Assembly: GCA_965218435.1 (NCBI GenBank)
Contig: CBDCKW010000009.1
Location: 480,001 to 544,000 of the forward strand
Length of the DNA stretch: 64,000 bases
Reading direction: 5' to 3'
Origin: Truepera sp.
GTDB lineage: Bacteria > Deinococcota > Deinococci > Deinococcales > Trueperaceae
The position numbers and the translations under genes are program-made. The notes under the pieces are model-generated. The model saw nothing but the letters and a program-made list of their open reading frames with translations. It did not search any database and had not been told where the DNA came from. Positions 1 through 64,000 of this stretch are shown here, in pieces. Numbering within the stretch: the first letter of the stretch is position 1; every line of letters begins with the position of its first letter.

Positions 1-233
1 GCGGCAACACTGCCACCGGGGGTATCAATCTCAAAAACGACCGCCAGGGGTTGTTTAGCTGCAGCCTCTTCTAACCTCGAGCTAACAAATTGCGCCGTCG
101 CAGGCGTAATCACACCTTCAATGGGTACGACCCAGACCGGACGCGGTGCCTGCGCCGCGCCCCAAGCTGCAGTGAGTAAGGTTAAAAACGCAAGGCTCCA
201 CCGTCTCCAAAAGCCTTTCGGTGTCTTTTGCAT
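1..233 (-). CDS. NfeD-family membrane-bound serine protease (ClpP class), 5' part only
   Basis: Own translation from ATG at 233: MQKTPKGFWRRWSLAFLTLLTAAWGAAQAPRPVWVVPIEGVITPATAQFVSSRLEEAAAKQPLAVVFEIDTPGGSVA. Signal peptide plus the NfeD IDTPGG motif; runs off the window edge. Confidence 0.8.
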   Translation of the reverse strand, partial: MQKTPKGFWRRWSLAFLTLLTAAWGAAQAPRPVWVVPIEGVITPATAQFVSSRLEEAAAKQPLAVVFEIDTPGGSVA

Positions 234-376
234 ATAGCTTAAGTATAAGGGTTGGTGCAGTACGAACGGCTCTATCCGGCGACGCACAGAAACTTCGCCC
301 ACTCACCCTCAGCCCACGCCCGACATTGCGGTCTATATGCCTGAACTGCGGCGGCGCTAGGCTATAATGGGACGTT

Positions 377-625
377 ATGCTTTTTCTTTCCCTTATCTGT
401 TTTGCGCTCGCAATCCTCGGGGTGTTCTGGGTTTTGCGCACCTTTAGAACCAGCGACGAAACGCCGACTGAACGCGCCGACCTCGACAAAGCGGGCGGTA
501 TCATCTTTACGGTGGTCTGCGTCTGTGTGGGCGGCGTCGCCCTCTATCTTTACGCGAGCGGCTTTTTGGCCCCGGCGCAAGGGCTCGAGCCCAACACCAG
601 CGTTCAGCTCGTTCAGCTTGTCTAA
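377..625 (+). CDS. Small two-TM membrane protein, hypothetical
   Basis: 82 aa with two hydrophobic segments; TATAAT at 363-368 lies 8 nt before the ATG. Confidence 0.65.
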   Translation: MLFLSLICFALAILGVFWVLRTFRTSDETPTERADLDKAGGIIFTVVCVCVGGVALYLYASGFLAPAQGLEPNTSVQLVQLV

Positions 626-741
626 ATACCTACAAGCCCAAGGTTTTATCCGTAAAGCTTGCTCGTATTTTGTACACCTTAAAGCCTGACTTTTTAGCGA
701 ACACCTCGCGGCGTTTCTAGCGAAGTCGGGCGAAACTTTTT

Positions 742-903
742 CTAGTCGTTAGGTTGAAGGTCGGTAAAGACCTGTCCCGAAAGTAAGTAGATGATATCGC
801 TAAGGTCAACCGCTTCTTCGAGGCAGCTCACTTCGATCTCGAGCTGCTGCTTTTCTGAGAGCGACCACCACCAGAGGAGGGCGTTGGGGGAAAGGTCTTT
901 CAT
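742..903 (-). CDS. Small acidic hypothetical protein (53 aa), not in the ORF track
   Basis: Own translation MKDLSPNALLWWWSLSEKQQLEIEVSCLEEAVDLSDIIYLLSGQVFTDLQPND*; -10-like TAAAGT 6 nt before the ATG. Confidence 0.5.
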   Translation of the reverse strand: MKDLSPNALLWWWSLSEKQQLEIEVSCLEEAVDLSDIIYLLSGQVFTDLQPND

Positions 904-1026
904 GCTCACACTTTACCGGCTAAGGTACAGGTTCTTAGGTAAAAGTTTGGCATCTGCAAGGCCATTTACGGATTGTGAAATACTCTACGGTTGAGCTAGT
1001 GTTCATCGGCAACGTTATTTAGTTCA

Positions 1027-2523
1027 TCAGCTGAGGTCTCGAGTCGCTTTTAGCAGGGCTTGGGCCTGGGCGCGTTTTTCGTTTAACCGGGCGTGATTTT
1101 TGGGGTCAGGCGTCAACTCGGTTCTTGCTCCTTCTGAGACTAGCTGAGCAGCTTCCTCGAGATTCACCCAGCCGAGGGCAACCTGGGCAAAAAGGGCCGC
1201 ACCGATGCCTGAAGCGTCGGCGACAGGGTTGAGTTCGGTCTTCGTGCCGAGCACGTCCGTGAGAAGCTGAGCCCAAAAAGGGGAACGGGTCACACCCCCG
1301 GCGAGTTGTACCGGTAACGCGTTAGGTTTAAGCAGTTCGTACACATCCGCTAACGAGAAGGCGACGCCCTCGAGCCCCGCCCGCGCAAGGTCGGCGCGGG
1401 TGTGGTATCTGCCGACGCCGAACATGCTTGCGCGGAGCGACGCATCCCAGTGCGGCGTGCGTTCCCCCGTCAGGTAAGGCAAACAGATGATGTTGCTCGG
1501 TTTTGCGCCGGCAGCGTCTTTTAAGAGCTGCTCGAACCCTTCAGCTTGGGGAAGCTCGCTGTACAAGGTGGCGCGGAGCCACTCGAGCGCCAAGCCGCCG
1601 TTGTTGATCGCGCCGCCCGCAAAGTAGTACCCTCCAGTGAGCAAGTAGCACCAGGTCAGCCCTTCGGGGCCGAGCTGCGGCGCGGGGGCAACCTGCCGCA
1701 CTGCGCCGCTCGTTCCAACCGTGACGACGGTCTCTCCGGGCCGAACGACGCCGGAACCCAAGTTAGCCAAGCCGCCGTCGCTGCTACCGGCAAAAATGGG
1801 GAGTCCGGCGGTGAGCCCGGTCGCTGCGGCTGCTCCTGACGTCAGAGTGCTGAGCCGGTCGGTTGCTCCGATCAGTTCAGGCAGCGCCGCTGCGGAGATA
1901 CCCGCCAAGGCCAGGGCGTCGTCAAACCAGCGCACCTTGTGAATGTCTAAAAGTCCGGTGGTCGAGGCCATGCCCACGTCCGTTGCCAAGGTTCCGGTCA
2001 GCCGGTAAGCGACGTAATCTTTCAGCGAGACGAAGGTGTGGGCACGGCTGAAAAGCTCCGGTTGCGCCGCCCGAAACCAGCGCAGCCGCGCCGGGTGATA
2101 GGGCGTTTGTAGTGGGCAACCCGTCGCCTCGTAGAGCCGTCTAGCAGCTGCAAGATCGTCGGGAACGACTTTTTTAGCGCGGCTGTCGGCCCACGTGGTT
2201 GCGTTACCGAGCGGTTCGGCGTCTTTACCGAGCGGCAAAATGCTGTGCATCGCGCCGCCTAGCGCCATCCCTGCGGGGCGCGGCAACCCTTGCTCGGACA
2301 ACCAGCCGGAGAGTTCTTTAAGACTCTGGCAAACCGCTCTCCAAATGGCGTGCGGGTCTTGTTCGGCCCGCCCAGAACGGTCGGTTAAGAGCGGATACGT
2401 TGCCGACTTCAGGCCCAAAACTTTTCCTGCAGAGCTGAGCGCGACGGCCTTACACCCGGTGGTACCAAGGTCAAGTCCAAGTGTCAGGGCGTCTGTTAAG
2501 GGTGTCATGATAGGTGCGTCCAT
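1027..2523 (-). CDS. FGGY-family carbohydrate kinase, gluconokinase-like
   Basis: GLDLGTTGCK, WADSRA, TVGTSGAVR and PYLTGERTP motifs. Confidence 0.85.
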   Translation of the reverse strand: MDAPIMTPLTDALTLGLDLGTTGCKAVALSSAGKVLGLKSATYPLLTDRSGRAEQDPHAIWRAVCQSLKELSGWLSEQGLPRPAGMALGGAMHSILPLGKDAEPLGNATTWADSRAKKVVPDDLAAARRLYEATGCPLQTPYHPARLRWFRAAQPELFSRAHTFVSLKDYVAYRLTGTLATDVGMASTTGLLDIHKVRWFDDALALAGISAAALPELIGATDRLSTLTSGAAAATGLTAGLPIFAGSSDGGLANLGSGVVRPGETVVTVGTSGAVRQVAPAPQLGPEGLTWCYLLTGGYYFAGGAINNGGLALEWLRATLYSELPQAEGFEQLLKDAAGAKPSNIICLPYLTGERTPHWDASLRASMFGVGRYHTRADLARAGLEGVAFSLADVYELLKPNALPVQLAGGVTRSPFWAQLLTDVLGTKTELNPVADASGIGAALFAQVALGWVNLEEAAQLVSEGARTELTPDPKNHARLNEKRAQAQALLKATRDLS

Positions 2524-2629
2524 GAAAGTTTTAGCTTAACCCGTCGGTGCTCTTACTTCCCTATGTTTGAAGCTTATAAAGAGTCAGCTCGAGCTTACAA
2601 CTGCTTACAGCGTCGCTACACAGGCGCTG

Positions 2630-4123
2630 CTATTTGGACCTGGTACTTGCTAAAAGCCGGTAAAAGCGGCCGTAGGCATCGTCCCAAGCTTCACTGTGTT
2701 GTGGTTCGTAGGTCGTTTGCTCCCCCGACGCTGAGGCGACGGCTCGAGCCGCCCCTAAATCAGGTAAAAAACCCCGTGCCAGTGCCTGCATCATCAGGTT
2801 GCCGAGCGCCGTCGCTTCGGCGGGACCGGCCACGACCGGGCGGTGGCAGGCGTTGGCGGTGTACTGACACAGCAGCGTATTTTGCGAGCCGCCGCCGACG
2901 ATCCGCACGACCTCCATCGGGGCGGCAGTGAGGGACTCGAGGTCGTCCAATACGCTCCGGTATTTGAGGGCGAGGCTTTCTAAGCAGCAGCGCACCAGCT
3001 CGCCGACGCTCTGCGGTTCCGGCTCACCGTGGTCGCGGCAAAAGGTACGGATGGCGTCCGGCATACTGTCCGGGTTTAAGAACGTCTCCGCGCTGGGGTC
3101 AATCAAGCTGTGAAACGCGGGTGCTTGCTCGCCCAAGGCCAACAGCTCCTCCCAGGTTGAATCATGACCCTCTGCGGCCCACTGTTTACGGCACTCCTGT
3201 AACAGCCACAAGCCCGCCACATTTTTAAGCAGCCGGACACTACCCCGTTTACCGTCGCCGACGCCGCTTTCATTGGTAAAGTCCAGGGCCAACGCCTCAG
3301 TGCTCAGGACGGGCTCGGCGATTTCGGTTCCAACGAGGCTCCAAGTCCCCGAGCTGACGAACATCCCGCCGCCTGAGATGGCGGCAACTGCGCTCGCGGT
3401 GTCGTGGCTGGCTGGCGCGATGACGGGCGTGTCGGGTGAGAGGCGGGTGTCTTTAGCCACGCCGGGGTGAAGCGTTCCTAAAACGGTTCCGGGCGGAACC
3501 AAAGGCGGCAAGATATAACCGGGTAGCCCTAACGTTTCTAAAAGATCGTTATCCCACCGCCGTGTCCTTGCATCTAACAGCTGACTGGTCGAGGCGACCG
3601 TCGTCTCTCCCATAGCCTCACCGGTGAGCCAGTAGTGGAACAGGTCGGGCATCATCAGGAGAGTCTCTGCCGCTGCTAATTGCGGACTCTCTTTCATACT
3701 GTAGAGCTGGTAGAGCGTGTTGATCTGCATAAATTGCAACCCGGTACGGCGGTAGAGCTCGAGCTTTGGAACGTGCTCAAACACCCGTTCCATCACCCCG
3801 TCGGTGCGTGCGTCGCGGTAGTGGTGCGGGTTGCCGAGAAGGTTACCGCGCCCGTCCAGCAGCGCAAAATCTACGCCCCAGGTGTCTACGCCGATGCCTG
3901 CAAGGGGTACCTGAATCTCACGAGCATAGCCTTGCAGCGCCTCCTGAAGCTGACGCCACAGCGCGAGCACATCCCAGTAAAGACTGTCTCTGACCCTTAC
4001 CGGGCCGTTGGCAAAGCGGCGGAGTTCACGCAGCTCGAAGCGTTCACCCGTTAGCGTGCCGAGCAACACGCGGCCGCTCGAGGCCCCCAAATCAACGGCC
4101 AGAAAGTTCGCTGACTCAGCCAT
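2630..4123 (-). CDS. rhaB: Rhamnulokinase-family sugar kinase
   Basis: AVDLGASSGR, GVDTWGVDF, HYRDART, HDTASAV, SSGTWSL, GPAEATALGN. Confidence 0.88.
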   Translation of the reverse strand: MAESANFLAVDLGASSGRVLLGTLTGERFELRELRRFANGPVRVRDSLYWDVLALWRQLQEALQGYAREIQVPLAGIGVDTWGVDFALLDGRGNLLGNPHHYRDARTDGVMERVFEHVPKLELYRRTGLQFMQINTLYQLYSMKESPQLAAAETLLMMPDLFHYWLTGEAMGETTVASTSQLLDARTRRWDNDLLETLGLPGYILPPLVPPGTVLGTLHPGVAKDTRLSPDTPVIAPASHDTASAVAAISGGGMFVSSGTWSLVGTEIAEPVLSTEALALDFTNESGVGDGKRGSVRLLKNVAGLWLLQECRKQWAAEGHDSTWEELLALGEQAPAFHSLIDPSAETFLNPDSMPDAIRTFCRDHGEPEPQSVGELVRCCLESLALKYRSVLDDLESLTAAPMEVVRIVGGGSQNTLLCQYTANACHRPVVAGPAEATALGNLMMQALARGFLPDLGAARAVASASGEQTTYEPQHSEAWDDAYGRFYRLLASTRSK

Positions 4124-4884
4124 TATTCAACCAACCGTTTACGGCGGTAGTGCTCGTCTAGTCGGTTATCAATCCGTGCGACTTCTTCTTGGGGTAAAAA
4201 ACGCGGCCCCCCAAGCGCGTAGGTACCTGCGAGCGTCCGCGCCCACTTGTCCGCCATCAAGGTGATATTCAGAGCTTCACGGGCGCTGCCGCCGAGCGCG
4301 ACTAGGCCGTGATTTTCCAGCAGCAGCAGTTTCGGCGGCGTGCCGTAAGTGTCTTTATACCGCCCCAGTTCCGCCTGTACCGCTTTGGCGAGGCCGAAAC
4401 CGGGGTCTACATAGGGCACGACCGCCGGAGCGCGGCCACAAACGACCACCGCGTCGGGGAAGATGTGCTGACGAAACGGTTCGGCCCCGAGCGTGCTGCA
4501 TAAAATCTGGTTGACGGCCTCTGCGTGCGTGTGCGCCACCCAGCTTGCGCCACCCGTAAGACAGAGCGCGTGTAAAAACGTCTCAACCGAGGGTCTTTTT
4601 TGTGCCGGGTCAACCTGTGCGCTCACGAGCACCGACTCGACTTCCGCTTCGCTCAACGTTTCGTGCTCGAGCGGCCTCAGCACCTCGTCAAAACGGACTT
4701 GAGTCAGGTCAGCAGGGGAGAGCGTGCCCAAACTGCTGCCTGACGCCTTGACCCAAAACGTCGCATCGTCAGCCCTAGCACTGACGTTGCCTTCGCCTAA
4801 AATCGCCAGAGCCCTGGCCGGGTCGCCAAGAGTTTGGGCAAGATCGGTAAGCTCTTGTTGAAGCGTGGATTGAAATTCAGTCAC
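4123..4884 (-). CDS. Class II aldolase/adducin-family protein (rhamnulose-1-P aldolase-like)
   Basis: [23 protein letters not shown] and LENHGL metal-binding motifs; overlaps the rhaB start. Confidence 0.85.
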
Positions 4885-4919
4885 GGTGACCCCAATATAG
4901 AGATGTGATACCTAAAGTT

Positions 4920-4947
4920 ACACCCGTAGCTTTAGTGCTACGGGTGT
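4920..4947 (-). terminator. 11-bp stem-loop downstream of the binding-protein gene (mRNA-stabilising or partial terminator)
   Basis: ACACCCGTAGC-tttagt-GCTACGGGTGT perfect inverted repeat, no clear U-tract. Confidence 0.6.
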
Positions 4948-4976
4948 TCTCTTCAGCGTTTGCCAGCTGTCCCAAC

Positions 4977-6095
4977 CTAAAAGTCAAAATCGTTGATGTT
5001 CTTACTGGTAAAGATGAAGGGTGCGCCGAGCAAGATTTCTGAACCGTTGACAATCTGCAGATCGCCCAACCGTCCGGCGGAGACGGTTTTTGAGTCGGGC
5101 GTCAGCGTCCCGTCAGCGACTGCTCGTAACGTGTAGGCGGCGGCGTACCCGAGGTCAACCGGGTTCCAGAGCACCACCGATTTGACGCAGTCCGAGGCGA
5201 CGTAGGGTTTCATATCGTTGGGTGTCGCCAGCCCGATGACGGCCACCTCACCACAGAGTCCGGCTTGGGTTACGGCGTCCGCCGATGAAGGCGTCGCGAC
5301 GCTCGTCATCCCGAAGATCCCGTCCAAATCATTGCCGTATTTATTGATTAAAGTATTGGCCTGATTAAACGATTGCACGGCGTCTTCCTGGGCCTCGAGG
5401 GTTTCTAGCCACTTCATGTTTGGAAAACACGATTCTTGATACGCCTGCATCTCGGCGATCCAGCGGGCTTGGTTGGGCGTCGTAAAGGTGCTCGTGACGA
5501 TGCCGAACTGCGCGTCTTCACCTTTTTCGGCGGCCATGCTGTCGATCATCGCCTTAGCGATACCGTTAAACTCGGCTTGATTGACAAACCACTCGCGCGC
5601 GTCGGGTTGGCTGTTGGCGTCGTAACCAATCACGTGAATCCCTTTGGCGAGCGCCCGCTTCAAGACCGGTGAAATGGCTACCGGGTCGTTGGCGGCGAAC
5701 AAAATACCCTGAACGCTGCCGCTCGAGATGTAGTTCTCCAAAACCGCAATCTGATCGTCGATGTTGGCTTCGGTCGGGCCGTCGGTACGCCCGGTCATGT
5801 TGCCAAGTTCTTTTGCGGCCTCCTGAATCCCTTGCGTCGTCGCGTTGAAGTAGCCGATGCCGACGAGTTTAGGAACATCTACAAAGCTGAGCGGTTTATC
5901 TTTGAGGTCGGGTGCGCCGCTGACGCTGCCGCCGTCGTAAGGTTGTGACGCGGGGGCAGGCGCAGCCTCAGTGCCGCAAGGGAGCGGGTTGGTCGGCAAG
6001 GTATCAGCGCCGTCCCATGAGCCTTGGGCCAAGCTGACGCTGCTGATACCAAGAAGTGAGGCGGTGGCGAGTGCGGCTACAAGTTTAAGGTGCAT
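4977..6095 (-). CDS. Sugar ABC transporter substrate-binding protein (RhaS/LsrB-like)
   Basis: Signal peptide; PKLVGIGYF, DGPTEA, LWNPVDLGY, C-terminal FDF; GGAGG RBS before the ATG at 6095. Confidence 0.88.
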   Translation of the reverse strand: MHLKLVAALATASLLGISSVSLAQGSWDGADTLPTNPLPCGTEAAPAPASQPYDGGSVSGAPDLKDKPLSFVDVPKLVGIGYFNATTQGIQEAAKELGNMTGRTDGPTEANIDDQIAVLENYISSGSVQGILFAANDPVAISPVLKRALAKGIHVIGYDANSQPDAREWFVNQAEFNGIAKAMIDSMAAEKGEDAQFGIVTSTFTTPNQARWIAEMQAYQESCFPNMKWLETLEAQEDAVQSFNQANTLINKYGNDLDGIFGMTSVATPSSADAVTQAGLCGEVAVIGLATPNDMKPYVASDCVKSVVLWNPVDLGYAAAYTLRAVADGTLTPDSKTVSAGRLGDLQIVNGSEILLGAPFIFTSKNINDFDF

Positions 6096-6154
6096 ATATC
6101 CTCCGGTGAAACAGTGAGTGGTTGGGGGCAAGGGCTTGCTGATGAATTCACGTT

Positions 6155-7144
6155 CTACATAGACCCTCCTCGAAGACGCTGAATCAGGTTGTTAACTAAG
6201 ATGGCCAAAATGAGGGTGCTGCCGATAACGATAATCGTCGCGTCGCTCGTGACGCCGGTCAGGGCTAAACCGTTTTTAAGCAGCTGAATTAAGACGAGAC
6301 CCAAAATCGTCCCGAAGATGCTGCCCCGGCCACCGAAGATGCTGGTACCGCCCAACACCACAGCGGCGATGGCGTCGAGCTCGAGCCCCGTCCCCATATC
6401 GCTGCGGGTGGTGGTGACTCTCGAGACGAAGATAATCGCCGCAAGCGCCGCCATCAGGCCGGAAAAGCTGTAGATGATAACCAGATTACGACCGACCGGA
6501 AGCCCCGAAAACCGTGCGCCGATGGGGTTGTTGCCGAGCGCGTAGAGCGAGCGCCCAAGCGTCGTACTTCGCAGCACTACCGCTGACAAGGCCGCCATGA
6601 TGATAAAGGCCCAGAGCTGTACGGGGAGTCCAGCCACCGTTCCCTGACCGAACCAAAAAAACCATTCGGGGTAGCCCGTTACGCTTCTCGCCTGACTGAT
6701 GCCCTGCGCCAAGCCCCGGTAAAGCGCCAGCGTCGCCAGCGTCATAATCAGCGGCGGGACGCCGACCCGGACGATCAACGCAGCGTTAAACATCCCTGCC
6801 AAGATACCGACTAGCAGCACCAACACGAGCACCAAGCCGAGCGGTAGTCCCAACCCCTGCCAGAGCACCCCGAGCAAAATGGCGCAAAGTCCTAAAATTG
6901 AGCCGACCGAGAGATCAATCCCGCCCGTAACGATAATAAACGTCATCGGCAACGCGACGAGACCGACTTCGCTCATCAAACGGCCCTGATTGATAAGGTT
7001 GCTCGCCGTAAAAAACGCTTTGCTGCGGCTTGCCAGCACTGCCACGACAACGACCAAAATAACGAATAAAATCCCCTCTTGGCTCAGCACAACGTTGCGC
7101 ACGCGTTTTCCCAAATTAGGTGTTTGCGTGGTTTGCCGTGTCAC
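6155..7144 (-). CDS. Sugar ABC transporter permease
   Basis: GGIDLSVGS and ELDAIAAVVLGGTSIFGGRG; GTG start overlaps the upstream TGA (GTGA at 7141-7144). Confidence 0.9.
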   Translation of the reverse strand: MTRQTTQTPNLGKRVRNVVLSQEGILFVILVVVVAVLASRSKAFFTASNLINQGRLMSEVGLVALPMTFIIVTGGIDLSVGSILGLCAILLGVLWQGLGLPLGLVLVLVLLVGILAGMFNAALIVRVGVPPLIMTLATLALYRGLAQGISQARSVTGYPEWFFWFGQGTVAGLPVQLWAFIIMAALSAVVLRSTTLGRSLYALGNNPIGARFSGLPVGRNLVIIYSFSGLMAALAAIIFVSRVTTTRSDMGTGLELDAIAAVVLGGTSIFGGRGSIFGTILGLVLIQLLKNGLALTGVTSDATIIVIGSTLILAILVNNLIQRLRGGSM

Positions 7145-8520
7145 AGCAGCTGCCTCCGGCGTCTGAGCAGGTCGAGCAAGACGGTCACGAGAATCAGCAC
7201 GCCTTGCACCGCCTGAATCCAAAACGGTGAGACGTTGACAAAAATCATCCCTGAACGGATGGTGTTGAGCAAGATGGCTGCCAGCATCGCACCGATGACG
7301 GTGCCTTTACCGCCTAAAATGCTGACCCCGCCGACGACGGCGGCGGTGATGACGAAGAGCTCGAGGCTCGGGGGCGGTGTCGGCTGAATGACGTTGAGCT
7401 GCGTCGCGTACAAGACGGCGGCGATGCCCGCAAAGACCCCATTCAGGACAAAGACCTGCAGTACCAACCGCGTCTGCGAAAATCCCGAGAGCCGCGCCGC
7501 CTCTGCGTTCCCGCCGAGCGCGTAAAACGCTCTGCCCAGGCCGCTGTAACGGAGCCAGAGCGCCGCCGAGAGCGTCAACACGACCATAAAATAAACCGAC
7601 ATCGGCACGCCGAGGGGCCGCGCCTGCGCCAGATAAAACGCCTCCGGCATCCCGGTCACGCGTTTGCCGCTCGTCCAAATAATCAAAATGCCTTTTAAGA
7701 TGCTGAGCATCCCGAGCGTGACGACAATCGAAGGAATCCTTAAATACGCGACGAACGCCCCGATCACGGCCCCGACGCCGCCCCCGATAACCAGCGGCAC
7801 GAGCCACGCGACGACGACGGGCGCGTCGTTCACGACTAAACGCCCACTGATGATGGCTAACAAGCCGATCAAAGACCCGATTGAAATATCAATGTTGCCG
7901 GTGATGATGACCATTGACATGCCGATGGCCGCAACCGCGATATAGGCGTTGCCCTGCAAGATGTCGAGCAGATTGCGTTCGGCTAAAAAACGCGGATTGT
8001 TCAGCCCGACGATGATAAACAGTGCGACTAACGCCACCACGATGACGCTCTCTTGGTTGGCTAACAGGCGGTTTAGCCGGTATTCGGGCGGCGCAGCGGC
8101 GCGTGGGAGGGCAAGTTGCATGACCATCACGGCCCCGAGCGCCAGCATGGACCAGAAGCCCAAGCCCATCGCGTTGAGGTACGTTCCTTCATCACCGCGG
8201 TATGAGAGAAAAAAGACGGCGAAGTATTCTAAAACCAAAACGCCGCCGAGCGCGGTCACAGCAGAAGCGGCCCGGTTAAGCTGTCGGTTCGTCAAGCCCC
8301 AGGCCCCGGCCAGCAGTGTAATCCCGGCAGCGAAGAGGATAAGCTGTGCGCCGTTGGTCTCGAGGTCAAACTCGTTGGCGTCTCTCGAGGCGTTGACCGC
8401 CGGAAAGGTGCTCGGCCCCAGCGTCGGTTGGTTCACGAAGGGCAAGAAGATATAGGCAACAAGAAGACCTGCGCCAAGTAAGAGAGGCAACCAAGCCAGC
8501 GGTGAACGGACGGCGCTCAC
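7141..8520 (-). CDS. Sugar ABC transporter permease with an extra ~150-aa N-terminal membrane domain
   Basis: GNIDISIGS and [20 protein letters not shown] in the C-terminal ~310 aa. Confidence 0.88.
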
Positions 8521-10040
8521 GCTGCGACCTGCTTGCCGACCTGCTCACTCATCATCGCGCCGCCGACCTTTTCCGGGGTGGCCTCGTCCCGTGAAAACTC
8601 CGCTACAATCCGGCCCTCACGCATGACCAGCACCCGGTCGCTCATCCCTAAAATTTCGGGCAGTTCCGACGAGATCATCAAAATCGCTAAGCCCTGCTCT
8701 GCTGCGAGCTGACCGATCAACCGGTGAATCTCAGCTTTCGCGCCCACATCAACGCCGCGCGTGGGTTCGTCGATAATCAGGACTTTAGGACTACTCGCTA
8801 ACCACTTGCCCACTACAACTTTTTGCTGATTGCCGCCCGAAAGCGTTCCGACGAGTTGTTCAGGGCCGTACGCGCGGATGCCGAACTTTTTGATGGCCTC
8901 TCGTGCTAGGGTTCGCTCTCGGCCCGTGCTGATAAAGCCGCCCCTGGCGACCTGCTCGAGCACCGCCAGCGAGGTATTTTCACGCACGTTCATCTCTTTG
9001 ATGAGCCCTTGGGTGCCCCGGTCTTCGGGAACATAGGCAACGCCGTGCGCGACCGCTTGGGTGGGGTCCCGGATCGTGACGGGTTGACCGGCGACCAAAA
9101 TCTCACCGCTCTGCGCCGGCAGCGTGCCGAAAATGGCCTGCGCCGTTTCAGAGCGGCCTGAGCCGACGAGTCCGGCGAGCCCGACGATTTCACCGGCCCG
9201 AAGTATCAATGAGACGTCGTGTGTGTGCGGTTCGCGGCTGACGTGGCGGAGCTCGAGCACCACCTCACCTACTTGGCTGGGTTGTTTGGGAAACAGCGTC
9301 CCGACGTCGCGCCCGACCATCATGCTGATCAGCTCACGTTCGCTCGTATCCGCCACGTCTTGGGTGCCGATATATTGCCCGTCACGCAGCACGCTCACCC
9401 GGTCGGCGAGTTCAAAAACCTCACTGAGTTTGTGCGAGATATAGACGATGCCGACGCCCCGGTCACGGAGCAGCCGAGTTGTGCGGAAGAGGTGCAAGGT
9501 GTCTGTCTCACCGAGCGCCGCGGTCGGTTCATCCATAATCAGCAGCTTGGCGTTCAGGGAGAGCGCCTTGGCAATCTCGATGCGTTGCCGGTTGCCGATA
9601 CTGAGCGCCCCGACTTTGCCGCGCACGTCCAAATTGTACACATCCAACTCGGCCAACAGCTCCTTGGCGCGGCGAAACATCGTGTCCCAGTCCATCACGC
9701 TAAAAGGTCCGACGCGGCGGTAGAGCGCGTGACCCATAAAGATATTTTCAGCGACCGTGAGTTCGGGGTAGAGGCTCAGCTCTTGATAGATCGTATTGAT
9801 GCCGAGTTTTTGCGCGTCTCTAGGCGTGTTAAACCGAACCGGCTGCCCCGCAAAACGCAGCTCGCCGCTGTCGGGTTGATGCACCCCGGCAATCGTCTTG
9901 ATCAGCGTAGATTTGCCCGCACCGTTCTCGCCTAAAAGTGCGTGAACTTCACCGGCCCGCACGTCGAAACTGACGTTCTGAAGTGCCTGAACCCCGGCAA
10001 AACTTTTGGATACGCCCGTCAGTTCTAACAGCGTGGTCAT
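8517..10040 (-). CDS. Sugar ABC transporter ATP-binding protein (two ATPase domains)
   Basis: [35 protein letters not shown]. Confidence 0.95.
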
Positions 10041-10579
10041 GATCCCGGCAAGTTGTCAGGAAGGTACGTCAGCTGCCGGTAAAACGTATAAAGATAACGC
10101 GCCGAGGACAAACCTGCACCCCTTTAACTCATACGCCGCCGGATAACTGCTGTACCGACGCTCTAGACAGGTTCGTCAGCACCTTACGGCTCGAGGTTAA
10201 GTTGTTACGCCAAAGCGTAGCACGACCTCACACAAACGCGCAAGCACAATACTAAAACAGTGCTACAACTGTTAAAAAATGTGAGAAACAATTGTGAGGG
10301 GTGCGTTATCGGCTTGGTTTTGCCAAAACTTATACCCATTCGAACCGCTAGGTCAGGTACGGGACTACTGACTGCTTATACGGTTGTCTTCTAAGTACGC
10401 GGGACTTTTCTAAGCCAGCACGTCTTGCTTACTTCTTCGTGATCTGCTGCAAACGTCCCAAGCTGGTCTCACGCCAACGAAGTATGAACGCTGGCTACAT
10501 TGCAAGCCCAGCTTGGCGGCATGTTAAATCTCTCACTTTCGGCCCAGCGGTACGGCTGTGCTTGCTACACTGCGGGAGC

Positions 10580-11743
10580 ATGCTCACCGCCACTCATCTT
10601 CTCTGGGCAGCCCCACCCCACCACCGCGAGCATTTTGCTGGGGCCGTCGCCGCGCTTAACATCCCGGTTACGGCGGTAGACTCCGCTGAGGCGCTGCTCT
10701 ACCACACCCGCGCCCGAGCGCCGCTAGCGATTTTGCTCGACGACACCACGGTGCAAAGCGTCGCGCAACTCGACCTGATTGCCCTGTTGCGCCGCCGCAA
10801 ACATCTGGCGCACACCCAGATCGTCTGTTTTGGGCCTGACAGTTTAGAACGTCACTTGGCCGCACTCGAGTCGGGCGCAAGTTTTTACCTCGGGGACTCG
10901 ACCTCACCCAAGCTCGTCACGCGCTACCTCGCCATGACGTTGGAACGTGAACGTGCCGACGCGGGCCTGCGTGAGGCGCTCTCGAGGCTCCGGCAGCTCG
11001 AGCAGGCGCACCGGGAATCCGAACGGGTCAAAGAAGACCTCACCCACATGCTCGTTCACGACCTGAAAAGCCCGATTGCCAGCGTGATGGGACTTTTAGA
11101 GCATTCGCTCGACATTACCCGTGAATCGTCAGACATTTACGGCTTGCGTGAACTTTTAGGCTTGGCCCACGGCGAAGCCCAACACCTCTTAAATCTGGCG
11201 GTGAATATCTTAGACGTGCGGCGGATGAAAGAGGGCAATATGCCCTACTATCCGGGGCAAATAGAAAGCCTCGGCGAACTGGCGCGTACGGCTCTAGGAG
11301 ACGTGAACTTGTCGGTTAAAGAGCGTGTCGTGTCGTCTATCGTACGCCCCGAAGCCGAGAGCCTCTGCGCTGATCATGCGCTCTTACGCCGCATGCTCGC
11401 CAACTTGTTTGCCAACGCAGTCAAACACACGCGTTCAGGCGGACATGTAGACTTTCGCGCGTGGCAAGAAGGGCAGAACTACGTTTTGTCGGTACGTGAC
11501 GACGGCGAAGGCATCCCCGAAGAGGACCAAAAACGTATCTTTAACGCGTTCGAGCAGTCGCAACATACCCACCACGAGCGGTTTGATACCGGGATGGGTT
11601 TGACCTTTTGCAAATTGGCGGTTGAAAAGCACGGCGGTAAAATTTGGGTCGAGTCGAAAGTCGGGTGGGGGAGCACCTTTTTTCTGAGCATTCCGGTCAA
11701 TGTTAGCACGCCGGTCGAGGCGGATGATCTGCTGCTAACCTGA
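10580..11743 (+). CDS. Cytoplasmic histidine kinase with a degenerate N-terminal receiver-like domain
   Basis: H-box HDLKSP, N-box NLFANAVKH, DDGEGI, GMGLTFCK; no TM segments. Start at ATG 10580 chosen because TACACT lies 8 nt upstream. Confidence 0.85.
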   Translation: MLTATHLLWAAPPHHREHFAGAVAALNIPVTAVDSAEALLYHTRARAPLAILLDDTTVQSVAQLDLIALLRRRKHLAHTQIVCFGPDSLERHLAALESGASFYLGDSTSPKLVTRYLAMTLERERADAGLREALSRLRQLEQAHRESERVKEDLTHMLVHDLKSPIASVMGLLEHSLDITRESSDIYGLRELLGLAHGEAQHLLNLAVNILDVRRMKEGNMPYYPGQIESLGELARTALGDVNLSVKERVVSSIVRPEAESLCADHALLRRMLANLFANAVKHTRSGGHVDFRAWQEGQNYVLSVRDDGEGIPEEDQKRIFNAFEQSQHTHHERFDTGMGLTFCKLAVEKHGGKIWVESKVGWGSTFFLSIPVNVSTPVEADDLLLT

Positions 11744-11835
11744 GCGAAGGGTGTACTTTAGCCTGCTTAATCAGCGGATTAGAAGCAAGAATTGAGAATA
11801 AATATAGCTCACAGGCTGCCTGCTAGACTCCGAAT

Positions 11836-12486
11836 ATGCCGTTAGAACGCTTTGAGGAGAGTTCTGAATCACCGGGGTGGGGGCTCGAGCGCCCCCTCTG
11901 GTCGCGTGGTTACGCCCGCGTTGCCGGAGTAGATGAGGCGGGGCGGGGCGCACTCGCGGGGCCGGTCGTTGCGGCAGCGGTGCTACTCCCTTACAGCGAC
12001 TTTCCTTTTGATGACTCTAAAAAACTTACGGCAGAGCGGCGCGAGGTGTTCGCGGTTCAAATCAAACGAGTGGCGCTCGCGTGGGGCGTGGGGCAGGCGA
12101 GCGCCGCGGAAGTTGACGCGGTGAACGTGTTGCAGGCGACGCACTTGGCTGCGGGACGTGCGCTCGAGGTGTTGCAAAGGGTTACGCAGCTAGATGCGCT
12201 CGTCACCGACTACCTCAAACTGGACTTTCCCGGCCCGGTTTTTGCACCTCCCAAAGCCGACGCTAGAAGCGTGCAGGTCGCCGCTGCCAGCATCCTGGCC
12301 AAAACAACTCGAGACGCCCTGATGAGCGAACTCCACACCCATGACGCCCGTTACGGTTTCGCCTCTCATAAAGGTTACGGCGCACCACTACATTTACGGG
12401 CACTTGCCGAGCACGGCCCGAGTAAAGCCCACCGCCTCAGCTTTGCACCGGTAGCCGAGGTAGCAAAACTCGGGCGTACCCCATAA
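11836..12486 (+). CDS. rnhB: Ribonuclease HII
   Basis: AGVDEAGRGALAGPV, DSKKL, AASILAK, HKGYG, HRLSFAPV. Confidence 0.96.
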   Translation: MPLERFEESSESPGWGLERPLWSRGYARVAGVDEAGRGALAGPVVAAAVLLPYSDFPFDDSKKLTAERREVFAVQIKRVALAWGVGQASAAEVDAVNVLQATHLAAGRALEVLQRVTQLDALVTDYLKLDFPGPVFAPPKADARSVQVAAASILAKTTRDALMSELHTHDARYGFASHKGYGAPLHLRALAEHGPSKAHRLSFAPVAEVAKLGRTP

Positions 12487-12625
12487 ACGTGCCGTAAACA
12501 CGCCGTAAATTTACGGTAGCTTTATGGTAGCTGCGTTCGTCTCATATACTGAATGCGGGGGAGCACCTAACTTTTTTCCGCCGCACGGTCTCTACGCGGT
12601 TCTGTGCAGCGTTTTTGGAGGCGTC

Positions 12626-13441
12626 ATGCCCGACTGTATCGGTGTCCGGTTCGACAACGGACCGAAAATTCACTACCTAGAAGTGCCGACGCAAGCACCC
12701 GAAGTCGGGGTGCGCTGCGTCGTTTCAACCCGGCGGGGCCTCGAGCTCGGCTTAGTGCGCACCACGGTGTGCAACTCGGACAAACCGAGTGGACACTTTG
12801 TCCGCACCGCGCAACCCGACGATTTGGCGCGGTTTGAAGAGCTCAAAGAAAAAGCCGAAGAACTCAAATGGTTTCTTAAAGCACGGGCGCGTGAACGCAA
12901 CTTGACGCTCAAAGTAGTGCAGCTCGAGTTCACCCTCGACGAATCACTGCTGTTAATCACCTACAGCACCGAACAACAGGTGCCGCTCCGCTCCTTTGTC
13001 CAAGACCTCACCCCGTTTACCAAGGCAAGGCTCGAGTTTGACAATGTCGGCCCACGCGACCAAGCCCGCATCATCGGCACGTTAGGCGTGTGCGGCAGCG
13101 GCTCGTGCAGCTCGACGTGGTTGCAGAGTTTTACCACCGTCTCTATCCGTATGGCGCGTGACCAACAGCTCCCCCTAAATCCCGAAAAGATCAGCGGCCC
13201 GTGCGGACGGCTGATGTGCTGTTTGCAGTACGAGCACGACATGTACCGCGACCTGCTCGCCGACCTGCCCAAAAAAGGCAGCAAAGCCTGCCACACCGAG
13301 ACCGGCGCGTGTGGGCGCGTGGTCAAACTCAACGCGCTGAAAGGCACCGTAGACGTCGCCTACGACGAGGGCGGCTATGAAGAGGTGTCGCCGGAGAAGC
13401 TCGAGCGGCCTTCAAAATCACAACGCCGAGGGACCTCGTGA
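12626..13441 (+). CDS. PSP1-domain Fe-S protein (RicT/YaaT family)
   Basis: GVCG..CS, MARDQQL, KISGPCGRLMCCLQYE; GGAGG RBS before ATG 12626. Confidence 0.88.
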   Translation: MPDCIGVRFDNGPKIHYLEVPTQAPEVGVRCVVSTRRGLELGLVRTTVCNSDKPSGHFVRTAQPDDLARFEELKEKAEELKWFLKARARERNLTLKVVQLEFTLDESLLLITYSTEQQVPLRSFVQDLTPFTKARLEFDNVGPRDQARIIGTLGVCGSGSCSSTWLQSFTTVSIRMARDQQLPLNPEKISGPCGRLMCCLQYEHDMYRDLLADLPKKGSKACHTETGACGRVVKLNALKGTVDVAYDEGGYEEVSPEKLERPSKSQRRGTS

Positions 13442-13944
13442 AGCGAGTCGTTCCTGGGATTTTGCTAATGCTTTTGCTTTCAGCTTGTCCAGAACGTTTT
13501 GACGGTAGGCTAACGGAACCACTAGAAATTACCGTTAGCAAACCTCAGGCAGCTGTGGGAGAACCTGTCACGGTCACTTTGACAGGCGGCTTCGTCAACC
13601 TCACAGAGGCGCGTTCGCCGGACTACATCATTCCGAATTTTAGGCTCGGTGCCTGTTTCCGTGACGCTGCAGACCTACTAGGTGAGAACGAAGGAGGGCT
13701 ATGTTTAAGTAGTGACCTTCCGCTTCCTCCACATATCGTGGTTGCCGAGGGGCAGAGTTATCAAAAGGCTTTTGGTAGGCAAGTCGTCAAAAGTGGGGAA
13801 GAGGTCGCTCTAAAACATACTTTTTCTTTTACCTCAGTAGAACCTAAGCTAGTCAAACTTTCTGCCATGAGCCAGATAGTTGTTGAGGGCTTTTCTCGCC
13901 CGACTTTTAGAAACAGCTTAGACGTCGAAGTGCAGTTTGAATAG
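13438..13944 (+). CDS. Hypothetical lipoprotein
   Basis: MKR plus hydrophobic stretch and LSAC lipobox; GTG overlaps the PSP1 stop; visibly more AT-rich than its neighbours. Confidence 0.7.
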   Translation: MKRVVPGILLMLLLSACPERFDGRLTEPLEITVSKPQAAVGEPVTVTLTGGFVNLTEARSPDYIIPNFRLGACFRDAADLLGENEGGLCLSSDLPLPPHIVVAEGQSYQKAFGRQVVKSGEEVALKHTFSFTSVEPKLVKLSAMSQIVVEGFSRPTFRNSLDVEVQFE

Positions 13945-13978
13945 CAATTGCAAGTGCTAAGTTCAGAAGCAATTTGAC

Positions 13979-14005
13979 CCCTCGAGCCCTACGCTCGAGG
14001 GATTT
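13979..14005 (+). terminator. Stem-loop built from two CTCGAG sites
   Basis: CCCTCGAGC-cctac-GCTCGAGGG followed by ATTT. Confidence 0.5.
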
Positions 14006-14170
14006 CCCGTAAAATCTCCTGCGGTTCTAACCTCTCCTAAAATGCAGCTGAGGCAGTTTTTCCTCAACTTCCGCAAATGGTCTTTGAGGTGCTTTTCTCT
14101 TTTGTTTTTCTTTTTACGATAAAAGCTGAGGTTGATACACAATCTTGATAACAGACCTGGGGGGTCAAAA

Positions 14171-14638
14171 ATGAACGAAGACAACCTTAAACAACTCGTC
14201 GCTAGCGGTCTTCCGGCACTTAAGGCGGGGGTGCGCATCACCGCTGCCGGTGCTGACGAAATCGCGGACTCGGCAACAAACTCTGAGCTGAAGTCGGCTT
14301 TAGGCAACGATATCTCAAAAGAGTGGCAATCACGAATTGACCAGGCGATGAGCGAGGTTGGTGCGAGCGGTGAAGGGGAGAATCCAATACTCGAGGCTCA
14401 CTACGACGTTTCCAGAAAAATTCGCAACGCTGCGCCGGACGATCAGGTTCGTGACTTAGGCATTATCGCTGCGGGTCAGCTGGCGATGCACTACTGGATC
14501 GCTTCGTTCGGCACGATGGCCGCTTACACAGAACAGCTCGGTTTGGAAAGCACAAAGCAGGCGATGGGCCAGTCTTTAGAAGAGGCGAAGCAGGCCGACG
14601 AGCAGTTTAAGCAGCTTTCTGCCCAAATTAGGGGTTAA
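14171..14638 (+). CDS. Ferritin-like stress protein, DUF892 (YciE/YciF-like)
   Basis: RDLGIIAAGQLAMHYWIASFGT..Y and LEEAKQADE four-helix-bundle pattern. Confidence 0.75.
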   Translation: MNEDNLKQLVASGLPALKAGVRITAAGADEIADSATNSELKSALGNDISKEWQSRIDQAMSEVGASGEGENPILEAHYDVSRKIRNAAPDDQVRDLGIIAAGQLAMHYWIASFGTMAAYTEQLGLESTKQAMGQSLEEAKQADEQFKQLSAQIRG

Positions 14639-14675
14639 GGTTTAGACGAACGTCACATTTCTTATTCTTTACCTG

Positions 14676-14706
14676 TCAGGGGAGCCGCACCGCTCTCCTG
14701 ATTTTG
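14676..14706 (+). terminator. Rho-independent terminator
   Basis: TCAGGGGAGC-cgcacc-GCTCTCCTGA then TTTTG. Confidence 0.65.
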
Positions 14707-14789
14707 TCTCGAGTGTTGGTACGCATCTTCTCTGGCTATTCTCGGGGGCTTCTCCTTAAATCCCCCACAATAAAGTTAGAACTTGCATG

Positions 14790-15632
14790 TTACCCTTGTA
14801 GGCGTTGTTCGCGGGCTGCAGCAAAAGCTCTTTCCAACCTATTTTTTGAATCAATTAAAGCGTCGTCGGTGTCGCGTCCATAACCCCCAGACTTCGGCAA
14901 ACCGCCGATCTCGAGGATAGCGAAGCCTCGAAAGTCTGCTTGGAGGAGGGGGCGTGCATAATCTGTAAAGTTGATGGTACCTAGACCGAGGGGAAGATGA
15001 TAGTTCACTTCAGGTAGCGGTGTGTCAGCCACGTGTAAAAGACTCATCCGGGGAGCTGGGGCTTTGAAATCGTGAAGGTCTTTCGGCACAGTATGGTTGA
15101 GGTCCCAAACGAAGCCGAGTCCCGGTACAGCCTCCAGCACTGCCGCGCAGCTTTGCGGCACTGAAAAAAAGTTGAGCGCAGGTTCGTTGTGTTCAAAAGC
15201 GAAGGTAAAGCCGTGCTGCAAACCCAGCTCGGTTGCCGCTTTGAAATCCGGCAAAAGGGTGGGCTCGAGCGGTGAAGTTTCTTTAGGAGCGGGCTCGAGC
15301 ACCAGGTGCCAATGAACGTGCTGACAAGGCAAGCTCTGGATAGCTGGTAGGTTGGCCTCTAAAATCTCTAGCGGCGTTCTACCTGACTGTGTGCGTCCAT
15401 CTCCGTTTAGCCGAATAAGTAGCTCCATCGTTGGGGTGAGATTGTTTAATTTTAGAGCCTGTTTTATCTCTGTGAACGAAGCCCCCAGCTCTTCTTCGGT
15501 CAACCCTTTCTCTTTGCCTTGAAACTGTAACGCAGAAAAACCAGCGTCGTGAGCAAACTGAATTTCTTGCGGTGCCGGACGCCAGTTATTAGGAAAAAAT
15601 CGACCATTCATGCCAACCTTAACGGAGCGCAC
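14790..15632 (-). CDS. Sugar-phosphate isomerase/epimerase (xylose-isomerase-like TIM barrel)
   Basis: FEHNE, WDLNH, LHVAD, HLPLGLGTINF and ILEI metal-ligand pattern. Confidence 0.8.
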   Translation of the reverse strand: MRSVKVGMNGRFFPNNWRPAPQEIQFAHDAGFSALQFQGKEKGLTEEELGASFTEIKQALKLNNLTPTMELLIRLNGDGRTQSGRTPLEILEANLPAIQSLPCQHVHWHLVLEPAPKETSPLEPTLLPDFKAATELGLQHGFTFAFEHNEPALNFFSVPQSCAAVLEAVPGLGFVWDLNHTVPKDLHDFKAPAPRMSLLHVADTPLPEVNYHLPLGLGTINFTDYARPLLQADFRGFAILEIGGLPKSGGYGRDTDDALIDSKNRLERAFAAAREQRLQG

Positions 15633-15634
15633 TG

Positions 15635-16561
15635 TTACCTGCTTTCTCTTAAAATCTCCCGAAGTTCCAAAGTCAAAACTTGCACCGCCACCCCCGGTGA
15701 CGCATACGCCCCGATCGCCGCTTCACACCGCTCTAAAGCAGCTAACCCGGCAGCATACGCCCCCCTCGGCCACTCGCTCAGGCGGGCGCGTAACAGCTCA
15801 GAGACGCTAAAACGGCCTTCGCCCGACCAGGCTTTCTCGAGGGCGTCGGCCTTTTCAAACGCCTCTTCTAACCCTTTGGGCAGCGCCAGCAGATAATCGT
15901 GAACGAGGCTCAGCTGGGCGCTGAACTCCTCCGTGTGCTCGGCCGCCTCGAAGAGTTCACCGGCGCGGCCGAGCCTTGCCGCCGGGTGCGGTTCGGGCAG
16001 GTCTATGGCCACGTCCACCGCACCGAAACGAACCGTCACGCTCCTCGAGAGAATCGTCGGCAAGACGCTCTCCACGCTCGGCGCAATCAAAATGATGACC
16101 GCGTACGAGGGCGGTTCTTCTAAAAATTTGAGAAAGGCGTTGGCAGCGGCAGGGCTCAGCAGGTCGGCCCCGTCAATGATCCCAACGCGTTTTTTGAACC
16201 TCGGGCGGGCCTCGAGCCAGGTGCTCAGCGGGGTGTCGGGGCTGTCTTCACGGGGGACAAGATCACCGATACGGAGTTGCGGGCGGCGGCTCCGGCGGCC
16301 GGTTTTGGTCTCCCATAGCGGCGCGAGTTCGCGCAGGTCGGGGTGTGCCCCAGCTTGGAATAAGCGGCAGCTCTCGCAGCGGCCACACGGTTCGGAAACT
16401 GAGTTGGCACAGTTGAGCAGCTCGGCGTACCACCGTGCGACGCGCCGCCGTCCGACGCGGGGCGGCCCGACGAAGAGGAGCGTATGGGCGTGTGTGCGGG
16501 CAAGTTCACGTAGGACGCCTTTGGCTTCGTCGTGACCGATCAGAGGTGGGACGGTAGTCAT
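15635..16561 (-). CDS. holB: DNA polymerase III delta' subunit
   Basis: LIGH, LLFVGPPRVGR, PCGRCESC zinc motif, HPDL, AANAFLKFLEEP, LPTILSR. Confidence 0.9.
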   Translation of the reverse strand: MTTVPPLIGHDEAKGVLRELARTHAHTLLFVGPPRVGRRRVARWYAELLNCANSVSEPCGRCESCRLFQAGAHPDLRELAPLWETKTGRRSRRPQLRIGDLVPREDSPDTPLSTWLEARPRFKKRVGIIDGADLLSPAAANAFLKFLEEPPSYAVIILIAPSVESVLPTILSRSVTVRFGAVDVAIDLPEPHPAARLGRAGELFEAAEHTEEFSAQLSLVHDYLLALPKGLEEAFEKADALEKAWSGEGRFSVSELLRARLSEWPRGAYAAGLAALERCEAAIGAYASPGVAVQVLTLELREILRESR

Positions 16562-16594
16562 GTCAGCACACCTGCAAAACGTGTACTGCTCACC

Positions 16595-17341
16595 CTAGCG
16601 GCCTCTGCCGAGCCGGGTTGCCAGCGACGCCGGATAGTCGGCTTCTTTGACGAGCCGCTGCACCGCCGCGACGTCAAACGCGACTCGGTAGTGCTCGAGC
16701 GTCTGGGCATCCTCGTCGTAAATCCCGTAAGAGGCGAGCGGGATGCCGTCTCTGGGTTGCCCGACCGACCCCGGATTAAAGAGGACGCGGGCGTTGGGGG
16801 GCAGGCGGTAGAGCGTTTTGTCTTTGGTTAACGGCAAGCTCCGGGCGAGTTTTTTCCCGCCTTGTTCGGCAAAAAGATAGATAATCGGGACGTGGGTGTG
16901 ACCGAAAAAGAGCAGTAGGCGCGACATCCGGGGCAGCTCGAGCTGTGCCCGCTCGAGCGAGTCCACGTAGTCCCACGAGCCCGCTAAGGTGCTGTGAACC
17001 GCCTCCCAACTGTCACCGGCCGCGTGCCGTGTCAGCTGCGCTAAAAAGCTGTGAGCGCGTCCATTTAGGTGCGCTCTCTGTTTGTCTAAAACGTCTAGGA
17101 CCACTCCTTTCCAGCCACCGCCCAAAGTAGGCTCGAGCAAAAGCTCGTCGTGGTTGCCGAGTAAGGCTGCTTTTAGCGGCAGCGTTTGCAACGCCGTAAT
17201 GACCGCTTCAGGTTGCGGGTAGTAGCCAACGGCGTCACCCAAAAAGATAACTTGCTGCCAGCGTTTCGCGTCGGCGTGTTTAAGGACCTCGGTGAGCGCG
17301 GTAGCGTTGGCGTGAACGTCGCTAAGGAGCAGGTAACGCAT
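16595..17341 (-). CDS. Calcineurin-like metallophosphoesterase
   Basis: SDVHAN, GDAVGY, GNHD, GHTH, NPGSVGQPRDG. Confidence 0.92.
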   Translation of the reverse strand: MRYLLLSDVHANATALTEVLKHADAKRWQQVIFLGDAVGYYPQPEAVITALQTLPLKAALLGNHDELLLEPTLGGGWKGVVLDVLDKQRAHLNGRAHSFLAQLTRHAAGDSWEAVHSTLAGSWDYVDSLERAQLELPRMSRLLLFFGHTHVPIIYLFAEQGGKKLARSLPLTKDKTLYRLPPNARVLFNPGSVGQPRDGIPLASYGIYDEDAQTLEHYRVAFDVAAVQRLVKEADYPASLATRLGRGR

Positions 17342-17775
17342 CTCTTATCAGTTTATCAGGCTGCTGGCGCGTGAACCTTTGCGGCTGAACGCAAGTAAGC
17401 GCAAATAGCTTGCAAAATGTAGCGGTTGGGGAAACTTTTTGAGTAGTTGACCGTGCCGGATTTACGCCTACGCCAAGAGTACGTCCCTACGGTAGCGTTT
17501 CCAAAAGAGATTGTACCAAGCCTCACTCCACCGAGGTAACGGGATTTTTTAGAATATACGTGCTGGTCGGCAAAAGTTAGACAGAAAGTGCTGCTGACCA
17601 GAGGATATGCCTGCCTGTGCCCTACGAGGGTATGCCCCAGGTACCCCAACGGGGTATACCTGCTGCGGTTATGAAGGCGTTCGTGCGGCCCTGTTAGGTT
17701 AACTCGACTTATTGATTCGGCTTCGGGGCAGCAGCCACATAGTTCCAGCCAACGCTCACGTGTCTTTGGGGGTGC

Positions 17776-18939
17776 GTGTCAAACGCACCGCGCTATACTT
17801 GCAGGGTGAGGCGTACGCTAAGACGAGTCGGGGCTGGTTTAAGACCTGCGCTACTTATAGGAATCTGGGTGATGTTGGGGAGCAGCGCCTACGCTCAGCT
17901 GGTCGTTCCCGATTTTGGAGTTCAGGGTGACGTTCCCAGCGTTATGGTCGAGCGGTTTATGAAGATTTTTCGGCAACAACTCAGCCTTCGCACGGGCCTG
18001 AGTGTGCTACCGGGAACCACCGCCGCGCAGACCTTGGTGGGCCGCCTCGAGCCCGACGTGGCGGCGGCGATTGCAACCTTGGGCGGTGGCCGCTACAGCG
18101 TTGCCGGTGAGATTATCGCGCTTGATACGGGTTTAAGCGAAACCAACTACACCGTCAATCTGCTCGTTACCGACGCCCGGACGAGGCGCACGTCCGACCT
18201 TTTTAGCCAACCCTTAGAACGGACCGATTTGCCCGCCACCGTCGCCACGCTGACACGGGCGGTCGGCGCGTTCGTCAACCCGGCCAGCCAGCCTGCGCGC
18301 GGTTCGGCCAGCCTCTTTGTTACCAGTGAACCGGATGACGCGTCGGTCTACCTAAACGGCGTCGAGGTCGGCACGACGGCAAACCCGCTGTTACCCCTTG
18401 CGCCCGGACGCTACGAGGTCGAGGTGCGTAAAGACGGTTATGTGCCGGAGAGCGATACAGTCACACTGGGAATGAACGAAACGCAGTTTTTGCCCTTTTC
18501 GCTCACTGAGATTCGTGGCGGCAGCATCTTGGTGAGCAGCGTTCCAAGTGCTGAGGTGCTGCTCGACGGTCGCCGGGTCGGGCGTACGCCGCTGACCATC
18601 GAGGCGGAGCCCGGAGTCCGTACCCTCCGGCTCGCTCGTCCCGGTTTTGCGACCGAAACGCAGTCGGTGACGGTTCGGAACTTTTTTGTCTCGAGAGTCC
18701 CGCAAGTCAGGCTCAGGCCCACCTATCAAAACCTCGTCTACTGGACGCCGCTGACCGGCTTTAGCGTTTCGGTAGACGGAATCGCGCGCCCCCGCAATTT
18801 CGCCGCCAACTTACAACCCGGCACGCACCGGGCGGTGCTCTCGCGGCGTGGGATAGACATTCCCTTTACTTTTGAGCTACGTCGCCCCGGTGTGTTTGAA
18901 CTCGATTTGCAAACGCACAAATTGATGAAGCTCGAGTAG
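17776..18939 (+). CDS. Secreted PEGA-domain protein (start uncertain)
   Basis: Signal-like segment ending AYA-Q; two clear PEGA repeats (VTSEPDDASVYLNG..G..PGRYEVEVRKDGY; VSSVPSAEVLLDG..GRTP..PG..LARPGF). Confidence 0.8.
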   Translation: MSNAPRYTCRVRRTLRRVGAGLRPALLIGIWVMLGSSAYAQLVVPDFGVQGDVPSVMVERFMKIFRQQLSLRTGLSVLPGTTAAQTLVGRLEPDVAAAIATLGGGRYSVAGEIIALDTGLSETNYTVNLLVTDARTRRTSDLFSQPLERTDLPATVATLTRAVGAFVNPASQPARGSASLFVTSEPDDASVYLNGVEVGTTANPLLPLAPGRYEVEVRKDGYVPESDTVTLGMNETQFLPFSLTEIRGGSILVSSVPSAEVLLDGRRVGRTPLTIEAEPGVRTLRLARPGFATETQSVTVRNFFVSRVPQVRLRPTYQNLVYWTPLTGFSVSVDGIARPRNFAANLQPGTHRAVLSRRGIDIPFTFELRRPGVFELDLQTHKLMKLE

Positions 18940-19023
18940 TTCCAGGTTGCTGGGGACCGCCTGCCAGATACTACTTACGCACGCGGCCCTAGATAACCTA
19001 ATGAACAAATTGGTTAGTTGAAT

Positions 19024-19706
19024 TTACTGCTTCGTGGGTGCCATCGCCAAGCGCAGGAGATACTCTTGCTCCCCTTCTTTTTCCTTTGGCCGATACTGCT
19101 TTAATATCATTGCAATTTCTATTTGTAGCGCCTTGGCATCCGCCTGCGTGAGCCTGAGGTTGCCCCAGGTATCCCATACAGCAGGGGCGTCCGGCTCGAG
19201 AAGCTGGTCGAAAAAGCGATTGGGTTTATCATCTTCCGGGTCGGGGACGATGTTGTGCGTGATGTTGCCCTCAGCGTTACGGAAAACAAGCATACCTAAG
19301 GTTTGACGCTCGTCGCAGGCAGCTAACCATGCCTGACCTATGCTCTCGTTCAGTCTTTCCTGTAATTGGCTAAACGCGTGGGGCGACAACGACATTTGCG
19401 TCGTGAGCGAGGTGGCCTGAAAAGGGACGAAAAAGCCGTCGGCTACGCCGCAGTAGTAGCGCGGATAGGGCGACCTTGGCGAGGCTCTACACGTACCTCC
19501 TCGATTAGGCCAAGGCGAACAAACTGCCTGACCCGGTAAAGCATGGAACTCGTATCAACCTCTAGTTCCGCCGCCACCTTGCTGATGGACCTTTCCTGAC
19601 CGATGAACGGCAGGAGAAAGCGCCGCGCTGCCGGGTCAGTCACGATTCTCGCAGCTTCTGCTTCCTCTATCCTTAACCACTTTCTACTTGAAGACGCCTG
19701 TTTCAT
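19024..19706 (-). pseudogene. ArsR-like winged-helix regulator, frameshifted near 19458-19463
   Basis: ORF 19443..19706 (HTH ..GRPIR) continues in another frame as YYCGVADGFFVPFQATSLTTQ into ORF 19024..19395. Confidence 0.75.
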
Positions 19707-19771
19707 TCCAAGTAGCTTACCCTCGACACTAAAAGCATGACGAAACTAAACATGCGTTTAAGGATACAGCG

Positions 19772-21051
19772 GTGATAAGCGTTCTCCGCAATCGAAACTT
19801 TTCGTTGCTTTGGTGGGGAGGATTAGTCTCGATGATAGGAGACTACATGCTTTTCGTTGCGCTACCGATCTACATCTACCAGATGACCGGTTCGACCTTG
19901 GCAACGAGCTTGATGTTTATGGCTGGAGCGGTGCCTCGTGTCCTGCTGGGTTCGGTCGCAGGTGTTTTTGTAGACAGGTGGTCGCGCCAGCGGACGATGG
20001 TCGTCTGTAATTTGCTCTTAGCACTAGGCATCACCCCCCTGCTACTCGTCGCGCTGGGTGGCCCCATCTGGATCGTATACGTGGTGGCGATCTTTCAGTC
20101 ATCCGTCAACCAGTTTTTCGGGCCTGCCGAGAACGCCCTGTTACCAACGTTGGTGGACCGCGAACGGCTCACGTCGGCCAACGCGCTCAACGCGCTTAAT
20201 GACAATTTGGCACGTCTCCTCGGGCCTGCTGCGGGCGGGATCGTGGTCAGCTTCTCAGGACTCACGGGGGTTGTCGCTTTTGATCTAGCTTCTTACCTCA
20301 TTGCCGCAGTTCTTATCGCTTATATGAAAGTGCCTAAGGTCACAACCACTGAAGTTCGTCGAGAACGGCTCTCATTGGCGGACGTCCTCCGCAGTTTGGG
20401 ACATGAGTGGCGTGAAGGGCTGCGAGTTATCTCACGTCGCCGGATTGTTGCACTGCTAGTGGGTACCCGAACCTTTACCTCCCTGGGTGAGGGTGTGTTT
20501 AGCGTCTCCCTCGCGCCCTTCGTGACCGAAGTCTTTAGGGGTGGGGCGTTGCAGCTCGGTTGGGTGTTATCGGCTCAGGCGATAGGCGGCATCGTGGGTG
20601 GTGTTGCGATTGGCTGGCTGGGCGGGCGCATCTCTCCTGTGCTTCCCTACTTGGGTTTGGAGCTTTGCTTTTAGGAATTATTGACCTCGTCATCTTCAAT
20701 TATCCAGCTTTTCTTCCGAGTCTCATACCGGCGCTCGTCTTAATGGCCGTTGTAGGAATTCCTGCCTCAGGCTTCGGGGCGGGTTACACCACACTGATGC
20801 AAACGAACGTTACAGACAAACTCTTGGGCAGAGTATTCGGCGCTGTAGGTACTACCTCGGCGCTTGCCATGATTCTCGGCATGGCAACAGCAGGTGTTCT
20901 AGGTGACCATATCGGCGTCGTACCGGTTCTCAATGTCCAAGGTGTCGTTTACGTCACAGCAGGCATTGTAATTTTGGCCCTGATACGACCGAGACGGGCA
21001 AAAACTTCCTCATTCCAGACAACTGCTCCGGCTGACGAGCAGGCCACCTGA
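19772..21051 (+). pseudogene. MFS transporter (MFS_3/DHA3 efflux-like), frameshifted near 20636-20645
   Basis: NRNFSLLW, GVFVDRWSR, ANALN..LARLLGPAAGG; the last four TMs (LLGRVFG) are in the second frame 20560..21051. Confidence 0.8.
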
Positions 21052-21125
21052 CAAAGGCGCTAGGTATGTAGTCCTAAGTGCAGTGCTACGTTCGGCTGAT
21101 GTATGCGGCTGTTGACTGACGTGCG

Positions 21126-22121
21126 TTAAAACCGAAACGCGTAAGTCCCCCGTAAAAGAACAGGCGGTACACCGAAATCGTTGGCTAAAGCTGCGCCCAG
21201 CTCGAGCCCCAGCGCACCAGGCCCCAGCGCCGTCCCCGCCGAAAGATTCGCGCGGTAGGGCGGTGCGGTGGCGCGGTAAGGTTCAGCGGCGAGTTCGGCG
21301 CGGTACGAAAAACGGCCCAGCTCCCCCGCGGCGCTCCCCCGGAACCCCGGCCGGATACCCAGCTCGCCCGAACCAAGCAGCACCGCACCGGTCAGAGCCG
21401 GTAGTTCCTGACGGTTGAGCTGATACTCTGCCCCGGCCGCTAAAAACGCGCGTCCGGCTCCCGGCCCGGTGTTGCCCTCTAACAGCACGACACCGTTATC
21501 ACTCTCTACCAGGCGGCGCAGCTGTAGCCGCGCGTCAAAGCCTGCGCCGAGCCCCGTCCCGGACTGATAGCTGAGTGCGGGCGTCGCCTCTAGCAGTAAG
21601 GTCCGGCCGAGGCGCTGGGTCGCGCCGACCGCCAGGTACGCACCGGTTCCCACGCTCTCGTCCAGATTTACTTGTGTGACTGCACTGGCAGGGGGTAAAA
21701 AGGGGCGGCTATCTAAGGTGTAGGCGGCGGTGGGCGAAAACGCGCCGGGGTTGCGATTAAAAACTGTCAGCGAAGCGTCCACGCCGGTCGCGGCGAGTGC
21801 GCCCGCAGCGTCCGCGCCGAGGTCAAACGCCCCGCCGGTGTCAGCGTCGGCGTGACCGGCGACGCTCACGGTCCCAAGTGGGCCGAACGACGAGCGAAAG
21901 CGTAAAACCGCGCCCAACTCGAGCGGTCCTGTCACCCCGTCGGCGACGCGCACATCAAGTGTCGTCGCGCCGAGGTCGAGCTCGCGGAGTTGCACTTCGG
22001 GCTCGAGCACGCCGTCGTAAGACAGGGCGACGCCGAAGGTTTGGGCGTTGCCCATAGGCACGAGCCCCAAGATAAGGAGCAAAAAGAACATCACGGTGGG
22101 TCGGTCGTAAGAATAGGCCAT
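21126..22121 (-). CDS. Putative outer-membrane beta-barrel protein
   Basis: Signal peptide, Gly/Ala-rich alternating strands, C-terminal YAFRF. Confidence 0.6.
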   Translation of the reverse strand: MAYSYDRPTVMFFLLLILGLVPMGNAQTFGVALSYDGVLEPEVQLRELDLGATTLDVRVADGVTGPLELGAVLRFRSSFGPLGTVSVAGHADADTGGAFDLGADAAGALAATGVDASLTVFNRNPGAFSPTAAYTLDSRPFLPPASAVTQVNLDESVGTGAYLAVGATQRLGRTLLLEATPALSYQSGTGLGAGFDARLQLRRLVESDNGVVLLEGNTGPGAGRAFLAAGAEYQLNRQELPALTGAVLLGSGELGIRPGFRGSAAGELGRFSYRAELAAEPYRATAPPYRANLSAGTALGPGALGLELGAALANDFGVPPVLLRGTYAFRF

Positions 22122-22365
22122 AGCAAACTATAGCGGCTCAGCGTGAAGACCGCGCCCGGTTCGGTAAGGCAACCTCGCCAAAAAAGCGGAACGGTGCAAA
22201 AGTAGCGGGGTTTCGGCGTAGAGATGGTACATTTTTTCTGGGCACATCTGGGTAAAAGTCGGCTTTGTTGCCCACAGGTACAGACTTTTACCGGTCAGCC
22301 TCCGTGTTGAATTAGTTTTGTCCGCTACCGTGACAAATAGGTCGTGGCAAATGGAAAAGAGGAGT

Positions 22366-24909
22366 ATGAACATTCTCGGACATATGACCGTCCTGCCCGA
22401 CGTTCCGGGGCGCATCGCACGTTTGGGCGAGTTGTCAAATAATCTCTACTGGACCTGGCGGCCCGACGCGCGTAGGCTTTTTCGCCGTCTCGACCCCGAG
22501 TTGTGGGAGCAGGTAGGGCACAGCCCGGTCGAGCTGTTACGCGACATCTCGCAAGCGAAGCTCGAGGCTGCGGCAAAAAATTCTGAGTATCTGGCGCTTT
22601 ACGACGAGGTTGTCGGCGCGTTTGACGCGTACATGACGCGCTCTAAAAGCTGGTTTAGCGAACGCTCGAGTGGTCAACCGGAGGACGTTTACGCCTACTT
22701 TTGTATGGAGTACGGCTGGCACGAAGCCGTGGCGCTCTATTCGGGCGGTTTGGGGGTGCTGGCCGGTGACCACACCAAGGCGGCGTCGGATTTAGGGGTG
22801 CCGCTCGTCGCCGTCGGGCCATGGTTTCCTGAAGGCTACTTTCACCAACGCGTCGCGCAAACCGGTGAACAAGAAGCGTTTTACGAGCGGCTGAGCCCGA
22901 GTGAAATGCCCTTTACCCCGGTTCTTAAGGACGGCGAAGAGGTGCGCGTCGGCGTCACCTTACAGGGCCGTGAAGTGCAGCTCCGGGCGTGGCACTTAGC
23001 GGTCGGCACCGTGCCGGTGTATCTCCTTGACACCGACGTGCCGGAAAACTCGCCTGAAGACCGAGGGCTATTCTCACGGCTTTACGGCGGTGACCAAAGA
23101 ACCCGAATTGCGCAGGAGATTTTGCTAGGAGTCGGCGGCGTGCGGCTCTTGCGGGCGCTCGGTATCGCGCCGACCTCGTGGCATATGAACGAGGGACACA
23201 GCGCGTTTATGCCTTTGGAGCGTTGCCGCGAACTCGTCGAAGCCGGGATGCCGTTCTCCGAAGCGCGTGAAGTCGTCGCGGCGGGGACGGTCTTTACCGT
23301 TCACACCCCGGTCGCTGCCGGGAACGACACCTTCCCGTTTGACCTTATGAATCAGTTTTTTAGCGGATTTTGGGGTAGCTTGGGCCTGAGTCAGAGCGAG
23401 TTTCACGACTTAGGCCGTCACGATCACGGCTGGGGACCGGTTTTTAGTATGCCCGCGCTGGCGCTCCGTTTTTCCACCGGCCGTAACGGCGTCGCTAAAC
23501 TCCACGGCGAAACCTCACGCGAAATCTGGCGCGACCTCTGGCCCGAAGTACCGACCGACGAGGTACCGATCATGCACATCACCAACGGCGTTCACGAGCA
23601 GACCTGGGTCGCGCCTGAAATTCACGACCTGCTCAGCACGGTCTTGCCCGAAGATTGGCGGGAGCACTTTGACGACGCGGCGATGTGGGCAAAGGTAGAG
23701 ACTTTAGATAACGCTAAACTCTGGGCGGTGCGGCAGAGACTTAATCAGCAGAGCATCGAGTTTTTCCGCGACCGACTGGCGCGGCAGCTCACCCGTTACG
23801 GCTCCTCCCCGACCGCTGTCCGCGAGACCGAAGGGCTGTTTGACAAAAACACGCTGACCATCGGGTTTGCACGGCGTTTTGCGACCTATAAACGTGCCAC
23901 CCTGATCTTTCGTGATTTAGACCGGCTGGCGCGTATTTTGGGTGATCCCGATCGGCCCGTTCAGCTTGTCTTTGCCGGCAAAGCGCACCCCGCCGACAAA
24001 CCGGGGCAGGCGCTCATCGCCACGATTCAGGCGTTGTCGCAAGAACCGCGTTTCGCGGGTAAAATCTTGTTTATCGAAGATTACGATATGGCGATTGGGC
24101 GGGCGATGACGCGCGGGGTTGATGTGTGGCTTAATAACCCTAGGCGACCGCTCGAGGCGTCCGGGACGAGTGGGCAAAAAGCTGCGATGAACGGCATCTT
24201 AAACTTGTCTATCTTAGACGGCTGGTGGCCCGAAGGTTTTGACGGCGATAACGGTTGGGCGATCGGCTCAGGCGTCAATATGTCCGTCTCGGACGCTGCC
24301 GACGCTGCCGACGCCGACGCGCTCTACGACCTGTTAGAACGCGAAGTGGTGCCGCTCTACTACGACCGCGACGAGCAGGGTATCCCGCAAGCTTGGTTGG
24401 AACGCTCGAAAAACGCCATGGCGACGATCTCCCCAGCCTTTAACGCCCGCCGGATGGTCCGCGATTACGTCGAGACGTTTTACGCCCCGGCTGCCGAACG
24501 TGCCCGTCAGCTTGCCAAAGACGACTACGCGCCGGCTGCGGCGCTCGCCAAGTGGCGGCAAAAAGTTCAGCACAACTGGCACGGCGTTTACGTCAGTGCG
24601 AAGCCCTTGCAGGTCTCAGCGGCGCGAATTGGCGAGACGCTGCAAGTTGAAGCTGTCGTCAACCCGCGCGACTTTGACGAAGGGTCGCTCTGCGTCGAGC
24701 TCGTCTACAGCCCCGAAGGGGACGCTTTAGAGCACCACCTGCACACGGTGACGCTGACGTGCGCCGAACGCTACGACGACGGCGGCTGCTTGTACCGCGC
24801 TACCTTTGCTCCCAAAGTCAGCGGACAACTCGCCTACGGTGTCCGGGTCTACCCGACGAATCAGGCGTTAGTCAGCCCTTTTGACGCGCACGCCATTCGC
24901 TGGGCGTAA
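22366..24909 (+). CDS. glgP: Alpha-glucan (glycogen/maltodextrin) phosphorylase
   Basis: YSGGLGVLAGD, HMNEGH, FARRFATYKR, EASGTSGQK PLP-lysine; GAGGAG RBS before ATG 22366. Confidence 0.96.
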   Translation: MNILGHMTVLPDVPGRIARLGELSNNLYWTWRPDARRLFRRLDPELWEQVGHSPVELLRDISQAKLEAAAKNSEYLALYDEVVGAFDAYMTRSKSWFSERSSGQPEDVYAYFCMEYGWHEAVALYSGGLGVLAGDHTKAASDLGVPLVAVGPWFPEGYFHQRVAQTGEQEAFYERLSPSEMPFTPVLKDGEEVRVGVTLQGREVQLRAWHLAVGTVPVYLLDTDVPENSPEDRGLFSRLYGGDQRTRIAQEILLGVGGVRLLRALGIAPTSWHMNEGHSAFMPLERCRELVEAGMPFSEAREVVAAGTVFTVHTPVAAGNDTFPFDLMNQFFSGFWGSLGLSQSEFHDLGRHDHGWGPVFSMPALALRFSTGRNGVAKLHGETSREIWRDLWPEVPTDEVPIMHITNGVHEQTWVAPEIHDLLSTVLPEDWREHFDDAAMWAKVETLDNAKLWAVRQRLNQQSIEFFRDRLARQLTRYGSSPTAVRETEGLFDKNTLTIGFARRFATYKRATLIFRDLDRLARILGDPDRPVQLVFAGKAHPADKPGQALIATIQALSQEPRFAGKILFIEDYDMAIGRAMTRGVDVWLNNPRRPLEASGTSGQKAAMNGILNLSILDGWWPEGFDGDNGWAIGSGVNMSVSDAADAADADALYDLLEREVVPLYYDRDEQGIPQAWLERSKNAMATISPAFNARRMVRDYVETFYAPAAERARQLAKDDYAPAAALAKWRQKVQHNWHGVYVSAKPLQVSAARIGETLQVEAVVNPRDFDEGSLCVELVYSPEGDALEHHLHTVTLTCAERYDDGGCLYRATFAPKVSGQLAYGVRVYPTNQALVSPFDAHAIRWA

Positions 24910-24927
24910 CTCTCTAAAAAGTTTCGT

Positions 24928-24954
24928 AAAGAGCAGGTACGCCTGCTCTTTTTT
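24928..24954 (+). terminator. Rho-independent terminator after glgP
   Basis: AAAGAGCAGG-TACG-CCTGCTCTTTTTT. Confidence 0.85.
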
Positions 24955-24994
24955 ACTTTGCCTCAGTCAAGGGTGGCTTAAAGGCAGGGATGAC

Positions 24995-25348
24995 TTAAAG
25001 GCAGGCGCTCTGCTGCTTGAACGACAGCACGTAGTCTCGAGCCCGCTCTAAAGGATAGGTCAAGGTAGGGTCACCGTCCGGCGCTGCGTCGAGCCAGAGT
25101 TCTGCGGCTCCTCTAGCTAAGGCTGCCTCAAGCAGTTCTTCTTTGGCCCGGTAGTCGGCGGCGCACTGAACGTTTACGGCGCTACCACTAGGCAAAGCTG
25201 AGAGGTGGGCCGCCGGGAGTGTGTCGTCAGTAAAGATTAGCGCGACCCGCTCTTTTCCAACTCGCAGCAGTGCCGGGTCGAGGATGCCGAGACAGTTGTG
25301 CCCGTGACTACGCCCTAAAAAGTAGAGCGGTTGGTCTAAAAAGTACAT
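24995..25348 (-). CDS. Hypothetical protein
   Basis: MYFLDQPLYFLG..DYRAKEELL..SFKQQSACL, protein-like composition; start uncertain (ATG 25348 or TTG 25411). Confidence 0.65.
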   Translation of the reverse strand: MYFLDQPLYFLGRSHGHNCLGILDPALLRVGKERVALIFTDDTLPAAHLSALPSGSAVNVQCAADYRAKEELLEAALARGAAELWLDAAPDGDPTLTYPLERARDYVLSFKQQSACL

Positions 25349-25703
25349 GATCCAGTTTAGTCGGCTGTTCTCTGCGCAGCTGTTTTCCACACAGTTGATC
25401 TTTACCTCCAATAATCTTCACTTCCAAGCAGCGCAAGTTGTAGCTCTTAGACACGCTCAGTTCGGTGTCACGGTTGAAGTCTCGAGGCTTTGCTAAACGA
25501 CTTTTAGGCAGCAACAGCAACATATTTGACACGCCTGGGCTTTCGCCACCGCAGTTCATGTGCTCGTTAACCGCATAAGCCAACACAAAAAGGGCATTCT
25601 ATAGCAGTGCAGCACCAAAAATAGAGGCCGCAGAAAACGAAAGCAACCTCTTGTTGGCGTTACAAGCGAAAAACTGACAGTGGCTAAACGCTTGAAAATG
25701 CTG

Positions 25704-26642
25704 TTATGCCGTCCTAGCCTCCTCGACAAGCTTTGCTACCGCGCTAAGCACACTCTGCAAGGTTTCAAGTACCCCTTTAAGCTCGTGCGGGTGCGGAGCT
25801 AGAAAGGCGAGGTTGTCGAGTACCGAGAGGTATATCAGCGCCCGGAAGTGCGTTTCAAACCCCTCGGGCAGGCCGCGTACCCGCCGGTAGCTCTCCAAGA
25901 ACGCGGCCCGCTCGGGTGGCTCCATATCGAGCGTGCAGTCGGCTACGTCAAGGAGGTAGGGACCCCAACCGAGCCGTCCAAAGTCGATAACCCGCAGCTC
26001 ACCGCCGTGCCCCAAGAAGTTGCCGGAGTGTGCGTCGCCATGAACGAGCCCGAAACCGCCAGGAATCTCGTGTATAGGGTCTAGCAGCGCCGTGAGGGTA
26101 CTCCAAGCGGCTTCAACAACAGCCACTTCATCAGGGCTTAAGTGCTCAGGGCCGAGGAGCACTTGCAACGCCTTCCAACGATGCCGGTAGTACGCGAGGT
26201 CGTAGGTATCGCGCTTGAAGTCAGCAGGTGGCCGAAACGTTTCGGCGTGGCGGTGAAGCCGCGCGAAAAGTGTGCCCGCTTGGGACGCTTGGATGAGGTC
26301 GAGCGGCGCGTCGAGAGCCTGCCCTTCAACCCACGAGAGCAGCGTCGCCCAAGGCGGCGTCTGTTTGGTGTTGCCGAGCGGCACGACCCACGCATCCTCG
26401 GTACTGCGGATCGGCTCGGGGGCGAGCCCCTTGTTTGCAGCGTTTAAGAAGTTGAGCCAAACCAACTCGGCGGTGAGTATTTGAAGGTTGAGACGCGCGG
26501 CGGTGTGCAGGCGGAGTACGAACGACCTGTCGGGGGTGTCTACTCGAAAATTGATGTTCTCGGACCCGCCCAGGCGTGTTAAGCACGTGTCAGCTAAGCC
26601 GTAGGCCGCTAATGCCCGCTGCGTGTTTGCTGCATGTATCAT
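25704..26642 (-). CDS. APH/choline-kinase-family phosphotransferase (type II homoserine kinase-like)
   Basis: SENINFRV, FVLRLH, Brenner motif HGDAHSGN, IDFG. Confidence 0.85.
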   Translation of the reverse strand: MIHAANTQRALAAYGLADTCLTRLGGSENINFRVDTPDRSFVLRLHTAARLNLQILTAELVWLNFLNAANKGLAPEPIRSTEDAWVVPLGNTKQTPPWATLLSWVEGQALDAPLDLIQASQAGTLFARLHRHAETFRPPADFKRDTYDLAYYRHRWKALQVLLGPEHLSPDEVAVVEAAWSTLTALLDPIHEIPGGFGLVHGDAHSGNFLGHGGELRVIDFGRLGWGPYLLDVADCTLDMEPPERAAFLESYRRVRGLPEGFETHFRALIYLSVLDNLAFLAPHPHELKGVLETLQSVLSAVAKLVEEARTA

Positions 26643-26781
26643 CGGTGTACCTCACTTGAGATTGTTGCCGGTATGTTTTACGGATTTGCCCGTTTAGTAA
26701 GACGAGATGAGCATCGTTGCCACGCCGGACCAGGGTACGCTTGGTCGGCAAAAAGTCGTTCAGTTCTGAAAATGAGGTAGC

Positions 26782-26810
26782 AAGAAAAACCGCAGGCTGG
26801 CCTGCGGCTT
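26782..26810 (-). terminator. Rho-independent terminator ~140 nt upstream of the phosphotransferase start (attenuator candidate)
   Basis: Minus strand CCGCAGG-ccag-CCTGCGG-TTTTTCTT. Confidence 0.8.
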
Positions 26811-27004
26811 AGATGTTTAGGCTAGATGTCTAAAAATCGGCAGACCTCTCCCGTAGTTCTTGGGTAGGACGTCGGAACCGTGAAGCTAGAAGGGATGCGT
26901 TGCACCGTGACAAAAGCCCTCGATGCCCGGCTAAGGCAGCATCTGAAGGGTCGTTTGCGCGTTCGGCTCGTTCCATGTTCAACAGCTCCCCCAGCGTAGC
27001 TCCT
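26782..27004 (-). ncRNA. Candidate structured leader RNA or sRNA (~220 nt) containing a 48-aa uORF (26830..26976)
   Basis: Bounded by a consensus-like promoter and a terminator; long 5'/3' pairing with G-U pairs on the minus strand only. Confidence 0.5.
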
Positions 27005-27009
27005 CCTAG

Positions 27010-27039
27010 AGGATAAGTGTGCAATCACGGAAGTGTCAA
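27010..27039 (-). promoter_or_regulatory. Sigma70-type promoter
   Basis: Minus strand TTGACA (27039-27034), 18 nt spacer, TATCCT (27015-27010). Confidence 0.65.
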
Positions 27040-27280
27040 GCCGAACACTTAGGTGAAGCTGCTCAAGTAGTGTGCTTATGAACTAGTAAGGCTTTCCCTC
27101 ATACCCATGTATCGGCCTAAGTGGTGGGGGGTTGCACAGCTAATGCAGTCGTTGTTGCTTTTCACAGAAGGGACTTCGACAGTTTTGGAGCGAACCGAAA
27201 CGAGCCGGATACTCTAAGGTATATTATCGCTCAATTCTGATTCGATTACCCGCTACACCTCTGCGACGCTGCCAAAACCC

Positions 27281-27577
27281 TTAGCGGTTGCTGCCGGGAT
27301 TCCAGTTGGTCGCAAAGTCCAGCAGATTAAGAGGCTTTTTGGTCTTAAACTGGTGCGGGACCCTGGCCTTGGCCGCTGCAATCTGGGTGGCACTGGCACC
27401 GCCACTCGCCGAACTTTGTTCGATGATGACGCCGGAAATCTGGATGTTGTTGCCCCCGGCTAGCGCGGTGCTCTGGCCCTGCTGCGTGTTAGGGCTAAAA
27501 CTGCAAGCCGCTAAAGTTGCAGCCGAACCCAGACATAACCCTAGACATAAAAGCCTTGCTAAACCTTTGGTGATCAT
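27281..27577 (-). CDS. Small hypothetical lipoprotein, possibly truncated
   Basis: GGAGGAG RBS before ATG 27577; LAAC lipobox; 98 aa. Confidence 0.55.
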   Translation of the reverse strand: MITKGLARLLCLGLCLGSAATLAACSFSPNTQQGQSTALAGGNNIQISGVIIEQSSASGGASATQIAAAKARVPHQFKTKKPLNLLDFATNWNPGSNR

Positions 27578-27722
27578 GTAACTCCTCCGGGACACCCTAA
27601 TCAGGCCATTTTAACAGGACGCAGTGCCCGTGCGGGGCGGAATGTCCCAATTCTGCTTTATATCTGCTCTGCGGTAGGGTTATGCGGGCTATAGCTACGC
27701 CCGACGCGCTAGAATAGCCTTA

Positions 27723-30224
27723 ATGGATATTGACCGCGAAGCCCTCTACACATTCTTTCAGCAGCACCCTGAAAAACCCTGGCACCTGCAGGACGTGCAG
27801 CGGCAGCTCAAACTCAGCGACCGCGAAGACCTGCGCCGCGAACTCGCCTCACTCGTTGACGACGGGCGGCTGATCCGTACCCGCCGCCGCACCTACGGCT
27901 TACCGCAAGAGATGAACCTCCGGCCCGGCCGTTTACAGGTCACTTCAGGTGGTTATGGGTTTGTCATTTTAGACGGCGACACCGGCGAAAAAGATCTGTT
28001 CGTTCCAGCGGAGAGTCTAAACGGCGCGTGGGACGGCGACCGGGTGTTGGCGCGGCCCGACCAGCGCAGTGGTGAAAAACCCTCGGGTGAGATCGTCCGG
28101 GTATTAGAGCGCAAACACGACCGCGTGGTCGGTACCTTGGAGTATTCGCGCGGTTACGCGATTTTGCGTCCCGATTCGCCGCGATTACGTGAACGTATCT
28201 TGCTCTTGCCTGATTCAGTAGGCAAGCTCGAGGCAGGCTCGCGCATCGTCGTGAAGATCATCTGGCCTGAAGATTCGGGCGAAAAAGAGCCGTTTGGTGA
28301 ACTCGAGGAGTCCTTGGGCGACGGCGACTCACCCGAAATCGAGACCAGAGCGGTCATCGTCAAATTCGACCTCAAAGACGAGTTCGACGCTAAAACCCTC
28401 GCCGAAGCCGAGGCTGTGCCCGACACCGTTTCACCCGAAATGATGGCGGGCCGGACCGACATCCGTGACCTCAACACCTTTACGGTTGACGGGGCCGACG
28501 CCAAAGACTTTGACGACGCCATCTCTTTAGAACGTCTCGGCAAGGGCAAAACGGCGCTCTTACGGGTCGGTGTTCACATCGCCGATGTGTCGTACTACGT
28601 CGCGGAGGGTACCAGTTTGGACGCTGAAGCCAAAGAGCGGGCGACGAGTGTCTATCTGCCGGGGCAAGTCTTGCCGATGTTGCCCGAACAACTCTCGAAC
28701 GGCATCTGCTCACTCGTCGAAGGGGAGCCGCGCCTGACCCTTTCAGTCTTCGCCGATTTGACCAAAGACGGCGAGGTCAGACACATGGAGGTCAAAGAGA
28801 CCGTTATCACCTCCGACGCTCGTCTGACCTACGACGAAGTGCAAGCGTTTGCCGAGGGTGAAAAGTTACCCAAAGGTAAGGGTAAACTCGGCCGCGACAT
28901 CACCCAGCTCTTAAAGCTCACGCAGACGCTCCGCGAAAAACGTCTCGACAAAGGGGCGCTTAACTTCGAGTTTACTGAAGCCAAGGTAGATGTGACCGAC
29001 GAAGGCGAACTCAGCGTCACCCCGATTCGGCCCAATCAGGCGCGGCAGCTCATCGAAGAGCTGATGCTCTTAGCCAACCGGCTGGTCGCCCAAGACCTTT
29101 CGGCCAAAGACATCCCCGCCTTGTACCGTGTCCACGAGGACCCGAGTGAAGCCAAGGTTCAGGCATTAGTGGCAAGTCTAGGGCGGCTCGGTTACAAGCT
29201 CGATATGACGCAAGTCGAGGCTGAAGACCTGCAGGCCATCATCCGCGAGGCGGCGGGTAAGCCTGAAGCGCAGCTCGTCAATACGCTGCTGCTACGCTCT
29301 TTGAAGCAGGCCCGTTACAGCGCCGACAACCTAGGTCACTTCGGCCTAGCGTTTGAGCATTACCTGCACTTCACCTCGCCGATTCGCCGTTACCCCGACC
29401 TGGTGGTTCACCGTGTCCTGCGGGCGTCGCTGCAAAATCGGCTTTCCCCAACGCTTAAAGAGCGGCTTAAAAGTGACTTTCCGGCTCTGGCCGAACATGT
29501 GAGCGAACGCGAACGGTTGGCCGAAGACGCCGAACGCGACCTGACGCGTTACTACCACGCGCGTTGGGCCAAAGAGCACCGGGGCGAGGTCTTTAACGGC
29601 CTGATTACGGGGGTGACGAACTTCGGCATTTTTGTGGCGCTGCCAAACGGCGTTGAGGGGCTTGTCCACGTGTCGCAGCTCGAGGACGACTACTACATGT
29701 ATATCGAAGACCAGATGATGATGCTCGGCAAATCGAGTAAAAAGAAGTTCCGGCTCGGTGGGCGGATGGAGGTGCGTATCTTAAACGCGAACCCGACTAT
29801 TCGGCAGATTGACCTGGGTCCGAGCAGCGCCGAAGTGCCGGACGAGCCCGAGGAAGAGGAGCGCCCACAAGAGCGTGCGCCGCGTCACCTCAAAACGCCG
29901 CTGAGCGCGTCGGGCGGTGCGTCGTCGAATGGCGTCGCGCGCGGTGCCAAAGACCGTGGCCCGGAGCGTCACGCGGGGGCGCTCAGCGCCGACCCGGACG
30001 AGGCTGAGGTTTCGGTCTCGCGTGAAGACGAGGTACGTGACGACCTGCGGCGGCGTGAAGTCAGACCGACGCGGGGCTCTGGACGGAGCGAACGAAATAG
30101 AAACGGGCGTAAAGCGCAGACTGACCCTGCCGACGCCAAGCCTACTGAAGTTTCGACCACTGTCCCTGACCAACCGGCCCGCAAACGCCGCGTTTTGGTC
30201 TTCGGCGATTTTCATAAAAAGTAA
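27723..30224 (+). CDS. rnr: Ribonuclease R
   Basis: N-terminal HTH, cold-shock GYGFV, RNB DGADAKDFDDA, HFTSPIRRYPDL, S1 domain, charged tail. Confidence 0.96.
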   Translation: MDIDREALYTFFQQHPEKPWHLQDVQRQLKLSDREDLRRELASLVDDGRLIRTRRRTYGLPQEMNLRPGRLQVTSGGYGFVILDGDTGEKDLFVPAESLNGAWDGDRVLARPDQRSGEKPSGEIVRVLERKHDRVVGTLEYSRGYAILRPDSPRLRERILLLPDSVGKLEAGSRIVVKIIWPEDSGEKEPFGELEESLGDGDSPEIETRAVIVKFDLKDEFDAKTLAEAEAVPDTVSPEMMAGRTDIRDLNTFTVDGADAKDFDDAISLERLGKGKTALLRVGVHIADVSYYVAEGTSLDAEAKERATSVYLPGQVLPMLPEQLSNGICSLVEGEPRLTLSVFADLTKDGEVRHMEVKETVITSDARLTYDEVQAFAEGEKLPKGKGKLGRDITQLLKLTQTLREKRLDKGALNFEFTEAKVDVTDEGELSVTPIRPNQARQLIEELMLLANRLVAQDLSAKDIPALYRVHEDPSEAKVQALVASLGRLGYKLDMTQVEAEDLQAIIREAAGKPEAQLVNTLLLRSLKQARYSADNLGHFGLAFEHYLHFTSPIRRYPDLVVHRVLRASLQNRLSPTLKERLKSDFPALAEHVSERERLAEDAERDLTRYYHARWAKEHRGEVFNGLITGVTNFGIFVALPNGVEGLVHVSQLEDDYYMYIEDQMMMLGKSSKKKFRLGGRMEVRILNANPTIRQIDLGPSSAEVPDEPEEEERPQERAPRHLKTPLSASGGASSNGVARGAKDRGPERHAGALSADPDEAEVSVSREDEVRDDLRRREVRPTRGSGRSERNRNGRKAQTDPADAKPTEVSTTVPDQPARKRRVLVFGDFHKK

Positions 30225-30238
30225 AGCGCGGTCTTACG

Positions 30239-30706
30239 GTGGTTGTGGCGGTGACTGAGCGTTCGCCCCTCGTTGACCTGCTGGGTTTGGAACCACATGT
30301 TGAAGGCGGGTACTACCGAGAGTTGTGGCGTTCTGAAGTCTTTGTCCCGCACGCTCAGCTTGGGGGCCGTTACAGCGGTGCGCGGGCGAGCGCCTCGAGC
30401 ATCTACTTTCTCCTGCACCCCGGCGAGGTCTCCGTCTGGCACAAGGTCGTCTCCGCCGAGCTGTGGCTCTATCATCTCGGCAGCGCCTTAACTTTGACGC
30501 TGAGCGGTAGCGGCGACGCACCTGCTGAGCCCGGCGAAGAGCTGCGACTCGGCCCCACTATTGCTACCGGTGAAAGGCCGCAACAGCTCGTGCCGCCGGG
30601 GGTGTGGCAAACCGCGCGGAACAGCGGTACCGAACCGACCTTGGTCTCGTGTATCGTCGCCCCGGCGTTTCACCCGGACGAGTTTCGCTTAGCTCCGTCT
30701 ACTTAG
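30239..30706 (+). CDS. Cupin (DUF985/Cupin_5 family)
   Basis: LGLEPHVEGGYYRE, SIYFLL, ELWLYH, VPPGVWQ, VSCIVAPAF. Confidence 0.85.
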   Translation: MVVAVTERSPLVDLLGLEPHVEGGYYRELWRSEVFVPHAQLGGRYSGARASASSIYFLLHPGEVSVWHKVVSAELWLYHLGSALTLTLSGSGDAPAEPGEELRLGPTIATGERPQQLVPPGVWQTARNSGTEPTLVSCIVAPAFHPDEFRLAPST

Positions 30707-31031
30707 CCAAACCGTAAATAAAGGCAGAGTCTAAAAGCGGTTGTAAGACCGCCAGGCCAGTGCTTAAGAGCCGCCTACAAGCAACTAAATTGCATCCGTA
30801 AGACTCTAAAAGCATGTGTCAGACGGCTTTTGCGGCGTAACCGTAAAGTTTGCGGGTTTGCCTACGGCTCGCTTGGAACGTCACGGTTCAAGCCTTATGC
30901 GAGCCGGGGGTTCGTCACACCGGTCCGGCCGGTCTGATAAACTCGGCTATAACCCCGTACGCTTAGACGCTCGAGACAAGCGTTCAAGACCCAAGCTAAC
31001 CCAATCTAGTTGCGCTTAAAAGGTGGAGACG

Positions 31032-32375
31032 ATGCCCGACACCCATACCTACCACATCACCCGGAACTGCTTAAAAAGCGGTTGTATGTTCCTTTCGCCG
31101 TCGGCCCAAGAGCTCTTTCCGCCCGAAGGACCCTTCGACGCCAAAGATACCCGGAGCGGTGAGACTTTAGCCTTGACCCGGGTAGACGCGCGTACGGTGG
31201 CGGGCCTGAGGCCACTTTTTGAACGGCACGGACTCGAGCCCAACGATCTTTTGCTGATTGCCAGAGAGGGTAAAACCTATACCCTGACCCCGACGGCGAA
31301 ACCGCGCGTGGCCGACTACACCCGCCCGGAGACGCAGCGCGGGCTCGTTGACCGGGTGGTTGAGCAAGCGCCTTTGTCCGAGCGGGAGATTCGGGCGCTT
31401 TTTCCTGACTTGCCGAGTCAGTTTGACCTGAACACGGTTCTAGAACAAGACGGCCGCTTACACAAGTACGAAGGTCGCTGGCAGTTCGTGCCGGAAGGTG
31501 CACAAATAGAAGCTGCCGGGGAAATTGACAGGGGCCGAGCGTCGGTCAACCCCTACCGCCCTGCACCGGCGACCGAAGGGTTTGTCCCGCCTTCAGAGTC
31601 AGGCGTAAAAACCGGCGACGCGTCGTTGCACACGCGGGCGAGAGAGGCGCTACGGAGTTTTGGCTTTCGACTCGAGCCGCGTAGTTCGGTGCAGCTCGTC
31701 GCACACGCCGACCTGGGCCGCCGCCCCTATAGCGTCTTGGTGCAGCTGCTAGCCGAGGGGACGCGCCTCGACTGGACGAAGCTTTTGGCCCGCCGCCGCG
31801 AACTCAAGGTGACCCATCTGGCAGTATTCGGCCCTCACGAAGACCTGTTACGGCTGCAGTCGCCCGCAGCGCAGGCGCGCGCAACGCTCTGGTCGTGGCA
31901 AGGTCTGGCCCAAGCGGTTAACCTGGTGGCCGCCGTACCGGTGAGCCCGTTTGACCTCGAGCCTTACTTCGCGCAGGGCGGCCTGTTCGAGGAGGGTTTA
32001 CGCCGGTTTGAGAGGATGATCGAACGGCGTGTTGACGCCCGTGGCGACTTCTCCGCTGTGTTACAGCGCCTCGCCGCGCTCCGCGCCCCGGCGGTCTTTT
32101 TGCTCGAGGACGTCATGGTTGACACGAACCTAACCCGCGACCAGGTAATGATGACGCTGAACCTCCTCAGTGAAGCGCCCTTTCACCTCGTCAGCCGGGT
32201 AGACAGCGGTGAGTTCTCTTTGCGGCAAGGTGTCTTTGAAAACTTGACGCAGCTTTCAGACTACGCGCTTTCGCTGACTGAGCGCCTGCCCGCACGCCGC
32301 ACCGAACACGTACGCGGAAACGCCGCCCTCATCGAAGGATCGGCACCCACGGTCAGAAAGCCGGTGTCGTCTTAG
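31032..32375 (+). CDS. Multidomain hypothetical protein, possibly nucleic-acid binding
   Basis: Long ORF with normal codon usage and GGAG RBS; domain guesses are given in the findings. Confidence 0.75.
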   Translation: MPDTHTYHITRNCLKSGCMFLSPSAQELFPPEGPFDAKDTRSGETLALTRVDARTVAGLRPLFERHGLEPNDLLLIAREGKTYTLTPTAKPRVADYTRPETQRGLVDRVVEQAPLSEREIRALFPDLPSQFDLNTVLEQDGRLHKYEGRWQFVPEGAQIEAAGEIDRGRASVNPYRPAPATEGFVPPSESGVKTGDASLHTRAREALRSFGFRLEPRSSVQLVAHADLGRRPYSVLVQLLAEGTRLDWTKLLARRRELKVTHLAVFGPHEDLLRLQSPAAQARATLWSWQGLAQAVNLVAAVPVSPFDLEPYFAQGGLFEEGLRRFERMIERRVDARGDFSAVLQRLAALRAPAVFLLEDVMVDTNLTRDQVMMTLNLLSEAPFHLVSRVDSGEFSLRQGVFENLTQLSDYALSLTERLPARRTEHVRGNAALIEGSAPTVRKPVSS

Positions 32376-32610
32376 TCGGTTTGAGCTTGCTCGGTCTTAG
32401 GTCAGTTGGACGCGTTTGCGGCACCTGAGAGAAGTCAGAAGTTGGCGGCTTGACTGAGAAACCAGTTTCGCTCACACATTTAAGGCGTAATGACATAGCA
32501 TTTGTGGGATTGACACAAATATCATCCCAGAACACACGTGTTGGTCAGCGAAATCTATCTTGAGCGCGTTTCCAACCAGGTAATACCTGCCAAAAAAAGG
32601 TAAACTGCGT

Positions 32611-32644
32611 ATAAAAAAGCCCCTCAGGTGAGGGGCTTTTTTAT
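32611..32644. terminator. Bidirectional Rho-independent terminator
   Basis: Perfect 16-bp inverted repeat ATAAAAAAGCCCCTCA-gg-TGAGGGGCTTTTTTAT between convergent genes. Confidence 0.9.
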
Positions 32645-32680
32645 GATTGTATAGGTTTGAGTACGTCGTTTAAGCGTAAC

Positions 32681-33811
32681 TTAGGGGCGGAAGTTAAAAC
32701 CTGCGGCAACGGTCGGGTAGATGTCTTGGCTATACCCCGGAACGGTGATTGGATCGAAGTAGTAGTCGGCGGTACCTTCAACGAAGAAGGTGATCGGGCC
32801 GTTGCCGAACTCTGCGCCGAGCAGCGCACCGGCAAACGGACCTTCGTTGACGCCCGAATTGAAGAGCACGTCGGCAAACTGATAACCGCCGCCGACCCCG
32901 AGGTAAGCACTGACGCCGCCCGTACCGAGCGTATAGGTCAGGTGACCTGAAGTGGCGAGCGAACCGGATTGGATAAGAGACTGACGACCGTAGTCGGCTG
33001 CGGCGCGGATGCCAAAGCCGGAGACGATGTTGTCAATCCCGATTTTGACGCGGGGACGGAAACGGAGATTATCAACCGCATTGATTTCGTAAAACGAGCC
33101 GATACCGAGGTAGAACTTGCCGCGTGCGCTGCTGACGGCAACTGCCGCAGGAGCAGAGACCGGCGGCTTGACGGTGACTGCCGGTTCTTCGGGGGTCGGT
33201 GTTGGGGCAGCCGTACTCGCGCTGCCAAGTTGATTGCGGAGGTTGTTGACCTGCTTGTTAAGAGCTGTGACCTGCTCTTGCAGCGCAGTGACGTCGGGGC
33301 TGGGGGCGGTGGGTGCCGGAGCCTGCTCGAGTGCGGCGACGCGGCCTTCAAGCGCGGTCAGCGAATCGGCGAGGTTGCCTGAAGGTGCAGCCTGCTCGAG
33401 CGCGGTCACCCGTTTCGTCAATGCACTTAGGGCTTCGCCGCCTTTGGGGGCGTTCTCGAGGGCGCTAATCCGGTCGGTCAGTGAACCGAGTTGGTTTTGC
33501 AGTTCGGCAACCGCATTGTTGACTGTAGCCAAATCCTCTTCACTTAGGGCTTTGGCGGCAGCGTTGTTTTCGTCAATGACGCTGAGGAGGCGGCTGACGA
33601 CAAGCGCAGCCTGATAACGCGTGAAGGCTTCGTTGCCACGAAAGGTACCGTCCGGAAAGCCGTTGACGATCCCCAACTCGGCAAGTTGCGAGACCGCGTC
33701 GGCGGCGTAAGCGTCGGCGGGCACGTCGGGAAAGCTGTTCTGCGCGAGCGCCCCCCCTAGTGTTCCACCAAGTACAAGCACGGCGGCCGATGTAAGTAAA
33801 CCTTTTTTCAT
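32681..33811 (-). CDS. SLH-domain envelope protein (SLH, coiled coil, Pro-rich linker, small beta-barrel)
   Basis: Signal peptide; FPDVPADAYA..GIVNGFPDGTFRG..TRYQAA SLH motif; three R[IV]xALE heptad repeats; C-terminal strands ending GFNFRP. Confidence 0.85.
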   Translation of the reverse strand: MKKGLLTSAAVLVLGGTLGGALAQNSFPDVPADAYAADAVSQLAELGIVNGFPDGTFRGNEAFTRYQAALVVSRLLSVIDENNAAAKALSEEDLATVNNAVAELQNQLGSLTDRISALENAPKGGEALSALTKRVTALEQAAPSGNLADSLTALEGRVAALEQAPAPTAPSPDVTALQEQVTALNKQVNNLRNQLGSASTAAPTPTPEEPAVTVKPPVSAPAAVAVSSARGKFYLGIGSFYEINAVDNLRFRPRVKIGIDNIVSGFGIRAAADYGRQSLIQSGSLATSGHLTYTLGTGGVSAYLGVGGGYQFADVLFNSGVNEGPFAGALLGAEFGNGPITFFVEGTADYYFDPITVPGYSQDIYPTVAAGFNFRP

Positions 33812-34116
33812 CTAGGACCTCTTTTCTGGTACCGAGTGTAACAGCCTCGGCCACTGCTGGGCAACACTACCGGTCTAACCGTACGGGCCTGCCGACCGAT
33901 AGTGAACTCAAAGGGTACGCTAGCAACCAGAGTACCCGCGTCACACTAACCTGCCCTACAAAAAGTATGATGAGTTCACCTTAATACCGAGCTGTCTCTA
34001 CCTTTAATAACTTCTTAAAGTCTGCTTAGAGGGTGACTTAACGCGTCAGGGACTACCGTCTTAAGCTAAAAAAGCGTGCGCTAGACGGCCCACGCTATAA
34101 CTTGAACCAACCGCTG

Positions 34117-34434
34117 CTAAACTGTTTGAACCGAGACGAAGACGCGCCCGTCTCGAACCTCAGTTTGGTAAAGCTGGACTTTTTTAATCGCAGGCAGCGT
34201 CGCTTTGCCCGTTTCTAAGTTGAACTTCGCGCCGTGCCACTCGCACTTGACCGCGCCTTCTAAGAGCTCGCCGGTATGAAGTGGGTACTCGCGGTGAGTA
34301 CAGCGGTCGGCGAGCGCGTAGAACTGCCCGTCCTGATAGACGACGAGTACAGCTTCCCCCTCGACCTCTACAGAGCGCATCGAATCGTCGGGAAAGTCAC
34401 CCACAGCGCCGATATCGGTAAATGTCTCGGTCAT
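34117..34434 (-). CDS. Rieske [2Fe-2S] ferredoxin
   Basis: CTH and CEWHGAKF motifs; last gene of the suf run. Confidence 0.92.
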   Translation of the reverse strand: MTETFTDIGAVGDFPDDSMRSVEVEGEAVLVVYQDGQFYALADRCTHREYPLHTGELLEGAVKCEWHGAKFNLETGKATLPAIKKVQLYQTEVRDGRVFVSVQTV

Positions 34435-34486
34435 AAACAAGGGGACACAAGCGTTGCGTTATCGCTTGCTCGTCCGTCACTCCTTC

Positions 34487-35800
34487 CTAAAGCTTCTCGT
34501 CTACACCCGGTACCCCGAGCTTGGCCTGAACGATGCGTTCGACGTACTCGGCGACTTTGGGCAGCGTGACGCGGCTCGTAACTTCGTGCAAGAAGCCGGT
34601 GACGAGGACGTGTTCGGCGACTTCGGGCGCAAGGCCACGGCTCATCAGGTAAAACCGCTGGTCTTCAGGGACCGGCGAGGTCGTTGACCCGTGTGAACAG
34701 CGTACGTCGTTTGCGCCGATTTCTAGCTGCGGAATACTCACCGCGTCCGAGCCCGAATCGAGTAGCAGGTTGCGGTTCGTTTGGTAGGCGTCGGTCTTTT
34801 GTGCGCCCTCGTCTACTCGAATCATGCCCGAGTAAACCGCGGTCGAGCCGTCGCGCAAGGCACCCTTAAAGAGCAGGTCGCTGTGCGCGTGGTCGGCGTG
34901 GTGGTGCTGCAAGGTATACTGGTTGTAGTGCTGACCCTTGTCGGCAAAATAAAGTCCCAACATTTCAGACTCTGCGCCGGGACCGTCCATAACGCACTCG
35001 ACTTCGGCGCGGGCAGCGTCGGCCCCCAAAGAGACGGTGAGGGACTCGAGCCGACTGTTCCGGTCTAGCCGCGCTTTGATGCGGCTGATCTGCGCGACCG
35101 TCCGGCTCCAGTTTTGCAGCGACACGTAGCGCAAGTTCGCGCCGTCGCCCAAGATGATCTCGACCGACCCCGTGCTAAGGAGCCGTTCGCCGAACTCTTC
35201 AGAAGTGTATTCGTCAATAAACGTCGCTTTGGCGTTGGCACCCAGCACAATCAGCGTACGCGGCGCACTGAGGCCGCCCGCATCTGCTGAGTAAAACGCG
35301 CCTAGAGGTAGCGCAACCTCGGTATTTTTCGGCACGTATAAAAACGTCCCATTTTGCCACACCGCCGCGTTCAGCGCCGTGTATTTAGACTGCGTGGCGT
35401 TCACAACGCTGTAAAGGTACGTTTTCACGAGGTCTTCGTGCTCACGCAGCGCAGAGCGCAGGTCAGTAAAGATCACGCCTGCTTCGCTGATTTTCGAGTC
35501 GCGGTAGACAACCTCGCCGCCCTTGTAGACCAAGACGCCTTCAGCGTCGGAGTCGGTAATGCGCGTTTCGATGCGTTTAGAGACGTTGGTGTCCGCCGGC
35601 GCAGAGACGAGTTCTAAACCGTCTAACGCAAACCGCTTCATCTGCGTGTAACGCCAGTTTTCGTCGCGGTTGGTGGGAAAAGGCATCTTTTCAAAACTGC
35701 GGAGCGCCGCGCGGCGCTCGTCGGCGAGCCACGTAGGTTCATTGTTGTGCTTGACGATCCCCTCGATAACTTGGGGGGAAAGCGTTTGGGTTTGACTCAT
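34487..35800 (-). CDS. sufD: Fe-S assembly protein SufD
   Basis: ENWRYT, QKTDAYQTNRNLLL, PQLEI..DVRCSHG, FYLMSRG. Confidence 0.95.
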   Translation of the reverse strand: MSQTQTLSPQVIEGIVKHNNEPTWLADERRAALRSFEKMPFPTNRDENWRYTQMKRFALDGLELVSAPADTNVSKRIETRITDSDAEGVLVYKGGEVVYRDSKISEAGVIFTDLRSALREHEDLVKTYLYSVVNATQSKYTALNAAVWQNGTFLYVPKNTEVALPLGAFYSADAGGLSAPRTLIVLGANAKATFIDEYTSEEFGERLLSTGSVEIILGDGANLRYVSLQNWSRTVAQISRIKARLDRNSRLESLTVSLGADAARAEVECVMDGPGAESEMLGLYFADKGQHYNQYTLQHHHADHAHSDLLFKGALRDGSTAVYSGMIRVDEGAQKTDAYQTNRNLLLDSGSDAVSIPQLEIGANDVRCSHGSTTSPVPEDQRFYLMSRGLAPEVAEHVLVTGFLHEVTSRVTLPKVAEYVERIVQAKLGVPGVDEKL

Positions 35801-36252
35801 AAAGTCCTTTCTTGGAGCAAAGCTTGGAGGCGGGTGGCGAGGGCGTTACGGGTAGTAAGCGGCACAATCTCGGCTTCGGGAATGCCTAAGTAATCGAAAA
35901 TGCGAGGCCCCTTTTTGTCGTCCGGCAACTCGACCATTCTTGGAATGACGTGAAAGTGAACATGCGAGTGCTCCACCTTTTCAGCAAATAAAACCGTGTA
36001 GGTTTTCACCGCGCCCGTCACCTCTTGCAGCGCCCTCGAGACACGGTGCAAAAACGGCCCAAAACTTGCAGTTTCAGCCTCGGTTAGTTCAGCAAAGCTC
36101 GCTACATGCCGCATTGAAACGACGACCAACCAACCTGGGAGTGAGGTATCAAACGCGTGAGCCACGCGCCAGTGCTCAGTTTCATAGACACGTTCACAGA
36201 GCGGTTCTTGGTGCCGGATGGCGGTGAGGTGGCAGGTCATGCAAGTTGTCAT
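35797..36252 (-). CDS. HIT-family nucleotide hydrolase
   Basis: N-terminal CxxC, PGWLVV..RH, histidine triad HVHFHVIPR. Confidence 0.88.
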   Translation of the reverse strand: MTTCMTCHLTAIRHQEPLCERVYETEHWRVAHAFDTSLPGWLVVVSMRHVASFAELTEAETASFGPFLHRVSRALQEVTGAVKTYTVLFAEKVEHSHVHFHVIPRMVELPDDKKGPRIFDYLGIPEAEIVPLTTRNALATRLQALLQERTL

Positions 36253-36261
36253 AAGAATGTC

Positions 36262-36519
36262 CTAACGTCGGTAGACATCTTTGCGGTGCGCGACTTTAAG
36301 GGCAGTAATCTCCTGCTTTGCCGCATCTACGTTGTAAACGACGCGGTAATCACCGATACGGACGCGGTAACTGGCTTCACCTACCAACTTTTTGCTAGGG
36401 ACGGCAGCGGGGTCGTTTTGCAGCTTAAGGAGTGCAGTGAGTATACGCCGCTGAACCTCAACTGGTAACGCTTGTAAATCTTTCTCCGCGCGTCTATCGA
36501 AATGGAGCGAATAGGCCAC
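36262..36519 (-). CDS. Type II toxin, RelE/ParE superfamily
   Basis: 85 aa, basic; KKLVG..YRVRIGDYRVVY..VAHRKDVYR. Confidence 0.92.
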   Translation of the reverse strand: MAYSLHFDRRAEKDLQALPVEVQRRILTALLKLQNDPAAVPSKKLVGEASYRVRIGDYRVVYNVDAAKQEITALKVAHRKDVYRR

Positions 36520-36725
36520 TAAAGACCTAAACGCTCCTTCATCTCATCGAGTGAAATCGTCTCACCGTCACGTCTTTCGGCTAGAACTCGCCTGTGCCAC
36601 GCTTCCTCGAGCAACTCTTCGTACTCTTCAACGGTCAAAAGCACGTGGGTACGTTTACCCTCAGCATCCGTAAGGTAATGATGATGGTCGAGCGTGTTGT
36701 CAGGGGTTTCAAAGGTATCTGCCAT
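36519..36725 (-). CDS. Cognate antitoxin
   Basis: 68 aa, acidic; LTDAEGKRTHVLL..EEYEELLE and ETISLDEMKERLGL; TAG/GTG 1-nt overlap with the toxin. Confidence 0.85.
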   Translation of the reverse strand: MADTFETPDNTLDHHHYLTDAEGKRTHVLLTVEEYEELLEEAWHRRVLAERRDGETISLDEMKERLGL

Positions 36726-36739
36726 AAATACTCGCCGGT

Positions 36740-38155
36740 TTAGCCGACTGACCCTTCCATCTCGAGTTCAATCAAACGGTTGAGTTCGACAGCGTACTCG
36801 AGCGGCAGTTCTTTGGCAACCGGCTCTAAAAACCCGCGAACGATCAGGGCGGCGGCTTCGGCTTGTTCCAACCCACGCGATTGCAGGTAAAAAATTTGCT
36901 CGTCGTTGAGTTTTGAAACCGACGCTTCGTGCCCGACGTGCGCCGTCTTCTCGTCAATCTGAATGTACGGATAAGTGTCCGTTTTGGCAGTGTCGTCTAG
37001 CAGCAGTGCGTCACACTCAACGTTGCTCCGGGCACCCGTCGCACCTTCATGAATCTCAACCAACCCACGGTATGAGCTGCGCCCGCCGTCTTTGGAGATA
37101 GACTTTGACACGACGCTGCTGCTCGTATGCGGCGCAGCGTGAACCATCTTCGCACCCGCGTCTTGGTGCTGCCCGTCACCGGCAAAGGCGATAGACAAAA
37201 CCTCGCCCCTTGCGCCCTCTTCCATCAGGTAGCAAGACGGGTACTTCATTGTCACCTTCGAGCCGAGGTTACCGTCGAGCCAGCCCATCGAGGCATTTTT
37301 GTAGACCAGCGCCCGCTGCGTCACGAGGTTGTAGACGTTGTGCGACCAGTTTTGAATCGTCGAGTAACGTACCTGGCTGCGCTCTTTGCAGATAATCTCG
37401 ATCACGCCCGAGTGAAACGAATCCGAGTTGTAGGTCGGGGCGGTGCAGCCTTCGATGTAGTGAAACTTCGAGCCTTCTTCACCGATAATCAGCGTCCGCT
37501 CAAACTGGCCCATGCTCTGCGCGTTGATTAAAAAGTACGCTTGCAGCGGCACCTCAACCTCGACACCTGCCGGAACGTAAACGAATGACCCACCCGACCA
37601 CGCGGCGGAGTTGACGGCGGCGAAATAGTTGTCTTCAGGTGGGACGACCGTCGCAAAGTGTTCCTTAAAAAGTTCTGGGTACTTCTGCACCGCCGAATCG
37701 GTGTCAGCGAAGATCACGCCCTTTTTCTCCCACTCTTCTTTAAGCGAGTGGTAGACCATTTCAGACTCGTACTGTGCGCCGACGCCTGCTAGGGCTTTTT
37801 GCTCAGCCTCGGGAATACCGAGTCTGCGGTAGGTTTCGCGGACCTCTTCGGGTACGTCGTCCCACGAGTTGGTTCCGGCTTTGTCTTGCGGGCGAATATA
37901 GAAGTAGATGTCGTCGAAGTTCAGGCGGCTGAGGTCGGGTCCCCACTTGGGACGGCCTTTTTTCTCGGCAATCTCGAGCGCCTTAAGCCGGAACTTGAGC
38001 ATCCATTCGGGCTCGTTTTTGTGATAAGAAATCTGCTCGATCACGCGGCGGTTAAGGCCCTTTTCAGAGCGGAAAAAGTATTCTTCGGGCAGGCTGAACT
38101 CGTACTGGCGTTCGTGCTGCATTCCTTGCAAATTGGTGCCTGATGTGTCGGCCAT
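36740..38155 (-). CDS. sufB: Fe-S assembly protein SufB
   Basis: [50 protein letters not shown]. Confidence 0.97.
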
Positions 38156-38256
38156 AGTGTTGATATCTCCCTCAGTAATGCGTTGGTGTAGAGGCTGTTT
38201 TAGGTGTTTCCCGTTGAAGTGATGCGCCGCTAAGCTAAGGCTCGAGTCAATAGCCC

Positions 38257-39021
38257 TTACGCGCCGACCGCTTCTTGCTCCTCGCGGAGCCAGTCGTAAC
38301 CGCGTTCGTCAAGTTCCATCGCCAGCTCTTTGGGGCCTTCTTTAATGATTTTGCCCCGGTACATCACGTGGACTCTGTCGGGCACGATGTAGTTCAAGAG
38401 GCGCTGATAGTGCGTGATAACGAGCGCGCCGAACTCGGGGCCGCGCGCCGCGTTGACCCCTTGCGACACGACTTTAAGCGCGTCTACGTCTAAGCCCGAG
38501 TCGGTTTCGTCCAGCAGGGCGTATTTGGGCTCTAAAACCAGCAGTTGCAACACCTCACTGCGTTTCTTTTCGCCGCCGGAAAAGCCTTCGTTGAGGTAAC
38601 GCTCTAAAATGTTTTCGTCCCAGTGGAGTTCTTTAACGGCCTTTTGGACCTTGTTGTAAAAGTCCATCACACCGATTTCATCACCTTCGTTACGGCGAGC
38701 GTTAAGTGCCAACCGTAAAAAGTTCGCCATCGAGACGCCCGGCACCTCGACGGGATACTGAAACGCCAAGTAGACCCCGGCGCGGGCACGTTCGTCGGGT
38801 TCCAATTCTAAGACGCTCTCGCCGTCAATCAAAACCTCACCCTCAGTAACTTCGTAGGCCGGGTCACCGGCGATGACCTTAGAAAGCGTTGATTTACCCG
38901 AACCGTTGGGTCCCATCAGTGCGTGAACTTCGCCTTTAGGAATGACCAAATCAACGCCGCGCAGGATCGGGTCGCCGTTGATGGTGGCGTGAAGGTTACG
39001 AATTTCCAGCGTTTGACTCAT
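38257..39021 (-). CDS. sufC: Fe-S assembly ATPase SufC
   Basis: [45 protein letters not shown]. Confidence 0.97.
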
Positions 39022-39071
39022 CTTGACCTCGCTTGTAATTGAGACGGTAACAGGGACTGCTCGAGCCCTTT

Positions 39072-39097
39072 TTAGGACTCATTCCGAATTAAGTATA
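39072..39097 (-). promoter_or_regulatory. Putative suf -10 element with adjacent palindromic operator
   Basis: TATACT (39097-39092) followed by TTCGGA-N5-TCCTAA (39088-39072). Confidence 0.4.
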
Positions 39098-39366
39098 CAC
39101 CGTGCGCCTATATGCGCCTAGTGTGCGGTTAGACAATCTATAGTAGTGGGGTAGGAATTAAAGCTTGGTCGGGTTGGAGACGTAGGTGAGGGATGAAAAC
39201 CGCCATTTGCAAAGAGCGTCAAATACAAGCAGCTCGAGCAAATTCATGAGCTTGTCTTCGGATACTAAAGTATCTGTGCTTGTCGCCACGCCGTAACTAT
39301 ACAAACGACCTTTTTTTCTACCGAGCTGCATAATTCCAAACAACGATTTAAGAAAGCTGCCAGAAC

Positions 39367-40299
39367 TTAGCTTGACAGTGCAGCTAACGTCTTCGCCAAG
39401 CGCATCCGGCGGAGCGCGAGTTCGTTGGGTAACACAGTTAGTGCCCGCGCGTAGGCTAACAGGTCGCGGTGTAGCCCGTAAAAAGTAAGCCGCTTTTCTT
39501 CCCACCGTGACAGTGCGCCGTAGCCCGCTAAAAAGGCGTCTCGGCAACCGTAAGCCTCGAGCTCAGGCAGCAGCGCGGCGAGGTCGGTCATGGGGTCGCT
39601 GCGGCGGGCGTCGCCAAAGTCGAGGGCGGCTACTACGTCGGCCCTCTCGAGGTCGTAGAGAAACGCGTTGAGTCCCGGATGACCGTGCGTCAGGGTAATC
39701 GGCGCGTCCCGGAGGAGCGACCGGCCCCGCGCTAGTGCTGAGACCAACTTGGGCGTATCGAGCATATAATCTTTGACCGCGAGACGTAGGGGCATCTTCC
39801 AAAGCGCGGCAAAGTCATCTTCCAAACGCACGCCGCTCGTCTCTGGGCAGGCGAGGTCTCCGGCTAGCTCAAAGCGGGTGCGGTGCAAAAAGCGTATGGC
39901 CGCGCCCCAAGCGGCGGCGATACGCTCAGACTCTGCCGAGCTGGGCTGCGGCCAAACGTCGGCTAGGGTTGGGACGTCCAGATATTGAGTGATGAGGTAA
40001 GGGTACTCGAGCCGCGTCAAACTCGTGTCGGCGCGCACGAGCGGCGTGCTAAACCCGCCTAGTAGCCCGATCGCAGCGGCGCAGCGTGCGACTCTCGGCT
40101 GGTCCGGCGCACGCTGGTTGATCCACAGCACCTGCTCCGCGCCCCCCTCGAGCTGCACATAATAGGCGGCGTCTAAAGGTTCGGCGGCGAGGCGTCGCCA
40201 TAGGCGGACCGGCGCACTAAAAACCCGCGTCAGACGTTCGGGTACATTTAGCGTACCGGCCACGCTGCGAGTCCGCTTGTGCGCTGCTAGCTGCGTCAT
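39367..40299 (-). CDS. APH-family phosphotransferase-like protein with an altered catalytic motif
   Basis: YPYLITQY, THGHPGLNAFL (HGD becomes HGH), LDFGDA, DPMTDL, FLAGYG. Confidence 0.75.
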   Translation of the reverse strand: MTQLAAHKRTRSVAGTLNVPERLTRVFSAPVRLWRRLAAEPLDAAYYVQLEGGAEQVLWINQRAPDQPRVARCAAAIGLLGGFSTPLVRADTSLTRLEYPYLITQYLDVPTLADVWPQPSSAESERIAAAWGAAIRFLHRTRFELAGDLACPETSGVRLEDDFAALWKMPLRLAVKDYMLDTPKLVSALARGRSLLRDAPITLTHGHPGLNAFLYDLERADVVAALDFGDARRSDPMTDLAALLPELEAYGCRDAFLAGYGALSRWEEKRLTFYGLHRDLLAYARALTVLPNELALRRMRLAKTLAALSS

Positions 40300-40485
40300 T
40301 CGTTACCTGCTTTGTGCTGCCCGAACGTACTATACCTTTTTCAGCCCTTATTGTCAGCTACGGCTCCGGCTATAGAAACCTTAGGAATCTTGTGGAAACA
40401 CCCACGTCACCTCCTTGCCCTGACGATCAGGGTTGCAGCGCCGAAGCCCTGTGCTTTCTAGGCCCCATACGTTAGGCTCGAGGAC

Positions 40486-41736
40486 ATGAACATCTTTCAG
40501 GCCGCTGCGCTCCTCCTAAGCTTGACCGCATTTTTTGCTTACCTCAACGCGCGTTTTCTCAAACTGTCGCCCGCTGTGGGCAGCTTGCTGGTCTCGCTCG
40601 TCTTGTCGCTCGGGCTAATTCTTTTCGGCAGCACCGGCTTTGTCGGAAACGCCGAGAGTTTTTTGACGCAGCTCGACTTTAACGACCTGGTGCTTCAGGG
40701 ACTGCTGAGCTTTTTACTCTTTGCCGGTGCGCTCAATGTTGATTTAGGCCGCCTCAGCCGCCTCAAATGGCCGATCCTGACGCTGGCGACGGTGGGGGTT
40801 GTCCTGTCAACGCTGCTGGTCGGCACGGTCATGTTCTTTTTACTCGAGCTTGTGGGCTTTTCGGTGTCGTATCCTTACGCCCTGCTGTTCGGCGCACTGA
40901 TCTCACCGACCGACCCGATTGCTGTCATCTCAATCTTAAAACGTGCGGGCGTTCCCGAAGCGACCGAAACGCTCATTACCGGCGAATCACTTTTTAACGA
41001 TGGGGTGGGCGTCGTGGTGTTTAGTGTGCTCTTGGGCACAGCGGCTACCGGGGAGCACGGCGGCGGGGGCCTCGCCGGAGGGCTGCTATTGTTTGTCCAA
41101 GAAGCGGTTGGCGGCGTCGTGTTCGGTCTTGTGATAGGCTTTATCGCCTACCGGCTGCTTAAAAGTATTGACGACTACGCCGCCGAAATCTTGATTACGC
41201 TGGCGGTGGTTACCGGCGGCTACGCGCTGGCGCAGTCGCTGCACACGTCGGGGCCGCTGGCGGTCGTCGTCGCCGGGCTTTTTATCGGCAACCGGGGACG
41301 TATGTTTGCAATGTCGAAGACGACACGTGAACACCTAGACACCTTTTGGGAGCTGATTGACGAAATTTTGAACGCGGTGCTGTTCGTGCTGATCGGCCTC
41401 GAGCTGCTCGTTTTAGACTTTCGCCCGAGTTACCTCTGGGCAGTGCTGTTAGCGATTCCGGTGGTCCTCGGCGCACGCCTCATCAGCGTCAATATCCCGA
41501 TCAGTTTGTTTCGGCTCCGCCGGACCTTTCACCCCTACACGGTGCGGCTGATGGTCTGGGGCGGCCTCCGGGGTGGGATTTCGGTCGCGCTGGCACTCTC
41601 TCTCCCGCCGAGCCCCGAGCGTGACCTGCTGATTGCGCTGACCTACGGGGTGGTGGTGTTTTCGGTGCTGGTGCAGGGGCTCACCGTCGGCCGGGTGGCG
41701 CGGCGGGCCAAAGTCAGGGTCCTTAAGTCGAACTGA
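40486..41736 (+). CDS. Na+/H+ antiporter, CPA1/NhaP family
   Basis: SPTDPIAV, GESLFNDG, GGLRGGISVAL, VQGLT; about 12-13 TMs. Confidence 0.93.
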   Translation: MNIFQAAALLLSLTAFFAYLNARFLKLSPAVGSLLVSLVLSLGLILFGSTGFVGNAESFLTQLDFNDLVLQGLLSFLLFAGALNVDLGRLSRLKWPILTLATVGVVLSTLLVGTVMFFLLELVGFSVSYPYALLFGALISPTDPIAVISILKRAGVPEATETLITGESLFNDGVGVVVFSVLLGTAATGEHGGGGLAGGLLLFVQEAVGGVVFGLVIGFIAYRLLKSIDDYAAEILITLAVVTGGYALAQSLHTSGPLAVVVAGLFIGNRGRMFAMSKTTREHLDTFWELIDEILNAVLFVLIGLELLVLDFRPSYLWAVLLAIPVVLGARLISVNIPISLFRLRRTFHPYTVRLMVWGGLRGGISVALALSLPPSPERDLLIALTYGVVVFSVLVQGLTVGRVARRAKVRVLKSN

Positions 41737-41755
41737 GCTTACTCACGCTCCAGGA

Positions 41756-42190
41756 TTAAATAGCTAGGCGCTCTGCTAAAAACCGAATCGCTGCGCCGTA
41801 GCCGTAAAACCCGAGCCCGGTAATGGTGCCGATACAAACGGCAGACAGATACGAGTGATGCCGAAACGTTTCCCTAGCGTACACATTTGAGATATGCACT
41901 TCAACAGCGGGGAGGGCGACACCTGAAACCGCGTCGCGGAGGGCGACTGAAGTGTGCGTCAGTGCGCCGAGGTTTAAGACGAGTCCGGTCACGCCCTCGG
42001 CGGCGGCCCCGTGAAGCCACTCGAGCAAGACGCCCTCATGGTTACTCTGGCGGCAGACAACGTTTGTGCCAACTGCTTCGCCCCAGCGTTCACATTGAGC
42101 CTCGAGGTCAGCGAGCGTCGCGTGACCGTAAACTTCGGGTTCGCGTTGTCCGAGCAAATTCAGATTGGGGCCGTTCAAAACCAAAATCAT
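41756..42190 (-). CDS. aroQ: Type II 3-dehydroquinate dehydratase
   Basis: NGPNLNLLGQREPEVYG, QSNHEG, EVHISN. Confidence 0.96.
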   Translation of the reverse strand: MILVLNGPNLNLLGQREPEVYGHATLADLEAQCERWGEAVGTNVVCRQSNHEGVLLEWLHGAAAEGVTGLVLNLGALTHTSVALRDAVSGVALPAVEVHISNVYARETFRHHSYLSAVCIGTITGLGFYGYGAAIRFLAERLAI

Positions 42191-42203
42191 ACAGGTTTTT
42201 TAA

Positions 42204-43271
42204 TCATACAGGTTCCTTGACGGCTTTTTGCAGATAAACCCAAGCAGCTTGTAGTTCGCTCTCTTGTACGTCGTCGGCTAAAAAAGGTTGACCGATGCGT
42301 TTTAAGAGTACCCACCGCTGTTTGCTCAGGTGTTTTTTGTCTCTGGCGATAAAGGGGAGAAGTGGGTCTAAAGGAATATCCGGCAGCGGAGTGGGATTGA
42401 CCCAACGTACAAACGCCCGCACGCGCCCGGTTTCGTCGGCGTAGCCTCTAGCAGCTGCGAGTTTGGTAGCAAAAAGCAGGCCGTAGGTTACCGCGTCGCC
42501 GTGTGACAGGGCGTGGTCGGTGTAAGCCTCGAGCGCGTGCGCTAACGTATGCCCTAAGTTGAGATAGGCCCGCCGTCCGCCTTCGCGTTCGTCCTCGGCT
42601 ACGATGTCGGCTTTGACTTTGACGGAACGGGCGATGGCAGCCTCTAAAAAGTCCGCAGGTCCATCACGGTGAAAGCGAGCATCTACAACGTCGTCTAACA
42701 GCTTCGGGTCAGCCAGCAGCCCGTGCTTAAACAGCTCGACTGCGCCCCCGCGAAACTCACGTTCGGGCAGCGTTGCTAGAGTTGAGACGTCCATCAGCAC
42801 GGCTTTGGGTTGCCAGAATGCGCCGACCAGGTTTTTACCTTCGGGTAGATTGACGCCGGTTTTGCCGCCGACCGACGCGTCAACCATGCCCAAAAGCGTG
42901 GTAGACAACGTATAAAAATCCAGCCCACGCATATAAGACGCAGCGACAAACCCGGCTAAATCGCTGACGACCCCGCCGCCTAAAGCGACGACTGCACTTT
43001 GCCGATTAAACCCGTCCTGGGCAAGCCGACTCAAAAGCGTCTCTAACGTGCCCAATGATTTGCTGTCTTCACTTGCCCGAACGGTGTAAAGAAATACTTG
43101 GCTATTGGCAGCCTCGAGACTCTTTTGCACTGTGTCTGCGTAAAGCGGCGCGACCTTCTCGTCACTGATGAGCGCCAGTCTAGGGGCAAGTATATAGTCG
43201 CCCGCGCGGGCCAGCACGCCAGCCTCGACCACCACGTCATACGGTGGCGTGAGCGCGACGGTCAGCTTCAC
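42204..43271 (-). CDS. aroB: 3-dehydroquinate synthase
   Basis: GGGVVSDL, DASVGGKTG, GKNLVG, LNLGHTLAH. Confidence 0.96.
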   Translation of the reverse strand: MKLTVALTPPYDVVVEAGVLARAGDYILAPRLALISDEKVAPLYADTVQKSLEAANSQVFLYTVRASEDSKSLGTLETLLSRLAQDGFNRQSAVVALGGGVVSDLAGFVAASYMRGLDFYTLSTTLLGMVDASVGGKTGVNLPEGKNLVGAFWQPKAVLMDVSTLATLPEREFRGGAVELFKHGLLADPKLLDDVVDARFHRDGPADFLEAAIARSVKVKADIVAEDEREGGRRAYLNLGHTLAHALEAYTDHALSHGDAVTYGLLFATKLAAARGYADETGRVRAFVRWVNPTPLPDIPLDPLLPFIARDKKHLSKQRWVLLKRIGQPFLADDVQESELQAAWVYLQKAVKEPV

Positions 43272-43834
43272 GCCCGCACCTCCTCAGCGGCTTCGCGCCA
43301 CGCCCAGAGCCTTTCGACGATCTCTTCTACGACGTCGGCAGATTGCCGCCCGTCGGTCGAGACTTTGAGGCTCGCCGCCGCGTCGTAGGCTGCGGCGCGG
43401 GCGTCAGTGAGTTCGCGGATACGTTCGACCGGGTTACCGATCTCTAAGAGCGGCCGTTTGTGCCGCCGCGTGCGTTTGTAGATGGTTTCAGGGCTCGCGC
43501 CGAGCACAATCACCGGCCCCCGGCTGAGGAGCATCTCGCGGTTCTCAGAGCGCATCACGGTGCCGCCGCCGGTGGAAATCACGACATCCTCGAGCCTCAG
43601 CGACCGCCTCACCACTTCGCTCTCGTACTCCCGGAAGACGGCCTCACCGTAGAGCTCAAAGAGGTCGGGAATCCGCAAACACGACACACGTTCGATCACC
43701 CGGTCGGTGTCAATAAAGTTGAGCCCGAGCCGCCGCGAGAGTTCCCACCCGATCCGGCTTTTACCGGTACCCATAAACCCGGCCAGCGCGACCCAGGTGA
43801 CGGGGCGCTCGAGCCGGTGGCGTCTGCCGTTCAC
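43268..43834 (-). CDS. aroK: Shikimate kinase
   Basis: GFMGTGKS, DTD, FREYE, STGGG, RPLL. Confidence 0.95.
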   Translation of the reverse strand: MNGRRHRLERPVTWVALAGFMGTGKSRIGWELSRRLGLNFIDTDRVIERVSCLRIPDLFELYGEAVFREYESEVVRRSLRLEDVVISTGGGTVMRSENREMLLSRGPVIVLGASPETIYKRTRRHKRPLLEIGNPVERIRELTDARAAAYDAAASLKVSTDGRQSADVVEEIVERLWAWREAAEEVRA

Positions 43835-43845
43835 GCGCTACGTCC

Positions 43846-45000
43846 CTAAAAAGCAGCGGCGTGGCGGCGGTGCGCCTCGGCGCGTTCTTTAATCTCACGT
43901 ACCGTGTCGGCCCCGAACTTTTCCATCACCGCGTCGGCCAGCACAAGGGCGCTCATCGCCAAGACAACGATTGAGGCGGCGGGCACGGCAGTCGTATCGC
44001 TCCGTTCACGGGCGGCGGCGGCGGCTTCGTGGGTGGTGACGTCAACGGTCGGGAGTGGCGTCATCAGCGTGGCAATGGGTTTCATCGCGGCCCGCACCAC
44101 GAGGTCTTCACCGGTAGTCATCCCGGCCTCGAGCCCCCCGGCTCGGTTCGTCTCACGGTAGTAGCCGCTCTCGCCGTGATAGATCGCGTCGTGAACCTGA
44201 CTGCCGGGGCTCATCGCAGCACTCCAACCGTCGCCGATTTCAACGCCTTTGATCGCCTGAATGCTCATCGCAGCCTGCGCCAAACGCCCGTCGAGTTTGC
44301 GGTCCCACTGCGTGTGGCTACCCAGACCCATCGGTAAGCCCCGAAACCGCGCTTCGACCACGCCGCCGAGGGTGTCGCCGTCTCGTTTAGCCTCATCAAT
44401 CCGGGTGATGATGCGAGCTTCAGCGTCTTTGTCAAAGGTGCGCAGCGGACTTTCGTCAAGCACCGCCAGATTATTCCAGTCGAGGTCACCATCGCACGGA
44501 ATGCCGCCCAGTGAGACCATCCGGGCACACGCTCTGACGCCGATGGTGTCTAAAATCTGCAGCGCCACTGCGCCCGCAGCGACGCGGCTAGCGGTTTCTC
44601 TAGCGGAGGCCCGCTCTAAAACGTCTCGCAAATCTTTGTGGTCGTATTTAACGCCGCCGGTCAGGTCGGCGTGACCGGGGCGGGCGGCGGTCAGCGCCTT
44701 TTTACGGGGTTCACCCCCCGGCAGAGGCGACATGATCTCAGTCCAGTTGCGCCAATCGCGGTTTTCAATCTGAAGGCTTAAGGGTGCGCCGGTCGTGCGT
44801 CCGGCTCGGACGCCGGAGAGGATGGCAGCACTGTCAGTTTCGATCACCATGCGGCGGCCGCGCCCGTAGCCCCCTTGACGGCGGCGAAGCCAGGGGTCAA
44901 TGTGGTCGCTGGCGACAAGCGGCAACCCCGCCGGAACACCGTCCAGCATGACGGTCAGAGCGGGGCCGTGGGACTCACCGGCGGAGAGAAATCTAAGCAT
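43846..45000 (-). CDS. aroC: Chorismate synthase
   Basis: AGESHG, RRQGGYGRG, RPGHADL, ERASARET, AMKPI, ERSD. Confidence 0.97.
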   Translation of the reverse strand: MLRFLSAGESHGPALTVMLDGVPAGLPLVASDHIDPWLRRRQGGYGRGRRMVIETDSAAILSGVRAGRTTGAPLSLQIENRDWRNWTEIMSPLPGGEPRKKALTAARPGHADLTGGVKYDHKDLRDVLERASARETASRVAAGAVALQILDTIGVRACARMVSLGGIPCDGDLDWNNLAVLDESPLRTFDKDAEARIITRIDEAKRDGDTLGGVVEARFRGLPMGLGSHTQWDRKLDGRLAQAAMSIQAIKGVEIGDGWSAAMSPGSQVHDAIYHGESGYYRETNRAGGLEAGMTTGEDLVVRAAMKPIATLMTPLPTVDVTTHEAAAAARERSDTTAVPAASIVVLAMSALVLADAVMEKFGADTVREIKERAEAHRRHAAAF

Positions 45001-45043
45001 AGTACGAGCTTAGCACGCCCCTTCCGGCGGGGATTTTTGGGGG

Positions 45044-46755
45044 TTACTCGAGCACGTTCGCGGTGACGATGACCAAAAGTTCGGTGCCGGTTTCGGAGTT
45101 GTTATTAGTTGAGAAAAGATTGCCAACAATAGGTACATCGCCGAGCACTGGAACTTTGCGTGTTGTATCGTTTACCTGGTTTTGTATCAGGCCGCCGAGC
45201 ACCACGGTTTGATTCGGGGCAAGTGTGACTCGCGAGGTTAGGTTACGAGTCTGAACATTGAGCAGCGCCGGATCAGTAATGTCGCCAAGTGGAGTGTCTA
45301 CTCGACCATTAATGTCTAGGATGACCTCGCCGTCGTTCGCAATCTGCGGGACGACGTTGACTTGTACACCGTACTCGATGGTGCGTTCGATGTTTTGAAG
45401 CGAACCGTTACCGGCAATGCTGATAAATAACGTACCACCCGATTGAATTTGAGCTTCACCGTTGTTGAGCACCGTTAAGTTACTATCATCAACTCTGCGG
45501 GCTAGGTTTTGGTTTTCATAAGCGTCAAGTACCGCACCCAGATTAAACCCACTTATCGCATTTTGAGCGTCAAAGACAAAGTTAAGTCCGTTGGTGCTGT
45601 CTCCACCGAAAAGGGTAGTGGTGAAGTTGCCAACCGCCGAGGTGAGGTCAATGCCTAAGCGTTTGGTTACGTCCGAGCTGACCTCTTGTATCCGTACCTG
45701 TACATTGACCTGCTTTTCAGGCTGGTCAAGCTCCCTAATAAGCCTTGCAATTTCTGTTTGAACTTTTTCGGAACCAAAAACAAGGATACGGTTCGTTCGA
45801 GGGTCTGGTGTTACTACCAGCTCACCTTCCGCAAAGCTTGCAGCTACTGCAGCCCGTCCAGATGTGCTAGGTGTAGAAACGCTAGCTGATGTATCACGAT
45901 TTGTTGTTGTCGCGGCACTGTCCCCCGAATTAGTTGCTGTGTTGCCTCCTGAAATAGTTGTTGTTGTAGCTGGTGTTCCAGGCAAGGCGGGTTGAGATGC
46001 TTGAAAGATAGTTGCTATATCTTCAGCCTTGGCATAAGAAAGTGCATAGACACGACGCACTTTTGTCTCGTTTACGGCATTGAAAGGTTTGAGTAACTTC
46101 GCTATGCGAGCTTGTTGGCTGACTGTGGCGCGGACTGACAGCGCACCCAGCTGACCAAAAGGAATTACAGTTATGTTGCTACCCCTTGGAAATTGACTGG
46201 TCAAGTAGGATGCTAGCTGACCAAGGGTACTATTGTTTCCAGACGCATTAGCATCGCTACTTGCATTAGGAATTCTATAGGTTCTCAAAACTGTTGGTTG
46301 CTTTGTGTCGTTCCGTTGCGGTTGTAACCCGGCGAGTGTTTCAGGCGGTCCGACCACGACGATATTGTCGCTGCGTAACACGTACTCGAGCCCGTTCAGC
46401 GTCAGCACAATATCCCACACCTCACGAAACGGTTTGGGCGCACCTAAGTTGTAGCGGCCCATCGTCTCGGGGGGATGCCCTGCGTAATCGCGCTCAGGCC
46501 CACCGAGCGGGCGAGCGCCTGAATCAGGGCGTCTAACGACTCTCCAGCGGGGCGGGTACTTAAGTCAACTTTTTGACTGAACTGCGGCGTGTCGGGCAGC
46601 GGCGCGAGCTGAACTTGTGCGGGTGCTGAGCTGGGCGCTGTTGGGGTTGTAGTTGGGGCAGGCGGTGTGCTTTGTGCCAAGGCAAAAGCGCACGCCAGCA
46701 CCGACAGGGCGAGTAGAACAGGACGGGGGGCGGGGGGAGCTGAAGGTCTTCTCAT
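45044..46755 (-). pseudogene. pilQ: Type IV pilus/competence secretin PilQ, split by a frameshift in a C6 tract
   Basis: 46444..46755 holds the signal peptide and N0 start; 45044..46462 holds the secretin (DPRTNRI, ELDQP..QV, VVLGGLI, KVPVLGDVPIVGNLF). The frames join at G6 46469-46474. Confidence 0.82.
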
Positions 46756-46771
46756 CGCCCCCTAAGGGTAA

Positions 46772-47914
46772 TCAGGGGGTCATCAAGAGCGTGTGACGAA
46801 CGTCGTCCTCAGTAAACTGTGCGCCTCGGTTCGTGAGATTGGTGAGCGTGAGCTTGGTTCCCGGCAGCGCCTCGCCGAGCGCCAGCAACACGGGCGTCGT
46901 ACTGTCTCCTACGCGGAAAATCGCGGTACCGGTGGCCATCGCCGTAAAGTGAACTTGGAGCGAACTGAGGGCGCGGCTGACCCGGTTGCCGCCCAAAGAT
47001 GTGAAATTTCCGTCACTTGGCCCATTACCTGTACCAAGCCCCAACGCGGTGAGCCCGGAGCCGAGGGCGACTTGTTGGGCGCTGCTGGGGACAGGGGACG
47101 CCGCCGCTATGGGCGCGGTGCCTAAGGGGGTCAGGCTCGAGGGCGCACGAATCGCAGCGAGGGTGTTGGGAGAGGCCAAGTCACCGGGTTGGGTACTCTG
47201 CACGCCTATCGCGCGGCCTAAAGGATCAGTTTTCAGGTTACCGGTAGCGGTGGCAGGGATACGCAAGCTGGCTCCGAGGCTTTTCGGCAGGGTCGGGCGG
47301 GCTGCTCGAGCCGGAGGAACCGGCGCGGTCGGGCGCGGCGCAGGTGTGGCGGCAGCTGGTGCCGAGGGTACCGGAGCTGTCAGGGAGGACGTTGGGGGCG
47401 CAGCAACCGGGGGTTGAGGCAGCGCAGGTGGCGCGGCGACAGGAGGGGCTGGTGGGGGCGCGGGTTCGGCGGCTGGCGGGAGTAGCAGCGGTGAAAAAGG
47501 GTTGAGGGTGCTGTCACCGCTCCCGGTCACGGGTGCCGGAACCTTGATCTTAGCCTGCTTTTTAGGCGGTTCGGTGACGAGTAAGGGCAGCTCTTCAACG
47601 CCGACGTCGCGGGCGACCGCCGGGGTTTCAGGGTCGGGTAGCAGGGGCAGTGCGCCGCTGCTTACGTCTGTAGGTTCTGCAGGTGTAGGCTGCTCGCTCC
47701 CGTTCGGTAACAGCGGGAGCGCACCGTCACTGGCGCTCGGCTCGGCTGGTGCTGGGTCGGTCGGCGCTGGGTTGACCGGCTCTTTTGCAGTGTCGGCGGG
47801 GATATCTTGAGCAGGCGGGTCATTAGGTGTGGCGGCGAAGGTGACGCCGCAAGGTAAGGTGCCCAGCGAGACTGCTAAAACCGCCAAGAGAACCGTGCGG
47901 GTGAGGCGCATCAC
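46772..47914 (-). CDS. Pro-rich pilus-assembly protein in the PilW position (Thermus/Deinococcus pilMNOWQ)
   Basis: Signal peptide, long Pro/Ala linker, NPFSPL motif, C-terminal beta domain; lies between pilO and pilQ. Confidence 0.65.
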   Translation of the reverse strand: MMRLTRTVLLAVLAVSLGTLPCGVTFAATPNDPPAQDIPADTAKEPVNPAPTDPAPAEPSASDGALPLLPNGSEQPTPAEPTDVSSGALPLLPDPETPAVARDVGVEELPLLVTEPPKKQAKIKVPAPVTGSGDSTLNPFSPLLLPPAAEPAPPPAPPVAAPPALPQPPVAAPPTSSLTAPVPSAPAAATPAPRPTAPVPPARAARPTLPKSLGASLRIPATATGNLKTDPLGRAIGVQSTQPGDLASPNTLAAIRAPSSLTPLGTAPIAAASPVPSSAQQVALGSGLTALGLGTGNGPSDGNFTSLGGNRVSRALSSLQVHFTAMATGTAIFRVGDSTTPVLLALGEALPGTKLTLTNLTNRGAQFTEDDVRHTLLMTP

Positions 47915-48597
47915 TGTACCTCCGTGTCTGAGGCGGGCGTGTCTGAGGCAGGCGTTTCCGGGGTCAAGGTGCCCTCGGCAGGTAGGGCGTCTGTGCCCGC
48001 GCCGGTATAAACGTAGACCGTAAAATCGTAAGACGCACTTAAGCTCGGGTCCGCGCCCCCATCGGTGGCGGCGTTTAGGCCGACGCGCTGCACGCGGGTA
48101 AAGCGGGGGAGCGCCTCCAACGCGCGTAAAAACCCGATCGTACGGGCGTAGTTGCCTTCGGTGGCGAGCGTAAAATTGAGCAACCTGACACCGGGCACGA
48201 CCTCGCTACCGGGGCCGCCGTTTTGCAGGCCCGTAAAACTCACTTTGGCGTCGCGGGCGGCGCTGCGCAGCTGATCGAGCAGCTCGGCCACTTCGTTTTC
48301 TTCGGGCAGTTGGGCCAAGAACACGTCACGCTCTTCTTTAAGCCGCGCGACCTCGGCGCGGAGTTCGGGCAGATTGGCTCTGGCGGAGCGGCCCAGCGCA
48401 ATGTCGGCCTCCAACGCCCCATTTTCGCTCCTCAACACCTCGAGTTGACCTTTGGTTGGTGTGTACAGATAAAAGTACCAGAGCATTCCGAGCAGTACCG
48501 ACACGCTGATGGCGACGAGCGCCAACTCGCGCCCGCGCAGCTTGAACCCGCCTGCACCGCTCGCACTCCCGGAGCCGAGTTTGGGTCCTGCCAGCAT
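47911..48597 (-). CDS. pilO: Type IV pilus assembly protein PilO
   Basis: One TM, coiled coil, QLPEENEVAELL, GNY..FL..LEALPR. Confidence 0.88.
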   Translation of the reverse strand: MLAGPKLGSGSASGAGGFKLRGRELALVAISVSVLLGMLWYFYLYTPTKGQLEVLRSENGALEADIALGRSARANLPELRAEVARLKEERDVFLAQLPEENEVAELLDQLRSAARDAKVSFTGLQNGGPGSEVVPGVRLLNFTLATEGNYARTIGFLRALEALPRFTRVQRVGLNAATDGGADPSLSASYDFTVYVYTGAGTDALPAEGTLTPETPASDTPASDTEVQ

Positions 48598-49289
48598 TAT
48601 TCTCTCCCCCCGTTAGCGGCAGTCTGAGTTTCCGAGGGTGTACCGACCTGCGCAGCTTGTTCAGGTTTGGTGCCCTCTAACGGGGCTGCCCCAATCGTCA
48701 GGTTAAAATTGTAAAATTTCGTTTCCGGGTCTTGTGACAGGTCGCTAAACGACACGGCGAAATTGGGCGCGGCTTGCAGCTTGCGGAGGTAGTTGGCGAC
48801 GACCTCGGTGCTACCGGCAATCCCGGAAACGCTCATTTCAGCGACCGCTTGGAGCCCTTCGTACATCTCTGCGCCGACGGGTTGGGCACTCGCCGAGGGG
48901 TCGAGGGTGCGCATCTCGAGCGCGGTAAAGGCCATCCGCGAGGCGAGCTTGGGACCGGGCGCAGGGCGCGTTTCGAGCATGGCGTAAAGCTGCCGTGACC
49001 AGAAGATACGGCCCGTCCGCACGGTCTGCGCGACGGTTGAGATACCAGCGAGTTCGCCGCGTTCGGCCCCCAGCGCCGCCTGTTCGTCGACAAAAGGTTG
49101 CAGCACGGCCTTTTCATTACGCAGTTCGGCCCCTTGCTCGGTCAAGCGGCCCTTTTCGCTGGAGACCTGCATCTGTAAAAACCCGCAGGTCAGTAAGGTC
49201 ACAAGTGGCACCGCCACCGCGACCCCTTGCCACGGGTCGAAACTCCGGCCGCGGCGCAGCGTTTTAGGGAGGAGGTTGACGTTAATCAA
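48597..49289 (-). CDS. pilN: Type IV pilus assembly protein PilN
   Basis: INVNLLP motif, TM, coiled coil. Confidence 0.88.
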   Translation of the reverse strand: MINVNLLPKTLRRGRSFDPWQGVAVAVPLVTLLTCGFLQMQVSSEKGRLTEQGAELRNEKAVLQPFVDEQAALGAERGELAGISTVAQTVRTGRIFWSRQLYAMLETRPAPGPKLASRMAFTALEMRTLDPSASAQPVGAEMYEGLQAVAEMSVSGIAGSTEVVANYLRKLQAAPNFAVSFSDLSQDPETKFYNFNLTIGAAPLEGTKPEQAAQVGTPSETQTAANGGRE

Positions 49290-50454
49290 GGCCGAGGGCT
49301 CCCCTTAAGGCGAGACCGAGCGGGACGCCGAACTCCGGCGCAATACTTTCTAAGTACGCCGCTTCGTACCGCTCCCCCTGAATAACGCTCAGCCAGGGAT
49401 TGCCGAACTCGACTTTGAAGCCGAGCGCACGGCCTATCGCCTGATCTAAACCGCGCAGTTTCGAGCCGCCGCCGGAAAGGTACATCTGGTTGATACTCGC
49501 GTCCCCCGACTGCACGCGAAAAAACTCCAAGCTGCGGCGAATCTCGGTGGTGAGGTCGTTTAAGGTTGGGCGCAGCGCCTCGTGCACCCGCACCGGCGAA
49601 AAGCGTTCGTTCTGGGTGTTGGTTGACAGTGACGCTTCAGTTTCACTCGGCATAATGGCGCTGCTGTGACCGATTTTGACCTCTTCGGCGGTGTCAAAAT
49701 CTAAACCGAACGCGCGTTGTAAGGCGCTGGTAAAGTCGTCGCCGGCGACGCCTAAGTTGCGGTTCATGACCACGCGTTCACCGCGTACCAGCGTGACGGT
49801 GCTTGACGACGCCCCGACCTCTAAAATCGCGCCGATCTCGCCCTCTTCGGTGTATTTTTCGTCAAAGATGGTCGTGCGGTTAAACTTTTCGCCTTGCAGG
49901 GACGCTTTGAGCGAGCGCAGCAGGGCAAATGGTTTGATGTCGATAACGGTGGGCTCGAGCCCCGCTTTTTTCAGCCCTTCAGTGAGCTGCGTCACTATAT
50001 CGAGGCGGGCGGCGGCGATGACGACTTCAACATCGCTGCCGTCGGCCACGTCGCCGGGGTTGTCTAAAATATAGTGATCCATCGCTACTTCGTCGAGTGG
50101 AAAAGGAATATACCGCTCCGCCTCCCAGGGAACAGCCTTCTCGAGCTCTTTTAAGGGCATTTTGGGAATGTGGATGTTGCGGGTGATCGCCAGGCGGTTA
50201 CTGACCGCGGTCACGACAAAGCGGCGGCTGATTCCAGCGTCCTTAAAGAGCGCGTCGAGTTCTTTGGCGAGCCCTTCAGGGTCAACGATCTGGTCGTCTT
50301 GTACCAAACCGGGGGGCAGGGGGCGCAGCGCGAGTGCCTCGAGCTTCGGCGGGGTGCCCTGCAGCTCAACCACCTTGAGGCTACTCGTCCCGATCTCGAG
50401 CCCGACCGCGACGGTTCGTGGATTAAAAAGACGTGTAAATGAAGACCAGTTCAT
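49282..50454 (-). CDS. pilM: Type IV pilus assembly protein PilM
   Basis: GLEIGTSSLK, EAERYIPF, EIRRSLEFF, LSGGGSKL, LGLALRG. Confidence 0.95.
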   Translation of the reverse strand: MNWSSFTRLFNPRTVAVGLEIGTSSLKVVELQGTPPKLEALALRPLPPGLVQDDQIVDPEGLAKELDALFKDAGISRRFVVTAVSNRLAITRNIHIPKMPLKELEKAVPWEAERYIPFPLDEVAMDHYILDNPGDVADGSDVEVVIAAARLDIVTQLTEGLKKAGLEPTVIDIKPFALLRSLKASLQGEKFNRTTIFDEKYTEEGEIGAILEVGASSSTVTLVRGERVVMNRNLGVAGDDFTSALQRAFGLDFDTAEEVKIGHSSAIMPSETEASLSTNTQNERFSPVRVHEALRPTLNDLTTEIRRSLEFFRVQSGDASINQMYLSGGGSKLRGLDQAIGRALGFKVEFGNPWLSVIQGERYEAAYLESIAPEFGVPLGLALRGALGLD

Positions 50455-50831
50455 CGTGTTCCCTCCAGCACTACTGCTACGCTAACAGCTGCGCTCTGCC
50501 GGAGAGATAAAGATTTTCGCTTTTGGCTTTTGACGCCCACTGTAGCAGTCTTCACAAGTCAGGCCGGGTCACAGGGCACAAAAAAGCTGAAGTCAAGTCC
50601 TTCAGGGGGGCGCACGGTCTGAGCCGAACCGTTACCGCTACGCCGTAAAAGCGTTGAAGCACTACAAGCTTCACACTTTGGTCATAAAAACTGCGGTGGA
50701 GCCGACGAGCGAACTTTCTGCTTGCAAACCCTCTTTTTACGCGCCCCAGTTGCCACCGACACGTTCTATCCGTTTTATTAGAGCGTATAGTGACTATACC
50801 AACGCCCCCGGGCGTAGCTGCGGAGGTCGCA

Positions 50832-51767
50832 ATGCCAGAACAAATACCAGAGCAAACGATTGGAACACTGAGGGTTAAAACTGGGTTCGCCGAGATGTTT
50901 AAGGGCGGCGTCATTATGGACGTCGTAAACGCGGAACAGGCGCGGATTGCCGAAGACGCGGGCGCGACGGCGGTCATGGCCTTAGAGCGCGTTCCGGCAG
51001 ATATTCGCGCCCAAGGCGGCGTCGCCCGGATGTCCGACCCCGGCATGATCGAAGAGATTATCGGGACGGTGTCCATTCCGGTGATGGCGAAGGTGCGAAT
51101 CGGTCACTTTGTCGAAGCGCAAATCCTGCAGGCTCTGGGCGTTGACTTTATTGACGAATCTGAAGTCCTGACCCCCGCCGACGAAAACTTCCATGTGGAT
51201 AAGCACGCCTTTACCGTGCCGTTCGTCTGTGGTGCCAAAGATTTGGGCGAGGCGCTCCGGCGTATCGGCGAAGGTGCCACGATGATCCGCACCAAAGGTG
51301 AAGCCGGGACCGGCAACGTCGTCGAGGCGGTGCGGCACGCCCGCACGATTATGGGTGAAATCCGCCGGATTAAGTCCTTGCCCCGTGACGAGCTGATGAG
51401 CACTGCCAGGGACCTCCGCGCGCCTTACGAATTGGTCTTGTATATCCACGAACACGGCAAACTGCCGGTTGTCAACTTCGCAGCAGGCGGCGTCGCCACG
51501 CCCGCCGACGCCGCGCTGATGATGCAGCTCGGGATGGACGGCGTGTTCGTCGGCTCGGGTATCTTTAAGGCCGGGGCGACCCTGACGAGTGCTGAAGAGC
51601 GTAACCGCGCCCACGCGAGCCGCGCTAGAGCCATCGTCGAGGCGGTCACCCATTTCCAAGACCCTGACATCTTAGCCAAAGTGTCGCGTAACTTGGGTGA
51701 ACCGATGGTCGGCATCAACCTTGACACCTTAGCCGAGGGTGAGCTGATGGCGGCGCGGGGCTGGTAA
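50832..51767 (+). CDS. pdxS: Pyridoxal 5'-phosphate synthase lyase subunit
   Basis: [53 protein letters not shown] before ATG 50832. Confidence 0.97.
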
Positions 51768-51790
51768 TATACTGAAATTTGTTGAGCCAT

Positions 51791-51817
51791 AGGGCCGAGT
51801 TGCAACTCGGCCTTTGT
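51791..51817 (+). terminator. Rho-independent terminator after pdxS
   Basis: GGCCGAGTT-gc-AACTCGGCC-TTTGTT. Confidence 0.75.
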
Positions 51818-51994
51818 TGTACGGTTGTTGTACGACGACCCAAAATAGAGTTAAACGGCACACCCACGCAAACTGTGTGCAATTAGCAGGTACAAACGTC
51901 GTGGGCTGCCCCGCGCTGAACTGCTAAACTGATTTAACGGTCTACTCACGCTCTATAGCGGGATAGGTTTATAAAGTAGGTAGGGAGGCGTTCC

Positions 51995-52534
51995 ATGACG
52001 CGACGTTTGGCAAAACAGCCCATAAGAAAACAACCCTTAAAAAAACAGCTCCTAAGCAAACAACCTTTGAGAAAAGAACTAAGCTGGGTGCTACTTTGCA
52101 TCCTGTTAGGGTTTTGGAGCACCGGGTTTGCGCAAGACAATCCGGTTTCAGTACGGATCGAAGCGTATATCGTGTCGCAAGTAACCGCCGAAGACGGCAG
52201 CGTTACCGAACGTTTTAGCGAATCAACTACGGCGAGGCCGGGTCAAGTTGTCGAGTACCGAGTCTTTGCCACCAACAACGACGCGACGACCTTACCCGCA
52301 GAGTCGGTCAGTGTGCTTGGGCCGGTTCCGGACGGTTCAACCTACGTTGACGGTTCAGCAACGCCGACCTCGGAGCAGGTCCGCACCGAGTTTTCACTCG
52401 ACGGCAAAAATTTCAGCAAAACGCCTGAAACGACTGAAGGTGCGAGCGCCTACCGCGCGATTAAATGGACGCTGCTGGGGCAGCTCGAGCCCGGTCAAGA
52501 AGAGCGTTTTATCTACCGCGTAACCATCAACTAA
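51995..52534 (+). CDS. Secreted Ig-like protein (DUF11-like)
   Basis: Signal peptide ending GFA-Q; ARPGQVVEY..N, PVPDGSTYVDGSA, IKW..LEPG..YRV. Confidence 0.7.
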   Translation: MTRRLAKQPIRKQPLKKQLLSKQPLRKELSWVLLCILLGFWSTGFAQDNPVSVRIEAYIVSQVTAEDGSVTERFSESTTARPGQVVEYRVFATNNDATTLPAESVSVLGPVPDGSTYVDGSATPTSEQVRTEFSLDGKNFSKTPETTEGASAYRAIKWTLLGQLEPGQEERFIYRVTIN

Positions 52535-52566
52535 ACCGTCAATGAAGCAGACGAACTTCGCAAACT

Positions 52567-52588
52567 GAGCCGGGGAAACCCGGCTTTC
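52567..52588 (+). terminator. Rho-independent terminator
   Basis: AGCCGGG-GAAA-CCCGGCT-TTC. Confidence 0.65.
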
Positions 52589-52604
52589 GTGTTACGTTAG
52601 CCTC

Positions 52605-52820
52605 GTGAAACCTAAAGCGCCCTCGGCTCGAAAGGTTTACCGCACGTTGATGGGCATTCTGGCTGCGGTGCTCCTACTGCTCTTTTTAGCCTGCATCATT
52701 CAGGGTGTACTCACGCTCTGCTTGTACGAAGACCTGACCGGTATCGGGCTGATGGTCGTAGGGGTGGTGCTCTACTTCAGCGGCGAACTCGCGCTCGCCG
52801 AACGCGAGGCGTCACGCTGA
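52605..52820 (+). CDS. Small two-TM membrane protein
   Basis: 71 aa, basic N-terminus, two hydrophobic helices. Confidence 0.6.
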   Translation: MKPKAPSARKVYRTLMGILAAVLLLLFLACIIQGVLTLCLYEDLTGIGLMVVGVVLYFSGELALAEREASR

Positions 52821-52836
52821 GGGTTCACACTGGTCT

Positions 52837-53637
52837 CTAGCTGGACACCGCTTTAGGCGAGCGGACGCGCTGCGCGAGCTGCACCACCAAAAAAACCGCA
52901 GCCGCCGCCGCGCCTAAAACGAGTAGCGCCTCGTTGCCCCACTGCCGCACGGCAATTCCGAAAAAAGCCCAAACCAAAACGAGTGTGTAGGCGACGTCAC
53001 CGCGCCGCTGCAACATGGTGAGGCCGATAGCAGTTGCGGCGAGAACCACGACAAACGCCCAAAAAGGTGCGGCCCAGCCGCCGCGCACGCCGAGCGAGAG
53101 CAGGAGCACCGAAACGTTGGCAACCGTCGCCACGGTAATCCAGCCCAGATAGATACTAAATGGCAGCCGCACAGCCAACGCTTCCGCCCGGGTGACCTGA
53201 CTTTTACCGGTCTCTAAACGCTGATAAATAGCTACAAGCGTGCCTAAAAGCCCCAGCATCACGAGCATCGAAAGCGGAATCTGGAGAAAGTGCCACGCAA
53301 AAAGCCACGCGATGTTAAACGCACAGCTCACGATAAAGAGATAACCGAGTCGCCCTAGTCGCGGGTTATTGCGCTGTGCCGGTAACGCCTGATAGACGAC
53401 AAACACACCCAAAAGCAGATAGATCAGTCCCCAGATGGCAAAAACGTAACCAGCCGGGGTAAAGAGGCTCGGAAACGAGTCTGAAATCGCGCCGGTGGTG
53501 AGGCCGTTTAAGGGCAAGATGTTGGCGAGCGCGTTGACCAAAACAACCAAGACATACGCCACGATATTAAGGACAGGGAGCAGTCTCAAGCTGCGCTCAG
53601 GGGCTGACGACACGGTTACTGCGGGTGTAGCAGGCAT
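52837..53637 (-). CDS. TspO-like tryptophan-rich membrane protein
   Basis: FTPAGYVFAIWGLIY, NIAWLFAWH, PFSIYLGWITVATVAN. Confidence 0.8.
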   Translation of the reverse strand: MPATPAVTVSSAPERSLRLLPVLNIVAYVLVVLVNALANILPLNGLTTGAISDSFPSLFTPAGYVFAIWGLIYLLLGVFVVYQALPAQRNNPRLGRLGYLFIVSCAFNIAWLFAWHFLQIPLSMLVMLGLLGTLVAIYQRLETGKSQVTRAEALAVRLPFSIYLGWITVATVANVSVLLLSLGVRGGWAAPFWAFVVVLAATAIGLTMLQRRGDVAYTLVLVWAFFGIAVRQWGNEALLVLGAAAAAVFLVVQLAQRVRSPKAVSS

Positions 53638-53777
53638 AAACCCTCCTGTTGCGGCGCACGTGCGCCGCGTTTAACCCAGCATAGGGCGAACGTGCAAAAA
53701 AAACCACCGCAGGTCGCTGTAAATCGCCTCGAGTACGCTAAAAAGCTCCCCTCGGGAAGCTTGATAAAAGGCTCAGC

Positions 53778-56700
53778 CTAAATCTGACTTTTGCCCAACG
53801 CGGGTGAGCGGCCTGAAGGTAACGGGGTGCGTTCGTCTTCTTTAATGACGTCACTAACTCTGTCCGGCTGAGCTGCACCGGCCTGGTCGCGTTCGTAGCG
53901 TTTGTGTTCAAACTGATAAAATGCCGCCGGGACGACGTAAAAGGTCAGGAGCGCCGAGGTCAAGACGCCGCCTAAAATGACTAAGCCGAGCGGATACCGA
54001 AACTCGCTGCCTTCGCCGAGACCTAGGAGCAGCGGCAAGCTGATCACCACGACCGTCGAGGTCGTCATCAAGATGGGGCGAAAACGCACGGTAGCCGCCT
54101 CGAGTAGCGCCTCACGCAGCGGTACCCCGCGTTTAGTCTCCGAAAGTGCAACGTCGAGGAGCAAGATCGCGTTTTTGGTCACCAGACCGATCAGCATCAC
54201 CACGCCCAAAATGCTGATGATGTCGAGCGAGGTGCCCGTAAAGTAAAAGAGCCAGACCGCCCCGACGAGGGCGAGCGGCACCGTCAGGAGGATATAAAGC
54301 GGGTACTTAAACGAGTTAAACTGACTGCCGATAGCGAGGTAGTTGAGCAGCAACGCCAGACCGAAGGCAATTGGCGCGTAATAGAGCAGGTCGCCTAAAA
54401 GGTCGAAGTTCGACCCTTGAATCTGGGAGACGCGGTTATCTAACACGCCTGCTCTCTGTAACCGCGTTTTGGCGGTCGCCGTCACCTGCGAGAGGTTGCT
54501 CCCCGGCGTCAGCTCGGCGCTCAGGGTCGCGCTGTACGCTTGGTCGGAGCGGTTGATGGTCGCGGGCGCAGACCCCGACTTAAAGCTGCCGAGAGCGGAC
54601 AGCGGCAGGCTGCTCTGCAACGCCGGAGCCTGAATCGGTAAGCTTAAGAGGCTCTGTTCGTCACGGATTAAAAGTGGATCGGCGCGAACCCGAATCGGGG
54701 TTTCGTCGCCGCCTTGCCGCAACCGGCCCGCCTCACTGCCAACGTTATACGCCGAAAGCGTATTAAAGATGTCGCTGTTCGTCAAACCGGTGCCGTCGAG
54801 CTGCGCGGGGTTGACGACGAAGACGCGTTCGTCGGTGGTGCTCGACAAGTCCGAAGTCACATTACGCAGCCCCGGCACCTTTTCCAGCACGGTTTGCGCT
54901 TTTTCGCTCCGCTTACGGAGCAGATTCAGGTCGGTTGAACCGAGTGACAGGGTGTAACCGGTGCCTCCGGGTGGCCCGCCGGAGCCCTCGTTGCTGAGGT
55001 TGAGTTCAGCTTCGGGGAAGGGCTTAAGGACTTTGTTGAGTTCTTTCTCGAGCGCCACAATCGATTCTGTCGTGTCGAGGGTGCGCTCATCTTTGGGAAC
55101 GAGTTGGACGCTTAGGTCAGCCCGTTCGGACGAGGAGCCGCCCAACACGTCCCCTGCACCCACCGTGACCTGCACGGTATCAACTTCAGGGTCGTTTAAG
55201 AGCCGGTTTTCCAACCTGCCCGCAACGCGGTTCGTCTGGTTGAGGCTGGTGCCAGGGGGAAGCTCGAGCGTCCCGCCAATTAGACCCGAGTCGTCCGGGG
55301 GCTGAAAGTTAAAGCCGATCTTGGGAAAAACCCAAAAGAGGCTGCCGAAAAGTGCAACTGAAATCCCCAGCACCAGCCATGCATGTGACAACACAAACCG
55401 CAGCGAACGGACGTAGCCGCGTCTGGCCCCGCCCACCAAAAAGTTGCCGGTGCGGTAGAGCCCTAAGGCCAACACGCCGAGCACGTAGAGTACGAGCCGG
55501 ACAAGGTAACGGAGTAAAAAGAGCGCGACCGGTACAGCTAACAGCCACAGCAGCATGAGGGGTTGCTGCGGTGCGAGGCGGAGGTATATGGCCGCGCCCA
55601 CCCCGACGATCACGACCCAAAACCACACCCGGCGGAGGTTACGAACGCCCCAACGTGCGTCGATGCCGAACTTACGCGCTGCGCCGCCGAGTTCGCGGGG
55701 ACCGGGGGGGAGTGGGTCGGGGGAGAGGGCCAAACGGACGGTTAAAAAGAACATCGCCTCGAGGTACGAGAAAGCGACGGCGGCGGCCATCGTCACACCG
55801 AACTGCTGAAAAAACTGGCCGATCACACCCGGCAACAGTGAAATCGGGATAAAGACCGCGAGCAGTGAGAGCGTCGCGGCGAGTACGGCAGTGCTGACCT
55901 CACCCGCGCCTTTAATCACCGAATCGCGCCGGGACATCCCCTCTTCGCGGTAGCGGTCAATATTTTCGGCGACGACAATCGCGTCGTCAACGACCAGACC
56001 GATAGCTACGGTGATCGCCAAGAGCGTGATGATGTTAAAGGTAAAACCGAAAAAATTGATGATAATGAGTGCGCCTGCGATCGAAACCGGAATCGCCAGC
56101 ACCACGGCGAGCACCGACCCTAACCGCCCGGTAAAGAGCAAAACGATCAGCGATACGGCAAAGGCCGCCAACACCGTTTCGGTCAGCGTGTCGTTGACGC
56201 TCGAGGCCACAAACACCGACGAGTCCCCGACGATTTCAGTACGGTAGCCTTTGGGTAGTTTGAAGTCAGCCAGCGTTTTGCGCAGGTTGCTCGCCGCAGC
56301 AACCGAGTTTTCCCCTGAAAGCTTGCGCACGTCTAAGAGCACCACCGGTTCGCCGTTAAGCCGCGCGTAGGTGGTCTGATCTTCAGACGCGTCGCGCACT
56401 GTAGCGACGTCCCCAACCCGGACGCCCCTGGCCGAATCAACCCGAATCTGCTCGATGTTGCGGAGGTTTGAGGGCGTCGCCCGCCCCGCTAACAGCAGCC
56501 GGTTGTCCGAAACCGTCAGGCTCCCGGCGGATTTGTCTACTGCCGACGCACCGATCGCGCCGGTCACGGCTTGCGGCGTCAGGCCATATGAGTTGAGCTG
56601 CGCCGGATCGAGCAAGACCTGAATTTCACGCGCCGAGGGGCCGACCACCGACACGTCAGCTACGCCGTCAACGCGGCGTAGGACGGGTTGCAATTCGTCT

Positions 56701-57176
56701 TCGGCAAACTTTTGGATGGTACTCAGGCCGACCCCCGGCGCAGCGACGGCGACGCTCAAGATAGGCTGGTCGGACGGGTCGAACTTCTGCACGTTCGGCG
56801 TGTCGGCACCGTCGGGCAAAAGTGACGCGACGGCGTTGACGCGTCCACTTACGTCAATGGCCGCTTCATTGACGTCAACATCTGCGTCAAACTGAGCGAT
56901 GACGAAACTAAAGCCTTCGTTCGAGACCGAGGTGACCGAGCTGATCCCCGGCAGTGTAGCGAGTTGTCCCTCTAAAGGTTCAGACACGCTGCGCGCGACT
57001 TCCTCTGGCCCTGCGCCCTGATACTGCGTGGTCACGGCGACGACTGGAATTTCAATCTCAGGTAAGAGGTCAATCCCAACGTTGAGTGCGCTGATCACGC
57101 CAAACAGCACGAGTGCGCCGAAAACGCTAAAGGTCAAGACATAATTGTCAACAAAAAACTGAATCAGCCTCTTCAT
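53778..57176 (-). CDS. RND efflux transporter, AcrB/HAE1-like
   Basis: GLVVDDAIVVAENI, GLVTKNAILL, RFRPILMT. Confidence 0.95.
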   Translation of the reverse strand: MKRLIQFFVDNYVLTFSVFGALVLFGVISALNVGIDLLPEIEIPVVAVTTQYQGAGPEEVARSVSEPLEGQLATLPGISSVTSVSNEGFSFVIAQFDADVDVNEAAIDVSGRVNAVASLLPDGADTPNVQKFDPSDQPILSVAVAAPGVGLSTIQKFAEDELQPVLRRVDGVADVSVVGPSAREIQVLLDPAQLNSYGLTPQAVTGAIGASAVDKSAGSLTVSDNRLLLAGRATPSNLRNIEQIRVDSARGVRVGDVATVRDASEDQTTYARLNGEPVVLLDVRKLSGENSVAAASNLRKTLADFKLPKGYRTEIVGDSSVFVASSVNDTLTETVLAAFAVSLIVLLFTGRLGSVLAVVLAIPVSIAGALIIINFFGFTFNIITLLAITVAIGLVVDDAIVVAENIDRYREEGMSRRDSVIKGAGEVSTAVLAATLSLLAVFIPISLLPGVIGQFFQQFGVTMAAAVAFSYLEAMFFLTVRLALSPDPLPPGPRELGGAARKFGIDARWGVRNLRRVWFWVVIVGVGAAIYLRLAPQQPLMLLWLLAVPVALFLLRYLVRLVLYVLGVLALGLYRTGNFLVGGARRGYVRSLRFVLSHAWLVLGISVALFGSLFWVFPKIGFNFQPPDDSGLIGGTLELPPGTSLNQTNRVAGRLENRLLNDPEVDTVQVTVGAGDVLGGSSSERADLSVQLVPKDERTLDTTESIVALEKELNKVLKPFPEAELNLSNEGSGGPPGGTGYTLSLGSTDLNLLRKRSEKAQTVLEKVPGLRNVTSDLSSTTDERVFVVNPAQLDGTGLTNSDIFNTLSAYNVGSEAGRLRQGGDETPIRVRADPLLIRDEQSLLSLPIQAPALQSSLPLSALGSFKSGSAPATINRSDQAYSATLSAELTPGSNLSQVTATAKTRLQRAGVLDNRVSQIQGSNFDLLGDLLYYAPIAFGLALLLNYLAIGSQFNSFKYPLYILLTVPLALVGAVWLFYFTGTSLDIISILGVVMLIGLVTKNAILLLDVALSETKRGVPLREALLEAATVRFRPILMTTSTVVVISLPLLLGLGEGSEFRYPLGLVILGGVLTSALLTFYVVPAAFYQFEHKRYERDQAGAAQPDRVSDVIKEDERTPLPSGRSPALGKSQI

Positions 57177-58441
57177 ACGCCGCCTCCTAAAGTCGTAGCA
57201 TTTGTCTGGCCCTCACCCAAAACCTCGACCGGGGTACCGGGATTGAGGTCGGCGGGCAGGGGGTAGATCACGCGTGCGCCTTCACTAAGCCCGGACACCG
57301 CGACCTGTGCGCCGCCTTCGCTGAGCAGGTTGACGCGTACCTCTCTGGCGCGGCCCCCCTGCGCGACCAACACGCTGACTTGGCCGCCGTTTTGCCGAAG
57401 TGCGCCGCTTGGAATCAAGATGCCTTTGGCTAACACGAGCTGATAGTCAAACTGCGTGACCGTCCCGTTGGGAATCGGCGTGTCGGACGGATAGATGTTG
57501 GCCTGAACCTCGACCAACCGGCCGCCTTGCGTCTGCGAGGTCTGCGTGACCTGCGCAGCGTAGTCGAGACCGTTATACGGCAGCCAGATACGGCCCTGCT
57601 GAAGTAGCCGCTGCGCGTCTTCGGGAGCAACACTGAAACTGGCAAGCTGCCGGTCGGTGCTGACCAGACGAAACGCAGGGCTGCCTGCACCGATAAACTC
57701 GCCCTCTTCAACCAACACCTCAGCGACCTCACCCGCGTAAGGGGCGGTCAGTTTGGCGTCGGCAAGGCTTTGTTGCGCCTGCGCGACCTGCGTTTGGGCT
57801 TGCTGCACCTGCAAACGCAACAGTTCCAAATCTTCTTCCGGTGCACGTTGGCTCTGGTCGGCAGCGGCTTGAGCTTGTAAAAGTGTCGTCTGCGCCTGCT
57901 CGAGCCCCACCTTGAGCTGGTCAAAGTCATTCTGTGAAATCCCGCCTGCTGCTAAGAGCGACTGACCCTCGGTAAACCGCTGTTTAGCAATGGTTAAACT
58001 CGTCTGCGCAGCCTGAAGCCCCGCGTCACTCTGTGCGGTGTTAAGGCCGCTCGAGCGTTCGGCACTTTGCAGGTTGACCCGGGCGGTTTGGAGTGACAGC
58101 TGCGCGTTGTCGAGCCCGAGCTGAAGCGCGTCGTCGTCGAGTTGAATCACGACCTGACCGGCTTTAACCTGTGCGCCGCTCCGGGCGAGAATCTGTTTAA
58201 CCTGGCCGGTCGTCCCGGCGGACACCTGACTCTCTTGGAGCGGCTCAATCGTCGCCGAGGCGCTCCGGGTCACGCTCAGCGTCCCGGTTTTGGCCCGAAT
58301 TACCCGGACACTGCGGCTCAGTTGGGACTGGCTTTGGGTTTGAGTCTGGCTCGAGCCAGTGGTACTGTCCTGGGCTTTGACCGCACACGCGGCGAGCGGG
58401 AGCAGGGCGAGGAGGATAGGTAGGGCAGTGCGGGCGTTCAT
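57173..58441 (-). CDS. RND periplasmic adaptor (membrane fusion lipoprotein)
   Basis: LAAC lipobox, lipoyl halves (GQVKQI..G.QVKAGQ; LTAPYAGEV), long helical hairpin. Confidence 0.92.
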   Translation of the reverse strand: MNARTALPILLALLPLAACAVKAQDSTTGSSQTQTQSQSQLSRSVRVIRAKTGTLSVTRSASATIEPLQESQVSAGTTGQVKQILARSGAQVKAGQVVIQLDDDALQLGLDNAQLSLQTARVNLQSAERSSGLNTAQSDAGLQAAQTSLTIAKQRFTEGQSLLAAGGISQNDFDQLKVGLEQAQTTLLQAQAAADQSQRAPEEDLELLRLQVQQAQTQVAQAQQSLADAKLTAPYAGEVAEVLVEEGEFIGAGSPAFRLVSTDRQLASFSVAPEDAQRLLQQGRIWLPYNGLDYAAQVTQTSQTQGGRLVEVQANIYPSDTPIPNGTVTQFDYQLVLAKGILIPSGALRQNGGQVSVLVAQGGRAREVRVNLLSEGGAQVAVSGLSEGARVIYPLPADLNPGTPVEVLGEGQTNATTLGGGV

Positions 58442-59496
58442 GTGGGTCTCCCGGCGGCTGTGGCTAGGTCGGTGCTGCTAAACGGACTCCCGAGTGGCAC
58501 GAGGCTGCCGGTTTGCAGCGCGAGCAGCGCGTTTAAGTAGTCGCTCCGGGCGCTCTCTGCCGCGAGTTCAGCTTGCAAAGTCGTAAGCTGCGCCTGGTCA
58601 AACTCAATCTGGGAGATGAGCCCGCCGCTCAGCCGCTGCTGCTGGGTGCGCAGCCTTACCTGGGCATTTTGCAACGCGCTGAGGTTTAGCCGTAAGGTCG
58701 CGCGGGCGTTTTGGGCCTGGGTGTAGAGGTTACGCACCTGCAACCGAAAGCTCCGCTGCGCGTCCGCTAAGGCGCTCTCCGCGCTCGCCCGCTGGCTCCG
58801 GGCGGTGTCGATCTGGGCTTGGGCCGCGTACAGCGGGTCTAAGACGTCGGTCCCTAGTTGGGCGAGGGCGGCTTGCTGTTTGACGCTGAGTAGGTCGGGA
58901 TGGCGTTCGGCACTCCTAAGGGCGGCGTCTAAGGGCGGCAGCTCGGGCAACACCCCCTCGGGAACCGCCTCGAGGTCACCGGCGGCAACCTCTTCACCTG
59001 AAACGCTCGTAAAGTTGTTGAGCGCCAGTGCTTGCGCGTCCATGGCGGCGCGAAGGCCGTTTTGCGCCTGGTCGAGTGACGCCTGCGCGTCGTCCAGGTC
59101 GAGCCGGGTGGCGCTGCCGTTCTCGAGGCGTATCTTGGCGACCCTCAGCGAACGGCGGCTCACGTCTAAACTCTTCTGAGCCAGCTCAACCTGGGCGTTC
59201 GCGCCCAGCACGCCTGTATAGGCGCTTGTGAGGTCCCCGGCGGCGGTGTAACGGGTGCGCTCGAGGCTCGCTTGGGCGAGCGCCAACCGCTGCTCGGCCT
59301 GCAAGGTGTCGGCGCGTACGGCGAGTGGGTCTCGCTTTACCCGGTCCAAGTTTGCTTGTGCGTCTTTAAGTTCAGTCTGCGCGGTGACGACGCCGCTACG
59401 CGTCGAGGTGCGTGCTAGCGTTTGCGTCAAGGTGAGCGCGTAGGCGTTGGCGGCTAAGAGCGTCAGCAGCGTGAGGATAAATAAACGGCGTCTCAT
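58438..59496 (-). CDS. TolC-family outer-membrane efflux protein
   Basis: Signal peptide, RLENGSATRLDL, HPDL, GGLISQIEF. Confidence 0.82.
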   Translation of the reverse strand: MRRRLFILTLLTLLAANAYALTLTQTLARTSTRSGVVTAQTELKDAQANLDRVKRDPLAVRADTLQAEQRLALAQASLERTRYTAAGDLTSAYTGVLGANAQVELAQKSLDVSRRSLRVAKIRLENGSATRLDLDDAQASLDQAQNGLRAAMDAQALALNNFTSVSGEEVAAGDLEAVPEGVLPELPPLDAALRSAERHPDLLSVKQQAALAQLGTDVLDPLYAAQAQIDTARSQRASAESALADAQRSFRLQVRNLYTQAQNARATLRLNLSALQNAQVRLRTQQQRLSGGLISQIEFDQAQLTTLQAELAAESARSDYLNALLALQTGSLVPLGSPFSSTDLATAAGRPT

Positions 59497-60965
59497 CGTA
59501 GGGTCTCCGAAGGGGGCAACGCGTAAAGCTGATAAAGGTCTAAGAGGGCGCTCAGGGTGGTGAGTTCGCTGCTGCGGCGCTGCAAATCAGCTTGTAACAG
59601 GTCTAAAAGTGAGGTCTGAGTCTCGAGCGGGGTGCTTAAGCCCAAATCCAAACGGGTGACGTTTTCTTGATAGGTCGTGCGGGCGTTTTGAAAGGTGAGA
59701 CGGTCGAGCGCCGCGTTTTGCGCTGCTTTGGTGTAGGCCGCTCTCGAGGTCGTCTCTTGCAACGCCCCGCCCTGCTGCGCCGCCTGTAAACTCGCCTGCG
59801 CCGCCGCCGCCTGACGTTTGACGGCGTTTAACGCGTCGAGCGCCCCGACTGAAATCTTTGCTGAAACGCCGAGTTGCAGGGTGCCGTTGACGGCACTTTG
59901 CGGCAAGGTGCGGCCCGGGTCGCGGTACGAAAAGCCGACGCTCGGTTGCAGCGTCCGCGATTCCAACGAGGCGGTCACCGTCGAATAATCCGAGACGTTC
60001 CACGCGTAGCTCGCCGAGGCGACGGGGAGGATTTCACGCTGCGCCGCTGAAATCTGCAGCGCGGCGAGCTGCGTCTGCAGCTGCGTCTGCGTCACACTGA
60101 GGGGCGTACGCGGCCCCGGAGGGGTGAGACTAGCGAGCGCCTGATAGCTCGGCGCTGGAACGTCGCCGACTAAACTTTGCAAGTTAAGGCGCGCACTTTC
60201 TGCGTCCAGCTGCGCGTTACTTAAAGCGGTCCGCGCTGAGAGCAGCGCAGCTTCGGCGTCGCGGAGATCACGCCTGTTCGCGGCCCCTTTGCGTACTCGC
60301 AACCGGGCCGCTTCCAGGCCCTGCGTCGCCGCGGCGACGCCCTCTTGCGAAAGTCTGACCGAGCGTTCGGCGAGCCGTGCTTGCAAGGCCGCGACGAGCG
60401 CCCGCGCTTCTAAACCCGTTCGCGCGTTGCTGAGGTCGAGCTGGCTCGTTTGCAGCTCAATCCGGCGCTGCGTCAACAAGTCGGCGGTGTCACCAAACGG
60501 AAAAGGCCGAAACACCAGCGTCGCCCCGAGCTGATAGCCCGTTTCGGAGATGGCCGTACCCAAGTCGCCTGCGCCGGGAGCCGCGCCCGGACCGGTGGGA
60601 TCAGTGGGAACTTGAGCCGGGTTCAGTCCTGTCAGCGAGTCGTCTAACGCAAAGCGGCTATAACCGCCGGTCGCCTCGAGCGACACCGGGTCGCGCGCCG
60701 CCCGCAGTTGCAACTGCGCAGCCTCGAGCCCTGCTTGCGCCGCGAGCAACTCGGGATTGCCCCCGAGTGCTCCTAAAAAGCGTGTCAGCGACTGCTCGGC
60801 CTGAGACTGTTTGGCCTGAGACTGCTTAGTTTGAGACTGCACGGGGGTAGCGGCGGGCTGAATAGCTTGCGCTGCGGCGAGCGGCGCACTTAGCAGCGTC
60901 GCCGCGCCTAAAAAAGATAAGTCTCGCCTGAAGCGGCGTAAAACGGTCATAATCCTCCGAAGCAC
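59493..60965 (-). CDS. Second TolC-family outer-membrane efflux protein
   Basis: Signal peptide, NPELLAA, RVRKGAANRRDL, RLDLGLSTPLE. Confidence 0.82.
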   Translation of the reverse strand: MLRRIMTVLRRFRRDLSFLGAATLLSAPLAAAQAIQPAATPVQSQTKQSQAKQSQAEQSLTRFLGALGGNPELLAAQAGLEAAQLQLRAARDPVSLEATGGYSRFALDDSLTGLNPAQVPTDPTGPGAAPGAGDLGTAISETGYQLGATLVFRPFPFGDTADLLTQRRIELQTSQLDLSNARTGLEARALVAALQARLAERSVRLSQEGVAAATQGLEAARLRVRKGAANRRDLRDAEAALLSARTALSNAQLDAESARLNLQSLVGDVPAPSYQALASLTPPGPRTPLSVTQTQLQTQLAALQISAAQREILPVASASYAWNVSDYSTVTASLESRTLQPSVGFSYRDPGRTLPQSAVNGTLQLGVSAKISVGALDALNAVKRQAAAAQASLQAAQQGGALQETTSRAAYTKAAQNAALDRLTFQNARTTYQENVTRLDLGLSTPLETQTSLLDLLQADLQRRSSELTTLSALLDLYQLYALPPSETLR

Positions 60966-61061
60966 CCCCTGATTGTAGAGGTCTGACGCGCGTGGTGTCT
61001 GCAGTACACGCGCTCATTCTTATCAGTTTGAACGGGCGCTGTTAACAAGCAGCGTAGGTTA

Positions 61062-61079
61062 GGTTAAGTCGCGGTTAAG
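61062..61079 (-). promoter_or_regulatory. Tandem CTTAACC direct repeat with 11-bp period (OmpR/PhoB-family box candidate)
   Basis: GGTTAAG at 61062-61068 and 61073-61079, about 100 nt upstream of the efflux operon. Confidence 0.45.
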
Positions 61080-61210
61080 AAGCTGGCGTTACTAGGTTTT
61101 TCGCCCGTCGCTGACGGGTCTTCCGTAGGGCGAAACCCTGCTTACTAAAGATACCGCAGCGGCGTGTATTTATGACGTCGGGTGCTTGACTGTTTTGGGC
61201 CTTGACCACG

Positions 61211-61258
61211 GAGAAAACAACAGTAGAAACCCCCGAGAAAACTGTAGTGAAAACTGTT
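61211..61258. repeat. Four degenerate 12-bp tandem repeats
   Basis: gagaaaacaaca / gtagaaaccccc / gagaaaactgta / gtgaaaactgtt. Confidence 0.6.
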
Positions 61259-61380
61259 TCGGCACGACCGGAAGATCTGAAAGCATAAAAATTCAAACGC
61301 GCTGCCGAGCAAATCCTGCTAGAGTGCGTTAGTTATATGCGAAGCTACAACCACACCTACGGCACGCTGAAGGGATTTTT

Positions 61381-63624
61381 ATGAAACTTGTCCGTCCCAG
61401 TCTACTCGTCTTGACACCGCTGGTGTTGACGCTCTCTCTGGGCGCTGCGTCCGCGCAGAACACCGCGAACACGGGGCCAAAGGGAAATCTAAGCGCGGCG
61501 ATCCGCACGCTGAGCACTCGCCTAAATAACGCCAAACCGACGCCCACCGAACTCGAGCAGCTCAGCACCTTACAAACGCGGCTAGACACACTGACCCAAG
61601 CCACTGAAAACGCTCAAAACGCCGCCGTAGCGGACGCAAAGCAAGCTCTGACGCAAGCACAAAACGCGCGTAACGCGGCGCAAACCCGCAGCGAAACCCT
61701 GCAAAAGAACTTGAGCGCGGCGCAAGCTCAGGTGCAAAAGCTAAGTGCCTCGCTGACAAACGCTCAAACCCGAGCCAAAGACAATCAGACCCAAAACGAC
61801 ACCTTGACCCAGCAGCTTTCGGCGGCCAAAGAGCAGCAGAACCAGCTGCAAACTCAGCTACAAGAAGCACAAAATCAGTTGAGCCAGGTTCAAACTCGGG
61901 TCAAAACGCTGCAAGGGAACCTCGAGACCGCACAAAACCAGGCGGCAGAGCGCCAGACGCAAAACGAGCAGCTGAGCACCCGGTTGCAACAGTCAAACTC
62001 TCAAGGAGAAACCCGCCAGCGTAGTCTCGAGGCCGCCCAAAACCAGATCGAAAAGCTGAACGCTGAGCTTAAAACTGCTCAAAATAACGCTAAAACTGCG
62101 CAGGACAACGCGGCGCAGCAAAAAAACCAACTCGGTACGGTGACCCAGCAACTCGAGACGACTCAAAACCAAGTTAAAGAGCAGGGCACGCAGAACAATA
62201 CGCTGACCCAGCAGTTAAACACGGTCAAAGCGCAGCAGAGCCAGCTGCAAACGCGACTTCAAGATGCGCAAACCCAGGTGCAACAGCTGACGACAAACTT
62301 AAAGACGGCGGAGCAGCAAGCCGAGCAGCGCGGCACTCAAAATGAGCAGTTGACCAACCGTTTGAGCACCGCTCAACAAAGAGTTCAAACACTGACCGGA
62401 AACTTACAAACGGCTCAGGATCAGCAGGGAACGTTGCAAAACCAACTGCAAGCGGCTCAAACCCAGGTGCAACAGGCTAACGCCAACCTCAAAACGGCCC
62501 GGAATCAAGCGAGTGAACGTCAGGCGCAAAATGAAGCTTTAACGAAGCAGCTCTCAGCTGCGAAGGCGCAGCAGAGCCAACTGCAAACGCAACGTAAAGA
62601 CGCGCAGGCCCAGGTGCAAAAGCTGACTGCCGACCTCAAAACGGCGCAAACTCAGGCCAGCGAACGTCAAACCCAAAACGAAGACTTGACCAAGCAGCTC
62701 CAAGGGGCCAAAACGCAGCAGAATCAGCTGCAAACTCAGCTGAGCGAAGCTCAAAACCGGGTTAAAACGCTGACCACAAACCTCGAGACCACGCGAAATC
62801 AAGCCAGCGAACGCCAAACGCGAAATGAAACTCTGACCCAGCAGCTACAAGCCGCCAAAGAACAGACCACCAAGCTGCAGAGCAACCTGGCCGATACTCA
62901 AACACGTGTCAAAATGCTGAACAACCAGCTGGAGCAAGCGCAGGGCGCACGCGATACGTTTCAAACGAACCTGCAGCAAGCTAAAAATGCCCAAGAAAAC
63001 GTCTCCCAAAAGTTAAACAGTGCGCAGACTCAACTTCAACAGGCGCAGGGAACACTCAAAACGACGCAAACCCAATTGCAACAGGCAAAAACTCAGGTGC
63101 AAACCGCCCAGAGCAACCTGCAAACCAAAGACCAACAGCTGACCGAGGCGCAGGCGCAGCTCAAAACCGCTCAGCAGAAAAACAGTACGCTCAATCAGCG
63201 AGTTACGAACCTCAATAACGAACGCGAGACCTTGGCGCAGCAGCTGAGCGCCGCGACGGGTGCAAGCCAGTCACAACTCTTAAAGCCGGTTGAGGCGCAG
63301 CTGAAAGACGCCCGCGCCCGTGCGGCAACCCTTTCGGAGCAATTCAGCAAGTTTTTAGTGGTTTCGCCGAGCCTAGCTGAACTCAGTGACGCACAGCGAA
63401 ACACTTACAACTCGCTGCGGCAGAACCTCAAACGGACGCAAGAAAACGTCGCGCGGCTTACGGGCGCGCAGGCGGCCTATACCGTCCGCTCCGGCGATTC
63501 GCTTTCAAATATCGCGCTGACCTTTTACGGTGACGGCAACCGCTGGCCCGACATCTTAGCGGCGAACCGTTACCTCGCGAACGCCAAGTACCCTGACATC
63601 GGGACGGTCCTCGTTATCCCGTAA
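61381..63624 (+). CDS. Secreted Gln-rich long coiled-coil protein with a C-terminal LysM domain
   Basis: Signal peptide (ASA-Q); ~650 aa of heptads; YTVRSGDSLSNIA..YG..W..I..AN..IGTVLVIP. Confidence 0.88.
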   Translation: MKLVRPSLLVLTPLVLTLSLGAASAQNTANTGPKGNLSAAIRTLSTRLNNAKPTPTELEQLSTLQTRLDTLTQATENAQNAAVADAKQALTQAQNARNAAQTRSETLQKNLSAAQAQVQKLSASLTNAQTRAKDNQTQNDTLTQQLSAAKEQQNQLQTQLQEAQNQLSQVQTRVKTLQGNLETAQNQAAERQTQNEQLSTRLQQSNSQGETRQRSLEAAQNQIEKLNAELKTAQNNAKTAQDNAAQQKNQLGTVTQQLETTQNQVKEQGTQNNTLTQQLNTVKAQQSQLQTRLQDAQTQVQQLTTNLKTAEQQAEQRGTQNEQLTNRLSTAQQRVQTLTGNLQTAQDQQGTLQNQLQAAQTQVQQANANLKTARNQASERQAQNEALTKQLSAAKAQQSQLQTQRKDAQAQVQKLTADLKTAQTQASERQTQNEDLTKQLQGAKTQQNQLQTQLSEAQNRVKTLTTNLETTRNQASERQTRNETLTQQLQAAKEQTTKLQSNLADTQTRVKMLNNQLEQAQGARDTFQTNLQQAKNAQENVSQKLNSAQTQLQQAQGTLKTTQTQLQQAKTQVQTAQSNLQTKDQQLTEAQAQLKTAQQKNSTLNQRVTNLNNERETLAQQLSAATGASQSQLLKPVEAQLKDARARAATLSEQFSKFLVVSPSLAELSDAQRNTYNSLRQNLKRTQENVARLTGAQAAYTVRSGDSLSNIALTFYGDGNRWPDILAANRYLANAKYPDIGTVLVIP

Positions 63625-63645
63625 AAAACGAGCGTCAAAGCCAGC

Positions 63646-63676
63646 TAAAGAGGCCGCATCCGGTCTCTTTATTTTT
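63646..63676. terminator. Terminator between convergent genes
   Basis: TAAAGAGGCCG-catc-CGGTCTCTTTA-TTTTT. Confidence 0.75.
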
Positions 63677-63686
63677 GGGCTCCAGG

Positions 63687-64000
63687 TTAAACTTTGGGGT
63701 AAAACGCTGCAAGTTCAGCGCGTGTAGGCGGGTCGGCACCGGGCCGCGTACAGTTAAGCGCCGCCGCCGCCGCCGCAAAAGCAAGCGCGTCTTGCCATAC
63801 GGTGTCCGGCAGCGCAGCCAAGCCGGTCGTTTCGCCCGTCTCGAGCAGTCTGACGAGCAGCGCACCCATAAAAGTATCGCCCGCACCGACGGTATCGGCA
63901 ACCTCAACTTGGGGAATGGGCACCTCGAGCCGTCCCTGGGAACGCAGCAGCACCGTGCGGGCACCGCCCTGTGTGACGATTACCGCTTCGGGACCTCGGC
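63687..64000 (-). CDS. PfkB-family carbohydrate kinase (fructokinase-like), 3' part only
   Basis: VIVTQGG, VADTVGAGDTF, GADPP; the frame stays open to the window edge. Confidence 0.92.
   Translation of the reverse strand, partial: RGPEAVIVTQGGARTVLLRSQGRLEVPIPQVEVADTVGAGDTFMGALLVRLLETGETTGLAALPDTVWQDALAFAAAAAALNCTRPGADPPTRAELAAFYPKV

Follow-up and report, generated by a model that had tools for sequence, protein, structure and literature searches.

CTCGAG copies in the window

The window, the whole stretch of 64,000 bp analysed here (58.3% GC), belongs to the 4.81 Mb genome of a Truepera sp. (G000). It contains 128 copies of the palindrome CTCGAG (1..64000; part of 9,883 genome-wide), compared to about 20 predicted by base composition, in agreement with the 125–130 against about 20 that an earlier note on this DNA had claimed. 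According to our gene calls, 95 copies read as Leu-Glu, the other two frames account for 21, and 12 copies lie between genes (8,220 bp of the window are intergenic). A copy at 76..81 (minus strand) is read as Ser(TCG)-Arg(AGG) in a gene named NfeD by Pfam. The intergenic copies are found at 2588..2593, 10190..10195, 14708..14713, 25481..25486, 30970..30975, 38241..38246, 40477..40482 and 53728..53733, and as two pairs, one with a distance of 13 bases (13981..13999) and one with copies starting at 39060 and 39233 (39060..39238). All 12 coordinates named in the earlier note are correct, as are the Ser-Arg reading at 76 and the statement that copies occur outside the Leu-Glu frame and between genes; only the copy at 39233 is absent from it. 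An Rfam scan of the 64-kb window gave no match.

Genome-wide excess of CTCGAG

With 2.06 copies per kb (2,056 per Mb, or one per ~490 bases) CTCGAG is the commonest hexamer of G000, 5.2-fold over the second-order Markov expectation. This value, the observed count divided by the expected one (O/E), rises to 7.1–7.7 after removal of the motif's own share of the background. The earlier note had called for codon-preserving shuffles split by frame. When 3,820 genes were shuffled 10 times with each protein and the codon usage preserved, the excess persisted in all three frames (6169 copies versus 1927 in the shuffled genes, 477 versus 73, and 1287 versus 239; 3.2-, 6.5- and 5.4-fold). It also persisted in intergenic DNA (413,790 bp), with 755 copies versus 116 (order 2) or 203 (order 3) expected. 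The maximal-order Markov check that the note had likewise suggested gave a mixed picture: CTCGAG is still the top hexamer genome-wide (z = 70.6), but the ratio is only 1.24, because 70% of all CTCGA pentamers are CTCGAG, and within the window the motif is outside the top 15. The frequent extended flanks described before reflect an existing flank preference, which varies between lineages, but the 8-mer GCTCGAGC occurs only at its maximal-order expectation (5016 versus 5125), and the extension is flank bias only.

GAG makes up 95% of the Glu codons after CTC and 36–57% after other C-ending codons, except TTC (87%). No single-base variant of CTCGAG is enriched in G000, save GTCGAG mildly. Leu-Glu dipeptides exceed expectation 1.25-fold, compared with 1.07 for Glu-Leu and 0.80 for Val-Glu.

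The copies are evenly spread (Fano factor 0.9–1.1), with slightly more regular spacing than control words. They show no promoter or positional preference and no excess upstream of starts. Any 500-bp stretch of the chromosome has six copies at most, without an origin-like cluster. A spectral test from 8 to 200 kb, simpler than that of Xu et al. (PMC5861425), revealed no significant period (top power 9.2, with 9.3 at the 95th random percentile); the power of one control word was just as high. Multi-copy IS elements carry one CTCGAG in 5,026 bp (10.4 expected), small plasmids 3.2–5.2 per kb, and the Meiothermus phage MMP17 has 87 versus 22 expected. Together these data show CTCGAG to be a highly iterated palindrome, maintained at the level of DNA by a force that targets the exact hexamer irrespective of its location.

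Distribution and conservation of CTCGAG in the Deinococcales

The excess is present through much of the order Deinococcales. Its density is graded over about 200 genomes, and 58 Deinococcus-like genomes lack it; within this range, the lineage-wide word similar to the cyanobacterial HIP1 that the earlier note had postulated is supported. Density differs more than 20-fold among enriched families and is highest in one uncultured family (f5; 4.3–6.5 per kb in 12/12 genomes). The genus g42 (four genomes) has 2.5–3.4 per kb, and O/E is only about 2 in high-GC Trueperaceae. The CTCGAG/GAGCTC ratio is a poor normaliser; GAGCTC itself is avoided in some genomes.

At conserved Leu-Glu positions the site was kept in 183/224 and 241/297 cases in comparisons with two congeners (81–82%), while 14 control codon pairs were retained in 7–72%. 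In coding DNA the retention phi was 0.58–0.59 for CTCGAG versus 0.05–0.46 for controls. Three of four one-off variants were never shared between the genomes compared. In a fitted substitution model, gain of the site was about 10-fold increased and loss about 5-fold decreased, and a Leu-Asp control was without such effect. TTCGAG and CTCGAA were depleted in contexts where the change to CTCGAG is silent, and little or not at all where it alters the protein (in the latter, the TTC share of Phe before GAG was 0.49 versus 0.42–0.47, and xCT CGA A was 0.10 versus 0.087). The estimate for CTCGAA depends on the control used (0.36–0.59). TTCGAG depletion is present in methylase-bearing lineages and absent in f5, the densest family, and in f3, so it is not a general signature. 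Models for selection, conversion and protection came within 6–9 log-likelihood units of one another, and selection against CTCGAA fitted slightly better than its conversion (3096 versus 3113). Drive and selection are not distinguishable by such models.

A candidate orphan methyltransferase and its lost partner

Outside the window, G000 encodes a candidate adenine methyltransferase of 564 residues (C9:3672240-3673931, minus strand) with the Pfam domains N6_Mtase, Eco57I and M_Eco57I_C. It has a gamma-class N6-adenine fold with the SAM-binding motif I, followed by the NPPF motif IV and a target-recognition domain; G43 and G112-F116 are invariant. A PDB sequence search with the single protein gave no match, and its structure model (pLDDT 89) matches CamA, M.BseCI and M.TaqI. 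By this domain order and the lack of a cognate nuclease it classes as an orphan enzyme of the gamma class. The earlier note had expected an XhoI/PaeR7I-like adenine methyltransferase without endonuclease outside the window. The orphan with CTCGAG as probable target is there, but it belongs to the M.Eco57I-like family and is not PaeR7I-like; its kinship with the PaeR7I-type and TaqI-type enzymes of relatives is distant. Truepera radiovictrix encodes the orthologue ADI13773.1, and all 18 Meiothermus-genus genomes have either an M.Eco57I-like (14) or a PaeR7I-type enzyme (4), never both. G000 has further methylases (type I, III and IIG-like genes, two C5, one D12), which are located in mobile-looking loci and were set aside rather than rejected.

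In the congener G005 an intact nuclease gene lies behind the methylase gene; in G000 this nuclease gene is deleted. A profile of this nuclease matched G005 (E 1e-67) and found nothing in G000; a search of G000 with Pfam XhoI was blank, as were its controls. The nuclease is full-length in only one of 44 sampled carriers in the order, and G005 has about 8,900 CTCGAG alongside the intact gene. The family has a type II restriction fold, PD-(D/E)xK, and resembles XhoI weakly (HHalign probability 63%; best Pfam E 0.037), while Foldseek gave no significant match. Among 43 palindromes, CTCGAG is the most cassette-specifically depleted in 41 methylase-nuclease gene pairs of other hosts (23 versus 45 in the cassettes, 119 versus 106 in the flanks); the cassettes are homologous and thus not independent. 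Because the gene pair in other phyla avoids CTCGAG specifically within its own genes, CTCGAG is the probable target, and the G000 orphan probably methylates it. The XhoI-like partner and the complementary distribution with a PaeR7I-type enzyme point indirectly in this direction as well. CAGCTG was considered as a target as well. It is low (0.34) in loci with the gene pair but equally low in the flanks, it is not avoided in G005 with its intact nuclease (0.87), and its avoidance is scattered over genomes with and without the enzyme, all of which weakens this candidate.

By itself, the methylase does not account for the excess. Neither of two CTCGAG-linked methylase families was found in f5, the densest family (12 genomes), or g42 (four genomes), and members of other phyla that carry the methylase family of G000 have no excess, with 152 CTCGAG versus 161.5 expected. 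In 5 of 12 f5 genomes, all of one genus, a C5 methylase precedes a second methylase; with this narrow distribution it was rejected as an explanation for the family.

Which force maintains CTCGAG?

Could short-range composition, a preference for certain codon pairs or the content of Leu-Glu produce the excess as a side effect? The 95 Leu-Glu copies among the 128 and the low ratio in high-GC Trueperaceae fit such a view. However, the excess is larger between genes and in the other two frames, and this, together with the preference for GAG after CTC and the general lack of enriched single-base variants, refutes it for G000; we give it practically no chance. A regulatory or replication signal read via its methylation state, like Dam-GATC or the Nocardia origin cluster, seems very improbable to us. 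Data presented by Blow et al. (2016, PMC4752239) speak for it: orphan m6A methylases for CTCGAG act in Marinithermus and in two Meiothermus species, and the Nocardia origin is marked by a cluster of CTCGAG. In G000 (dnaA not located), however, the chromosome lacks dense 500-bp windows, and starts have no upstream excess. Following Elhai, an orphan methyltransferase might drive the excess through a methyl-directed repair ratchet, in which a new CTCGAG on the daughter strand would be methylated and then taken as template. This is consistent with the TTCGAG depletion in methylase-bearing lineages and with a CTCGAG/GAGCTC ratio of at least 4 in 17 of 34 Trueperaceae with a CTCGAG-type methylase versus 2 of the 25 lacking one (p = 0.024 at genus level, related genomes not being independent). 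Yet CTCGAG density per kb shows no difference with and without the methylase (p = 0.24), several carriers have an O/E of only about 2, those in other phyla show no excess, and f5 and g42 are strongly enriched with neither enzyme. We regard the ratchet as improbable. The methylation-linked reading of the earlier note thus retains the HIP-like word and the candidate orphan outside the window, but not the methyltransferase as cause.

Selection for a binding function, with a nucleoid, uptake or recombination protein that would need CTCGAG at roughly even density, has its precedent in proposals on HIP1, namely a role in chromosome structure or better transformation. Among one-parameter models the selection form gives the best fit (S ~3.9), the motif is retained between genomes with slightly more regular spacing than controls, all five genomes tested for ComEC have it, and type IV pilus genes lie inside the window. 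Nevertheless, reversible selection alone would not deplete one-off variants, as seen for TTCGAG and CTCGAA in silent contexts; there is no significant period (8–200 kb); density is highly variable among enriched families; and ComEC is also present in the Deinococcus and Thermus controls, Deinococcus-like genomes being without the motif. We consider a binding function rather unlikely, although less so than the ratchet.

We lean towards CTCGAG being a word like the cyanobacterial HIPs, driven by a repair or recombination process that is specific for the sequence, the methylases being kept for its protection or marking, while conceding a slightly greater chance that this is wrong. Molecular drive would be the most likely force: a host mismatch-repair or recombination factor may recognise CTCGAG and resolve heteroduplexes in its favour, such that existing sites would rarely be lost and one-off variants, chiefly TTCGAG and CTCGAA, would be converted when the protein allows. 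A genome with about 10,000 XhoI sites would be highly exposed to XhoI-type nucleases, which could be why lineages keep a CTCGAG adenine methyltransferase after nuclease loss. The gene histories are observed, whereas target and reason are deduced. Unrelated enzymes would serve in this role in different lineages, and the G000 enzyme may add to the drive without being required across the order. A candidate driver, Vsr (PF03852), was not found in G000, and was present in only one of 31 genomes searched (controls detected in 3 of 14); with no Vsr in G000 or 29 of 30 relatives, very-short-patch repair with a C5 methylase was rejected as the system. As a still more tentative extension, the Deinococcales may have evolved their own CTCGAG-writing repair or recombination pathway, independent of cyanobacteria and strong enough to alter proteins, and may then have domesticated methylases of restriction systems in succession, from at least three families without relation to each other, as a shield or mark for the sites.

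Relation to known systems

CTCGAG resembles HIP1 (GCGATCGC, 300–2,700 per Mb) and the alternate HIPs (1,000–2,000 per Mb; Elhai 2015, PMC4390886; Xu et al. 2018, PMC5861425) as a GC-rich palindrome with about 2,000 copies per Mb, found in all frames and in intergenic DNA. By its genome-wide density, its presence in non-coding DNA and conservation above controls it belongs to the HIP class, and like HIP1 it is conserved between genomes. An orphan methyltransferase accompanies it in G000, one with CTCGAG as its probable target. In contrast to HIP1, it is an unrelated hexamer in another phylum with an O/E of 5–8 (HIP1: 15–300), its one-off variants are depleted and unshared (HIP1* variants are conserved), and it showed no significant periodicity in the spectral test (HIP1 spacing is periodic at 10–90 kb). 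It also lacks the GC step whose methylation Elhai's model requires, and in some enriched lineages no matching methylase was found. Furthermore, HIP1 proper goes along with GATC and CGATCG methylases, while G000 avoids both CGATCG and GATC. For HIP1, a methylation-dependent gain in transformation is described (10.1101/2024.09.10.611283; PMC13756078).

Orphan m6A CTCGAG methyltransferases, M.Mhy14884I, M.Mch9957IV and M.Mru1279II, are listed in table S3 of Blow et al. (2016, PMC4752239). They share the bacterial order and probably the motif with the G000 enzyme and have no cognate nuclease in that listing. In its accessible parts, that study reports methylation and not genome-wide over-representation. 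A full-text literature search, mostly outside subscription journals, returned no account of CTCGAG over-representation in Deinococcales; the available text of a paper on hot-spring methylomes (10.64898/2026.06.24.734251) mentions CTCGAG twice. As in XhoI/PaeR7I systems, the ancestral pair consists of a gamma-class adenine methyltransferase and an XhoI-like nuclease and elsewhere avoids CTCGAG in its own genes; unlike in those systems, the G000 nuclease is deleted and the host genomes amass CTCGAG instead of avoiding it. This reverses the textbook expectation of a host genome that is poor in the sites of its own restriction systems.

HIP1 has lacked an explanation for three decades, in part since it was one case in one phylum. 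CTCGAG is a second case with another word, and offers graded density, a sister family without the motif, and the motif with or without methylase and nuclease. Since cultured relatives carry the excess, drive versus selection, and the methylase as cause versus consequence, are directly testable. DNA uptake sequences and Chi sites are also genome-wide words that can accumulate via biased uptake or recombination and can alter proteins; they are non-palindromic 8–10-mers, whereas CTCGAG is a palindromic hexamer.

CTCGAG Is Over-Represented in the Window and Genome-Wide

The palindrome CTCGAG (XhoI/PaeR7I site) occurs 128 times in the window, where base composition predicts about 20, and checking the sequence showed all coordinates given for it in the earlier note to be correct. 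No hexamer is commoner in the source genome G000 (4.81 Mb, 9 contigs), which has 9,883 CTCGAG sites (2.06 per kb), 5.2-fold above a second-order Markov model and 7.1–7.7-fold once its own weight is removed from the background. Codon shuffles of the genes left an excess of 3.2-, 6.5- and 5.4-fold by frame, and between genes CTCGAG is also the top hexamer (1.82 per kb); both tests used our own gene caller (3,820 of 4,805 calls kept). The highly iterated character claimed in the earlier note thus holds genome-wide, in each frame and in intergenic DNA. The maximal-order Markov model that it had proposed gave a ratio of only 1.24, because CTCGAG makes up most CTCGA pentamers; the excess stands in the second-order model and the shuffles. 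Leu-Glu is 1.25-fold above expectation, and CTC GAG encodes 54% of these pairs. The over-representation of CTCGAG is real. The majority of other palindromic hexamers are avoided in G000, strongly so GGCGCC, GGGCCC, TTTAAA, AGGCCT, GGATCC, AGATCT, TCGCGA and GTCGAC (observed/expected, O/E, 0.01–0.07), and this avoidance exceeds what the present methylase genes account for.

The sites are evenly scattered in G000 (Fano 0.9–1.1; at most 6 per 500 bp), with no promoter or gene-part bias, no significant period in their spacing and unchanged density in low-GC3 genes. The single 16S gene inspected had none, and multi-copy IS of five families had one in 5,026 bp. The plasmids C6 (about 13 kb, 5.2 per kb) and C8 (about 10.5 kb, 3.2 per kb), whose assemblies each contain duplicated sequence, both exceed the chromosome. 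Meiothermus phage MMP17 carries 87 sites versus 22 expected.

The Enrichment Is Graded across the Order

In 201 genomes of the order, density per kb was 0.3–2.6 in Trueperaceae (59 genomes), 1.4–3.5 in the Meiothermus genus (18), 2.5–3.4 in genera g42 and g44, 0.7–2.9 in family f3 (15), 4.3–6.5 throughout family f5 (12), 0.6–1.6 in genus g17 (30; inferred to be Thermus-like) and at most 0.27 in family f2 (58; inferred to be Deinococcus-like). Markov-corrected O/E in sampled stretches was about 80 for f5, 6–9 for the congeners of G000 and Meiothermus, about 2 for high-GC Trueperaceae, about 3 for g17 and below 1 for f2. The enrichment is graded and old. In 40 kb of the relative G001 (L207-L208), CTGCAG is about 3.3-fold over-represented, exceeding CTCGAG, and is possibly a second iterated word.

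A Methylase That Lost Its Nuclease

The earlier note had inferred a methylation-linked or repair/recombination-linked system whose enzyme would lie outside the window. A candidate orphan methylase was found there, but its domains are M.Eco57I-like and the motif excess also occurs without it. It is the one methylase of G000 that lies among housekeeping genes near dnaG (C9:3672240-3673931, minus strand; 564 residues; Pfam N6_Mtase, Eco57I, M_Eco57I_C), and its confident structure model matches CamA, M.BseCI and M.TaqI. Of the 59 Trueperaceae, 30 have an orthologue, as do 14 of the 18 Meiothermus-genus genomes; families f2, f3 and f5 have none. The orthologues of G004 (L024) and G012 (L034) are split by apparent frameshifts (decay or assembly error).

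Beyond the order, a gene of 230–300 residues usually follows downstream (47 loci). Its product weakly resembles XhoI, has no dedicated Pfam model, and its fold is like that of type II nucleases (NucC, Z 10.5; BstEII and PspGI, Z 8.7). In the congener G005 it is intact (L369:1510-2178 on C8, 222 residues, behind the methylase) despite 8,892 CTCGAG sites; fragments persist in G087 and G012, and the G000 locus has about 80 bp in place of about 760 bp. Many g17 genomes (L371-L388) have a different gene pair in common, located at one site: a methylase-like gene next to a nuclease weakly related to this family.

A second, PaeR7I-type methylase is present in exactly the four Meiothermus-genus genomes without the first, in g44 and in four Trueperaceae without the first; G001 carries both, with an XhoI fragment after the PaeR7I-type gene. 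In G162 it lies beside an IS, directly upstream of an Eco57I-like copy lacking its first 110 residues (L248:5409-8951 on C4), an arrangement suggestive of in-place replacement. One f3 genome has a third enzyme, which is TaqI-like. Blow et al. 2016 (PMC4752239) measured CTCGAG m6A in three species, Marinithermus hydrothermalis, Meiothermus ruber and M. chliarophilus, and give no cognate nuclease for it; M. silvanus has no entry for such an enzyme in their tables S1 and S3-S5. Of 43 palindromes, CTCGAG showed the strongest cassette-specific depletion in 41 methylase-nuclease pairs of other hosts, which are related in sequence to one another (ratio 0.45; nominal p 1e-4). CAGCTG is a less likely target, as it is low host-wide and not specifically in the cassette. 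The nuclease likeness, cassette depletion, complementary occurrence of the two methylases and published methylation together make CTCGAG the probable target of the first methylase.

The Methylase and the Possible Drive behind the Motif

The methylase is not sufficient for the excess, because carriers in other phyla are at expectation (152 sites versus 161.5) and some methylase-bearing Trueperaceae have O/E near 2. It also appears not to be necessary: neither CTCGAG-linked family was found in f5 and g42, and searches of some of these genomes for methylase families other than D12 and N6_Mtase gave no shared candidate of this kind. Five of the 12 f5 genomes (genus g18) conserve a C5 methylase with a second methylase-like gene behind it (L114:1444-3782, L115, L116); there, GGCC and CCGG are strongly avoided. 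Within Trueperaceae, a CTCGAG ratio to the control word GAGCTC of at least 4 was modestly linked to a CTCGAG-type methylase (17 of 34 with, 2 of 25 without), and methylase presence showed no link with density. We therefore read the methylases as kept because of the motif, which they may reinforce; the drive towards CTCGAG, through mismatch repair or recombination, would come from some other, putative factor.

Orthologue alignments with G000 (178 from G005, 243 from its congener G004; 400 kb of each) had four-fold site identity of 0.55–0.56. CTCGAG was retained at 183 of 224 and 241 of 297 conserved Leu-Glu pairs, compared with 7–72% for 14 control codon pairs. Of the one-off variants, CTAGAG was seldom shared, and CTCGAA, CTGGAG and CTTGAG in no case; two-off states were shared at 10–52%. 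A codon model of 950 pairs raised CTCGAG gain about 10-fold and lowered loss about 5-fold, with no effect for Leu-Asp, and fits selection, conversion of one-off variants into sites and protection alike. A fixed-baseline model requires a special CTCGAA term, and conversion of CTCGAA or selection against it fits this nearly equally. Across the genome, TTCGAG/CTCGAA shows a two- to three-fold depletion in contexts where turning it into CTCGAG leaves the protein unchanged; where the protein would change, depletion is slight or absent. This restriction to silent contexts speaks against selection on the word itself and argues for directed conversion. The depletion recurs in congeners and Meiothermus, not in f5 or f3; a search for Vsr found it in 1 of 31 genomes, and not in G000.

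Comparison with Cyanobacterial HIP and Other Genes of the Window

CTCGAG behaves as the highly iterated palindromes (HIP) of cyanobacteria in abundance, frame independence and conservation, but is not HIP1. Elhai 2015 (PMC4390886), a cyanobacteria-only survey, describes each HIP as accompanied by a matching methylase; Xu 2018 (PMC5861425) describes HIP1 as conserved and periodic, and two recent works connect it to transformation (10.1101/2024.09.10.611283; PMC13756078). Our literature search found no paper on CTCGAG over-representation in this order. This analysis contributes the Trueperaceae case, the enzyme whose nuclease was lost, the exchange of one methylase for another of an unrelated family, and the pattern of substitutions.

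The window also holds, on the minus strand, the usual type IV pilus/competence cluster (41756-50454; pilM, pilN, pilO, an unnamed gene and secretin, then aroC, aroK, aroB, aroQ) and an RND efflux system (53778-60950; two outer-membrane-factor genes, membrane fusion protein, AcrB-type pump), and on the plus strand a coiled-coil protein of 747 residues whose C-terminus carries a LysM domain (61381-63624). For one protein of the window, the relatives that bear a name are records of Trueperaceae and Truepera (68–87% identity).
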